Shown: piece by piece, positions 1-55,389 of the stretch
Layout: each line of letters opens with the position of its first letter
How positions within the stretch are numbered: the first letter of the stretch is position 1
Source of the DNA: Catajapyx aquilonaris
Lineage: Eukaryota
Assembly (NCBI GenBank): GCA_000934665.2
Contig: JYFJ02002591.1
Coordinates: 1-55,389, forward strand
Direction: 5' to 3'
Length of the DNA stretch: 55,389 nt
Program-made: the position numbers and the translations under genes
The notes under the pieces: generated by a model
Databases searched by the model: none
What the model saw: only the letters and a program-made list of their open reading frames with translations
Told to the model about the DNA's origin: nothing

Positions 1-257
1 ATAAAATACTCCTCCAGCTTATCTAGCACTTCTTTTAGCGTACGGTTCTGCTCCTCCGTTTCGAACGTTAGCGTATCATAAATCTGCACAGTGTCTTTTC
101 CAATTACATGCAACAACACTGCTACTTGCACCTGTGCTTGTTTCATTGATAGCCCTGACGCTAGTGCGTACCTTTCGAATCCTTTCCTCCACTTCTGCCA
201 TGCATCCGCAGGACTGTCTGACGCCTGTAGTGGTGCTGGTTGGCTCAGGTGTTGCAT
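1..257 (-). mobile_element. Ty3/Gypsy (Mag-like) LTR retrotransposon gag N-terminus, runs off the window
   Basis: ATG at 257 opens MQHLSQPAPLQASDSPADAWQKWRKGFERYALASGLSMKQAQVQVAVLLHVIGKDTVQIYDTLTFETEEQNRTLKEVLDKLEEYF, a typical Mag-group gag start (W..W...F..Y..A.G...LLH.IG); lies downstream of a PBS and LTR. Confidence 0.85.
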
Positions 258-347
258 CTTGTGTTGGCTTTGCCCTGCTTACTCACCATGCGGTCGTCTA
301 GGCCTGGCTGTTCTTGTGATTTTTTCGGCGTTGATGGCTTTTACACT

Positions 348-363
348 CCACTTCTGGTCACCA
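348..363 (-). promoter_or_regulatory. Primer-binding site (tRNA-Leu-like) of the LTR element
   Basis: Minus strand reads TGGTGACCAGAAGTGG immediately after the LTR end ...TACAACA. Confidence 0.75.
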
Positions 364-566
364 TGTTGTAGTGTGGTAAGTAACAAGCACTTGGGATGTA
401 ATAATCACTGAGATGTATTAATCACTACTTGATACACTTGGATATTGGCGGAGGGATGTGAGGGTGAGTGTGTGTCTGATCAGGAGGAGGTCTATTGTCT
501 CACTCTGGATGGGTTTCTCTCTGGTGATACATCATCTCGCCCGCTAGGCGGCTCTGTATTACAACA
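364..566 (-). mobile_element. 5' LTR (~203 bp)
   Basis: Bounded by TGTTGTA...TACAACA inverted ends (TG...CA) and abuts the PBS. Confidence 0.8.
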
Positions 567-569
567 CAC

Positions 570-760
570 CCCAAGATAATTCCAGGATTGCTTCCTAAAT
601 AATTAGGCCACAGCCGCTTCCTTCCATACCTATCCTATCCCAAAAAGCAAAGTAAAAATGACAGCAAAGAGTTCCAGTCAAAACAAAAATTGGGATGAAC
701 TCCCCCACTAAAGAGCTGCAGGCTGATAACGGGGTATGAATTATTATAATTATAATTATA
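570..760 (+). mobile_element. tRNA-SINE family A, 3' half (interrupted by the LTR element)
   Basis: GGCCACAGCCGCTTCCTT core, CCTATCCTATCCCAAA and 3' tail match the full copy at 48654-48933. Confidence 0.8.
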
Positions 761-2334
761 ATTTATATCACAAATGTATGCCGTATGATTTAATTACAAC
801 ATTGTTTGTGATACCACAAGTGTGAGGTTAGGTTGGTAACAAGTACAGTCCATGGACCGGTGGACAGGTGGACGGGAAGGGGGGGCTTTGTGACGTGGGT
901 TGGGAGTTGAATAAATCAGACAGTAGCCATCATCATGACCTCTTTTAGTGGTATATTTTCAATTCTTCCTATTTGGGTTGTCTGCCCCTTTAACTTGGAT
1001 CTATTGATGACTGGTTGCATCACTGTCACAAAACATCCTCAGCTGGTAAATTAGCAGGAAAATGAAATATTCCATTCTTGTTTATTGTTGACAGCAATGA
1101 TATTTCATTTTCCTGCAAATTCTGTGAAGCTTTTCTCTGGCAATAATTATTGTGCAACATGGCCTGAGTGACATCCACATTGATTAGAGTGACTTTGTTG
1201 AGTTGCAGTGGCAGTTATTTAGAAGAACCGCTGTTTTATTTTAAAATGGGAACATCATCTGGATACAATAAAGGGATGCTCAAAATTTGACATGCTTTCC
1301 ATGGAATGCTTTGGCAGTGAACTACATAACTTCAAGAATTCATAGACAACATAAAGAAAGAAAGCTTTAATAGGGATTGACTTTCCTGTCCCTGGTTATA
1401 ATTTCCGGTGGAAGTTATTTTTTATGATTAATTATTAATAACATTGGATGAAAGAGTGAAACTCTGTTTCTTTTGCTTACAAATGCAGCTTTTCTATTCG
1501 TTGAAAATGTCAACACTGAATATGTTTTGTAATTTGAGAGAAGCACATGAAATATCCTCCGGAGGACCAAGAGTTCTAAATCGGACAAGCTTCTGCTGAA
1601 TCTGGGGTCTGTTATACAGACATGTTGCACTTGGCTTATTTCCTCTTCCTATAGGGAAATGTCATGTACAGTACTAGTACTAGACCTGAATTAGGTTTAT
1701 CCTAAAGTGGGCCACCTGCATCACCCTGCATAGGCCAAACAGGCCTTGGAAATCACTCTCATGAGTGTATAGTTGGATGAGCGGGAAGTGGTTACAGCTG
1801 TTTTCAGTTCCATGCCTGTTTGGTCTCTGTGTGGTGCTGCTGATGGCCCACCTTTCAAGATGAACCTGATTCATGTCTGGTGCGGTACCCTAATTGTGCT
1901 GGTGTCTCTGTCACAATGTAGGTTGTGCAAAACAAAACAAATATTCCTGCTGAATTAGTGTATATTACACAGGCTGTAATTGTAGGCGACTCAGGAATGA
2001 AATGTGTGAAGGCCTTGTAGTTGTCTCAGAGGGTTCAACCTAGTCCTTTTTTTAGATAGATAGATAGGTTTTATTTCCGTTTACGGTTCCCCATCACACG
2101 GAAAGACACTCTTACCCTCGTCATCTTAATTTACAACACAATGTCACATAACTGTAGTTTTTTGGTCACTTATACAAAAAAGTTATACAATGAAAAAACA
2201 TTTATCAATGGCACGTCCCAAAATAATGTATGTATCGAGTAGATAGGTAGGCTACCCTGGAAATATTACCCAAACACTGCCCAACCTAGTCTGCTAGTCA
2301 TTATTTTCTAAACCAATGTGATTAAATTTTTCAG

Positions 2335-2696
2335 GTTTGCAGGCCCAGGTCCGCACCAATGCCAGTCATTCCACTACTGCTCAGGCTGATTTCATTGGCA
2401 TTCCAATATGCAGTAACACAATTTTCGGACAGCAGCATGTTTTGGGAGCTTCCATGGTGGCTGGGGGCCCTATGGGGAGTGGACCAGCTGCAAGGTTTAT
2501 TGCCACAGACCAGCAGCAATATGTGGCTGATGGACGAGGACACATGCTTGCAGGACGAGCTGGGGTTGTTGGTGGTGGTTCTCCTGCTGGCTACAATTCC
2601 ACTGCTAACAGACGCAAGCCATATGGTGGAGATGGGATGGCTCCAGAGGGGGGAGCAGCACAGCTGCAGCCTGGCTGTGGTTGGAGAACCACATAA
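2335..2696 (+). CDS. Possible terminal coding exon, Gly-rich unknown protein
   Basis: ttttcag acceptor at 2334, open frame to TAA, GC content above flanks, AT-rich 3' region with ATTAAA/AATAAA; no upstream exon or domain identified. Confidence 0.3.
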
Positions 2697-3414
2697 GGCA
2701 CAGAAAATAACCAAGTTGAGGAATGTTTAAAATCTACTTGAATGGCCTTAAAGATGATAAAAATAAGCTTTTTAAGAACAAAAAGTGTTAAATCCTTATG
2801 CCATAATTCAAAGTGATCATTCAAGTAGATTTTCGTCAAACTCCTTTACTATTGGCAAAGATTTGCACTAAAAGAAAGCCTTAAAATGATTGAGATGTCT
2901 TGAAATCCTGAGAAAATTAACATATCATGGATTAGATAAATTTTTATTTGGTCATGACGCTCATTTTGTATTTTATTTCATTCTATAATTTTGGGTTTTT
3001 ATTTTTTCCAAAGTTATATTTTAAATATTGCGTATTGCACTTGCATTAAAAGTGGACACGTCTAATCGAGATTTCCTCTAAATCTAGAGAAAAAAAAACA
3101 AAATTAATTGACCAGATACACTGTATACAGTATGTTGTACCCTACATCATTGCCCCCTCCCTGGTTGTGGGATCTTTCGCTTTTCTTTCAGAAAATTTAC
3201 TTTGATTTTTCTCACATTTCAATATTTTAAACAAGTTTGGAATATATTACAGTCATATATGTAGTAGCTAATGAAATGTCTTCTCTATTTACTATAAATA
3301 TAGAGGGTGAAAATAAATTTTCATTGACTATTAGATATATGAGCAAGGTCATTATCAAACCCAGGCTGTCTCATGGTGTCTCCAGCGTGCTACGGTTTTG
3401 ACGAAATTACCTGA

Positions 3415-5372
3415 AATAACTTATCCTCAGTTATCAAAATGGCTATGATTGTCAACGTTAGGAACGCTGGTTCAAACGATCTTGTAAGAAAAAACTTATT
3501 GCAAAACGACATGCATGTTCCTGCATTTATGTGTGAGAGGTATGCTAAAATCACATGTCGAAATGACAAAATACGCGACTGCGGCAGTTTAAAAATTGAA
3601 ACATGTGACATAAATATGGTGTATACCCATTAATAGCCTACTGTGCCTACAAGGTGGCCTCCAAAAATGCAATGTAAGTTATACAGCAGAGCAATACCAG
3701 AAACTTCTGGCAAGGACGATTGAAGGTCAGTCTTCCTCCCCATCACCTTCAGCTCCAACCCTTCTCTTCCTCTTCCTTCGTGCCCCGACGCGACGGAGGA
3801 CATCAGTGATCTAACGCGATCAAAAATCATCATCTTCGCCCAGAAAGTTAGCCTGAAAGTTGGGTTGATGATGGCAGCTTCTCTAATGGATACTCTCTGA
3901 TGAAGTGATGAGATTCCCTGCTTTGAGCATAGGGTCATTCAAGGTCGTCCTTTTTCACCCCCCAAGCACGAGCAAGTTTTTCAAATTGGGATAGGCCCAC
4001 TTGACTTGAATCCTGGTCTTCATGCTGGTGCAGGAGGACCTGTGATTGTTCTTCCTGAGCCTCTCGCACATCTCCTGTCTGGTGCAAGAGAGGGGACGAG
4101 TGATTGCAGTGAATTAAAGAGGAGGTGATTTGATGTGTTAGCCAACACTTACCCTCAGAGTAGTCATCCATATTCGGTGTCTGCTTCACTGGTTGTTCGC
4201 TGCCAATGTAAAGCACCTGCCCACCAAGTCCAAATGTGTCATTACTATACCACCTGGAGGACATTTTGGGCACATTACAATTATTTATCACTTAAGCTGT
4301 ATTTGTGTGTGGGTGTGTGTGTGGGGGGGATTCATTAGTGACTACCCTTTTCACAGGGGAATGTGTCGAAACTTGTCAAAAGCTGTTTTCAATAAAAGTC
4401 ACTAAACAATATGCAGTTGTCATCATCATCACTGTATCAAAGTGAAACTGTCGAATAAATGCTTCACCTATATTTCTATAGAGCACCAGAAAACTCTGTG
4501 CCCTAATTTCTGAAAATATTCATGTTGCTTCATAACAATATATTCTCACTAATTGCTCCACGTGATTTTTGGTACAGAGAAAATAAAGAATGTATAGTTA
4601 ACGATATGTGATCCAATGTGATCCACCACATGTGAGAAAATGCATTACTTTACGCCTCATTTGCCCTACACATACGAAGAAAAACATACAAAATCACCAT
4701 GTCTCGTGTAAAATTGCCTTAGATCTGATGAGAACAATAAGCAACAGTGGACAATTTCCCATTTTCACCAGCGTTTTACCTAACACGTCAGTCTGATGTT
4801 ACGAGTCTGTTTTGAGTGTCCAGGGTTCCTGGTATCACAGAATCCTGCTCTATATTGCACCCAACTTCGGTAAGGAAGCCCGTCATGGGTTGAGGTGCGA
4901 CAGGAGCTGCAGCTGGTGAGTGTAGCAATTAATAATAATACTTGATACAAAATTTTGAAATCAGGGACAGTTGCAATTATAGCAAATATCATATCTGACT
5001 ATTTTTCAAAGCAACTCACTTGTTACAGCAACGTAATCAAATCAGCAACTTCAATAATGAACTTGATTCAATAAATGACAACGCCATAGTTGTGCATATT
5101 TTTGAATAATTATATTTCAATTAGTCTTGAATAGTACACGATATTTAATTGAGACAATTTTTAAAGCCTAAGTGAATGTATATGTACGTTAAATGTGCTG
5201 CTCTTTCTAAATTCCAATAATGTCTCTCGTATCTTTAATTCACTTTTAAGTTGTAGCTAGCCATACCCGTGTCACTTATTGTCCCATCATCATCAGTGTT
5301 GTAGCCCGAAGTTGTGGAAGCAGAAGCTGTAACTGCAGTCAAGTGGGAGACTTCCAGATTCCCATCGCATGA
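3415..5372 (-). pseudogene. Degenerate duplicate of the 3' part (end of exon 4, exons 5-7, 3' UTR) of the polo-like gene
   Basis: Collinear with 11225-13385. Exon blocks ~5372-5267 (CDGNLEVSHLTAVTASASTTSG), 4912-4780, 4253-4152 (FGLGGQVLYIGSEQP) and ~4074-3848 keep splice sites. No kinase domain; two in-frame TGA. Confidence 0.8.
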
Positions 5373-5380
5373 TATTGCCC

Positions 5381-5720
5381 ACAAGTAGCGCAAATTACCC
5401 TCCTGATTACGGGTAAATTAGTCCATCAAGATACCTCTAATTGCCCGCCACCAGCACCTCAAGACGCATGCGCACAGGAATAGTAGCCCCACCCCAGGCC
5501 TGAGCTCCTCCCCTTGCCTCCCATCTCCTCTCCTCCCCCCGTCCCCCGACCCTCAAAGCAAGCAGAGGGCAGCAGCTGCAGGGACGGCATACTACCAAGA
5601 TCGACCAAGATACTACGGCATAGTATCGTACGGCCACACTAGACCGCACGGCGCACACCGTGGCCTCAACACCCACGGTCTCGCACACCCATCGGTACAC
5701 CCACGACCCACCTTACCTGG
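5381..5720. promoter_or_regulatory. GC-rich promoter-like cassette (NRF1/Ewg-type palindrome, GC-box-like), copy 1
   Basis: ACGCATGCGCA at 5464-5474 and CCCCACCCC; homologous to 32224-32650; lies between the divergently oriented WD40 gene and kinase-tail copy. Confidence 0.55.
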
Positions 5721-5752
5721 AGTCTGTTGGAAGGACAGTGACATAGAAAGTT

Positions 5753-8455
5753 ATGGAAAATAACTACCAAGAGGAGGAGAGGGACAACCAAGCACTGAGA
5801 AGTGACCTTGAAGATGAGCCTGTAAGTGAATGCTCATCGACACTGGCAAGGACGTCATCCATAGAGGTAGATACGATCAGTGATTCAGAATCAGTGGATG
5901 CTGTAGACTCCGACATGACAGAGCTGGGACCATGGCCAGCTTTCAACCTGATGGATTATGAGTCAAGGCCAGAGGGTTCTGATGATACTACTACAACACA
6001 GTCAAGTGATGAGCTGCAGAATAAGCTCAAGAAAGTTGAACGGCAGGTAATGAAAGGGACAGCTATAAGGAAAGAAATCATTCGGGAGCTAGCAAGGCGA
6101 AGTGGGAACGACGAAGACAATCAGTTGTCCAGTGAGATCGACGAAGACAATCAGTTGTCCAGTGAGATCTTCGTACTGGAACCAGTACATGTGCCCACAC
6201 GACAGAAATATCAGCAGAAGGCAACACCAACAATAGTGACATTCCCCTCACCAGAAAGGAAACGCATCCAGGCTCATGCAGGTGCTGTGTTAGACATCAA
6301 GGTGGTCTATCCATACCTGTTTACTGCGTCTGAAGATTGCACCGTTTGCTGCTACCATTGTGATACCAACGAAGTTGTGTGTGTTTACGATGGTCATGAG
6401 TCACCGGTCAGGAGCTTGTTGCTGGACATTCCTACACCCAATGAATGTCAACCGCTTAGACTGGACAACGGGAAGGTTTTCACTGGCTGCCTTGACGAAA
6501 AGTTAAGGCAGTTTGACGCTGTCACTGGAGACATCATAACTGTTGTTGATGTCAACAGAGAAGTTTGGTGCATTGATTTTAAGTGGGGCTACATCTTCAT
6601 GGGCCTCTCAGATGGGCGGCTTGCATCGTATAATCTGGAGGTGAGTTAAAAATTGTGAATGGCCTTTCTAATTTTGTGGGATAATAATTCCAGCATGCTA
6701 CGTGAATTAACGTTTAGCCATTGAAAATATGCCCCTAATAATTCTGGATTGCATTGCAGTAATGAATTAAATTGGGCATGTGGTTCTGGTATTTATATTG
6801 TAATGTAGGCTACTGTATATGCTGTAAAAGTTGATTCTGGTCAAAGTTGGGTTAGTAATAAACCAAAAAAGTAAATCTATCACTTGCCCACACTTACTCT
6901 GGTTCATTACTAAGATACTGTTATAATCAGTTACAAAATAATAGTGTCTGTTATGCAATTCAGTTGCAAAAATACCAGAACTGATAATTTTAAAAAAAAA
7001 GTAATATTACCAAACTTTGATTCACCTGATACACTTGTAATTGAATAATTTTGGGATAGCTAATGCACAATACATTACGGTTTCTTTTTGCAGACTCACA
7101 GCCTGGACCACTTTCCTTATACCTGTAAGACTACTCAACCCATTCTTGGATTGAAGGCTCTGACTGATGCTGACAGGGGAGTTTTGATTGTCGCTCCTCG
7201 TTACAGCGGAATTTCTATGATCGATGCCTTCACAGGTATGATTACCTTCCACCACTAAATTATCATTCACAGATTGAATAATTTAATAAAGGACATTAAT
7301 AGCAAGAGAATAATCTGTGGGACACCTACAGTACTTTTGCTCTTGAAGACTTTTGGTGCAAATAGCAAAGAATGTGACGCCCACAAGAAAAGTGAAGCAT
7401 GCAATTACCTATTAGAATTAGTTCACATCATTGAGATATCAAAATTACTTCGTCTACAGTTGCAATAATTTTTTCCTTACAAATTGCCGCAGCACGAAAG
7501 GCAATTATATTAATTAATTAATTCAATATTCATTAATTTCTTCACAGCATTGTCCCAAGCGTGGGACATTTTCAAAACTGTCTCCCATGATAAGGTTTGT
7601 AGTGTCATGAAATATCCACAGCAGATCCAAAGGCAAGAGAAATCAGAAAATAACATTGTATGTACTGGAAAATTATTTAAATCAATATACTTATTTCACA
7701 TTAATGAAGCATATTGAAATCATTTTAATCTTATCTATGTATGAATCCATGTAAGGAAGAGCAATTGGGCTTGCAATTATTATATTATTTAAAGGTACAT
7801 CCCAGCTGGTTTTCTCTATTATCCAGGTTTTGAATTGACGAGCTTCACACAAAGTCAGCCAGTAAATTCAACAAACTGCATGCTGATTGATGAACATTTT
7901 GTCTACTGTTCCACCATCAGTAAGACGTTGGATTCTGGAGACATCTCCGTAAGTTGACTGTTGTTTTCTCACCGAAAGTGATTTGAACACATGATACGAA
8001 AGTGTTTCACAGATCCGGGGAGATGGTTCATGGGAGTATTCCAATGCCGTGAAGGGGGCAGGTTTCACCAACGCCATGGTTCTGTGGAAGCAATTCGTTC
8101 TCTGTGCCTCTCAGTATGGATACATCTACATATACAAGAAGGTGTGTTTCACTGGTATTTGCAGATTTTTATTATAATTCATAATGATCTTATCAACAGT
8201 GACATTTCTTGTATTCTTTCAGGGGGGGGAGTTTGTTGCCAAATTTCCTGGTGCTGGGAAAATGCTTCGCAGCATTACCATTGCGAACGGAAAGGTACGT
8301 GTCTCTTGTTTGAGTCTCTATCCAGCTTAACAAAATATATTTCCGATTATCCTTGTCCGCAGGTTTACTCTGGAAGTGAAGATGGGTGCGTGGAAATTCA
8401 GGGTCTTCTCAGTATTCCTGAACTGCAATGTTTGAAGTCAGCAGAGTACTTTTAA
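5753..8455 (+). CDS. ZNF106: ZNF106-like WD40-repeat protein (~481 aa; acidic N-terminus, coiled coil, WD40 propeller)
   Basis: Exons 5753-6640, 7094-7235, 7827-7948, 8013-8141, 8223-8294, 8363-8455, all GT-AG and phase-consistent (1446 nt). WD40 repeats (AHAGAVLDIKV..YLFTASEDCTV; YDGHESPVRSLL; VFTGCLDEKLR; KWGYIFMGLSDG; VYSGSEDG) follow the recalled order of the ZNF106 C-terminal propeller; divergent paralog. Confidence 0.75.
6110..6169 (+). repeat. In-frame 30-bp tandem duplication (DEDNQLSSEI x2)
   Basis: gacgaagacaatcagttgtccagtgagatc repeated exactly twice within exon 1. Confidence 0.95.
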
Positions 8456-8850
8456 TTTAAAGGGATCAGTTTTACTCTGGCATCAATTTTTGAAGCCTTT
8501 TTGTGTAACATATGCGGAACAAGTTTACAGGCTGTGAATCTAGTTTTGAAATGTTTCATGTCATTTAATGGTGTGGCGCTGTTTCTAGTATACGTTATTC
8601 AATGAATTTTTACCAAGTTTTACCAGAGTTGGTCAAAATGTATCAAATTATGTTAATTGAGGGCCCAAAAGTAAATTTTTCACACTCTGTCAGCATTCAT
8701 AAGATAGGCCATGATTTAATTTAAATGAATCATTTTTACTCTTTGCATCAGTCTTTGAAGTCGTTTTGTGTAATGATGGAAACGAAGTACCGGCTGTGAA
8801 TGGTCATTTAGTGGTACTGTTTCTAGTACATGTATACTCATTTTTACGTA
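8450..8850 (+). repeat. Diverged local tandem duplication in the 3' UTR (~8450-8620 vs ~8715-8850)
   Basis: Shared ttttactct..gcatca..tttgaag..ttttgtgtaa..ggctgtgaat..gtcattta..ctgtttctagta. Confidence 0.7.
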
Positions 8851-8917
8851 GGTTGCTCTAATTTGATCCAATCATGTACTGACCACTCAGTACTGACCAC
8901 TGAGAAGTGCCATAAAA

Positions 8918-10628
8918 AATGTCAAGTTCCTGTATTTCCATACTCTTTTGTTTAAATGTGTCACTATCTCTAGCATTATTAAAGTAATATTATCATATAA
9001 TTTTAGTTTTGCAATTTTATCAATGTGTAATAAGCAGCCTGAATATCTCTTGTAATTCATATATGTCAACTCAAGAAATAAGCCAATAAAGAATCATGAT
9101 TAAAAATTATTCCTGCTGCCTTTACACTTTTTTTTCCTCATTACAATGGCTCAACCTTGTTGTTTAGTGTTAATGTTTGGCCACCTCGAGTACAACACGT
9201 GCGACAAGTTTTAGCATGTGCATGTACTATTAACCGCAAAAGTAATGTGGCACTGTTACGAGATGGCCCCATGCTAAACAGCAAGTCGCGGATGCCATCA
9301 CAACAGTGCGACATTACTTTTGCGGTTAATAGTACAGTATGCAGCATACTATATCGCTCAAAAAGTTGGGAGACGATTTTGCATTGAATCATTTCCATCT
9401 TTTTGAGCGATATGGTACTGTACATCCAGTAGAAGTGCTTCCTAGCATGGAGCATGCATGGCCACAAGTGCATTGCCACCGCAGTCATTCAAGCGCAGTC
9501 TGTGTGAGAGAGGTGGCATCAAATAGCAATGGAGCAACGACGACACAACATTAAGTTCGGCTTCAAATTGGAGTACACCAGTCATGCACACATTATCTGA
9601 TCACAGAGTCCTTCCTTGTACACTTTGATCAATATCTCAATATGTAATGCACCTCCGTCGCTGTCTCCCCCAATTTGTAGCTGATCTTAATGCATCGTTT
9701 ATGCAACGTCACCGCTCAGTGCTCTCATATGCATTGCCCTGGAATGACTGGGGAAGCGGTGCACCTATGGCCACTCATACTCCACGCTACGAAGCGCTTT
9801 CAGACATATCAACCAAAACTTTCAACCACACCACACATTCACATGGCAAAGGACTTCTCAAGACTACTTATTGACAGGTGAATGTGGAGAACATATAATT
9901 ACCAAGAAAATCATCATGCCAATATTCTGGCTAGTTTGGTTGATCTGGAGGAGGCTAGACACTTCTAGAGAATCCGTAGAAAAGCCAGGAGAAGCCCAGA
10001 ACCTTCTAGAACAGCCTAGAGGAGGACTAGAGAGTGTTGTGTGGCACCACCTAGATCAAGCCAGATCATTCGGGAAGGGAGGAGGGGCGCCCTGTTTGGA
10101 TCCAATATAAGGCTGGGGGGACTGGGAGCCACAGCACAGATTCAACAGAGCACAAGGCAGAGGAACTACTCCGCAGACTACGGCCTAACCGCAGACGACT
10201 TGGACCGTGGATGGAGTCCTGACCATTGTGGCACCCAGGAAGATGCCTCAGCTGGCTGACAAGAGTGGAAGGAGCATTGCCATCACCTTCACTGGGCAGC
10301 CTGCAACTGCACAGGTTGACCAAAGGAAGGAAGACGCCAAGGCTGACAGCCAGGAAGTAGGCCAGCATCAGCAATAGATCAAGTCAATGTCCAGTTTTTC
10401 ACTGTATTACCATACTCTTTTGTTTAAATGTGTCACTTTCTTCAGCATTATTATATTAAGTAATATTACCGTATCATTTTTGTTGCTTTTCATTACTCTG
10501 ATATGTAATAACCAGCCTGAATATCTCTTTTGTAATTTATATGTCAAGAAATAAGGCAATAAAGTATCATGATTAAAATTTTCACTCCCTTTTCACTTTT
10601 TTTCCTCATCACAATGGCTGAACCTTGT
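8918..10628 (+). repeat. Direct duplication of a ~240-bp polyadenylation-like cassette (8918-9160 and 10387-10628)
   Basis: Collinear ccatactcttttgtttaaatgtgtcact...cagcctgaatatctctt...caagaaataag.caataaag.atcatgattaaaa...tttttcctcat.acaatggct.aaccttgt. Confidence 0.85.
9345..9420. repeat. Small palindromic MITE-like element (family also at ~31000-31092)
   Basis: atatcgctcaaaaag...ctttttgagcgatat hairpin; related hairpin aaaaagatggagatgattttgcat...atgcgaaatcgtctccatcttttt at 31.0 kb. Confidence 0.65.
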
Positions 10629-11501
10629 CAGTGATGCTCTGTTTGTTTTTTTGCCAATCCCTGAAATGTAACTCATTTTAAAAGATTGTACTTGCATTTT
10701 TTATCAAGCCAAAAACAATTACACATATATAGTATACATCAACTTGGCTCTCAAACGGGTTCACTAACAATATGTACAACGACAATCAATATCCTTCGTT
10801 GCTTCGACGCCTCATCCGCTTCTTGGCTCCAAGAAACTCCCGTCATCGGAACGGTCCCCAAGTGTTAAACGACACATCCTACCAGATCCTACATCTTAGC
10901 GTGCAACCACCGGTATGGCTGTCTTCACCTTCTTCCGGTCCTTCTTACGCACCTCGCACCTATAGCTCCACCATAACGTGTACCAAACACTTTGGATGCG
11001 CTGAAAATATCGGAGATAATATATTTAATAGTTCAGAAGAATATACTTGTCACTGACTGATGTGTATGTTAACGAGATCACTGCAAACCTCACATTATGT
11101 ACACACATACAATTTTTGCTTGTAAGGTATTTAAAAATTGGGGAAACCTATTTGTACAATTCACATCACGAGTGACAAAAATATAAGTATACTCGAATAT
11201 TTAGGTTTGGAACACACACCAAAATAACTGATCCTCATCAGGCATAAAAATGGCTGTAATTTTCAACTTTAGGAACGTAGTCGTGGTCCCATTAATACGG
11301 TTCCTGCAAGGTGGCCTCCAAAAATGCAACATTCAGTGCAATATATCAGGAACTTTTGGCAACATTAATATCTAACTGGAGGAATGCAAGTGAAGGCCCC
11401 TTCACCCTCAGCTCCAACCCTTCTCTTCCTCTTCCTTCATGACCCGACGGAGGACATCAGTGATCTAACGCAATCATAACGCCTCATCTTCACCCAAGAA
11501 G

Positions 11502-14500
11502 TTAGCGTGGAAGATGGGTTGATGATGGCAGCTTCTCTGGATCATTATGCGACTCCCTGCTTCGAGCGTAAGGGTCATTGAGGGTCGTGCTTTTTTCATA
11601 GCCATTAGAAACCACTTCAAATTGGGGTTGGCCTGTAACAAGTGAGTCTTGGACTACATCATCCTGGTGCAGTAGGAGCTGTGATGGTTCTTCGGGAGCC
11701 TCTCGCACATCATCTGTCAGGTGCAAGAGAGGTGAAGAGTGATTGCAGCGAATAAATAAAGAGCATGTGGTGTGATGGGTTAACCACGCACTTACCCGAA
11801 GAGTATTCATTCAAGACTATTTGTTCGGGGGCTGAGCCGTGAATTCTCTTCAATGGTTGTTCTCCGGCTAAATAAATCACGTGTCCACCAATTCGAAAGA
11901 GGTAATCAGTTGTTCCATCACCTGAGAAACATTTTTGGGACATTATAATTTTTCACTTATTAAAAACAGCATTTGTGTGGGGGAGGGAACTGATTCATGA
12001 CTGACTACCCTTTTCACAGTGTCAAAACTGATCAAAACATGTTTTCAACAAACAACAACACCATCACGACAATTCCCTATAATGGGTAGTCAGCGATGAA
12101 GGGAGACGTAAGTGAATTCCACATAAATTATGAACTAAATTAAAACTTGTCAAAATAAAAGTATAAACTTTCCCACCACTCACCCCCCAACCCTGCCCAT
12201 CTCAGATGACGGACAGGGTGGCCCGAGCCCAACATGACATATTTTTCAATAAAAGTTACTAAAGGGGCGTTCAGACCCGAGAAGAATATTGAGTAACGCA
12301 ATGTCAGTTCCTATTGAATTGTCTGAACATTTTCCCAATAAGAAGGGAGAAAAAATTATAGTTTTAAAATATTGACAAAAATAATGACAAACAACCAATG
12401 AGAACATTATGACCCAATTGCTGCTGCAAAAGCAGAACGGATGAAAGCTGAAAATTTTAATACGCTACCACTTAATCTTAATGGATCACTAACATAGTGC
12501 TCTATCCTCAAAACAATATTTTTAAAATTAATTTGTGGAATTCGTGGTAGCAATTTCTCTCAGAAGACAATTAAAGATAAATGAAATTATTTTTGAACAC
12601 CACCACTCCAGGCATGGAGCTTGCTTCTTACCCCCTTAGCATGGTACCTCGCTATTCTAGATTTTAAAACTGAAATGTATAGTGCAAAGCACACTTCTTT
12701 ATGGGTGTATAGTCACAGCCCATTCGCTATACACATGTTACAAGCCCAAGAGGGGCGCGGGCCCGGGGCGGCGCACCCCCCCCCCCCCCCNCCCCCCCCA
12801 CACGCGCGAGTACGATACGAGTATTAGCCTGTACCTTTCTGGCTGGCATTATGTCGTTTCGAACCAAATGTACTGTCTTGCTTCTCTGACAGGTGTCCAT
12901 CAGCGTCAGGAACCTCTTTATTGCAGCCACCCTCTGTAAGGACTCTTGTACTATGTTGAGATGTCACAGGAACTGCAGCTGGTGAGTGTAGAAATTGATA
13001 ATATTTTTGATGAGCTCTACGAAGCACTGTTGAAATTATAGAAATTATCATCTGGCTATTTTTCAAAGCAACTGAATGACGACGCCATTGGGCATATTAT
13101 ATAATTATATTTCAATCGGGCTTGAATAGCAAATGATATTTAATTGAGATATAATTTTTCAAGCCCAAGTGAATATAAGTATACGAAGGATTTACTGATC
13201 TTTTATTTATTCAATAATGTGTCTCGTATTTTAAATTCACTTTAAGCTGTAGCTATAGCCATACCAGTGTCCCTACTTTTCCCATCATCAGGATTTTGGG
13301 GGGCTGTGTCGCAGCCTGGAGTTGTGGAAGCAGAAGCAGGAACTGCATCAGTCAAGTTGCTGATTTCCAGATTTCCAGGACAATCGCCTCCTAGCATGAA
13401 GGGATCAAAGAGAGCTTCTACAGCACTCGGACGCTTCCAGGGATTCTTATCTAGGAGGCGCGTGATAAGGGAGTTCGCTAGATTGCCCACACTCGTCGGA
13501 ATGTAATAGTCATTCTTCAGTACGAGCTTGTGTATCTCTGACCTTGTACGACCCTGAAACGCTCGCCTCCCCACGAGTAGCTCGTATAGGATACACCCGA
13601 TTGACCACATATCCGATGAGAATGTTTGCTTCTTGGTCCCTCGATGGGCTTCAGGAGACATATAATAACACGTGCCACATCGCATGCTGTATATGGGAAA
13701 GAAAACGTCATCGTCAGGGTCAGTCAAAACTTCAGGTAAATCTTGTTCTAGGATCTAGGGTATAAGCTATAAGGGGAGACCTGAGATAGTTGGCACACTT
13801 TTTACGTTTAATTTTTTTCTGATGTCAGTTAAGACTTATTCACTGTAATTTTTACATTGATGAATACTTCAGACACGTGCTCATACAGTATGTATGTTAC
13901 ATTTTTGAATTTTAAATATGCTATCCACTAAATATTATTTTAAAAACCTCGGCACATGCTCGATGCCTTGTGATTTTGTCATCTTTCCAAAAATGAAAGG
14001 GCCAATGCGTCGAAGGCATTTCACCAACATAGACTACTTGACCTCATAGCAAGGTTTGTAGCACGGACGTTTATCATAAAGACAGTAGTGTATACAGAGT
14101 GATGGAAACTTTTTGCGAAGCACCTGATACCTATTTACTTTAAAGGAAATGATCATTACATTCCGAACGACCCTCGCATATATTATACTGTACACACTTT
14201 TTTTTCTCCTTTTCAATTACCTCCCCATGACGGGATGGGAGATGGGGAGGGCTGGCTTTATAGGGCTTGTGCTACTCATGACTCCTATACTCCTATACTC
14301 CTATACTCCTATACTCCGCCTTGCCGTCAATCATGATCATACTGCATCTCAGTCAGAATGTATTTTTAATGTCCTACAAAATCAATGAAATTAAGAATAA
14401 ATTTACACACTATAGACTCTTACCGCAACTTCGCGTCGTCTGTTGCTCGCACTGCCATCCCGAAGTCCCCAACTTTAATGTCATGAGAATTGATAAACAA

Positions 14501-15144
14501 ATTCTCGGGCTTCAAGTCCCGATGGATTATATGCTTCTGATGCATATATCTCACTGCCACCAGTACCTGCCGGAGGATGTATCTAACTTCGGGCTCAGTA
14601 AACACTTTTCTCACGCGTTGCACATCCCTGAATTCCTGCAATGTAAGCGTGGGTCAAGATCGCGTCAGACCATATAGTGTATATAAGCACGGCAGAGAGC
14701 AACTACATACCCCTCTGTTGCATAGTTCCATCACCATATAAACGTTCTCGTCATCTTCAAAAGAACTATGCAGCTTTACAATGTGGTAGTTGTTCATTTC
14801 TCGGTGTATTGAAATCTCATTATCCATGTGCACTCTTCGATTATTTGTAAGTGATTTCTTACTTGTTATCTTAGCTGCATAAAGCATGTTTGTGTTCTGT
14901 TCCTGCACTACGTGGCATAGGGCATATCCACCCTAAAAGTGAAGATAATGTCAGATGGGTTACCAATATATCATCGCTATTTTCAATCGCAATGTTAAGG
15001 TGTTAGTGACATGCCAGTGATAGCCATCGCTAAGAAAATTCTTCTCAAAAGTGTCAATTTCGGGACAGCGTAATGGTTTAATGGCTTTTTTGTTCATGTA
15101 TAATTTTGTTTGCTTCATGTTGTTTTCGTTGTTGTTTGTAAAGT

Positions 15145-15216
<72 letters not shown>

Positions 15217-16504
15217 CATAGGCCCTACCCCGTGATAGGCGTCCTTGGGCCTTTTATGATGGGATCTTCCTGTCATTCACCAACTTTATTCATTTTCCTG
15301 TCCTATATGATGGGCTTTGAATGTGGGAGGAAACGGGAGAAACCCGAGAAAACATACGCGAACATGGAGAGAACCCATCGAAACTCTATCCACATAAGCA
15401 TCCTCTGTCCGATTCAGGAATCGAACTCGCGACCTTAGAGGTGGAAGGCTGCTGTGGCGCTAACCACTACGCCACCGTGTCCCCCATTTGTTTGTAAAGT
15501 GTAGCTGCACATCACCCGAGAATTTTAACTTGCTCTACTTCACTAAAAACTTGTCACTAGTCCCACAGTATGTGGACATACTCATTGTGACAGTTCATAA
15601 GGCCTTATAAATACAGTATACTGCAGTGTATTCAAGTTAACTGGGACTTTGAACAATATACAGTTGCTTTATTGTTCAAAGTTCCAGTAAACAGTGATGG
15701 GGTGTATCGTCTAGATACCAAAATGAGTATCTTTTATCTCATCTACATAATTTGAAATTGTGTATCTACTTGCATCTAATTATAGCTACTCTACGTAGAG
15801 TATCTGCGTGGCATCATCAGATACTTTTCCAGGTACTTTTAGGTGATTTTCTTGTGATTTTCCTTATGAAAACATGATCCCCCTACACAGAAATAATAAT
15901 GAAGTGTTGTATGCATATTGATATTGCATAGCGGTGCTGGTGCCATATAGTGGTAAACTGGTAATGTCAAAAGTAGTTATAGTGTGCCTGTCAGCTGTGA
16001 CTCGGTGCCAGAAGCTATATGGTCCGCTGAGCTCTGTGAGCACTGCTCAGTGCTCACAGACAAATTACTGTACAGAGGTTTAATTATTTTTTCGTTACCA
16101 AACAGAATAATAAAACATAGCGAAATTGATAGCATCACTCATGGCAGTAGACTGTAGAGTAGCTTATTATACTACAGTGCCAAACTAATGAACTATTGAA
16201 CTATACATATGTTTTAATCCACGGTGAACCAGAGTATAATGTTATTGAGGATGACAAATAAGTCAAAAGAAATATATTCGCACGCGCTTGCGAGTCGGTA
16301 TATCGTAGGCTATATATGGAGTTGTATGGAGTGTCTCAGAAAATGTATCTTATCTACTACTAGATACAATGTCGAAAGAGTATCTGGTGCTATAGTATAG
16401 TACAGCATCTAGATGGTAACATTTGTATCTATAGTATCATTCTGATCTAGATACTTTTTGAAAGTATCTTCCCCATCACTGCCAGTTAACTTAAAATAAC
16501 GGCT

Positions 16505-16586
<82 letters not shown>

Positions 16587-16757
16587 TCTCTCTCCGCAAT
16601 GTGGCTCGCCACAAATAAACACTTTTTCTACAAAGTTACAACTTGAAACACTTACCTCTCCCAGAAACGTTTTGGTATAGTAAGTCTTGTTCCTAAAAGG
16701 ATCACGGATGTGTGGCGGAATATATTCAGGTTTCTCCACTTTCTCCCGCGTAGCCAT
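11502..16757 (-). CDS. polo: Polo/PLK1-derived Ser/Thr kinase lacking the Polo-box domain (~479 aa)
   Basis: Exons 16757-16656, 14932-14711, 14635-14424, 13686-13265, 12978-12835, 11921-11796, 11713-11502, all GT-AG, phases 0,0,2,1,1,1, total 1440 nt. Motifs LGEGGYALC (PLK-type Cys), YAAK, NEISIH, HRDLKPEN, DFG, CGT..YMSPE, DMWSIGC, and post-kinase GGDCPGNLEISNLT resembling the polo/PLK1 P..LP.SCLT segment. Divergent paralog, not canonical polo. Confidence 0.88.
12263..12730 (+). mobile_element. Interspersed repeat (PIF/Harbinger-like left end), second copy inverted at ~51845-52318
   Basis: Begins aggggcgttcagac; collinear reverse-complement match to 51845-52318. Confidence 0.7.
15149..15487 (-). 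mobile_element. V-domain tRNA-SINE with (ACT)n tail and 17-bp TSD
   Basis: A/B-box head, V-domain-like aatgtgggaggaaacgggag...gagagaac, TSD ttgtttgtaaagtgtag on both sides, (AGT)n microsatellite ~15145-15214. Confidence 0.85.
15692..16481. mobile_element. hAT-type MITE
   Basis: TIR cagtgatgggg / ccccatcactg; 8-bp TSD ccagtaaa / ccagttaa; subterminal gtatct/agatac repeats. Confidence 0.85.
16504..16594. repeat. (CT)n microsatellite in intron 1 of the kinase
   Basis: Direct observation. Confidence 0.98.
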
Positions 16758-17293
16758 TTTTAACTGAACAAAAAATATATATATATCAGTTATCATAACT
16801 GCGATACAAAAAAAAATTAAATAAAGGTGTGCAGTTTGAGCTCATCCAGATTATAAAAGCCCAAACAGCACTATCACATCGGAATGATGTCTACAATTTT
16901 GCGACATTCAATCTTATGCGACGAATCTCTAGCTATGCATGCCAGGGTTCAAGGCAGATCCCCTCCCCCATCTGCAGATCTCATAAAGACATATTCAAAC
17001 AAGTAAGCACTTTTGGCATGCGGTAGTATACAGTAAGCCAATGTTAGCAGTTAAATGTTAAAGATTGTATGACCGATATTTTCGTTGGCCGCTGTTACTT
17101 GGGGGCAGAAGCACGAAACAAATCGGGATTTTGAGAAAGAACAAAATAGATGTGACATGCCAGGAGATACATATTTAAAAGGGCCGCTTCAGAAGGTGTT
17201 TGAAGTATAATAACCTCTCTTTCGTAACTCCTTTTCCCATTAGGCTATTATACACTTGTATTATTTTATCAAGTGCACATTATTGAACACATT

Positions 17294-17419
17294 GGGTGGA
17301 ATTTTCGTCGTATACTACTATAGTTACTTTTAACTTAGCAGTATCACTGTAATGCAATGGTACTGCTAAGTTAGCAGTAACTATATAATATGTAGTATAG
17401 TACGACGAAAACTCCACCC
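17294..17419. repeat. ~125-bp palindromic MITE-like element
   Basis: gggtggaattttcgtcgta...tagttac..taacttagcagta / tactgctaagtta..gtaacta...tacgacgaaaactccaccc. Confidence 0.8.
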
Positions 17420-17740
17420 ATTGTCATCTGTTGAACTCTGTCTCGTTGTGATTTCTCTCTCTCTCTGCACAGTTTTAGCTGTATAATAATTTCAGGCGAA
17501 GCCGTGATACCAGTTTTTCACTTGAATTGATGACTGGGATCTTGTTCGATAAATAATCCATACCCAAGTATAGAAAGCCCTAAGCCGTGATATGTTTAGT
17601 TTCCAATTTATAACGGGAAGACCATCAACACTACAACGCCATTATAGTATCCGTGTAAGTTAGCGATCCAAGTCATCAATTCATCTGCAAAGAACCCGTA
17701 CCACTGCACTGTTAGTACCATACCAAATAAGCGCTATTAA

Positions 17741-18506
17741 AGGAAGGGTTCAGTGATTTTGCATGTTGAGCTTCAAAAATCGAGCAGGACTCTCTGATTC
17801 TGAATATACGGTCCGTTTTGGTGGCAAATGCACCATAAGCGTAAAATTTCAAGTCAAAGTTGATTTTTTTGAAAATCAGCGCCGAACACGGGTTCCCTCT
17901 AGCGGCAGCGATGGGAGATCGCACATACAACCAAGATGTCCGCCCCCATAGCGACAAACCATGTGCAAGCCAGGTTTTTGTGTTTTCGACCCGAGCGGAA
18001 CCCGCCCCGGGTGCCAAGGGCCATGGGAATGCAGGGGAGGATGAGAAGGGGAGGCAGAGTGGGAGAGAGGGGCGCCAGTGGTCGGACCATGTGACAGAGT
18101 GATGGCCACGACGGGATACTTCCGTATCAGCTCGAGACTTACCAAGGCGGGTAGTGTCGCGAGGTATAATCCGGAGAGAGAGAGGAGGAATACATTGCCC
18201 ACTTCTTGGCTGCATGTGACGGCGTCGAAGGAAGGGCCAAGTGATTCATCCACTAATTCCTAGTTCAAAAATTGACTTCGCGGCTAAGCCAATGCCAGCC
18301 CTGCGAGCAGCCCTGGCATGTTACTGGGATCTCCGCGGGTGGCGCTAGCTGTACGCTTACCGTATCGAATACAGTAGCGGAGATTGACTTTCACCTAACA
18401 GCATTTGCTTATGCGGCGTCATATTTAAAAACTGACCACATTTTTGGAATCAGGGAGTCTACCTTGATCTTTGAAGCCCAACATGCAAAATCACTGAACC
18501 CTTCCT
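17741..18506. mobile_element. Kolobok-type non-autonomous DNA transposon
   Basis: TTAA on both flanks, AG...CT termini, long TIR aggaagggttcagtgattttgcatgttg / caacatgcaaaatcactgaacccttcct. Confidence 0.8.
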
Positions 18507-18510
18507 TTAA

Positions 18511-19012
18511 GGCGGCGCAGTAGTAAAAATACGGTAGACGCGTTTTTGAGGGAACTTTAATTTTTTGTGGCGAAATACGACGTTAATCTGGAAAAACACG
18601 AACTAGGCGCCCTACGAAAAGGTTTGGCCTTTACAATGATACCATACTCGACATGATTGCTTTACAATTGTGGACATATGTCACAGAAATGTGTCCGATT
18701 TTCACACGATTCCGTCCGCCATGTTAATCAAATGGACTTTTCGGAGACGACATTTTCCGCGAATTTCAACTTGCTGTAAAGGTCACTTCTAGGCCGAAAA
18801 TGGGAAAAAAGACGAACCAGGTGCCCTGCGCCAGATCATGTACTATATTTCGGTGCAATTTCTGTGTCAATTGAACCATTTTTGCGGCCGTATACGTCCA
18901 CAGAAATGTAGACATGTCGAATCCCCATATGTTGCCCATGCATAAGCGAGTTTGTTTAGGTCGTCTCCAACGGCTCTCATTGTTACCGTATTTTTTTGGT
19001 ACTGCGCCTCAT
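18511..19012. mobile_element. Adjacent TIR element sharing the TTAA site
   Basis: ggcgcagtagtaaaaatacggta / taccgtatttttttggtactgcgcc. Confidence 0.6.
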
Positions 19013-19224
19013 TGAACACAATAAATTCCCTTAACGCCAACTCGTTTTGGAGAATAATTATTATCCTTCAAGTGTTTTGAGGCTGCCTTGTGCGACATTG
19101 TATGTTACACTCACTCATCTGACACCTTATATAACAAAAAAAAATGTTGCATGCACTTTACTCATCATAATATCAGGGAGCATAATTATAGTACTACATG
19201 TATAGTATATGCTCCCTGATAATA

Positions 19225-22200
19225 TATCGATCACAACAGTCCGATTAACATTCACAGTCATTTCCCCGGAAATGTTCTCACGCAACAAAAGGTGTAAACA
19301 GATTCAACAAAATAATGACCACTTAGTTGTTTTCATTTAAGTTACATTAATTACTATTTCAAAATAAATATTTTTAATGAAACATTTTTGCACTCTTAGG
19401 ATAGTTTCATTCGACTCAGCTGTAGTCGAGTAGATTCAGGAAATGCATATAGAAACGTGCAATTTTCGTGATGCGGGGCTAAACTGCACCGAAGCTGAAC
19501 CCCTTTTCCATGCTTGCAACAATATTTTTGACCAACAAGATACTTGGGATACGAAAACCTGAAAGCAGCTGGCAGTAACTTCCGGATGAGGCGGCTGTCC
19601 CCTTAGGACCCTCTCTCTGTCCAAGATGGACCCTGACGGAAGTCTGTATGGTACGTCCGTTTAGCTAGTATTTCCGATATAACTTAATATAGTTATCCGA
19701 CTGACCATGCGATAGCTAAATCCAACAAACCCTCCAAGCCGTTGCTTCCCAACCCATACATAATAAAGCATAGCCAATACGAATAACAATAAGTGAAACC
19801 CGTGTATAGGGGTATAGCAGAATATATTGGATGGGACCCTGAAAATTTTCCTGTAATGGGCAGGTTTCCACTATACATCCGTCAAAATGTATACATCTAG
19901 GATAGTGACTATAGCGTATAGGATAATTATGATGGTTTAGTCGTTGTTGTGGTGAAATGATCATTGTTCGCTACGAGAGGCTCTGAAATATTTGGCATTG
20001 TTGGAAGAACGATCAACGTCCACCACCTTTGAGGGGAAATGATCAACGTCCACTCTTGCACTCAGCGACAGTCAATGGTTTTTGCAAATGGGGGGCAAAA
20101 TAAAAACTACACAATCATCAGAGGCCTCATGTATCACGATATACATACATCAGTTGTTTGTGCGTAGGTTTATAACAATCCAAGTGACATTTCCCATTAG
20201 AGGTCACAGTTACTAGAGTAGTGTAACAACGTTTTGGCTTGATAAAACAGCTTTCTGAAACATTTGTTCGTTCCGATTGGGCCACGATTTTTGCAGCTGC
20301 ACGTCGAAAGGCGAATCCTTTTTTGCGTAATTCATACCTATACAAAAACTCTATGTCTCCAACTGAATGCTCATTTCCTATTCAGAAAAGCCAGAAAATC
20401 AGAGAGAATGATCCCGCTTGAAAGATGATCTTTCACAGGAACGCTTTTGATGGGCCGTGGGGATCGTCGATTGTTGTGAAGAGGCATGTAGCACCTTCAG
20501 GTCAGCCTCGTGAGATGTATCCATGCCGATTGCCAATTTCGCAAGCGAAATAAAATGATTTGCAGAGCCTCATGCCATTGATACCCCAGGGTTATCAACA
20601 TTTTTATGTGGACCTGCCCTTTGCCACATGATGTGGTACTGATGTTGATAAATAAAAACCTATACGATGACAACAATATTGGTCAGTTGGTTTTAATTAT
20701 TGTTGCATGTACCCCATGCTGGTATGTATTACCATTAATAATGACTTTCAAACCAACGTTGGGATGTACACATGAATTGTGGTGAGTCTTCAAAGTGTGA
20801 AATTGCAATATCTCAGTTTTACATGAGGTGGACCTTGATGGTTATTCTCCCGCGTGGTCTTCATGTGTATACATCACTACATTGTAATGAACATTTTTTC
20901 TCTCCAAATAGTTTAGAACGCAATGTAATAACTAATTATCTTTACTTCATTGAATAATGTCTTTGATTTTTTATATATTTTTAAAACCATCAGGCCTGCA
21001 ATGTGTTGCGTGTATAAAATGGATGGAGAGCTTATTCTTGCTATATATATAGGGTTGATTATTGTTGACAACAATCAATAAGAAGGGCAATAAATTCCAC
21101 GGAATCCCTTCAGAACTGCAACTGGGGCTTTTGGTATTTGGACGAAGCTTTGGAGCGATTCCTATATCATTGGTCGACGTTGTGTGACACCACTCCTTTA
21201 CGTACGGAAAGACGGTTAAATATAGTGAGTGCGTGACACTCTGTCAAAGAAATCGTATAGATATTAAAGGTAGCTTTCATAATTATATCGTCTATGATAG
21301 AAATGCTTCCTCTACGAAAACAAGTCATAAATAAGTGTTCCTTTATTGATACTGTTTCCGTCTTTTATTAAGTTACGGAATCTCCCGGGTAACTTGAAAA
21401 GTGGGTTTTGTATACCATGTTGGAACTGAGTCATTTGGATCATATACGCTGGCTGCAATTAGGTCATGTCGTAACAGAAATGCATATCTCGTACGGATCA
21501 AAGTAGGGATTTGATTGAAAAGCTTCGTTCCAAAGTTTTGGGGTTTGAAATAATTAATTTTAAAATGTCTCTGAACGCCAAAACCATCAGCACCCCTCCA
21601 CTTTCCTAACTCAGCAGCCTCCGACCCGCTGATGTAGGCGGCGTTGGACTGTAGCGCTATACAAGACGGACAGTAGGGTACAACTGGTGTGGTCACTCAA
21701 TAACCGTACAAATAGCACCAACATAACCCTATAAACAGGGATCCAAATACTAATAGGTACGGATGCCTCGGCCATGAATGCTAATGAATGAATTTTGAAG
21801 GGCATTATGCCAGGGAATAACATAACAGAAAAATCTACTATTCGATAGGCAATAAGCACAAACTACACTCGATGATCACAATAGTCCGATTGTCATCCAT
21901 TGTTCAAATTCCTTGGAGATTGTCCTATATAACCCAACAAAATGAGTAAACAACATTACTTATTTGTTTCCGTTTTAGTTACTTATTCATTGTTCATTAA
22001 TGACTATTTCAAAATTAAATTACTTTTGAACGAAATGCTTATTCACTCTACGAATAGTGCCGTTCGACTCAGCTCGTCGAGTAGATTCAGGAAATGTACA
22101 GAAACTTGCAATTTTCGTGCGGGGATAAACTGCATCGAAGCCGAACCCTTTTTCACTCTTTCAACAATATTTTTGATCAACAAGACACTTGGGAAGAAAC

Positions 22201-22435
22201 CCAGAAAGCAACTGGCAACAACTTACGCATGAGGCGCCTATGGTCTTAGCACCTTATTGATTCCGTCCAAGTTGGGTCCTGATGACGGAAGAATGTATGG
22301 GACGTCCGTTTAGATATTATAGCCTCTCCGGTATTAGCTATCCGACTGACCATGCGATATAGCCAAGCCCAACAAACCCTCCAACCCGTTGCTTCCCAAC
22401 CCAAACATAATAAAGCATAGCCAATATAAATAATA
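19225..22435. repeat. Diverged ~570-bp direct duplication (19225-19790 and 21868-22435) with coding-like remnants
   Basis: Shared ttcgactcagct..gtcgagtagattcaggaaatg, tatccgactgaccatgcgata, ccgttgcttcccaaccca.acataataaagcatagccaata; both translate to IGYALLCxGWEATxWRVCW on the minus strand. Confidence 0.8.
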
Positions 22436-23821
22436 TTTATTTGTACATAATTCATCTTGCTATGAATTGGATCATTCTGGGCTGTGTATTACAAAAGACT
22501 GACGATGCATTTATGTCCACATGCGGTGAAAGACTATACCATGAGCTATGGCAACTCGGTATAAATATCGCCTCTGCTGTAGAGACTTCAAAGACCAAAG
22601 GCTCTGCTCAATTAACTCTTATAGAGTTGTATCTGGATCATTATACCTTGCATTATACGAAGTGCAATGTACTGTATTGAAACAAGAGAGAGCTACTGCT
22701 GCAGTGCAGTATTGGTTGAGCGAAATGCTTCAATGTCTCATAATATGATCTTGGCATATAATGCAGTATGCTCGGGCACATCAATGTTCCTTTTTTATGG
22801 TGAGCAATGATCATTTGAGTCATTGTGCTGGATTGTGGTTAATTGCATTTCTGTTACAGACAGTTCCAGAACGGACGCAAGAATATATGCTGATGCAATG
22901 TAGTTCACTCTGCGTGGTATGGGGACCAGAGCATCATGATTTGGTCTAATACATTATCAAGTATATATGTCTCTGTCTGTCCAAGTTCAGACCAGCATCT
23001 CTACTCTTTCATATTCTGAGGTAGACTGTATATTATATAGATAAATATTTATTATTGATGCACTTATAGCTGTAAGTCCCACGTGCAACATGTGGACATA
23101 GTAGATTGTCATTATACCTTTAACTGAAGATCTATAGTAAAAAAAGGTAGTAAGTGCCATTTTGGGAGAATGCAGAAAATGATGTTTTTCTCATGGCATC
23201 ACTATGAGGTGACATATGAAATAATATTCTATTGACTGCAAGAAAAACTACTGCGGGTTGCTTCTGGCACTTGATGCCTATTTTACAATATTGCCCTGGA
23301 CATTTACTATGGTACTGTTTTTACTTCATATCTCCATTTTCGCATTTTTGGCACTTACTACCTTTTTTACTAAAGGTATTCAACTCAGGCTGCTGCCTTA
23401 ATTCTGGAGTACAGTATATAACTTACAGTATAAACAGCTCAGAGTATAGGGCATGCAAGAGAAATCCACTGACTTAGTAAGTCCAAAATACCAGTTTCGA
23501 GATAATCCAAACCAAATAATGTTTAACCTTGAACTTCTTTACATGCTCGTGAAGACAGAAAAGCCTGATGGCTTGCTGGCTAATTATGAATCTTTAGGAC
23601 CAAATGGACTTCATCAGTAGAGAAGAAAAAACTATATCATGTTGTTTAGTGGTGTATTAAGTGATTAAAAGCAGCCATAACCCTGCAGGAGAACCTTGTG
23701 TTCCATCATCAAAAAACGTAAAATAACAAATCTTAAAAATGAAAATTATGCACAGGCTGCAAAATCATTTGGCAGAAAAAAATAATGCAAATATTTGACA
23801 TGGATCCACTGACTTTTCAAA

Positions 23822-23918
23822 AGTCAAAACACAAAAAAAGGATCCTCTGATGAAACCCAGAGAATAGTCAAAACACAAAAAAAGGATCCTCTGATGAAAC
23901 CCAGAGAATAGTCAAAAC
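23822..23918. repeat. Exact 44-bp tandem duplication
   Basis: agtcaaaacacaaaaaaaggatcctctgatgaaacccagagaat x2 plus a partial copy. Confidence 0.95.
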
Positions 23919-25324
23919 CAGTAAACCTAAATAAAGTCAGTAATTGATAACAGAATTAACTTATATACGATATGCTTACACATCGGTAGTTAACTTGAAA
24001 TACGAATACTCAATCGTATATAATACTCAAATTATTCACTCTCACTATTTTGTCTCATCCTATTTGTCTCGCACTATTTTTGTCACATTTCCTGCTACAG
24101 TAGCAGAGGCAGAGCAGAGGGTGCTCGACCATGGGGTGCTCGTTGCTTTTTCCTCAGAAGCACTTTACTATGCAGCTCCAAAGAGGCCTGTAATATGAGG
24201 CACAGTTAGGAATGACTTACAAAGCATTAGCCATGTATTCAGTGCTCAACTTAATAGCCAGGATTGTGATTCAAGTGATGGCCTGATGGGATGAGTGAAA
24301 ATTGGATGGGCTGAAATAAATATGGCCAATTTAGTTCCAGTAGTATACTATTGGCCCTTTTGTAGCAGTGTGGCTTATTCTCATGCAGTCATGATACACC
24401 AGACCCAGTCTAAAAGGCAAATGCCACACAAATATAACACTGTTTGGCGACAATTTTTAAAAATGTATTACAATAGTTACTAAATATGCTGCAAATATTA
24501 CGTTACTTTTGTTACATTATACAATTTCTGAGCATAACATCACATTAGGCCCCTATATCAAAAGTTATGGCAGAGATAAAACAGTAAAATACTATTGCCC
24601 CTCACCGTTACCGTGAGCAGTATGACAACACATTATGGAATGTCCATACAGGAATGGTTATCCTGGAGTCTGGAGACAATCTGAATGTTTAAAAGATAAT
24701 ACTATAGGAAGGTCTGCAACCCCGGTTTCCTCCGGATCTTATAGGCCTACCCATCTGCACATTTATTGTGTAGTTTGAAATTCTTATGAAACTATTCGGA
24801 ATGGTTGTATGAAAGTAAACTGGAGGAACTCTCCGATTATGTAGATATTTACAATACTTCATCAGACATAACTTGAGATTAAATCTTATCTATTAATTTG
24901 AATGGCTATACCTGGCCCTTATTTTTAAATGTAGTAATTTTATTTTACAATACAGTACACTTATTACTTTCTGCTGCACTTTGTTCCCCTTATTCAGTTA
25001 AATTATTTTTTCCTTTAGTTCGCCTATTTTAGCATTCAGGTCCTCTTTGTTTTACGAAGACATTTCTGAATGTAAAAAGTGTGATTCACTCACTGATAAT
25101 AATATGAAACATTATAATCCTAAATACCGTAAAGGTGCGGTAGTAGGAAATATATTGAAAAGTGATGTTCATCCACTGAAGACAGAAATAATGTAGCATT
25201 ACAATCTTAAATACCTAAGTTAGTTAGATGGTCCAACGACCTACGAGTATTTTTGTATGGACACTACCAAACACTTGGAAAGTTACATTTTATAAGCATC
25301 ACTTACGCCACACATAACCCAGTA

Positions 25325-25678
25325 AGATTATTTATTTATTTATTTATTTATTTACCCCAAGTTACCCTTTCGGGCTTAAGGGGGGACGCTATTATGTCCT
25401 TGTATATTTTTGTACATTTTTTTTTTTTAACGAAGCACCCGGGCCCACGGGCATGGTGACTGGGAGGGGATGTGCAAAGTGCAAGTGCAATGTCTCAAAC
25501 GGTACATTTTGTGAACTCCCCCGGGTTAGTCTTTCGGAGATTCCACCCGAGACGAAGCCAGAGACGACCCAACTCTGCACGAGATGAAGGGGGGAAAGCC
25601 CGGGCTTGGGTTCGAACCCGGGACTCTTACATCCGTGGGCGCATACGTTTCCGCAGCGCCACTCCGTCTCCCCAACCA
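25325..25678 (-). mobile_element. tRNA-SINE family C with (TAAA)n tail
   Basis: B-box gggttcgaaccc, A-box region ggagtggcgctgcgg; second copy at ~39410-39680. Confidence 0.8.
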
Positions 25679-25951
25679 GCAAGATCATTCACCATTTTAA
25701 AATCTTCAGACACTTAATGGCATTTTTAAAATGATCAGCACTGTATATATAGTATAAAATCATATATGGGCAACTAACCTCCCGCTGCACTCTTCCATTG
25801 GCAATGGGTATGGGCTTCTTCCTTGATGGTTTGTTACATGAGTCATCGGTCTTTAAAAAGGTTATTTTATGGTAATTAACCGTATATGGTTTAGGTGACA
25901 TTGTGGGAATATAACCTTACTTTTTCAGTCCTAATATTCTTGCATGCTGGA

Positions 25952-28900
25952 TCATTGCTGGGACGGCGTAGGTTCTGGGAAGGCAACATATCTCCTTTTT
26001 TTGATTGGCAACGTGCTAGCATGAATCAGCTTGAATTGATCTTGCTTAACATATTGAGCCTCTCTCAAGTTATCCAGGTACATTTGTAGCTCTGTTTTAG
26101 CCTCTACCCAATCCTTGGAATGTTTCGTACTCGGCTTCTGTATAACAAAATAATATTAGTAAGTTAATATACCTGCGTATAACATCTTCTACCAGAACTT
26201 TCATTCAAGTGAGTATTTTAGATGTATATTTTCACGACAGTTAATAACAGTATACATATAGTTCATGCTTATCATGGATGCTGAAAGGTATAGACTATAT
26301 ACCTGAATGGTGCTGACATCAGTAGATAGGGCTATAGGCTTGACATATTCCTTTTTCAATGTGGCCCTCTCATACTGGCCACCAAAAAACCTCACATCGC
26401 AGTGGGTTTCATTTCTCTCCATCACCTTGGCTGGCCAGTATGGGTGTCCCTGCACTTTGGCCAACGCGACTCCATGAGGAGGATCACACAATTGTGTGTA
26501 CCACTTCTCAGGCCTTTCAGCTGATAGCCGACAGCAATTAGCGCACAAAACAATTTGTCGCAAGTCATATTGGCACTCCTGAAGCATGTCCAGGGCTCGG
26601 ATACGAATATCAAAACCTGCGGATAAGATGAAACATAACTCTATGCGTACTATAATATCTATAGTTTTGTCTTAAGAAATGCTGCATTAACCCATATGTT
26701 CCTATAGCGTCCTATAGGACGGGGAGGAAAAAAATTTATTTCTCGCAGTTATGATTATAAATCACAGATTAAGGGAGCTGAACTTCTTCATGAAAGTCTA
26801 TAAGTTACTCTATAGTGGGAGAATGCATATGTTAGGCGCAAACCCCGAAAACGGCCATTGAGCGAAAAAACCTAGAATTTCGCGGAATGCTCTTTTCAAA
26901 ACAGCCAGACCCGGAAATGATCTTTTTTAAAAGGCCAGAACGCTTTTCCGGACTACATAAAAATGTCAGGATGCGAATTTAGTGTCGTGGCTGGTTCAGA
27001 AAACGCCCAGAACGCGTTGTAGAATTTTCTTGGTACCGGCAGTACACACCACGCCAAGTAGATATAACAACAATAAGGTGATTTACTTCCAGTAAGTTAT
27101 ATATACTTGACGTAGTGGGTAACAAGAAACTGCCACAGCGCGTTATGGGCTTTTTCTGAGCCAGCCACGACACTAATTTCGCGCCCTGACATTTTTGTGT
27201 AGTTCATAAAACTGTTCTGTCTTTTTAAAGAGCATTTCGCGAAATGCCCTTTTTTCCGCTCAATGACCGTTTTCGGGGTTTGAGCCTCACATATAAATCA
27301 CATTTACGTGATTGCAACAGCCACAAATACAAGTTGAATGTTGGGAAATTTGCCAATTTCAGAACTGGCGCGATTGAGTAACTATTTCCTTGGATTATAA
27401 ATATACAAGGTGGTCGAAAAATAATGCCTCGATTCTAAAACCCTATAACCGAAAACTTGTAGACATACCATATCTTCATGATTTAAGTTTTGAAATGGTA
27501 AGAAAAGTCTAAAGTTTTGGTCTGGCTATAGTTTGTTTATGAGCTTCATTTGTCGCTCGGAAAATGTAAATACTCTAATCGGTGTCGTGCCTAACCCGGT
27601 CAGACATGTCTGGAGTCACCAAATTGTGATCTTATCCCTTAGGTGCTGGAGATGCCGGATGTATTCACCATATAACTTGTTAGTACCTGTATCTTCACAA
27701 TAAAGTCAATCGGGGTAAGATCTGGGCTTCTGGGGGAGCTACAGGCATTGGCAAACTTCTCATTCAAGACGTTGCACACTGGGAGGCTGAACAAATGAAA
27801 CCTGTCTACGGCATGTTTGTTTCATGCTGGATGAGGCGATTTTTTACTTGAATCATTAAGAACAATGTGTGTGGTGTAAAGATCCGGGATATCCATCACC
27901 TACATGATAATATCGCAACGGTAGCTCCATATACGTATAATAATAATTATATTGAGCGGGTTTGGCACACTGCCGAGGGACAAAGGGGGCTATAGAAACA
28001 AACTATAAGTTGAGACCAAAACCTTAACTTAGCATTTCAAAACTTAAGTCATTAAGATATATGTCTACAAGTTTTCAAGTTATAGCGTTTTAGAATCGGG
28101 GCATTCTACTTCTATATCTTCGAAAAATAAATACAGTGTATGGCTGTTGCAAGAAAGGTTGTTAAAAGCCCATACAATATTTACATTGTTGGCCCCTATA
28201 TGAGTGGTGAATGGCAGCAAGGGATGGAAACACAATGGTGACGCCCTACAATCCACTAATACCTTTGATAGCCGTTAAAGTAACTGCTTAAATATTATGT
28301 AGATTAGTGCCAACAACAACCCGGACAACAAATCGGAGAGGTATTTTCCCTGTATATAGCCATAGTGTTTAGTGTTACATATAGTGCAACTTGGTACCCA
28401 TATACGTTTCTAGATGAAAAAAGAGAAACTTTGTCTTGGAAAAATTTATGAAACCCGATATAATGGGCTTAAATACCTGAATTATTGGGATATAATACGA
28501 TTCCATCATTTCTACCAGCACTGCACCATTCCATGTGAGAATTGCAACATTGCATTGCATATAAAGTGGAGTAATGAGTGGAGAGAAAAGTATAGCCTAC
28601 ATAAGGATTGTCCTATATAGCGTCCTATATATAGGACGCCTTGTAACTTCTGTTGCAATTAAAATTTTACGCTGAGCTATTTTTTCTTCTGCCTTCTAAC
28701 GCATGACTTAAAATATTATTGAAATTATTATTAACTTACCTGTATCATCAGTATAGATCAACCTCAAGAACAAATTGGTTAAATGAGAAGTGAGGCCAAT
28801 AAATTAGTGAGAGGTGTTCAACTTACTCCGCTCTTCTTTCCTCCTCCTTCCTCTCTGCATATATACTTTGGGCTGCCCATAATATATGGCAACATTATGA

Positions 28901-30747
28901 GCAACAGTTTTGGCATCCGCCAAGAATTCATCGAGTGTGTTGTAAGTCATGCTTTCAGCCTTCTTGGTCATTTCCACAACGTCTACATGTTTGTATACCA
29001 TGCTGTTATAGCATACGGTAACCTGCTCAGGATCTACGACATGGGTACTGATTTCTGCTGTTACCTGGCAATTAGGAAGACTATAGGGCAAGCTACAGGG
29101 CACCTACAAAGATAAAATACATGCAACAAGTCATGTGACTATACAGTTACTCTACCATGATAAAAATCTAACTATTAGTTTAATAACACACATATTCCAA
29201 AAGTCTCTTGCAGGTAACATGCAGGAGGTAGTTCAGGAGGTCTTTCGATATTTCCATTGTTTGGATCTTGTTGCTTCCCTGTAAGAAAATGGGTTCAGCG
29301 TGCACAATAATGGTTTCTGTCATCACGTATAGAGCTTGACTAACCTATATGCTACAGTATAGAACTAATGAATTAATAGCACTGTGCAGTATGTACTGTG
29401 TTACAAGCAAGCAATCAGTAATTTGTCACAATTCATGCATTCATGCAGTGTGACGCAGGAGATTTGCAAAAATTCACAATATTTATGATTTTTTTTTTAC
29501 TCACTGCGCAGATGCTGCATAGGGAATTATGAGCATCCACAGGCGTTGTTTCCATCACGCACCTTTCGTGGAACACCCTGTGACAGGTGTAACACTCGAC
29601 CACGTCTCCAGGCGTGTGACACGAAAAGCAGTACCAGTCATGAAGACTTTTATCCAACTGAAGTATAAAATATACGAAGCATAGTCTGTTAATAATAATA
29701 ACTATAATTATCTTAATAATAGTAACAACAATAAACCTTACTTCTTTTTGTGGCATGGAATAGATCTCTTGAGTTTTTGAGTCTAATTTCATTTCCACCT
29801 TGCAAATCAACCCCTCACATGAGCTCCATTGCAGCTGTTCTTTCACATAAGTTTCTGAAATTCAAAGTGGCAATTTCAGTCGTTGAAGATGTCTAAATTT
29901 TAGGAATGTGACTTCCTCACCTGATTTCTCAACTTGACATTATTTAATGTTAGAACAGTGGAATGTGACCTTAATGTACCCTAATATTAAAGGAATATTG
30001 TCCAGTATAAAAGTTTGTTCAGTCGCATAAGATTTCCATGCAGTGTAGGCCTGATGCATATAGGCCTACACATGTTATTGTATGTAATTAGATTAATTAA
30101 TAGATACCCCGTGATAGGCCTCGTCCTTTGGCCTTTTAGGGGATCATCTTTTTAAATACCGACTTTAATCATTTGCCTGTACTCCGATGGGTTTTTATAG
30201 TAGCAGGAAACGGGAGAGCCCCGAGAAAACCACGCGAATACGGAGAGAACCCATCGAAACTCAATCCACATAAGTACCCTCTGTCCGACCCGGGGATCGA
30301 ACTCGGGACCTCAGAGGTAAAAGGCTGTGGCCCTAACCACTACACCCTCTGTTTAGTAAAGACAATTTTTTGTGGAATGCAGCAATTATTCTGATAATGA
30401 CAGGATTTCAATTTTGGCTGCAAGAATCTCAAACTTTCATCACCTAACAATGTTTACTAAAATACTGTATATACTGTCAGCTTGGAGAATTATCGGAGAA
30501 ATAGGCCTACCCCATGTATAATAATATTCATCATAATTATAGCTTATTGTGAACATTTCCTTAAATGATTTCCTTACTCCTCTAATGAGTGTACATGTTA
30601 AAAATCACCTTTTTCTGGATCATTCTGGCATTTCATTGCATCATAAATCCTTTCAAGAGTTGGTTCTTGCTTCTGGCTCTTGATTTTTTGGATAGCCACC
30701 CAGAGCTTCACCACCGTTTGAGGATCTGACTTCCTTGACAGAACCAT
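25952..30747 (-). CDS. ZMYND11: ZMYND11/BS69-like chromatin reader (winged helix-PHD-bromo-ZnF-PWWP), no MYND as assembled (~422 aa)
   Basis: Exons 30747-30609, 29854-29742, 29657-29505, 29278-29192, 29103-28827, 26616-26303, 26137-25952, GT-AG and phase-consistent (1269 nt). Motifs LWVAIQKIKSQKQ, HDWYCFSCHTPGDVVECYTCHRVFH..C, EFLADAKTVAHNVAIYYG, LCANC...CDPPH, AKVQGHPYWPAKV...DVRFFG, W.EAK.EL. Confidence 0.88.
26827..27294. mobile_element. Palindromic MITE in ZMYND11-like intron
   Basis: aggcgcaaaccccgaaaacggccattgagcg / cgctcaatgaccgttttcggggtttgagcct plus inner IR tgtcgtggctgg..cagaaa / tttctgagccagccacgaca. Confidence 0.8.
27405..28115 (-). mobile_element. Deleted Tc1/mariner (maT/DD37D-like) element
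   Basis: Imperfect long TIRs (atgcctcgattctaaaac..aaaacttgtagacata / tatgtctacaagtttt..gttttagaatcggggcat); internal PRSPDLTPIDF motif on the minus strand near 27700-27735. Confidence 0.75.
30095..30350 (-). mobile_element. V-domain tRNA-SINE
   Basis: Same family as 15149-15487 and 46049-46332. Confidence 0.85.
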
Positions 30748-31691
30748 ATTTGAGCACGATGTACTTGATTTCTGTTCCCTGAGAATAATGGCATTAATAT
30801 TTATGTTAAATGAATTTATTGGCATATAACTTATATGTTAAAAGATTAAGTTATATAATATTATATACCAAGCACTTCTTGTAAAACTGGTAATTATACA
30901 GTAGCCTACTTCGTATTGCACGACAGACTTTACCAAATAAATGGCTAAAATCATGGTACACGATAGGCTACTGTAGAAATATTGTTTCGGAGTATCAGTT
31001 AGTATATAGCTAAAAAAGATGGAGATGATTTTGCATACCGTATGGTTTCAATGCGAAATCGTCTCCATCTTTTTGAGCAACGATATAGTATATAGGCCTA
31101 CATAAAACATAATAAGCACATAAGCAACAGTATTCTTCCTCCTGAAACATGACAAAATTGTAAGCTTGACATTCCTTAAAACATCTTAACTGGCTTAACC
31201 GCCTCAAACATGGCAGCACTTACAATAAGGGAAAATATCCAAGAAAAAGTCATTTTTTTATCAGACTTGAAGAGCCAATTATGATAATATTTACGCACCA
31301 GGTACACAAGTAGTACCATACCAGTTTCACATTACAGGGCTTTCATTTGAAAAATGTCTTCAATTCCCTACAATAATAATCAAAAACCAAAAATTATTTT
31401 TACGCACGTTTCTAATTTTTGGACCACCACTTCCCACAGCGTTTCACATTGCAGAAAGTGGAGATGTCTGGGAAGCTGTGTTTAAGACATCTGACACCAC
31501 GTAACAGAACGCGGGACGTCGACCCTATCCCCTTATCTTTGCTGCAGCCTCAATACCTCCGAAGTGGGTTCAGCTTCTTGAGGAAATGAGTGTGTGGAAT
31601 AAAAGAGATAAGAGGAGCAGAAATACTGGCAGAAAGAGAGGAACTCATGTCAGAAAAATATTAGATGGGTGAGTAAGTGATCATTACTGTT

Positions 31692-32204
31692 CGCCATACC
31701 TCTATCCAAAACGTTCGGTGGGGTTATCAACTGCACAGTGAGCAACCAGCAGCCAAGCATCCAACTGCAACCTGTAAGAAACCAGTTATCAACCACTGCC
31801 CATCAGTATAGACTATAGCCAGTGGCAACCACATTCCACAGGTCAAGTGTTACTAACCAGAACACCGTCAGTGGAAGTTTCTACCCCTCGTCGGCGCTCC
31901 AGGACATGATCAGAAGTATTCTGCTATGCTGAAGCAGGTACGCACCCCGCCATACCTCTTTCCAAAACGTTCGGTGCCAAAGGGGGTTATCAACTGCACA
32001 CTGAGCAACCAGCAGCCAAGCAACCAACTGCAACAAGAAACCAGTTATCAACCACTGCCCATCAGTAGACTATAGCCAGTGGCAACCACAGTCCACAGGT
32101 CAAGTGTTACTAACCAGAACACCGTCAGTGGAAGTTTCTACCCCTCGTCGGCGTTCCAGGACATGATCAGAAGTATTCTGCTATGCTGAAGCAGGTACGC
32201 ACCC
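31692..32204. repeat. ~256-bp near-identical tandem duplication in the 5' region of the ZMYND11-like gene
   Basis: cgccatacctct.tccaaaacgttcggtg...gaagcaggtacgcaccc twice (31692-31947, 31948-32204). Confidence 0.95.
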
Positions 32205-32223
32205 TACGCAGCACATATAACCT

Positions 32224-32650
32224 ACAAGCACGCAAATTACCGACTTGTTGCTGGTTAATTAGTCCACCAAGTAAGGGCCATCACTCTCACATACCTCCAA
32301 TTGCCAGCTGGAATGTTCCATCTCTTCCCAGGCCAAGCGTTCCACAGCCGTAATGCCTGGTAATGCCTCGCCACCTTTGCCGCCACCATCCATTCCAAAC
32401 GCATGCGTACTGGAATCGTAGCTTGGCCCCGCCCCAGGTCAGAGCTCCTCCCACCTCCCCTCCCCACCCGGTCCACCCCTTCCCCCGCCTTCCCCTTCTT
32501 CCCCTTATCCTCCCCAACAGCATGGCCGCCATTGCAGCATACCATCGGTAGTTCTGTTCAACTGGAAACGGCGGCGGCGGCATCGGCAGGCATCTCCATC
32601 AGGTATGAGTACCCATCGGTAGGCCTACACCCGAACCCGGCGATGGTCTT
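32224..32650. promoter_or_regulatory. GC-rich promoter-like cassette, copy 2 (probable ZMYND11-like promoter/first exon)
   Basis: ACGCATGCGT 32399-32408, GGCCCCGCCCC 32425-32435, minus-strand donor gag|gtatgt near 32295; homologous to 5381-5720. Confidence 0.6.
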
Positions 32651-34472
32651 CCTTGTGTAGTTGTGTTCCATTGATGAGGGTCAGGGCTGCGGCGGGCGTG
32701 TGATAGGGTTGCGGAGGTATACCGGGGGTCCACCACAGAAGGTGATAGGAACCTGGCATAATTTTAAATTAAATTTTTATGACAATTAAAGCCCTCCTCC
32801 CTCGAAGAAGGATGTAGGTCGCAAAATTGCCTAAATGGAACTGGCCAAGTGGAAAAGGTTAGGCCTATCCCTTCCTATCAATCATATATGTTACGATTGA
32901 TACCACCAGGGGCCGTCTGTGGCAGTAATATTTCGCTCATCACAGCAGAGCTCGAAAGGTAGCTCGGTTGTCCCGTAAGAAGGTTCAAGTTTTTTTTATC
33001 TTTCGTTTTTCTCTCAACGTCACTTTTGTTACATACAAAACGTCCACACCTATAGGTCTGGATGGTTTGCAAACGACCAGACCTAGGTGTGGTCGGATTT
33101 TTCGCTCAGTGAGCGTTTTTGGGGGTTTGAAGCTAACATATTGTTACATGATTTCCCTTTGACTACCCGTTTTGATCATCGTCACTTACCAAGGTATACA
33201 GTGTTTGTTATCTATCTTTTTCTTTGGTTCAGAGTTTCCTCACGACTAGGGTACTTGGTGTGAGATCGAGAGAGATGGGTTGGTGACTTCACCGAGTCGA
33301 CACGAGTGTGTTGACGTTGTCTCTTTATAGTTTCTTTGTATTGCAACTGGATTCCTCAATATATTATTTGAGATGGGACGAGGTTCTAAGATTGGTTGAA
33401 CTCCTCCATGTTTGACATCACGCTTCGGCTTGTGTTCGTCAATGCTGAGACAAGGATTTGGTGATGAGTATCTCTGATTGGTTATTCAACAGTGTATTGT
33501 TCCATTTGGTTGAATTACTGCTAGGGGTTATTTACCTCTTTTCTTTGAGTGTATACTATCAAGTGTTGTGGGTGAAATTTGATGTGAGATTATGGAGGTA
33601 TTATTTTCACTCGTTAAATATTTGGGTAATTGCCAGAGTTAATTACTTGAGTGTGTGGACTAGTGTTTGTGAGAACCATATTTGCTACTTGTGCTTTTTT
33701 GCTTGCTTAAATACTTACGCTTCCACCGTGTGACACATATAGGAGTTCAATTGCAGATAATGGCCAATTTTTGAGTCGCAAATTGTTCATTAACAATAAT
33801 GTAAATAGCATTAAATGCGCGTAAGCATGATGATGTATAATACCCCATTTGTGGTGTTGCCATATTGTTCAACCAGCACTGGCTTTATTAAACGTAACTT
33901 TCACAAACTTGTTCGGCCTGAGGACCTCCCTTGGTCCATACTTATTTTTAAATATGAGAAATCCTTCGCATTTTTCTGTTAAAAACCATTATTGGCTAAA
34001 TCGAATTCCGAGACCAGGAGATTTCCATGGATAATCGCAGGGTGTCCTAAAAGGTGTTCTCGGCTTTTCTGATTTGAGAATCTCCAAGGCAAAATATATT
34101 GCTATATCATACAGATGATTTTTTTATTGACTCAAGTAGGCCTAATTGAAAATGTAGTGGGATCCGACGAAGGCACGTGTTTAGGGTGTGGCCATCGCCG
34201 CGCCGCGCCGTTTACGGCAAGGCAACTTAGGCGGTTGCCTATAGGGCGGCAGATTTCAAGGGGCGGCAAATTTAGGCACACAAAAAAAAGTTAACGAAGA
34301 ATTAACGCGAATGGAACCGTATGGCCCGATGTGGACGTAGAAGTGTTTCGGAGCCCCGCATGCGTCATCCGCAGAGAGCTTCCCACAGGGCAGGGCTCGT
34401 TCCACCCATGCTTTCCTGGTCCTTTCCTACAGGTTCTCTCCCCTCTGTGACCCTCCTCTACCCGCACCCTGG

Positions 34473-37400
34473 ATGTCCGTTAAACTGGCCCAACCACTTT
34501 CGAATTTCAAAATTTCAACGATGCCAATCGTTTGTGCTACGTTTGTGCTGATTTGTGCTCGAATATGGGCGTTTGTGCAGGTTTAGTTTCAACGCTATCG
34601 CGATTTCAATTTGGTTGGGCCAGTTTAACGGTAGCCCAACCACTTTCGAATTTCGAAATTTCAACGGTGCCAATCGTTTGTGCTACGTTTGTGCTGATTT
34701 GTGCTCGAATATGAGCGTTTGTGCTGGCTTGGTTTCAACGCTATAGCACTTTTAATTTGGTTGGGCCAGTTTAACGCTTTCGAAATAAAGCGAATTTCAA
34801 AATTTTAACGATGGCAATCGTTTGTGCTACGTTTGTGCTGATTTGTGCTCGAATATGGGCGTTTGTGCTGCAACCGTTCTCGAGATACAGCGAGGTCAAT
34901 ATTGTGTTGGGGCCAAGTTAATTCTGGTCACCACAGCACTGGTTTTGCGAATTTCAAAATTTCAACTGGGCCAATCGTTTGTGCCCGGTTTGTGCTGATT
35001 TGTGCTCGAACATGGGCGTTTGTGCTGGTTTAGTTTCAGAGTTATCGCGATTTCAATTTTGGTTGGGCCAGTTTAACGGTAGCCCAACCACTTTCGAATT
35101 TCGAAATTTCAACGATGGCAATCGTTTGTGCTACGTTTGTGCTTATTTGTGCTAGAATATGGGCGTTTGTGCTGGCTTGGTTTCAACGCTATAGCACTTT
35201 TAATTTGGTTGGGCCAAAATAACGCTTTCGAAATAAAGCGAATTTCAAAATTTCAACGGTGGCAATCGTTTGTGCTTCGTTTGTGCTGATTTGTGCCCGA
35301 AGATGGGCGTTTGTGCTGCAACCGTTCTCGAGATACAGCGAGGTCAATATTGTGGTGGGGCCAAGTTAACTCTGGTCACCACAGCACTGGTTTTGCGAAT
35401 TTCAAAATTTCAACTGGGCCAATCGTTTGTGCCCGGTTTGTGCTCATTTGTGCTCGACTGTGGCCATTTGTGCTGCTTCGGTTTCAAAGATACCGCGATT
35501 TCAATTATGGTGTTCCTTATATTCAGTAAGCAGCTACTAAAACAGCAGCTTATTAGCTGCAAGTGTCTATTTCCTGTATAAAATTGCAAATAAATCGCTA
35601 AAATGGAATTCACACAGGAATATCTGAAGTAAATCGCATGTAATAATAATAATCGGCCCCCTCAAGAAATATCTGAAAGGTCAGAGCGTGGCAAAGGTTT
35701 GCATCGGACGCCGAGATGCAGAACCGTGTGACAAACTGGTTGCTCGATCATAGCCCAGGGAAAGGCATATCCCATCTTCCACGACAGTGGGATAAGTGCT
35801 GGCTCACGGAAATTTCTTCAACCTGGAACGGGTCCTATATGGAACATTTCCTTACATCTGCACATTTTATTCAGTAATAATATGGATAAATAGAGCAAAA
35901 GGCAACAGTCATACTACTAATATGGTGACATTTCCATAATCATTGTCTTGCACGATTCAAGTGAGGAAAGGAAATGCACATATTTGATCAACAGCCCCCA
36001 AAATGAGTTATCTTCTTTGCCAGAGTCTTATCAGACCATGAGTTTTAGGTTTTTACCCGGCAATAAAAAAATGTAAAGCTGAAAATTTGCGCACAGGCTC
36101 TGTTTGGCATGCTGAACAACATATCAAAAGTCCCCGACTCTCCCCTGTCCGCGTCATGTGTGTGTGTGTGTGTTTTTTTTTGCTCAAGAAGTACATAAGT
36201 GACACTTGCCTTGGAATTGGCAATAAAATCGAAACTACTCGTCTGATTTTGCTCGGATTCATCTTAAAATGTTAAAAATGGATGTACAACGTGACTATCA
36301 GGTCATCATATCACCTGCAGGTCAAGGGCACAGTGAAAACGCCCGCCAAGTTTGAATTTTCTCCTTGTACTTTTGAAAACATGAAAATAATCAGTTCCGC
36401 ACAGCAGACTCGACAAAATGTGCAGGACGGAAAAGGTTTCATCGCATTCCAACCTTTACAACGATATCTGTGCGATCATCTGTTAAAAAGCTGTCAAAAT
36501 ATTTGATAGTGCTCTTAGCGCGGTGCCATATATCGTGCTAGTCTGAGCGGGACAATAATTGGAAAAACGATATAAAATGCTGCAAATTATTCTTACAGAA
36601 AGCAAGCCACCTTGCACATACGCTCAATAGACTGAGACGATCAATTTGACCCGCAGAAACTTGACCCTTGACCATGTGGGGTCAAAATGGCGACCATTTT
36701 GGAAAAAAGATCATGTATTTTTTGAAAATTCCAAATTGGCTCTACATGGCAATGGTCGTGTCATTTCCGCATAATTCGAGGTCGCTAAGACGATTGGTAA
36801 CATGCAGGATGTCATAAGGTCACTAATGTGTTACCTGTGACCGCCATTTTGAAATCACCATACTGGGCTGTGTCTAATGATGAAGCCTAAAGGGTGGCAT
36901 GTGAGGTAGTATCGTTTAGAATTTTAGATATACAGTAATTTGCTGTCACTGAAACCGAAAATGACACTATAAAAGTCTCGAATCGTGTATTCTGAGACCA
37001 GAGAGGTGCCATATTTGATTTCAACTGAAGCCCTTACCTTAGGTGATGGGGATATGCGCAAGCGAGTAGTACACGTGATTTCTCGTGTAATTACTGCATA
37101 CCTGCGGTCGTTTTCAGGTTCCCAGAGTTCGTTTGCTGGGTCCTGGTGTCAGTCGCCTGCTGACTGAATTTCTAGGTACCCAGGGCGAAAAGAGTCGGGG
37201 AACTCGTCATCATGAACAGTACCCTTCTTTCCAAAGATCCTTCCACGATTCGAGACTTTTATAGTGTCATTTTCGGTTTCAGTGACAGCAAATTACTGTA
37301 TATCTAAAATTCTAAACGATACTACCTCACATTGAATGAACCTCACATACAATACCTCACATTGAAATTTTGAAATTCGCAAAACCAGTGCTGTGGTGAC

Positions 37401-37854
37401 CAGAATTAACTTGGCCCCAACACAATATTGACCTCGCTGTATCTCGAGAACGGTTGCAGCACAAACGCCCATATTCGAGCACAAATCAGCACAAACGTAG
37501 CACAAACGATTGCCATCGTTAAAATTTTGAAATTCGCTTTATTTCGAAAGCGTTAAACTGGCCCAACCAAATTAAAAGTGCTATAGCGTTGAAACCAAGC
37601 CAGCACAAACGCTCATATTCGAGCACAAATCAGCACAAACGTAGCACAAACGATTGGCACCGTTGAAATTTCGAAATTCGAAAGTGGTTGGGCTACCGTT
37701 AAACTGGCCCAACCAAATTGAAATCGCGATAGCGTTGAAACTAAACCTGCACAAACGCCCATATTCGAGCACAAATCAGCACAAACGTAGCACAAACGAT
37801 TGGCATCGTTGAAATTTTGAAATTCGAAAGTGGTTGGGCCAGTTTAACGGACAT
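34473..37854. mobile_element. Foldback/MULE-type element with long, internally repetitive TIRs
   Basis: 9-bp TSD gcaccctgg (34464-34472, 37855-37863). 34473-34965 is the ungapped reverse complement of 37362-37854. Arms built of ~120-170-bp modules rich in TTTGTGC; left array extends to ~35505. Confidence 0.9.
36899..37332. repeat. Perfect 89-bp inverted duplication (36899-36987 / 37244-37332)
   Basis: atgtgaggtagtatcg...gtctcgaatcgtg and its exact reverse complement, 256-bp spacer. Confidence 0.95.
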
Positions 37855-38451
37855 GCACCCTGGTTTCAATCCACACCAAATGCTGTTCTCCTGTGGCCCT
37901 CGCCGCCTCGCGAATGAGAATTGGAGCTCAGTGTCAAAAGATGATGATGATAATGATGAATATGATGATGATTTCGTGACGACGACCTGATGCGTGGGTG
38001 CTCCTATACATATTTTAAAAAGGTATAAAAAATTAATTTCAATATGTTATTCGTACCGTCAGACGGGGTGAACTTGGTCCAAAATTTCCGTTTTACGAAG
38101 ATATTAAGCGTGAAGATATTAACCCACAACTGTGAAATTTTTTATTAGGTGTTAGACCACGCTGGCCAAAAGGGCGAGTACAATTAAAAATTTTCTGTTC
38201 ACAATGGTGCGTATAGGCATGGCGTCATAGCCAAGTCCACCCCAACCGATGGGGGTATACTTGACCATCTAATTTTCCCATTACAAATGCCCTGTGCGGG
38301 AAACGAGTTCTGCTAAGAATGTTTTAATTTGTTTTTAAGGAACGATATTCATATAAGCCGTAATACATATTCTCATGAGTTTTATTAGTTCATATGTTGG
38401 GTTAGCTTGCGTCTCCCTTCATCACTGACTACCCCTCATAGGGAAATGTCA

Positions 38452-38484
<33 letters not shown>

Positions 38485-39409
38485 AATACATATTACTTTG
38501 ATATTACCACCAGCACTGACCGAAGCAGTAGTGGTGGAGTGGATATGGTGTCCGACTGCTTCTGCTTAAGTTAGAATATATTGCATTTTAGTTAAGATAA
38601 GGGTGCCAGTAGCGATGGTCTCAACTGTCAGTTCATGTCGTTATAGGTCGTTATAGGACTATATCTTAACAAGAAGCAGCTCTTCGATTACCAAGGCTAA
38701 TGATAGCTATATCATTCAACCCTGACATTATGGAGCACACGTGTAACGTTGTATAAAAACGACATGATACCCCGTGGGAAACGGCATATTCAGACCTCAG
38801 TTTTTATATGCACTGCAGCACCGTAAGTATAGTTGTAAGTGACCTCTCCGGCCAGTGGTATAAGCCTTGCCACCAGGAGCCATCAATGGTCCGCGAAATC
38901 ACTGACTTCAGCATATTATTGTTGAAGTCGGTGATTTTTCGGACAGGTGTCCGAAAACAGTGGTTCCCGGTCGCAAGTATGCTCGCCACCTCCCGCACAG
39001 GTCATTTACTTCTGACATGAAAGTAGGCCATTATCAGTTCAACAGTCTCTTCGTACACAGCTGTGCCTTGGAGAGCTGCAGCTCTCCAAGGCGCCTTCTC
39101 AAAATATCCTTCTCCCCTTACGGAAGCGCTTATCAACTGCTGGGGATTGCTCATTGCTGATGGGTTGCATGCTCGTATCACATTTCATTGACATTGTTTG
39201 CGGACACTGTTCTGTCCTTAGCATCGGTGATTGACTGAGGAACAGCAGGTGGTTTCGAGGGAGGTCGTAATGTGGCGCCACGGATAAAAGTATATAATAA
39301 TAAAAATAAATAATAATTTATTGGCGGGGTAGTGCTTGACCTCCTTAAGAGGTATGTAGAACGCACCTTTATTTATACCGTTGTATATAGTACGATACAT
39401 ACTGGAACC

Positions 39410-39680
39410 TTCAACGAAGCACCCGGACCCACGGGCAGCCCTGGTGACTGATGGTAGGGGATTTGCAATGTGCAGTGCAATGTCTCAAACGGTATATTTT
39501 GTGAACTCCCCCGGGTGGATTAGTCTAGCGGATATTCCGCCCGAGACGAAGCCAGAAACGACCCAATAACTCTGCACGAGATGAAGGGGGGAGACCCCGG
39601 GCTGGGATCGAACCCGGGACCCTTCCATTCGTGGGCGCACACGTTACCGTATATAGCACCACTCCGCCTCACCTGCTGGT
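39410..39680 (-). mobile_element. tRNA-SINE family C
   Basis: Collinear with 25430-25678. Confidence 0.8.
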
Positions 39681-39904
39681 GAATAAAGGTATAAGTGCAC
39701 GACATGGGGGCATGTAGAGCCATTGACAATGGCTCTGTGATGCACCCAGTAAGGGGCGTGATGCTGGTCAGTGTGCATGTATTTTTTTGCACGTTTTTCG
39801 GGTGCAGGGAATTTGATTGTAGGCCTATACCAATAATATAGGTACTTGCCCGAACCCAAAGACCCCCAAAAAGTGGAGTGGTGGGGAACTGAACAAAATG
39901 TGAC

Positions 39905-40255
39905 AATTTTTTTTACGTTACCCCGTGATAAGGCGGAGCCTTTTTAGGGGGGCGGCACACCACCATCAGTTTTCTTTCTATATATTATACTTTTCTTCAT
40001 TCACCGGTGCACGGAATCAAGGATATTGGGTAAGGATAGGGATTTTCGGGGAGGGAACATAGGTGCAAGTACAGTGTCTGAAAAGGGGTGTTCCCAGGAG
40101 GTTAGGTTGCCAGACACCTCAAACGACCTCCAAGGTGCACGTCAGAGACCCTCCTGACGCAGGTGAAAGGAAAACTCCCCAGCAGGCGAGGATCAAACCT
40201 GGGGCCTTTCACTCAGCAAGCCGAGACCTTACCATCTCGGCCATTTACACCTCCC
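39905..40255 (-). mobile_element. tRNA-SINE family D
   Basis: Head with tggccgagatggtaagg (A-box) and ggtttgatcc (B-box) on the minus strand; 3' tail cccccctaaaaaggctccgccttatcacggggtaa plus A-run. Confidence 0.7.
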
Positions 40256-40291
40256 CAAAAATTTGTATTAAGATTATCTGGACTTTTAAAA

Positions 40292-41010
40292 GGATATATA
40301 GTTATGAATCATAACAACAGAGCTAGGAGGACATCAAAATTTAAGCTGATTTGACAGTTAACACCTGAAATATACTGAAAATATGATCACACCTTGCGGG
40401 ACAGTGAGTTTCTGTGGGGTGTGTTAAAAAGCTGCCACTACGTTTGTTACTTAGCAGGACACTAATTTTAATGATGAACCCGAGGTGTCACACAAACCCG
40501 GACACTGCATTAAAATTAATTACAAAAAATTTACTGCTGAATTTACAAATGTTTACCATGGCTTGCAGATGTGAAATTTTCGGTCGGGGTTTTTAACACC
40601 ATTTCACATTAATTGAATTGAAATTTTTATCATTCGTAGTTAATTTGACTGAGGTGTATGGGCCTAATGGGTGTAATTTGACAATGGCATCACATTTTTA
40701 TTGATTGATCAATAATACCGTTAACTGCGGTTTTCTGAAGACGTCCACGGGCCAAAAACGTTTTTAATGCAGTGGTAGCCTATAATTTATTTTAATTAGT
40801 TTCAATGCAGTCCCCGGGTTTGTGCGACCCTTCAGGTTCATTATGGATCCTGCTAAGTAACAAACGTAGTCGCTGCATTTTCTTTTACCACGTCCGACAG
40901 AAATTCACTCTCCAAGGTGCAGTCATATTTATGTCAGTTGTTTAAAATGTCAAATTAACTCTGACTTTGGTGTCCTTCTAGCTCTGTTGTTACGATTCAT
41001 AATATTATCC
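40292..41010. mobile_element. Old MITE with ~240-bp imperfect TIRs
   Basis: tatgaatc.taacaacagagctag...actacgtttgttacttagcagga...cacaaacccgg..actgcatt versus its reverse complement at 40780-41010. Confidence 0.75.
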
Positions 41011-42704
41011 ATTCTAATGTCCACAAAATGTTATACTGAAGTTTTAAATCACATTTTGTTCATTACCCCACACCACTCCACTTGTTTTTGGGTTAAGGCA
41101 ATTTCTTTGGGTTTGAGCAAGTATTACATGTATGATTTTGCACACAATATGGGAAATGGTAAAAACCCAATCATATAACATAATTATGTACAGTACATCA
41201 AATGAAGAGAAAGACGAGGAGAATGCGGAAGTGGAATTTGTTTTCCTCTATAATGTAACCATTGGAAGAATGTGAGTGGCAGTCCATTAGTCACATGCTC
41301 AGTCGCATGTCCAAATATTGACCCCAACAACACTGTTCGACAAAGGTATTTTTTCTCGGGTTATGATATGTGTTTCAATAAGTGTTTTCGCCACTGATTC
41401 CAAATCTGTAATTAGAATTGTGCTGTCAGGCACTTACTGCCTAAACTTCTTATAAACTTAGTGCATTTACTTCATTTACTAATATATTTATTTATTTTAT
41501 TTTTATTTTTTATTTATTTTACCCCATTAGCTGGCCAATTGGCCATTAATTTACTTATATATATATATAGACTACCTATTAGTAAATGCAGTAAGTTTAT
41601 AAGTTTAGGCAGTAAGTGCCTGACAGCACAATTCTACTTACAGATTTGGAATCAGGGCTAAAGTACTATATGAATCACTATATTAACAACACTATTAACA
41701 TCTTCAGAAAGAGCAAAAAGGTTTTTTGTAGAAGAGTGCAATTAACGGCATATTTCCAAAACATAACCATCTAATTTTCTCGCAAACCATGCATGACCCA
41801 GCCTCAAACTTAACATACTTAACCTTATGTCGGTCACAACTAGTGTCACCAAATATGACTGATACAAATGCATCACTAATTGTTGAGGTCACAATTCTTG
41901 GTCATGTGACGGAGCAAGTGGCCAATTAAATGCCATAAAAATTTATTTTTACATTTGAGAGGAAAACTAATTCCATAGGCGAATTTTCCGTGGCGTTTCC
42001 CTTTCTTTTAATATATATGTTCATTTGGTTTTGATCACTTCCACTAACTGAAAAAAAAAATCCCCGCAAAAGGCCTCATTTTCAGCCATTTCCAGGTTTT
42101 CGCGATTTTCCCCCTCATCATGGTATCGCGAAATATGGCTGAAACTTTATTAGCAGCATTAAGAAATAGTTGAGTACATCTGCGATTGTTTTCACCAAGA
42201 TCCGAGACGGTCTAGCAACATTTAGGCCCCCTTGATTCGGAAAGACCCCTAGTAATCCGTTCCAAACTTTAAAACGATATATCTCAAAAACTGTACCTGA
42301 CAACACAATTCTAATTACAGATTTGGAATCAGCGGCGAAAACACTTATTGAAATACATATCATAACCCGAGAAAAATACCATTGTCCAACAGTGTAATGG
42401 TTCAGGGTTAATGTAAATTGCTTCATCATGCGTGGTAACCCTGCCATCCAACATTTTTTTTTTTTTTTTGGTATTCTTCCAAATTTGCAGTCAACTACAG
42501 GTTTTACTAAGCTTTTTTTAATTGTCGAAAGAGGTCGGGCTTGATCCTAAATAAATCTACCGTCCAGCCAAGCAGACAAAGGCCCTCTCAATATGCAGTG
42601 GAAGCCACCTGCTGATTCCATCAGATCCAATTAGGTACGAGTATATATTTTTTTGCAGTTCCTATTATTATTTTGTGGTAAGCAGTTCATTGTTGTTCCG
42701 TAAA

Positions 42705-43605
42705 TACGCCGCTTATTGTTGCCCAACAATTCATAACAAGTGTTAAATTGCATGAACTGTTCTATCCCATATCACAGTCTGTCTGAAGGTGAAGTATAAG
42801 GTCGGTGCCTATAGCGGAAAGGAAAGATGAACACGTTCGCACGGCCGAAGAGAATCACCAGAAGAAGTAACATGACCGAGATGGAATGTTATGTCTTACA
42901 ACGACTGGATGGGTATGGTTTCAATCTAGTAGAATGGGCTGTCTGGTACCCGATGGAATGCGCCAATAGGCTCATGCAGCTGGGTTATATGAACCGAGGC
43001 CTCCTCGGCCTGACACGACAATCTTTGGAAGCCGATCCCTTTTTCTGCCTAATGGTTGTCGCAGTATATTGCCTTCATAATGAGTCAGGATGGGTTTCTC
43101 GGATGCTATCGGGGTTTGACTCCTCGTATATCCTCGTACCACGCTGGTCAGGTTACTAGGAGTAAAACTCCGATAGCATCTGAGAAACCCAATTCTGACT
43201 CATTATGATGAAGGCAATGTACTGACAATTAGGCAGAAAAAGGGCTCGGCTTCCAAAGATTGTCGTGTCACGCCGAGGAGGCATCGGTTCATATAATATA
43301 ACCCAGCTGCTGCATGAGCGTATTGGCGCGTATTCCATCGGGTACCATCAGACAGCCCATTCTAATATACAGTAGATTGAATCCATACCCATCCAGTCGT
43401 TGTAAGATATAGCATTCCATCTCGGTCATGTTACCGGTACTTCTTCTGGTGATTCTCTTCGGCCGTGCCAACGTGCCCATCTTTCCTTTCCACTATATAG
43501 GCACCGATGCTACCTCACTTTCAGACAGATGATATGGGATAGAACAGTGTTGTCATGAAATTTAACCCTTGTTATCAATATTGTTCGGCAACAATCAGCG
43601 GCGTA
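42705..43605. repeat. ~900-bp imperfect palindrome (arms ~42705-43125 / 43158-43605, ~33-nt loop)
   Basis: Arms align throughout with scattered substitutions and short indels; both give the peptide ARPKRITRRS..NMTEMECY.LQRLDGYGFNL on opposite strands. Confidence 0.9.
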
Positions 43606-44895
43606 ACTAGGGTATGGGAGAATGGCACGCGGTGACCTGGGCTCCATTTGAGCTATCGTCGGACGGTTAAAATCGAATTTTCGGTAGATGTATGGGATCT
43701 TTACACTAAGGTATGTAGCAAAAATCAACTTTTTGTACGCGGGTATTCATGGCATTTCCATGTTCCGTATAGGGCACTCGTAAGTCATAATGACCAATCA
43801 TTTTGTCCGAACTTTTTTTTAAGCGTGCGGGGCAGTCAGAAAACCAAAGTCTCGAAATATAGCCGGTATTTCCGCTGAATCGATGTTGCTAGATCACCTC
43901 GGATTTTGCCGAAAGAAATCACAGCTACACACCTATGACGTTTAACCATAAGTGTCAACTTTCAGCCATATTGCGCAATACCGTGGGAAGAAAAGAAATC
44001 GCAAAATTTTGGAAGGGGCTGAAAATTATGATTTTTTGGGGGGATTTTAAAAGGTTAGTGGCAATGGTCAAAACCCAATCAACATAATTATATATAGTCT
44101 AGGCCTACATCAAATGAAAGAGAAAGACGAGGAGAATGCGCATGTGGGATTTGTTTCCTCTAAATTGTAACCAGAAAAATGTGCGCTGCATTCCATTGGT
44201 CACATGCCAAGTCGCATGTCCAAATATTTTGACCCCAGCAATTAGTGATGCATGAGTTAAAGCAAGGAAGGCCCGGTTGTAATTTTTATGAGTCGTGTCA
44301 TTTGTCAATTGAAATATTAATGAACTTTTGACTGGTAGGCATATGAGTTTCATATCCAGTGACGCTGAGGTCTAGGCTACTTGTTAGGTGGGTCATGTGC
44401 CCGTGGTCATGTGCGAGGTCATGTGAAGTTGAGGTGGTTTCGAGCGAGGTCGTAAGATGGCGCCACGGATCAAGGTTGGTGGAGTTGGTGGAGTTATAGG
44501 AAACAGACGCTAGGTGGCTAAACATCGAATCAAGGAAAGCAGTGCCGTGCACAGGATTGGTAATATTCATTCTGCTCTGTGATTGGTTTTCCTCCGCATG
44601 ACGCGTTTGGATCACGGGCAGTCGCAACAGTTCAAAAGGGCTGCGGCTCTTTTCAATCTCTTGCACATTGTGCTGCCCTACTATACTACTGACTTTACTT
44701 TACTAACTCAGTAACCCTATAGCCGTGACAACTTGACCGAATCTTGAACAAAGGGGTGAAAATTCGGGACGTCTAGTGACCTTATTCTGGAGGCCTGGAG
44801 GGGATTATCGCGAGCCTGACCTGTACGTCCTGAATATGTGCATTGTTAAAATCAAATATAGTCAAGAATTTTTGCCACCTCCGATAGCCAGTGCG

Positions 44896-45745
44896 ATAAA
44901 GTGCTATTTTCGAAGAGCTGGGAACATTTTGTTTCCTGTGCCAGTCACATCATTTCGTTAGTTTTTAATTTGTCATGATCGCGATAAATACTCTTAAAAT
45001 TCGAACTAAATACCCGGTACTCTAACATAAAAATATAATGTCACATGCATATAATATAACACTGAAAAGGTAACTTGATATTTGCATGTCGATAAGTCAT
45101 TGAATTGAACAACTGATGGGAGGGGGATTGCTTTTGTTATAATTTAAAATAGTTTATATCATATAACAACAAAGGATAAGGAGTTTATCCTATTCCTGAT
45201 CGCCGTAGGTTCATAAAAATATATATATAGAACTAATTTGTAGTCATACATATGGCCATAAAGCGCCACATTTCCCGTCTGTATGCGTGTCTCATAAGCT
45301 TTGCGTTGAAAGCAAAGCAGAGCGTGGTCTCATGACGTCACACAGAGTTGTTGCGCCATGACTTTTTTTTCCCGCGCATTCAGTATTGCGTTTCCTTTCT
45401 TTGGTGATGGTCGCCATGGGGAAGACAATACATGTCAGTTGGCAACGTTGTTGGCGGTGGGACATAGGCTTCACGTGTTTGAAATCTGACCTGCGGCGTC
45501 GGTGTGGAGTCTGCTAATTGGAAGTAGGTGTCAGATCTGCGAGACGTTAAGCCTAAGCCTACCCGCCGTCGGCTGTGGGAGGGCCTGTTTGGAGCTTAGG
45601 AGGTAACCACCAGTTGCAGAGTACCGGGTATTTAGTTCGAATTTTAAGAGTATTTATCGCGATCATGACAAATTAAAAACTAACGAAATGATGTGACTGG
45701 CACAGGAAACAAAATGTTCCCAGCTCTTCGAAAATAGCACTTTAT
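44896..45745. repeat. Perfect 128-bp inverted duplication (44896-45023 / 45618-45745)
   Basis: Exact reverse complements around a 594-bp spacer, no TSD visible. Confidence 0.95.
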
Positions 45746-46048
45746 AGGTAATGTCCAGCTGCAGTGCGAACGATGTTCTGAAGCAGCGACAGTATAGTTG
45801 GATAGGAGTAGTGTGCTCTAGCCTTCAATTCTAGTCCTGCACCACCGCGAGCATGTGCTGCCAGGTCGAGTTTGACCTGACCAGGATGCAAGTGGTGGGC
45901 TGTTGATAACTGTGCATAATGGACCCTGGATTGAGTGTAAATTTAGTCATTGGGGAACAGGTGGCTGGCAGTTTTTAAGGCATTTCTGTAATGTAAAAGT
46001 GAAACCCGTTGAATATCAAAAGGTCTTGCAGGATGGAGTGACTGCGCA

Positions 46049-46332
46049 ATAAATAATAATAATAATAAATAATAATAATAATGGATACCCTGTGATAGGC
46101 CCCTTGGGCCTCTTAGGGGATCATCTTTTGAATAACTGACTTTAATCATTTGCCTGTAATGTGATGGATTTTGATAGTGGGAGGAAACGGGAGAACCACG
46201 AGAAAACCCATGCGAACACGGAGAGAACCCATCGAAACTTGATCCACATAAGTAGCCTATCCTCCGTCCAACCCGGGGATCGAACTCGGGACCTTAGAGG
46301 TGGAAGGCTGCGGCGCTAACCACTCGGCCCCC
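46049..46332 (-). mobile_element. V-domain tRNA-SINE with (TTA)n tail and TSD gtgactgcgca
   Basis: Head ggccgagtggttagcg...gagttcgatcccc; V-domain-like ttctctccgtgttcgcatgggtttt...cccgtttcctcccac; 11-bp TSD. Confidence 0.88.
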
Positions 46333-46354
46333 GTGACTGCGCACAATAATGCAA

Positions 46355-46480
46355 TGCCGTCAGATGTAAGAAGACCGTAACTGAAAAACTAGTAAGCCTC
46401 AGAGGGGATTAGTGCAGGGCATGCATGCGATTTTCACCCTGACTAGTTTTTGAGTTACGGTCTTCTTACATCTGACGACA
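46355..46480. repeat. Short palindromic MITE
   Basis: cgtcagatgtaagaagaccgtaact.aaaaactagt / actagttttt.agttacggtcttcttacatctgacg. Confidence 0.85.
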
Positions 46481-46588
46481 GTGCAGGCTTTGCACTACTT
46501 AGAAAAAGTGTGACAGAGCTTGTGCACGTGGCATATATTAAACAGGTAATTATGTGGTAGGTGACTGTTATATTGAATGACTAGTAGG

Positions 46589-47000
46589 CAGTGGCGGACT
46601 GGCCATATGGGCATATAGGCAATGCCCGGTGGGCCGGGCTGGAGAAAAGGAAGAAAAAACTCCCACCCACCTAAAAATTTGAAAGAAATTTGGCTCATGC
46701 GGCATGAAATGTTTGAAATTACTAATTCATGATCGTTTGGAAAAAGTGCTACCAATTTCATCAAATACACCCATTCAAATCTCCTACATTCACCTAAGCT
46801 CGTGTGACCTTGAACCCCCCAAAATATTTGCGCCAGCGGCGGGCTTGCTCCCCGCGCTTTACAGCTTCTTCACCTAGTGCTTATGGAAACCTCCCGCGAA
46901 TTTTTTTTCTGCGTACTATCCTGATTGAACTATTGATAAACAATGGGCCGGTCTGATAGGTGACATGCCTGGGGCGGTTTTAAGACCCAGTCCGCTCCTG
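46589..47000. mobile_element. hAT-type MITE
   Basis: TIR cagtggcggactgg / ccagtccgctcctg; exact 8-bp TSD ctagtagg. Confidence 0.9.
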
Positions 47001-47587
47001 CTAGTAGGGGACCTGTTCTTCGCACTGGTGGAATGCCAATGCTCTATCCGTCCTCTACGCAAATCTTAGGTAGGAAATAGGTCTGGAATGGCCTGCAGAA
47101 TAGATGAGGACTAGGTACCGAATGGCTACGGAATATCTGTGGTGTGGTGCACATCAGGTAGCTTCCCACCCATCCAAACAGATTGCCAGAATTGCCACAG
47201 ACCAGGGAAATCCTATCTTTTGGGTATATACGTGGGTTGTGTTGGTCACATGGACTAACCCAGATTAGGGCAGATGTTTGCTACCAGTGGTTGTCATTTG
47301 ACATACGACATTCATCGCTGTCTAGTGGAGTGTATGGTCCAGAGATATCATGTCTGAGCAAATGGTGTGACAATATGGTGCCAGCAATTTCGGAATAAGC
47401 TCACAAGCGTGAAGGACAACCAGAGACCCTGACTACCAGCCAGGGCAATTACCGACAGTGTCCTCAAGTGTCCTAACTTTTGCCTTAGTCCGTGTGACCA
47501 ACACTCTCTGTCTGGCATGACATTTTCTGGCGGAATGTGGGTGTGCACGCTCGGCTCACCACTCAGTCTCGTCTGACGGCTGCTGCA

Positions 47588-47890
47588 CCTGTGCACAAGT
47601 TGCAAGAAGGTGCCTCCGTGTCCTATGAAGTAGAGGAAGGATCAACATTCCTGCCCATGCTCGTTTTTATCGTCGCATGGCGTTGAAACTGTAGTAGCCC
47701 GGGTTGTATTTTAGGTGGGATTAATCCCATCTGATGGTGGTCTTATAATACTCTTTCCCCCCCCCAATTTTATGTGCACATGTGTAAGCTGCAAGAAGGC
47801 ACCGACTTGTCCTTTCAAGTAACAGAAGGTTTGACGTACCTGCTCATGCTCGTTTTTACCCTGTCCTTTGCATGGTGGCGAAACTGTGGC
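47588..47890. repeat. Diverged ~110-bp direct repeat (47588-47695 / 47772-47890)
   Basis: tgtgcaca..tgcaagaagg...tgtcct...gaagg...cctgc.catgctcgttttta...gcatgg...gaaactgt. Confidence 0.7.
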
Positions 47891-48653
47891 ATTGCAAAAT
47901 TTATTATTTTTCCTACTAGCCCTCGTACATCTGAAAAAGAAGCATTTGACAACAGCCCATCATCGAATGTATGTCACAATAACTTATCTGGAACTTGATG
48001 TGAATATTAGAAAATAATGAAGCATGGAGGTTTAGTGGATAATCAGGAAAATTTGGGAAGATAAATACACTGTACTCCCAAATATCCGTGCATCGGCAAA
48101 ATGAAAGAAAATAAATACAAGTCCATAAAAATATAAATATTTCTTGCAAAGAAATATAACAGATCCCAGAAGACAAACAAAAAATGTATGGCAAATTTCA
48201 TTGTTTTGATTAAGCAGTAGAGTATGTGCAGTACACTTAAAACCTCTGAACAGCTCATATTTCTGGTATGTGGAATCATTTTCAGATTATCTGTCTTTCT
48301 GTTTATCTGGGCACACCCATGCATTCATTAGCACGGATAATAATCGGGAGTACAATGTATGGAATTCACTTGAATTTAACTGGTAATTTGCATATTCAGA
48401 GAACAAAGAGGTGGTTCTGCAGGTGCAATCTTAATAGTCAGATTGCCAGGAGGTCGTGGTTGGCAAAAGCCAGTAGAACTGACATAAGCCAGGCGCAAAT
48501 CATGCAATTTCGGTGCGACGTTGCCCCGATTTGTTGCATCGAGACAGCTTTTGGACGACCATACATCACATTACACACCTGATGCAAATCATGCAATGTC
48601 AATGTGATCTCAGGCGCGGAATTGCAGTACAGTACTCCATTATTTTAGGGAAG

Positions 48654-48933
48654 CAACCGAAGCAGGTTGGCATAGTGGATAAGGCGTCCGACTGCTAATT
48701 GGGAGGTCCTGGGTTCGAATCCCGGGGCCGACAACTCTGACCGTGGTTTTCTGTGGTTTCCCATGGTCCTCCCAGGGAAATTCCGGAGTTGCTTCCGTAA
48801 TTAATAGGCCACAGCCGCTTCCTTCTGTCCCTATCCTATCCCAAAGATCACAGTAAAATGAAAAGCAAAGAGTTCCAGGCAAAACAAACTTCCCCCCTAA
48901 AGAGCCGATGGCTGATAAAACGGGGTATGAATT
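48654..48933 (+). mobile_element. tRNA-SINE family A, full length, 15-bp TSD
   Basis: A-box tggcatagtgg, B-box ggttcgaatcc, core ggccacagccgcttcctt, TSD attattttagggaag (48639-48653, 48934-48948). Confidence 0.92.
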
Positions 48934-49424
48934 ATTATTTTAGGGAAGTAATAATGCTCACAGTTCATGAATGTGGTCATTCTTGATCAATGTGTGCGTA
49001 CTATCCATGCTCCATGGGCCACTGGTACAACGTCACCGGCACGTCACATACTTTGGTACAGTATAGCCTAGTATTTACTCATTGCCAGCAAGTCACAACA
49101 TTAGCATGGGGCCCCCTACACTTGTGGGGGCCCTGGGCAAATGCCCAGCATGCTCATGAGTTAAGACGGCCCTCCTTACAACACTGTGTCGAAAATTCAC
49201 TCTGACCTGGGTGCCGCCATGTTGGAAATTGCATGCGATGGGGGGAGTTTTCAAGCAGTGCTGGAAACCTGCAGCATCCCTGCTACTTTGCAGGTAAGCA
49301 GCGCTCGCACCCTGTTCATGCAACCAGTCGCTGCAACATCACACTGACATTGCATGATTTCCATCCAGCCTTAGTTTGGTGTGTCTTACCTCTTGCGCTT
49401 CCCTGCAGTTAGGTTGGCCAGCTA

Positions 49425-50174
49425 CCGTATTACCTCACTTATTGCGGCATGCCGGTATAACCTGGGGGTGGCAGGCATGCCGCAATACCCGAGGTAGATT
49501 TCCATAATTTTGATCCTTGTCAAATTTTTTGGAATGCATCTGATACGGTACTAAAATAATGTTACGGTGAAAAATGTGCGAGTACAGGGCTGTGAGAATG
49601 CAAGTTCATCTGTTGCACAGAGCATAGAGTGTGACCAAAACTACTGTGAGCCTGCTCTGAGAGGGGAATCCCCCTAAACATTACAAATGATCTGCAAAGG
49701 ATCAAGGCAAATTCCTTCAGTCCTTCGTTTTGCTATCAATAGTTCGCAGGTCGCAGATCTCGTTGACAATCAGAAGATCACTTTGCGTAGTGGTATTAAT
49801 AAAATTTGTGTGAGAAGCCTCGTCACTCAGATAATAAAATCCAAACCAAACGTATGAAATATCCTGGTAGGCATGCTTCCCTTCTTGCAGCCTGGCACTT
49901 TTAATGGAAAATGTTGCCGTATTTGAACTTAACGAACCATCTTATGGGATGTGTCAGGTGATAGACGTGTCCTGGGCTGTATTCGTACCATAGAACATGG
50001 TGTAATGCATTCCTTTGAGTAATAACAATTTTCATAGAGATCTTAAGATAACCTCCCCTCATACCGGCATACCTCACTTAGACCGGCATGCCGGTATAGC
50101 CACCCGATTGAGCATTTCTTAAAACTGGTCGACCTCGCCTACACCGGCATGCCGCAATAAGTGAGGTAATACCG
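49425..50174. mobile_element. Tc1/mariner/pogo-type MITE
   Basis: TA flanks; TIR ccgtattacctcacttattgcggcatgccggt / accggcatgccgcaataagtgaggtaataccg. Confidence 0.85.
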
Positions 50175-50340
50175 TACATTACAAATGTGTTACCACATTT
50201 AAGTGCCTGAACTAGTTATCCTCCTGAGACCTGGTGTCGACATATGTCGACATCAGTAAAAGATTTCTTTTGGCGCCAACTAGTGATGCTAACAGAACTG
50301 GAATCTGTTGGTTTCCCATTATTACAATCTGGCCTCAATA

Positions 50341-50647
50341 GGTGAATTCGTTTATGGCTGAGTGTAGCACTGGAGTGTAGCTCTAGCGCAGCCTGGTCAC
50401 GTGTGTGAAACGTCACAGTGGAAGAGGAGCTACACCCACTGCTACACCGCTTGCACCCTCCCGAACGAGCGTGCAGGCCAGAGCTACACTCGCGCTACAC
50501 CGGACCCTTGCTCTGGGATAAACGAATGCAGTGCTACACCAAGCCCCGCCCCTTTAGAGCAGCCCTCGTCATAAACGAATGCAGAACTCTCGCTGGAGCT
50601 ACAATATTGCTACACTATTGCTACACTCAGCCATACACGAATTCACC
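50341..50647. mobile_element. PIF/Harbinger-like MITE
   Basis: TIR ggtgaattcgt.tatggctgagtgtagca / tgctacactcagccata.acgaattcacc; ata/tta flanks; internal gctacac repeats. Confidence 0.75.
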
Positions 50648-50757
50648 TTATAGGTGTAGCCACCTAGTGTTGAATATCAGACTTTGGCCGCGAAAATTGA
50701 ATCACTTATGAAAATGTTGGATTCCGCTGCTGAAGCTAGGCTCTCATCTGATAAGTA

Positions 50758-51644
50758 GGGCAATTCCACGAAAAAGCAGACATGGGGTGCGGTTCTTATA
50801 TCTTGACGCAGTTGGAATCTGAGTGACTAAAACCGATAGCATGTGGACCATGGTTTCCTTAGCCATGTTAGTTTGTGACAGTATCATTCCCAACAACACA
50901 GTATTATTCCCAGAGTATCTAAGCGTGCACTCTGTGATATCCGTTCGGCTAATGCGCATTGCCAGCTGGTTATTCGCTGTACCGATATGTGAAAGGAAGA
51001 GAGACAGACGTCTTCATATAATTCAAGGGCACAAAATGCAACATTGATCTGTGCAATCACTTTGCTGTATTCATGAATGTGTGACCTTCACACAGCCACA
51101 CCAAAAGGTATCCAAAGGGAAAAAACTGACCTAGTTCCTATTTCAGTGCTGCGGAGCCATTATAAGATTATGAATTCACAGACATTCCAATCTCCAAAAA
51201 TTTATGCTACTCCCAGTAAATCGCTGTAGGTTGTACGTAACGATGCCGGGTGGTACGTAACGGGTGGATATCTCAAATGTTTTCACGTTCAAAATGAGAA
51301 ATCTCCTAATCTAATGGCATGATGAGGTTCCTCGCACCCTACTGCCCCACATGCACTTGAGATTCGAAACCTGTGCTGTCAAATTTTGCAGAGTTTCCCC
51401 CTCGTTGCATATACCCCAGAAACTGGTGTCCAATGACGGATGGTACGTAACGAGATTTCAGACAATCGCACACGCGTGGATGGCCATCGAATGAAATTTC
51501 CATGATGTCCCTCACCTTCACATTTCTGCGCTGCATCTGATTTTCATAACAGTTAATCTGTTACGGCAAGTACCTAGCCACGGTGGACTCCTAAACACCT
51601 CAATACAGCTTCCTATGGTCTGTACGTAACGCGTGGAATTGCCC
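50758..51644. mobile_element. TIR element (Sola-like ends)
   Basis: gggcaattccacg / cgtggaattgccc; flanks agta / agtt; internal gtacgtaac repeats. Confidence 0.55.
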
Positions 51645-52428
51645 AGTTTTTTTTTTTCCTCACGTACTTAGAGTGTGATTTTCTTCAATGCAGCGAATGT
51701 CCTGGGATTCACAAGGAATGTGAATTACGGGAAATACAAAAAAATGTGCCTGTGACAATCTTTGTTGCTGTAGAGAACTGGTAATTTTCTTTTCTTCCTG
51801 AGACCAAATTCCCATTTAAATGGACATCCTAAAAAAAGTTTTTTTTAGCTGAATGGGCTGTGACTTTTCTTTAAGTGCCTGTACCTATACACCCATAAGG
51901 AAGTGCACTTTTCACTATGCAGTTCAGTTTTAAAATCTAGAATAGCGAGGTACCATGCTAGGGGGTAAGAAGGGAAGGAGCAAGCCCCATGCCTGGAGTG
52001 GTGGCATTCAATAATAATTTCATTTATCTCTAATTATCTTCTGAGAGGAATTGATACCACGAATTCAACAAATGAATGTAAAAAACATTGTTTGGAGGAT
52101 AGAGCATTATGTTATGATCCATTAAGTGGCATTTAAATTGTCAGCTTTCATCCGTTCTGCTTCTGTAGCACCAATTGGGTCCTAATGTTCTCATTGGTTG
52201 TTTGTCAGTATTTTTGTCGATATTTTAAAAGTAATATTTTTTTCTCGTTTCTTATTGGGAAAATGTTCAGAAAATGCAATAGGAACTGACATTGCGTTAA
52301 AAATTCTTCTCAGGTCTCAGGAGGTTATAGTAATACTGTACATGAAACCTTCATTTACTGATAAATCTCATTATACTGAAATCACTGAGTTCTTCTATTC
52401 CATAACATTTGATAAACTGACAATACCA

Positions 52429-54265
52429 CAGGGTTGTGAACCAAACCGAACCCTTGCTCCTTGAACCCGATAACATCAGAGCCACTCCGGAGCAGTAGAG
52501 CCGGGTCCAGAGTGAGCTTCGGAACTTGGTTCGGGTTCGAACCGGTTCAGGGGAGAGTGGAACCAAGGTTGGAGCGGGTTCGGAATTTGGTACAGGGCAA
52601 TGGCTCCGGAGTTGAACCCAGTTCCAGAGCGGGTTCGGAGGGGTTCAGAGCATGGTTAGGTACAACATACCAACGCAATGGAGGGAAAGGCAGTAAAACC
52701 GCTGAATTTACTCCAGAGTATGCATCATGTTTTCATGGTGGGAGAATGACATTTCCAAGCACCTGCGATACAGGGTGTACAGCAAATGTAACATTTTGAT
52801 GTCATACGCATTTTTGTATGCCACAATATGTCATACCAGTACCCATTTTTTGGATGTCACATTCTCATGTCATACCGAGAGCTAATGGTCATGCGCATTT
52901 GTTGTACAGGGTGGGCAAAAAGTCCCAGGACACCTGTTTTTTTTGCCTGCAAAACAAATCTGTGCATGGAAAATGTGTCGGAAATGCTGGTGTAACATCT
53001 TCTGGACACTGACAGAACTGTTTGATGAGGGGAGACACCTGAGGACCCCCAACAACACCCACAGTAAGTTAACAGTGTTAACAGTGCAAGATGGCGGATA
53101 TGAGCGGGTTCACTGTGGAGGAGAGACTTATGGCTACTGTGTGGGTCCATGAGAGGCCTCATACGGGAAAGAACATAACGCACATCATGCAGGATATCAC
53201 CTGGGGCTCGTTTTGGTAAGGCGCCACTGATGAGAAGATATGAGAAATATATTTTTAAAATATATTTTTAAAAGATATGAAAAAGATATGATGAAAAGAT
53301 ATGAGAAGTAACTTGTTCAAGTGGGAGAAAAAAGCATTTAGCAAGGGAATAAGTGTCTTTCACACTTCCCGTCTTTCACATTTCCCATGCTGAATGCTTT
53401 TTTCTCCCACTTGAACAAGTTACTTCTTCTCAGTGGCGCCTTACCAAAACGAGCCCTGATATCCTGCATGATGTGCGTTATGTTCTTTCCCGTATGAGGC
53501 CTCTCGTGGACCCACACAGTAGCCACAAGTCTCTCCTCCACAGTGAACCCGCTCGTATCCGCCATCTTGCACTGTTAACTTGCTGTGGGTGTTGTTAAGG
53601 GTCCTCAGATGTCTCCCCTCATCAAACAGTTCCGTCAGTGTCCAGAAGATGTTACACCAGCATTTCCGACACATTTTTCATGCACAGATTTGTTTTGCAG
53701 GCAAAAAAAGCCAGGTGTCCTGGGACTTTTCGCCCACCCTGTATGTCACATTTTGTCATACCCATTTTTTGTATGTTACAATATCATATTGTAACATACA
53801 AAAAATGCGTATGACAAAATGTGACATCCAAAAAGATGACATATTGTGGCATACAAAAAAAAGTGTATGACATATTGTAACGTACAAAAATGCGTATGAC
53901 ATAAAAATGTGACATACAACTAATGCGTATGACATGAGAATGTGACATCCAAAAAATGGGTATGATATTGTGGCATACAAAAATGAATATGACATTCTAA
54001 CGTACAAAAATGCGTATGAAGTCAAAATGTTACATTTGCGGTTACACCCTGTATCGCGGGTGCTTGGAAATGTCATTCTCCCACTCAGGGTCCGGAGCCG
54101 TTGGCATGAACCAAACTCCGCACCCGGTCCAACCTTGGCTCCACTCTCCCCTGAACCGGTTCGAACCTGAACCAAGTTCCGACGCTTGCTCCGGCCCTGG
54201 CTCTACTGCTCCGGAGTGGCTCCGGTGTTATCGGGAGCAAGGGTTCGGTTCGGTTCACAACCCTG
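52429..54265. mobile_element. hAT-type MITE hosting two nested TIR elements
   Basis: TIR cagggttgtgaacc / ggttcacaaccctg; exact 8-bp TSD caatacca; second element ~52738-54084 with TIR gtgggagaatgacatttccaagcac. Confidence 0.9.
52907..53741. mobile_element. Palindromic Tc1/mariner derivative made of two inverted 5' ends including the transposase HTH start
   Basis: TA TSD, TIR cagggtgggc.aaaagtcccaggacacctg; MADTSGFTVEERLVATVWVHE...IRARFGKAP.RRSNLFKWEKKAFSMGNVKD resembles the DUF4817-type N-terminal HTH of insect mariner transposases. Confidence 0.85.
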
Positions 54266-54974
54266 CAATACCAAGCATTTAGGACTCATTGACATGTCAT
54301 CAAATTGCCCACAAGTATGTCATTTGCGGCTTGTTTGAAGTGAGAATCAGTGGCAAGCAAATGAGGTTGGATATGTCTGGAGGTTTTAGAAGAACTAAAA
54401 AGTCTGTTGTCAGTGTCACCAAGAAAGGTTCAAAGCATACTTTCTTTTCTGCAATTGAATCACTCTCATAATCAAAGGGCCGCCTGTGCTACATAAACTG
54501 CAATCTCGACACTTGCTGAATAGTGAATTTGTGGGACCCACCAGCACCATTTCGCTTGCCAGGCCAATTTTCCACACCTGCACACCTCTCCCAACAATTT
54601 GTCTCTTGCTCCCAGATTGGCATACTTGTGAAACTGCCATAATGGAGTATTAATTCCGCTGTACACCGGATTTTACTCATTGAGGGACATAAAAATGCTG
54701 CATGTTTCTGCATAAACTAGTTCCACTACATCTGACAAAAATTCATCTAACATCACTGCCAGGATTGCAATATGTTTTGTAAGCAAATTTCCACTATAAT
54801 CCAGGGTTTGCTGTGGGCAGGGTTCGTCAAGGGGGTAGTCACTTCGGAGAGCCGGTGTACACCCTCACTGGTGAGCCGCTGAGGGCCGGTGCAAAACATG
54901 CCTTTGTTCCTCATCATATGACGCAGTTTGCCTTTGTAGTCCTGGCAGATTTGTATTTTCGCACATATTGCGTG

Positions 54975-55389
54975 TTAATTTTGATCTGTTTGTTGGAAGT
55001 TGTTAAGCATAATGAGAAGTTTCAAAATCGACTTGTCGCCATTTTCCACCCGTCATATTACGGCCGCCATCTTGGAAAAATGGCGGAAAAAACAGGGTTT
55101 TCTGTTATATCTTTTTAACCGTTCATTTTCTGAAAAATAATTAGACATTAAACATGACGGTTACTATATGTCGCATCGAAGAGTACTCTATCAATATTAT
55201 GATAACTGTAACCGTTCAGCCAGAATCGAGCGGACAGTGTCCATTACTACCTTCGCCTGGATTAGCGCGGGAAGAATTGTTCAAAAATTCCGTGCCGCTG
55301 TAATTTAATGATAATTTTGATCTGTTTGTGGGAAGTTGTTAAGGACAATAAGAAGTTGCAAAATCAACTTGTCGCCATGATTTTAGCTA
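54975..55389. repeat. Tandem ~336-bp unit repeat running off the window
   Basis: taattttgatctgtttgt.ggaagttgttaag.a.aat.agaagtt.caaaatc.acttgtcgccat at ~54976 and ~55312; contains ggccgccatcttgg. Confidence 0.7.

Follow-up and report, generated by a model that had tools for sequence, protein, structure and literature searches.

The defining feature of Polo kinases is the polo-box, through which the enzyme is both targeted and kept auto-inhibited. Natural polo-box-less arthropod Polo genes are not obviously in print: in our literature search, the description "lacking the polo-box" turned up for budding yeast only, and no natural polo-box-less arthropod Polo paralogue was found. Incomplete duplicates of Polo genes have been described in a crustacean, Daphnia pulex, for which eleven PLK homologues were reported, six of them partial PLK1-like copies judged to be pseudogenes or remnants (PMC2680839).

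We analysed a window of 55,389 nt (the whole stretch of DNA under study) from Catajapyx aquilonaris contig JYFJ02002591.1, in which positions 3,415-32,650 hold a cluster formed by a polo-family kinase gene, a ZMYND11-type gene and a WD40 gene. The setting is gene-poor and repeat-rich, of an arthropod-type genome, with many transposon copies; none of the 128 open reading frames (ORFs) of at least 68 aa that lie outside the three genes and the 3.5-16.8 kb stretch reaches a Pfam cut-off. The sole Rfam match in the window is one tRNA (48666-48733), located outside the cluster. As the initial annotation had claimed, introns are retained in all three genes (3, 6 and 4 coding GT-AG introns in the kinase, ZMYND11-type and WD40 genes, respectively), which are thus DNA-level copies and not retrocopies.

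The polo-family kinase gene comprises four coding exons on the minus strand, separated by GT-AG introns, and encodes 326 aa in an uninterrupted frame. Its features, together with those of a partial duplicate of its 3' end, are as follows:

16656..16757, minus strand: kinase exon 1, with the ATG at 16757-16755 and an N-terminal stretch that aligns with the PLK1-type N-terminus
15226..15479: tRNA-derived SINE copy in kinase intron 1
14711..14932, minus strand: kinase exon 2, with the glycine loop, the catalytic Lys and the alpha-C Glu
14424..14635, minus strand: kinase exon 3, with HRDLKPEN and DFG
13242..13686, minus strand: kinase exon 4, with the activation loop, C-lobe and linker, ending at stop codon TAA 13244-13242
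13206..13211, minus strand: AATAAA, 31 nt past the kinase stop codon
11502..13026, minus strand: optional three-exon kinase tail (T1 13026-12835, T2 11921-11796, T3 11713-11502)
11222..13377, minus strand: copy B, consisting of the end of kinase exon 4 and the 3' flank or tail
3414..5364, minus strand: copy A, the partial duplicate of the kinase gene 3' end, without kinase exons 1-3

In the alignment, the catalytic set is intact (Gly-loop, Lys, alpha-C Glu, HRD, Asn, DFG, SPE, and the later Asp and Arg). The two regulatory positions are altered. The T-loop position is occupied by Met, where 14 of 14 aligned relatives keep Thr or Ser (11 Thr, 3 Ser), and the second regulatory site is Glu, where Ser or Thr is found in 11 of the 12 PLK1-type rows; we take the usual residues to be those known as T210 and S137 in human. 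A possible alternative donor after 13265 in exon 4 would be phase-consistent with the putative tail, giving a predicted product of 495 aa, and the tail has no family match.

The polo-box was looked for in several ways. Pfam POLO_box (PF00659) was detected in none of the 113 ORFs of the tail, the duplicate and the WD40 region. A polo-box profile was also built from seven fetched polo-box domains (PBDs), which recovers 18 of 155 fetched proteins, seven of these being the training set. Over the 1907 ORFs of the window, its best E value was 0.65, with none in the tail among the approximately 25 best matches listed. With Z=1, the spliced tail scored -2.0 bits and the copy-A ORF -1.7 bits, and in a shuffle control 7 and 32 out of 100 shuffles reached the observed blastp score. 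The gene is polo-like, keeps its catalytic core and has no polo-box detectable in the window, as the initial annotation had proposed. Separately, a short motif resembling the start of a polo-box in the copy-A ORF was considered as a possible remnant and was rejected, the profile and shuffle tests giving it no support.

The kinase groups with the polo family. The best matches in the PDB are PLK1 for exon 4 (3e-20) and PLK2, PLK1 and PLK3 for exon 3 (1e-17 to 1e-15, ahead of the next family at ~1e-13), and those top relatives that carry a name are PLK1/polo proteins. Identity to PLK1-type proteins is 38-42% in the alignment; among eight PLK1-type proteins that have a PBD, pairwise identity is 38-66% (median 51%). 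In a quick maximum-likelihood tree, the kinase is sister to the 12-row PLK1-type clade (SH-aLRT 88), the PLK4 type coming next; its branch is long (0.85), and it belongs to no starred clade. It falls outside the PLK1-type crown, a crown that even takes in a brown-alga sequence. Among 1.84 billion representative proteins, no closer relative was found at E<=1e-30, the best single-stretch identity being 45%. A word-based homologue search with exon 4 returned just five bacterial kinases, the blanks of such searches being weak evidence.

The partial duplicate announced by the initial annotation is real: 3414-5364 and 11222-13377 align in direct orientation at 71-81% identity (blastn E 5e-98 to 1e-9). 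Copy B is interrupted by a high-copy repeat at 12273-12718, and the two copies differ by indels of 4, 13 and 8 nt inside the putative tail exon. Copy A, which is devoid of kinase exons 1-3, is clearly a dead fragment.

The second gene is of ZMYND11 type. It has seven coding exons, all GT-AG and phase-consistent, and encodes 422 aa:

25952..30747, minus strand: ZMYND11-type gene
30747-30609, 29854-29742, 29657-29505, 29278-29192, 29103-28827, 26616-26303 and 26137-25952, minus strand: its exons, ending at stop codon TGA 25954-25952
30098-30346 (first intron of the ZMYND11-type gene) and 46079-46335: further tRNA-derived SINE copies

The predicted domain order is winged helix, PHD, bromodomain, zinc knuckle and PWWP. 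The bromodomain scores 32.3 bits in Pfam (cut-off 21.7, E 9.6e-8), the PWWP lies just below its cut-off (24.8 bits for 25.6) and the PHD scores 16.5 bits, also below cut-off, with a complete C4HC3 pattern; a match to SAMD1_WH (Pfam) was obtained in the exons as well. In the PDB, ZMYND11 is the best match for the PWWP exon (7e-19, ZMYND8 following at 1e-13), and another best match, at 2.5e-4, is again ZMYND11. Compared with the ZMYND11 sequence, there are presumably ~14 extra residues between the bromodomain and the zinc knuckle. A word-based homologue search with the PWWP exon gave eight candidates, none of them significant, blanks of this kind again being weak evidence. An Atlas look-up of the PWWP returned generic clusters only.

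This protein ends ~60 residues past the PWWP, its frame being closed by the TGA. A whole MYND pattern was found in no frame of the 55 kb window, by a regular-expression test that would miss a very degenerate finger, and half-MYND patterns are restricted to the PHD finger of the gene itself (29583-29630) and to two plus-strand strings carrying one half each. The gene thus keeps the PHD-bromodomain-PWWP reader core and is MYND-less, in agreement with the initial annotation. It could be the only copy in this species, in which case it would be an orthologue whose short form is specific to the lineage, and not a paralogue.

The third gene, which the initial annotation had likened to ZNF106, lies on the plus strand and has five exons with GT-AG introns:

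5753..6640, plus strand: WD40 exon 1, with an acidic N-terminus and the first propeller blades
7827..7948, plus strand: WD40 exon 2, joined to exon 1 at a canonical junction that is not in frame as the window reads
8013-8141, 8223-8294 and 8363-8455, plus strand: WD40 exons 3-5, phase 0 and GT-AG, assigned by eye from the ORF frames

The protein stops at 8453-8455, directly after the last blade. Because the canonical junction of exons 1 and 2 is out of frame, this copy may be broken; a single additional C ahead of the exon 1 donor would bring the frame back and would account for contig borders at 6638/7824. The Pfam WD40 score is 23.5 bits (cut-off 27), the PDB matches are designed and spliceosomal WD40 proteins, and the Atlas WD40 clusters matched are generic, ZNF106 not being among their members. 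None of these results favours ZNF106 over other WD40 proteins. A word-based search with residues 160-296 gave 133 candidates and no significant one, such blanks being weak evidence. The blades look collinear with those of vertebrate ZNF106, which we take as a lead only. Zinc fingers are indeed absent from the gene, as C2H2 patterns in the window occur only inside the PHD finger and at 53681-53749. Each of the three genes is without the C-terminal docking module of its family (the polo-box and the MYND in the first two and, if the third is of ZNF106 type, the zinc fingers).

Contigs covering the locus come from four DNA-type runs (one sample) and from one small run of unrecorded type (X5). In run X5, contig pieces border at 6638/7824, and another one ends at 9092, just past an AATAAA. 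These contigs end at WD40 exon borders and past the AATAAA, the pattern expected of RNA that has been spliced and polyadenylated.

Two side observations concern the same cover. Summed contig depth is ~30 over the kinase and copy A and 60-120 over the WD40 gene, values which are not copy numbers. Run X5 gives no cover over the kinase exons or copy A, which has no bearing on expression.

Besides the kinase duplicate, two pairs of short repeated cassettes were identified:

5445..5548, plus strand: short cassette copy 1, ~200-300 nt upstream of the WD40 ATG, containing ACGCATGCGCAC
32380..32487, plus strand: short cassette copy 2, ~1.6 kb upstream of the ZMYND11-type ATG, on the strand opposite that gene
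8918..9160, plus strand: 3'-end cassette 1, with AATAAA at 9085-9090
10386..10628, plus strand: 3'-end cassette 2, 80% identical to cassette 1

The duplicated 3'-end (polyA) cassette is well established (8918-9160 versus 10386-10628, 80% identity, E 1.6e-53, AATAAA in each). Together with the 2 kb partial kinase duplicate, it bears out the local segmental copying that had been suggested, and both would be by-products of the same local copying. The proposal of a promoter cassette shared by the cluster fared less well. The two short copies (104-108 nt) give one match of 111 columns at 74% (E 1.5e-9), so that a similarity at two of the genes is real, but no copy lies near the kinase and the orientation relative to the two genes is opposite. 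A weak hint of another gene piece, a small-heat-shock-protein-like C-terminal fragment, was noticed at 10189-10374 (Pfam HSP20 E 0.059, no PDB match).

Overall, we lean towards the view that the cluster consists of three lineage-specific, fast-evolving, 3'-truncated DNA-level gene copies, which have long been kept open, and hence are probably functional, and which act as independent genes, not as one co-regulated system. Frames of 326 and 422 codons that stay open and keep their catalytic and zinc-ligand residues at ~60% protein divergence would be unlikely otherwise, which suggests purifying selection. Most simply, the cluster then reflects ordinary DNA-level gene duplication and is not evidence for a special chromosome or a drive locus. 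Judging from domain content, the kinase would not be docked to phospho-primed partners nor switched on by the usual upstream kinase, and the ZMYND11-type reader would read the same histone mark while the usual co-repressors would not be recruited.

Among the alternatives, the copies could be relics of partial gene duplication, silent or dying like the partial PLK1-like copies of Daphnia pulex; if so, the locus would add to the partial duplicates of regulator genes known from crustaceans. The dead copy A, the frameshifted canonical junction of the WD40 gene in the window, the 4, 13 and 8 nt indels between copies in the putative tail exon and the abundance of transposon copies in the region would fit this scenario, as would the verdict on the Daphnia copies cited above (PMC2680839). 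We nevertheless regard it as unlikely. The 326- and 422-codon frames span four and seven exons with neither a premature stop nor a defective splice site, and they are open despite 58-62% protein divergence for the kinase and ~60% for the PWWP exon of the ZMYND11-type gene. Moreover, none of the kinase catalytic residues, PHD ligands or PWWP aromatic residues has been lost, and the X5 contigs over the WD40 gene end where a processed transcript would.

Rather improbable, in our view, is the idea that these are ordinary single-copy orthologues, the normal ZMYND11 and WD40 genes of the lineage in short architectures, brought together by chance. In the ZMYND11-type gene, the N-terminal reader array is complete and in canonical order, and no relative with a MYND-bearing version came to light in the PWWP-exon and WD40 searches, which gave no significant match and count as weak evidence. 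For the kinase, this explanation is very unlikely, as a polo-box is present in 9 of the 15 compared relatives and T-loop Thr or Ser in 14 of 14, and as the kinase branches outside the PLK1-type crown. Every animal would be expected to carry a canonical Polo, which also counts against the kinase being the single copy.

A bolder proposal, which we consider very doubtful, is that of a "module-stripped" regulator family. Polo-box-less, untethered Polo kinases, devoid of the activating Thr and carrying an acidic second site, would be constitutively active, while a MYND-less reader would compete with the full-length protein; they would have a joint germline or special-division role, in a lineage-specific and perhaps sex- or germline-limited region. 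Finally, the initial annotation had proposed a nursery of genes, situated on a sex-limited, B or germline-restricted chromosome or at a drive/suppressor locus, with a promoter in common and with germline products that would be dominant-negative or re-targeted. This appears most improbable. The gene-poor, repeat-rich setting with local segmental copying, the absence of a partner-docking module from all three products and the short upstream cassette common to two genes would agree with it, but that cassette is ~105 nt long, has no copy at the kinase gene and stands in opposite orientation with respect to the two genes.

Coming back to independent and probably functional copies, a kinase that is kept and catalytically complete would be a natural experiment on untethered Polo-type activity without polo-box or activating Thr, and two such kinases in one genome, if confirmed, would suggest a function in cell division or in the germline that is particular to this lineage. 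Similarly, a MYND-less ZMYND11-type reader would be a case in which histone reading and co-repressor recruitment have been separated in nature.

How do these genes compare with known systems? The WD40 gene may resemble ZNF106 in having an acidic or coiled stretch ahead of its propeller and, unlike it, has zinc fingers at neither end. The ZMYND11-type gene has the same domain order as ZMYND11 (BS69; 4ns5, 4n4g), with the PWWP aromatic positions kept, but it has neither coiled-coil nor MYND, and identity in the PWWP exon is ~39% (counted from the alignment). The kinase resembles PLK1/Polo (2ou7, 2yac, 3d5x; PLK2 4i5m) in its recognisable PLK1-type N-terminus and the start of the interdomain linker, and differs from it in the missing polo-box domain, the T-loop Met, the second-site Glu and the motif HRDLKPEN, where the polo family reads HRDLK(L/V)(G/A)N. 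Finally, POLO-F to POLO-K of Daphnia pulex (Schurko et al. 2009, PMC2680839) are crustacean PLK1 duplicates, incomplete and rearranged members of the PLK1 clade, which match copy A and the truncated architecture observed here. According to that report, those copies are not intact (stop codons, rearrangements) and come with no expression evidence, whereas the Catajapyx kinase has an uninterrupted four-exon frame and a complete catalytic core.

The window is eukaryotic, with a G+C content of about 41%, and across its 55 kb only three genes, confined to 5.7-30.8 kb, have recognisable domains. A set of 128 ORFs, each 68 aa or longer, was taken from outside these genes and from outside 3.5-16.8 kb (the interval from the partial duplicate to the kinase gene); none reached the Pfam cut-off and two gave chance-level matches. 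Repeats fill the remainder: a tRNA-derived SINE in multiple copies, tandem arrays and inverted repeats of the foldback type, some with a summed contig depth in the thousands. The main features are as follows.

16757-16656, 14932-14711, 14635-14424 and 13686-13242, minus strand: exons 1-4 of the polo-family kinase gene
5753-6640, 7827-7948, 8013-8141, 8223-8294 and 8363-8455, plus strand: exons 1-5 of the WD40 gene, from the ATG at 5753 to the stop in exon 5
15226-15479, 30098-30346 and 46079-46335: tRNA-derived SINE, three copies (80-84% mutual identity; summed contig depth about 48,000)
12273-12718 and 51879-52317, inverted: high-copy repeat (86% identity; summed contig depth above 10,000)
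31692-32204: tandem pair of a 257-nt unit (93% identity), adjoining the second copy of a short upstream cassette (32380-32487)
34470-37857: large foldback-type structure, with arms at 34470-34965 and 37362-37857 (496 nt each, 100% complementary)
48666-48733, plus strand: tRNA gene (Rfam RF00005, 34.4 bits)

The foldback arms lie 2.4 kb apart and are made of tandem units of about 145 nt, with seven copies of the unit at 34488-35525. One SINE copy sits in intron 1 of the kinase gene and another in intron 1 of the ZMYND11-type gene; these are ordinary high-copy transposons.

The kinase gene has four minus-strand exons with canonical GT-AG introns, and joining them by coordinates gives a product of 326 residues. 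A model with an upstream acceptor and a wrong donor phase was rejected; the corrected joins drop a 22-residue insertion and restore a normal activation loop. The nearest solved structures are PLK2, PLK1 and PLK3 for exon 3 (1e-17 to 1e-15, the next family at about 1e-13) and PLK1 kinase domains for exon 4 (3e-20, against 5e-14 for Aurora A). An exhaustive HMMER search of 1.84 billion representatives with exon 4 returned 52,095 matches at E<=0.001, of which 466 reached 1e-10 and none 1e-30; the top single-stretch identity was 45%. The spliced product reached at most 40.8% identity across 287 residues with any of 155 fetched proteins. Named relatives are PLK1/polo proteins from a coral, cyst nematodes, Trichoplax, Strongyloides, a snail and others. 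Pfam detected POLO_box in nine of the 15 best matches, PLK4-type boxes in two and neither in four; one of these box-free relatives is labelled partial by its source, and another has a 624-aa cluster mate. In a maximum-likelihood tree from a quick search, with 41 rows (matches whose aligned length was 240 or more, at most 40 of them, the remaining fetched proteins being left out), the kinase is sister to a 12-row PLK1-type clade (SH-aLRT 88; 97 for the clade itself), with the PLK4 type next (85). It lies inside no starred clade, on an end branch of 0.85.

In a 15-row alignment, the kinase keeps the Gly-loop, catalytic Lys, alpha-C Glu, HRD, catalytic Asn, DFG and SPE. Its T-loop column carries Met, where 11 relatives have Thr and three Ser, and a second regulatory column, which we take to be that of human Ser137, carries Glu, where 11 of the 12 PLK1-type rows have Ser or Thr. 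It also reads HRDLKPEN, unlike the HRDLK(L/V)(G/A)N of the polo family. Identity to the aligned relatives is 33-42%; that among eight PLK1-type proteins bearing a polo-box domain is 38-66% (median 51%).

The 3' end of the kinase gene can be read in two ways. Either it stops at TAA 13244-13242, followed 31 nt on by AATAAA at 13211-13206, or splicing continues from a donor after 13265 whose phase fits three more open exons, which would give 495 residues.

13026-12835, 11921-11796 and 11713-11502, minus strand: putative tail exons, open and phase-consistent with the donor after 13265

This tail has no family match and scores negatively with a polo-box profile built from the C-terminal halves of seven fetched polo kinases, which retrieves 18 of the 155 fetched proteins. 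The best E-value of the profile in the window was 0.65, over 1907 ORFs of 20 aa or longer, and none of the best 25 or so listed lies in the tail. Pfam likewise placed no POLO_box in 113 ORFs from the WD40 region, the tail and the duplicate. When polo-box regions were compared by blastp, 32 of 100 shuffles scored at least as high as the tail and seven of 100 at least as high as the copy-A ORF. Within the window, the initial annotation of a polo-like gene retaining its catalytic core without a polo-box domain holds. A long G run at 12775-12810, inside a putative tail intron, contains the window's single N; contigs of two DNA-type runs are gapped there, and it is likely an assembly weak point.

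The proposed partial duplicate is also real. Copy B (11222-13377) takes in the final 130 nt or so of kinase exon 4 and continues through about 2 kb of 3' flank and tail, and copy A (3414-5364) repeats it in direct orientation at 71-81% identity (blastn E-values 5e-98, 2e-52, 5e-22, 2e-20 and 1e-9), with the WD40 gene situated between them. Copy B is interrupted by the high-copy repeat at 12273-12718, a later insertion that copy A lacks. As no kinase exons lie upstream of copy A, and as indels of 4, 13 and 8 nt separate the copies within the putative second tail exon, copy A is a dead fragment.

The ZMYND11-type gene, on the minus strand, is modelled with seven coding exons; its introns are all GT-AG, the phases agree, and the product has 422 residues. 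Pfam detected a bromodomain (32.3 bits, cut-off 21.7), a PWWP domain (24.8, cut-off 25.6) and a SAMD1-type winged helix (24.4, cut-off 24.5); the PHD match is weak, yet its C4HC3 pattern is complete. Human ZMYND11 is the nearest solved structure for the PWWP exon (7e-19, then ZMYND8 at 1e-13) and precedes ZMYND8 for the bromodomain exon (2.5e-4 before 2e-3). The frame closes at TGA 25954-25952, about 60 residues past the PWWP domain, with three AATAAA about 600 nt beyond. In line with the initial description of the gene as lacking MYND, no whole MYND pattern occurs in any window frame. A half-pattern search picked up the PHD finger of the gene itself and, beyond that, only two strings on the plus strand with one half each. 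Since strong divergence coexists with intact frames and intact functional residues, the sequences argue that the kinase and this reader have probably been under purifying selection.

Similarity of the WD40 gene is generic (Pfam WD40 at 23.5 bits, cut-off 27; designed WD40 proteins in PDB at 7e-9; Atlas WD40 clusters). Its former ZNF106 label is therefore tentative, and a pattern search confirmed that it has no zinc finger. Contig pieces from a small run of unrecorded kind (X5) cover 5850-6138, 6140-6638, 7824-7948 (unaligned at either end) and 8793-9092, ending at the exon 2 donor and directly past AATAAA 9085-9090. As these borders match the pattern of spliced, polyadenylated RNA, we infer that the gene is probably expressed. 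In the window sequence, the canonical join 6640|7827 leads to a stop three codons on, whereas the borders at 6638 and 7824 agree with a message that has one additional C ahead of the exon 1 donor and an intact frame; the window thus carries a frameshifted allele or copy, or else an assembly error of one base. Within exon 1, contigs from the two DNA-type runs differ from the window at five sites within 85 nt (6412-6497), where X5, unlike them, agrees with the window; the differences could mark another allele or another gene copy.

Two kinds of cassette had been described as duplicated. The polyA cassette is indeed present twice.

8918-9160 and 10386-10628: 3'-end cassette pair (80% identity; AATAAA in each)

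A second X5 contig, about 94% similar, terminates at 10574 within the second cassette. Between the two cassettes, a plus-strand ORF (10189-10374) begins like the C-terminus of a small heat-shock protein (Pfam HSP20, E 0.059; no match in PDB) and could be a fragment of a decayed gene whose 3' end is shared with the WD40 gene. The promoter cassette said to link all three genes survives only in part: a single shared upstream element was found (5445-5548 versus 32380-32487; 74% identity, 111 columns, E 1.5e-9), and no copy lies near the kinase gene. Both copies are on the plus strand, whereas the WD40 and ZMYND11-type genes point in opposite directions. The element contains ACGCATGCGYAC, which occurs twice in the window, two matches being reached in three of 100 shuffles.

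Intron-bearing structures rule out retrocopies, as initially proposed. Apart from lying close together, the three genes show no functional link, and no result here speaks to a sex-limited, B or germline-restricted chromosome or to a drive locus. The initial observation is partly confirmed, and its interpretation partly supported. Every animal is expected to have a canonical Polo with a polo-box, which makes the kinase almost certainly a paralogue; paralogy of the other two genes is unproven. Partial polo duplicates are a known kind in a crustacean: eleven PLK homologues are described in Daphnia pulex, and six of these are partial PLK1-like copies, regarded as pseudogenes or as what is left of partial duplications (Schurko et al. 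2009, PMC2680839). The kinase of the window, catalytically complete without a polo-box, is a variant on this theme.

Follow-up and report, generated by a model that had tools for sequence, protein, structure and literature searches.

A diverged PLK1-type kinase gene without a Polo box on a contig of Catajapyx aquilonaris

Introduction

What follows the kinase domain of a Polo kinase gene if it is not a Polo box? Polo kinases pair their kinase domain with the Polo-box domain (PBD) that targets and restrains it (PMC7653357), and a paper on the Giardia kinome counts Polo boxes as the domain characteristic of the family even there, in a minimal kinome. The question is raised by a locus of Catajapyx aquilonaris, located on a stretch of 55,389 nt (contig JYFJ02002591.1 of assembly GCA_000934665.2; hereafter, the window). 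There, a sequence-only reading had described a Polo/PLK1-derived kinase whose PBD is replaced by a novel tail encoded in three exons. The analysis presented here supports the kinase but not the tail as a targeting module; the locus is probably a lineage-specific, fast-diverging PLK1-type paralogue with an intact kinase domain, no PBD, and a predicted C-terminus that appears to be unconstrained.

Gene Structure

Four exons on the minus strand (16757-13265) encode an intact protein kinase domain (Table 1). As had been proposed, three more exons can be joined to them in frame; the spliced translation of the seven exons, all of which have GT/AG borders, amounts to 1,440 nt, that is, 479 aa and a TAA. 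The arithmetic by which the phase-1 donor at 13264 avoids the stop at 13242 and leads into three phase-1 exons holds, but the tail exons themselves are doubtful (see below). If the donor is read through, a 326-aa protein results, with overlapping AATAAA hexamers close behind its stop; past the stop of exon 7, the next AATAAA or ATTAAA is found only at 11029, which leaves about 470 nt without such a signal. We tentatively consider the C-terminus encoded by the three predicted exons a real possibility, and the short one, ending at 13242, one of slightly lower standing; the rest of the probability falls to some other end of the protein.

Table 1. Positions of the kinase gene, its predicted exons, and neighbouring features in the window
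Feature	Positions	Strand	Description
Exon 1	16656..16757	-	ATG 16757-16755; 34 codons; phase 0 donor GAG/GTAAGT; PLK-type N-terminal extension and first half of glycine loop (aligned to 11 relatives)
Exon 2	14711..14932	-	74 codons; remaining glycine loop, YAAK Lys, helix-C Glu, ELC hinge
Exon 3	14424..14635	-	Catalytic loop HRDLKPEN, DFG, start of activation segment; ends in phase 2
Exon 4	13265..13686	-	T-loop, SPE, C-lobe, linker start (about 20 residues of PLK interdomain linker, then about 20 residues without match); ends at phase-1 donor CTG/GTATGG
Read-through alternative	13242..13264	-	7 more codons and TAA 13244-13242; 326-aa kinase-only protein
Candidate poly(A) signal of short isoform	13202..13211	-	Pair of AATAAA hexamers that overlap, some 30 nt past the 13242 stop
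Predicted exon 5	12835..12978	-	48 codons, both ends in phase 1; hydrophilic; no family match
Predicted exon 6	11796..11921	-	42 codons, both ends in phase 1; moderately hydrophobic, unlike the rest of the tail
Predicted exon 7	11502..11713	-	70 codons and TAA 11504-11502; acidic, disorder-type composition
(TC)n array	16505-16594		In intron 1
SINE-like interspersed repeat	15226..15479		In intron 1; copies at 46086-46335 and 30105-30346
(GTA)n array	15145-15215		Flanks the SINE-like repeat in intron 1
Interspersed repeat	12273..12718		In predicted intron 5; shares 86% identity with an inverted copy at 52317-51879
WD40 gene	5747-8452	+	Downstream of kinase gene
Repeat element	5372..5548		Also at 32215-32487; begins exactly where copy 2 ceases to be homologous to the kinase gene
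Copy 2	3414..5372	-	Colinear duplicate of a 3′ fragment, 13377-11222

Identity of the Kinase

The kinase part of the gene is far beyond chance. Exons 2, 3, and 4 match the Pfam family Pkinase (PF00069) with E values of 9.5e-13, 8.9e-20, and 3.6e-18, all with scores above the curated cut-off, and cover positions 10-83, 84-152, and 154-263 of the 263 positions of the profile. The best matches among solved structures are PLKs: for exon 2, PLK1 (3.7e-14), PLK2 (5e-12), and PLK3 (4.7e-11), for exon 3, PLK2 (9.7e-18), PLK1 (1.6e-16), and PLK3 (5.8e-16), while exon 4 matches PLK1 with 4.6e-20 in an alignment that extends into the PLK1 linker. PLK4 is much weaker than PLK1, PLK2, and PLK3 wherever it appears among the solved-structure matches listed (2.7e-6 for exon 2). 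Among 1.84 billion representatives, the closest single-stretch relatives are canonical kinases with two Polo boxes (40-45% identity). In the alignment with 11 relatives, the protein is very diverged (33.5-40.6% identity over the kinase), and the two PLK4-type rows show the lowest values (33.5% and 36.3%).

The β3 Lys (in YAAK), the helix-C Glu, the HRD Asp, the catalytic-loop Asn, the DFG Asp, and the SPE Glu are all present and align with those of the 11 relatives; the earlier statement that the catalytic motifs are complete is thus confirmed both in the spliced translation and in the alignment. Features specific to PLKs are found as well: the flank preceding the glycine loop is common to the kinase and its relatives, the glycine loop itself, G-E-G-G-Y-A-L-C, corresponds to G-K-G-G-F-A-K-C and keeps the PLK-type Cys, and directly after the kinase domain follows the linker motif C-P-x-x-L-x-I-S-x-L-T, spaced as in the relatives.

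A kinase-domain phylogeny places the protein inside the PLK1-type group (nested supports of 83/99, 88/87, and 92/90). Its terminal branch measures 2.0 substitutions per site, as compared to a median of 0.6, and due to this length the placement is not certain; AU tests retain both a position with the PLK4-type rows (p 0.18) and one outside the PLK1-type rows (p 0.27). Best matches, PLK-specific flanks, and tree nevertheless agree with the proposed descent from Polo/PLK1, other placements being formally possible. A PLK4/SAK type is not supported: none of the tail ORFs matches PF18190 or PF18409, and PLK4 is far weaker than PLK1-3 for exon 2.

Residues Altered in the Kinase Domain

Not every position conserved in the family has been kept. 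In the T-loop column preceding (L/M/I/V)-C-G-T, a Thr or Ser is present in 11 of 11 relatives, whereas the protein from the window has a Met; this column would be equivalent to Thr210, the activating T-loop Thr of human PLK1 (PMC12953774). The catalytic loop reads H-R-D-L-K-P-E-N instead of the PLK-type H-R-D-L-K-L-G-N; among the relatives, the corresponding residues are K-(L/V)-(G/A/S)-N or, in one of them, S-L-A-N, and none of the 11 has P-E at the positions concerned. In the P+1 region, G-T-C-Y-Y-M-S-P-E is found instead of G-T-P-N-Y-I-A-P-E. Neither the loss of the T-loop Thr nor the non-PLK catalytic loop had been remarked upon in the sequence-only reading.

These alterations are among the arguments for a dead or dying duplicate, that is, for an unexpressed relic in which the kinase frame is still open by chance. 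The very long branch, the loss of the C-terminal domain that defines the family, apparently neutral evolution of the sequence downstream, and a decaying partial copy next door (both described below) point the same way. We consider this explanation unlikely but not negligible: about 320 codons in four exons contain neither a stop nor a frameshift, every catalytic residue is kept, and no damage is seen at any of the eight splice sites counted for introns 1-3 and the exon 4 donor, despite 60% amino-acid divergence, at which neutral decay would be expected to have broken the frame. Further, the altered catalytic-loop residues are those common among active Ser/Thr kinases generally. The open frame and the complete set of motifs on a branch as long as 2.0 therefore suggest that the kinase domain has been constrained over most of its history, an argument from intactness.

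Search for a Polo Box

The window as a whole encodes no Polo box. PF00659 matched none of the tail ORFs at E values up to 10; a tblastn search of the whole window with eight Polo-box domains gave no minus-strand match downstream of exon 4, and its sole match below an E value of 0.1 lies in a plus-strand frame containing stops. An HMM built from the same eight domains and run with filters off found nothing in the spliced model or in 1,907 ORFs; those of the tail scored −1.5 to −2.0 bits. When the tail was aligned to the Polo box with hhalign, probabilities of 0.5-1.6% were obtained, at scores reached by 4-7.5% of shuffles. Exon 6 matches Polo-box columns faintly and not significantly. That the tail has no Polo-box signature, as had been stated, is thus borne out by Pfam, tblastn, and the HMM.

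Past exon 4, the window extends for about 13 kb, all of which was searched, and a PBD belonging to the gene might lie beyond the start of the window or have been lost during assembly; a G-run with one N at position 12791, inside predicted intron 5 and adjoining the interspersed repeat there, marks an uncertain spot. This explanation is very improbable. Downstream, the WD40 gene is found on the plus strand, along with repeat sequence and copy 2 in its decayed state; Polo-box exons would need to be spliced across another gene. In addition, copy 2, which derives from the same 3′ region, is likewise devoid of Polo-box coding sequence, and the faint Polo-box-like matches in exon 6 and in its equivalent in copy 2 are in mutually inconsistent registers.

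The Predicted Three-Exon Tail

With no Polo box in sight, the tail, if real, would be something else, and the sequence-only reading had taken it for a lineage-specific targeting module, plausibly acting in the germline, by which a 479-aa protein functionally replaces the PBD. Several observations are in favor of it: the seven exons join in frame at canonical sites, all six tail splice sites appear usable, and the tail exons have the same GC content as the kinase exons (0.44-0.49, as opposed to 0.30 in intron 4). Exon 7 and, marginally, exon 5 also score as coding, their scores being reached by 2.6% of 152 and 8.7% of 485 non-coding ORF segments, respectively. Exon 6, on the contrary, has no coding signal, its score being reached by 69% of 665 non-coding ORFs. 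Moreover, 60 non-coding segments of 1.8 kb were taken at random from the window and searched using splice-site and length criteria similar to those of the tail; a comparable in-frame chain of three exons was present in 14 of 60, and one of at least 480 nt in 11 of 60, so that the chain is not beyond chance. The stop and AATAAA right behind the exon 4 donor, with none for some 470 nt past the stop of exon 7, also speak against the tail, as does a search of a word-indexed protein collection, which yielded no relatives for exon 7.

Comparison with the second copy yields a similar picture. The tail has a dN/dS of 0.87 over 145 codons, with 40, 30, and 37 differences at the three codon positions, a comparison which, as the copy is dead, has little power to reveal constraint acting on a single lineage; the values are 1.73 for exon 6 (30 codons) and 0.72 for exon 7 (65 codons). 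No purifying selection is seen in this way. The tail exons are not better conserved than the introns either (278 of 373 positions identical, or 74.5%, vs. 388 of 490, or 79.2%; Fisher p 0.12).

Copy 2 had been cited as a second copy that retains the splice sites of the tail, but it is a truncated, decaying 3′ fragment. It starts inside the equivalent of exon 4, with no similarity to the kinase domain upstream, and runs from the end of this exon through intron 4 into exon 5, of which the 5′ half is represented; there follow the end of intron 5, exons 6 and 7 with the intron between them, and the 3′ flank. Decay is evident from a stop that interrupts the frame in the equivalent of exon 7, from indels, and from the missing 3′ half of exon 5 together with its donor. 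As read from the alignment, five of the six splice dinucleotide sites of the tail do survive, which could be counted in favor of the tail; at about 78% nucleotide identity, however, this is by our own arithmetic to be expected with a chance of roughly one in four without selection, and the donor of exon 5 is gone. Probably, a 3′ piece of the kinase gene was duplicated at a later time to a site 6-8 kb downstream, where it is decaying.

We therefore regard a targeting tail in place of the PBD as quite unlikely. The novel tail looks like a splice prediction that carries no sign of conservation; with 54% disorder-promoting residues and a net charge of −12, the sequence past the linker is most likely unconstrained and of disorder type rather than a targeting module.

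Origin and Possible Function

In the preferred reading, a PBD-less PLK1-type paralogue, the locus would have originated as a lineage-specific duplicate of a PLK1-type Polo kinase gene, made at the DNA level because it has introns. A processed (retro) copy was ruled out, since three introns interrupt the kinase domain.

The product would be an active Ser/Thr kinase, freed from Polo-box docking on primed phospho-sites and from intramolecular control of the kinase by the Polo box; with Met in place of the T-loop Thr, it would not depend on T-loop phosphorylation for its activation either. Such a kinase might be unregulated or differently regulated, and its specificity would come from the altered substrate-binding segment and from the time and place of its expression. 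The Met in the T-loop and the altered residues of catalytic loop and P+1 region could equally signal weak activity or none. A more elaborate version, an expressed and active Polo kinase which lacks PBD and T-loop phospho-acceptor and has acquired a newly exonised acidic tail, appears improbable to us.

If this more elaborate version is true, it would be a natural experiment in which catalysis by a Polo kinase has been uncoupled from phospho-priming and from activation of the Aurora type, possibly with retargeting in a lineage- or tissue-specific manner. A merely decaying duplicate would be an ordinary by-product of segmental duplication.

Comparison with Known Systems

The nearest known systems are the canonical PLK1/Polo kinases, represented here by the solved kinase domains of human and zebrafish PLK1 and by six library matches (P0031, P0037, P0040, P0092, P0115, and P0123). 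With these, the protein shares the N-terminal flank, the Cys of the glycine loop, the ELC hinge, the TEPE...RY segment, the spacing of the linker start, and the position in the tree; it differs in the absence of a Polo box, in the T-loop Met, and in a kinase domain only 37-41% identical to theirs.

Duplicated polo genes in Drosophila had been named as a parallel. Dpse-polo-dup1 of Drosophila pseudoobscura is a testis-biased, fast-evolving polo duplicate; the paper describes kinase domain and PBD as both present, without insertions or deletions, and the two residues that bind the phospho-peptide as conserved (PMC11708218). Like the gene from the window, it is a lineage-specific Polo duplicate whose coding sequence evolves much faster than the parental one; unlike it, Dpse-polo-dup1 retains, by that account, the full PBD, and therefore the parallel is valid for duplication and fast evolution only.

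In domain layout, three predicted proteins from the same part of the tree come closer, P0008 (384 aa), P0024 (409 aa), and P0120 (496 aa), each a PLK1-type kinase with a short C-terminus in which no Polo box is detectable and which is partly of low complexity; being predictions, they are possibly truncated gene models. Unlike the kinase from the window, they keep the T-loop Thr or Ser and the PLK catalytic loop, and their tails, judged by eye, bear no likeness to the one predicted here. In the open-access literature searched, no description was found of a natural PLK1-type paralogue that has the kinase but neither a PBD nor the T-loop Thr.

Human PLK5 is not known to have a functional kinase domain and has kept its Polo box; it, too, has lost one of the two PLK modules, but the opposite one, while the gene described here keeps the kinase. 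If this gene is a retained paralogue, it would show how far the Polo catalytic module can be re-used alone and would offer a natural "kinase-only" Polo for comparison with engineered truncations.

Kinase domain and its affiliation

At 16757-11502 the minus strand carries a PLK1-type kinase gene that is intact, contains introns and has diverged strongly; no Polo box is encoded in the window, and threonine is absent from the T-loop position. Exons 2, 3 and 4 match the Pfam protein-kinase profile (263 positions) consecutively, at positions 10-83 (E 9.5e-13), 84-152 (E 8.9e-20) and 154-263 (E 3.6e-18). Among solved structures the best matches of exon 2 are PLK1 (3.7e-14), PLK2 (5e-12), PLK3 (4.7e-11) and PLK4 (2.7e-6), those of exon 3 PLK2 (9.7e-18), PLK1 (1.6e-16) and PLK3 (5.8e-16); for exon 4, PLK1 (4.6e-20) is followed by Aurora A (4.6e-14) and PLK2 (7.3e-14), and the PLK1 alignment extends past the kinase domain into the PLK1 linker.

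A HMMER search with the exon 4 peptide against 1.84 billion representative proteins returned 53,131 proteins at E ≤0.001 and none at 1e-30, the closest single-stretch relatives having 40-45% identity. A word-indexed search of longer proteins with the same peptide gave two weak matches among 235 candidates (43% and 38% identity), and included no annotated product of the gene. In a Pfam scan of 21 relatives from the HMMER search, ten carry PF00659 Polo boxes, two are PLK4-type (Plk4_PB1 and Plk4_PB2, one with a weak PF00659 match as well), six are other kinases, and three, the library proteins P0008, P0024 and P0120, show a PLK-like kinase domain and lack any Polo box.

When aligned with 11 of these relatives (277-281 columns), the window's kinase is 33.5-40.6% identical to them; it has in common with them the flank ahead of the glycine loop, the glycine loop including its Cys, the ELC hinge and, directly following the kinase domain at identical spacing, a linker motif. 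The derivation from Polo/PLK1 proposed in an earlier, sequence-only reading is in keeping with the structure matches and with a maximum-likelihood tree of 15 rows, which places the window's kinase within the PLK1-type rows (nested supports 83/99, 88/87 and 92/90), on a terminal branch of 2.0 against a median of 0.6. AU tests reject neither of two alternatives, placing it together with the PLK4-type rows (p 0.18) or outside those of PLK1 type (p 0.27); therefore, the probable PLK1-type origin rests mainly on best-match ranking and the shared flanks.

Residues that differ from the usual Polo pattern

The catalytic residues proper are all retained in the alignment with the 11 relatives. The T-loop column that holds Thr or Ser in all 11 is Met in the window's kinase, and we take this column to be that of the activating residue, Thr210 of human PLK1. 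The catalytic loop reads K-P-E-N, P-E occurring in none of the 11 relatives, and the P+1 segment reads G-T-C-Y-Y-M-S-P-E. None of these departures figured in the sequence-only reading. The name Thr210 for the activating T-loop residue of human PLK1 is that used in PMC12953774. Since the reading frame and the catalytic residues survive a divergence of about 60%, the kinase domain appears to have been under constraint.

Exon structure

Exon borders were set from splice-site contexts on the minus strand of 11300-17000. The seven-exon join proposed earlier is arithmetically sound: it comprises 1440 nt in frame, that is, 479 aa and a TAA, with GT/AG borders throughout and phases of 0, 0, 2, 1, 1, 1 and 0 after exons 1 to 7. 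Both the stop at 13242 and the phase-1 donor at 13264 are present in the translation; reading through the donor adds seven codons before a TAA at 13244-13242 and yields a product of 326 aa.

Coordinates of the kinase gene, its microsatellites and the domains of the upstream neighbour
Feature	Position	Strand	Remark
Kinase gene, exon 1	16757-16656	-	GT/AG-type border
Kinase gene, exon 2	14932-14711	-	GT/AG borders
Kinase gene, exon 3	14635-14424	-	GT/AG borders
Kinase gene, exon 4	13686-13265	-	GT/AG borders
Predicted tail, exon 5	12978-12835	-	GT/AG borders
Predicted tail, exon 6	11921-11796	-	GT/AG borders
Predicted tail, exon 7	11713-11502	-	GT/AG-type border, ends in TAA
Microsatellite, intron 1	16505-16594		(TC) x45
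Microsatellite, intron 1	15145-15215		(GTA) x ~24
Microsatellite, intron 3	14281-14317		8-mer x4.6
PWWP	26204-26671	-	upstream neighbour, Pfam
Bromodomain	28807-29103	-	upstream neighbour, Pfam
SAMD1-like winged-helix match	30601-30837	-	upstream neighbour, Pfam

The second copy of the 3′ region

A second, partial copy of the gene's 3′ region (copy 2, 5372-3414, minus strand) was delimited by blastn and pairwise alignment: 5364-3414 is the colinear, same-strand counterpart of 13377-11222, the individual segments being 72-86% identical. Copy 2 starts within the equivalent of exon 4, at the PLK linker motif, and no kinase-domain similarity was found upstream of it; the homology ends at 5372, exactly at the start of a repeat also present at 32215-32487. 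Of exon 5 it has neither the 3′ half nor the donor, it contains several indels, and a stop interrupts the frame of its exon 7 equivalent; copy 2 is a decaying 3′ fragment and not a second gene. The statement that the tail's splice sites are retained in a second copy holds for five of the six splice dinucleotide sites, by reading of the alignment, but this retention is not informative at copy 2's identity. Capture of the tail from another gene via the copy-2 locus was rejected because copy 2 itself opens with that linker motif of the PLKs.

Within the duplicated block, conservation looks highest by eye in the stretch right after the exon 7 stop (11400-11500 and 3740-3840). It contains about 31 consecutive identical bases, rich in purines, and is better kept than the predicted exons; the wider segment 11290-11501 has a mean identity of 77% to copy 2.

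The predicted C-terminal tail

All six tail splice sites look usable, and the G+C content of the tail exons (0.44-0.49) compares with 0.39-0.50 in the kinase exons and 0.30 in intron 4. With a codon-usage score trained on about 780 codons of recognisable coding sequence in the window, the score of exon 7 is reached by 2.6% of 152 same-length non-coding ORF segments and that of exon 5 by 8.7% of 485, while that of exon 6 is reached by 69% of 665 and is like non-coding sequence. A comparable phase-consistent chain of three exons occurs in 14 of 60 random non-coding segments of 1.8 kb, with a total of at least 480 nt in 11 of the 60. Identity of the gene to copy 2 amounts to 278/373 positions in the tail exons and 388/490 in the flanking introns (Fisher p 0.12), so exon sequence has been retained no better than intron sequence; dN/dS, a check that the sequence-only reading had named, is 0.87 (145 usable codons, 23 skipped), and the differences by codon position number 40, 30 and 37. 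Splicing of the three exons as proposed, to 479 aa, is put forward tentatively, at somewhat below an even chance.

The 326-aa product, ending at 13242, is a serious candidate, held to be slightly less likely than the seven-exon splicing; its stop is followed, some 30 nt further on, by two overlapping AATAAA hexamers, and the first AATAAA or ATTAAA beyond the exon 7 stop is at 11029. The tail peptide has a disorder-type composition (54% disorder-promoting residues vs 42% in the kinase domain; net charge -12), and a word-indexed search of longer proteins with the exon 7 peptide gave none of 23 candidates at E 0.1. Against the novel targeting tail of the earlier reading stand the non-coding-like score of exon 6, the frequency of chance chains and the dN/dS value; a functional targeting role for it is improbable.

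Searches for a Polo box

The claim that the tail bears no Polo-box signature was borne out by Pfam, tblastn, HMM and hhalign comparisons, none of which gave a supported match. Pfam, including PF00659, found no family in the three tail ORFs at E ≤1 or ≤10. With eight Polo-box domains cut from library relatives as queries, tblastn against the window (E ≤10) gave no minus-strand match downstream of exon 4, the best match (E 0.004) being to a plus-strand frame, at 4217-4519, that is interrupted by stop codons. An HMM of these domains, run with filters off on 1907 stop-to-stop ORFs of at least 20 aa and on the spliced model, reached a best E of only 0.57, the tail ORFs scoring -1.5 to -2.0 bits, and hhalign of the tail with the eight-domain alignment gave a probability of 0.5%.

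By eye, exon 6 and its copy-2 equivalent resemble the start of Polo box 1. Of 200 shuffled sequences, 15 reach the hhalign local score in the case of the whole tail and 8 in that of exon 6; the homologous copy-2 segment scores similarly (5 of 100 shuffles). Although homologous, exon 6 and the copy-2 segment match different columns of the Polo box (58-101 and 41-74, respectively), and the likeness is therefore regarded as noise. Pfam and the HMM gave nothing here either; the likeness was rejected as evidence, and a cryptic Polo box in exon 6 is regarded as unlikely.

Neighbouring genes and repeats

A WD40-repeat gene (5747-8452, plus strand) lies between the kinase gene and copy 2 on the opposite strand, the two being arranged head to head with about 380 nt between its start and the point where copy 2 is truncated. 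Pfam matches of its ORF 5747-6646 are weak and WD40-type, and those among solved structures are to WD40 proteins in general. The upstream neighbour (26204-30837, minus strand) is a PHD-bromo-PWWP-type chromatin-reader gene, in which the PHD finger (ORF 29436-29861, no Pfam match) is recognised by eye only. An open frame at 3-278 (minus strand) runs off the window's start; it has no Pfam match at E ≤0.01, and we take it to resemble the gag-like N-terminal region of LTR retrotransposons.

Predicted intron 5 holds, at 12770-12815, a long G-run with the window's only N (12791), followed by very G+C-rich sequence; this stretch is possibly an assembly artefact or a collapsed spot. The same intron contains an interspersed repeat (12273-12718, 86% identical to the inverted 51879-52317), and a short repeat at 12046-12147 matches 38378-38471. 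A short interspersed repeat in intron 1 (15226-15479) has further copies at 30105-30346 and 46086-46335, about 80% identical; its 5′ part looks tRNA-derived by eye. ARAGORN and Rfam called a single tRNA-like sequence in the window (48662-48733) and none at the three copies.

Possible mode of action and comparison with known systems

Such a kinase would function independently of Polo-box docking and autoinhibition and, presumably, of T-loop activation, and the C-terminal sequence past the linker is probably unconstrained. The Polo box is given as the hallmark of the family in a review (PMC7653357) and in a kinome paper (PMC3218828); among four microsporidia studied in a third source, two are reported to have PLKs with a Polo-box domain (PMC4280135). 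A natural PLK1-type paralogue of this kind, lacking the Polo-box domain (PBD), was not found in the open-access literature searched, which yielded engineered PBD-less constructs only. P0008, P0024 and P0120, which resemble the window's gene in having a PLK-like kinase domain without a Polo box, suggest that the PBD-less kind may be present elsewhere, or else that truncation is frequent in gene models of this sort. Whereas the window's gene is without a PBD, Dpse-polo-dup1 of Drosophila pseudoobscura keeps the whole domain and its binding residues; it is likewise a lineage-specific and fast-evolving duplicate, as described in PMC11708218.
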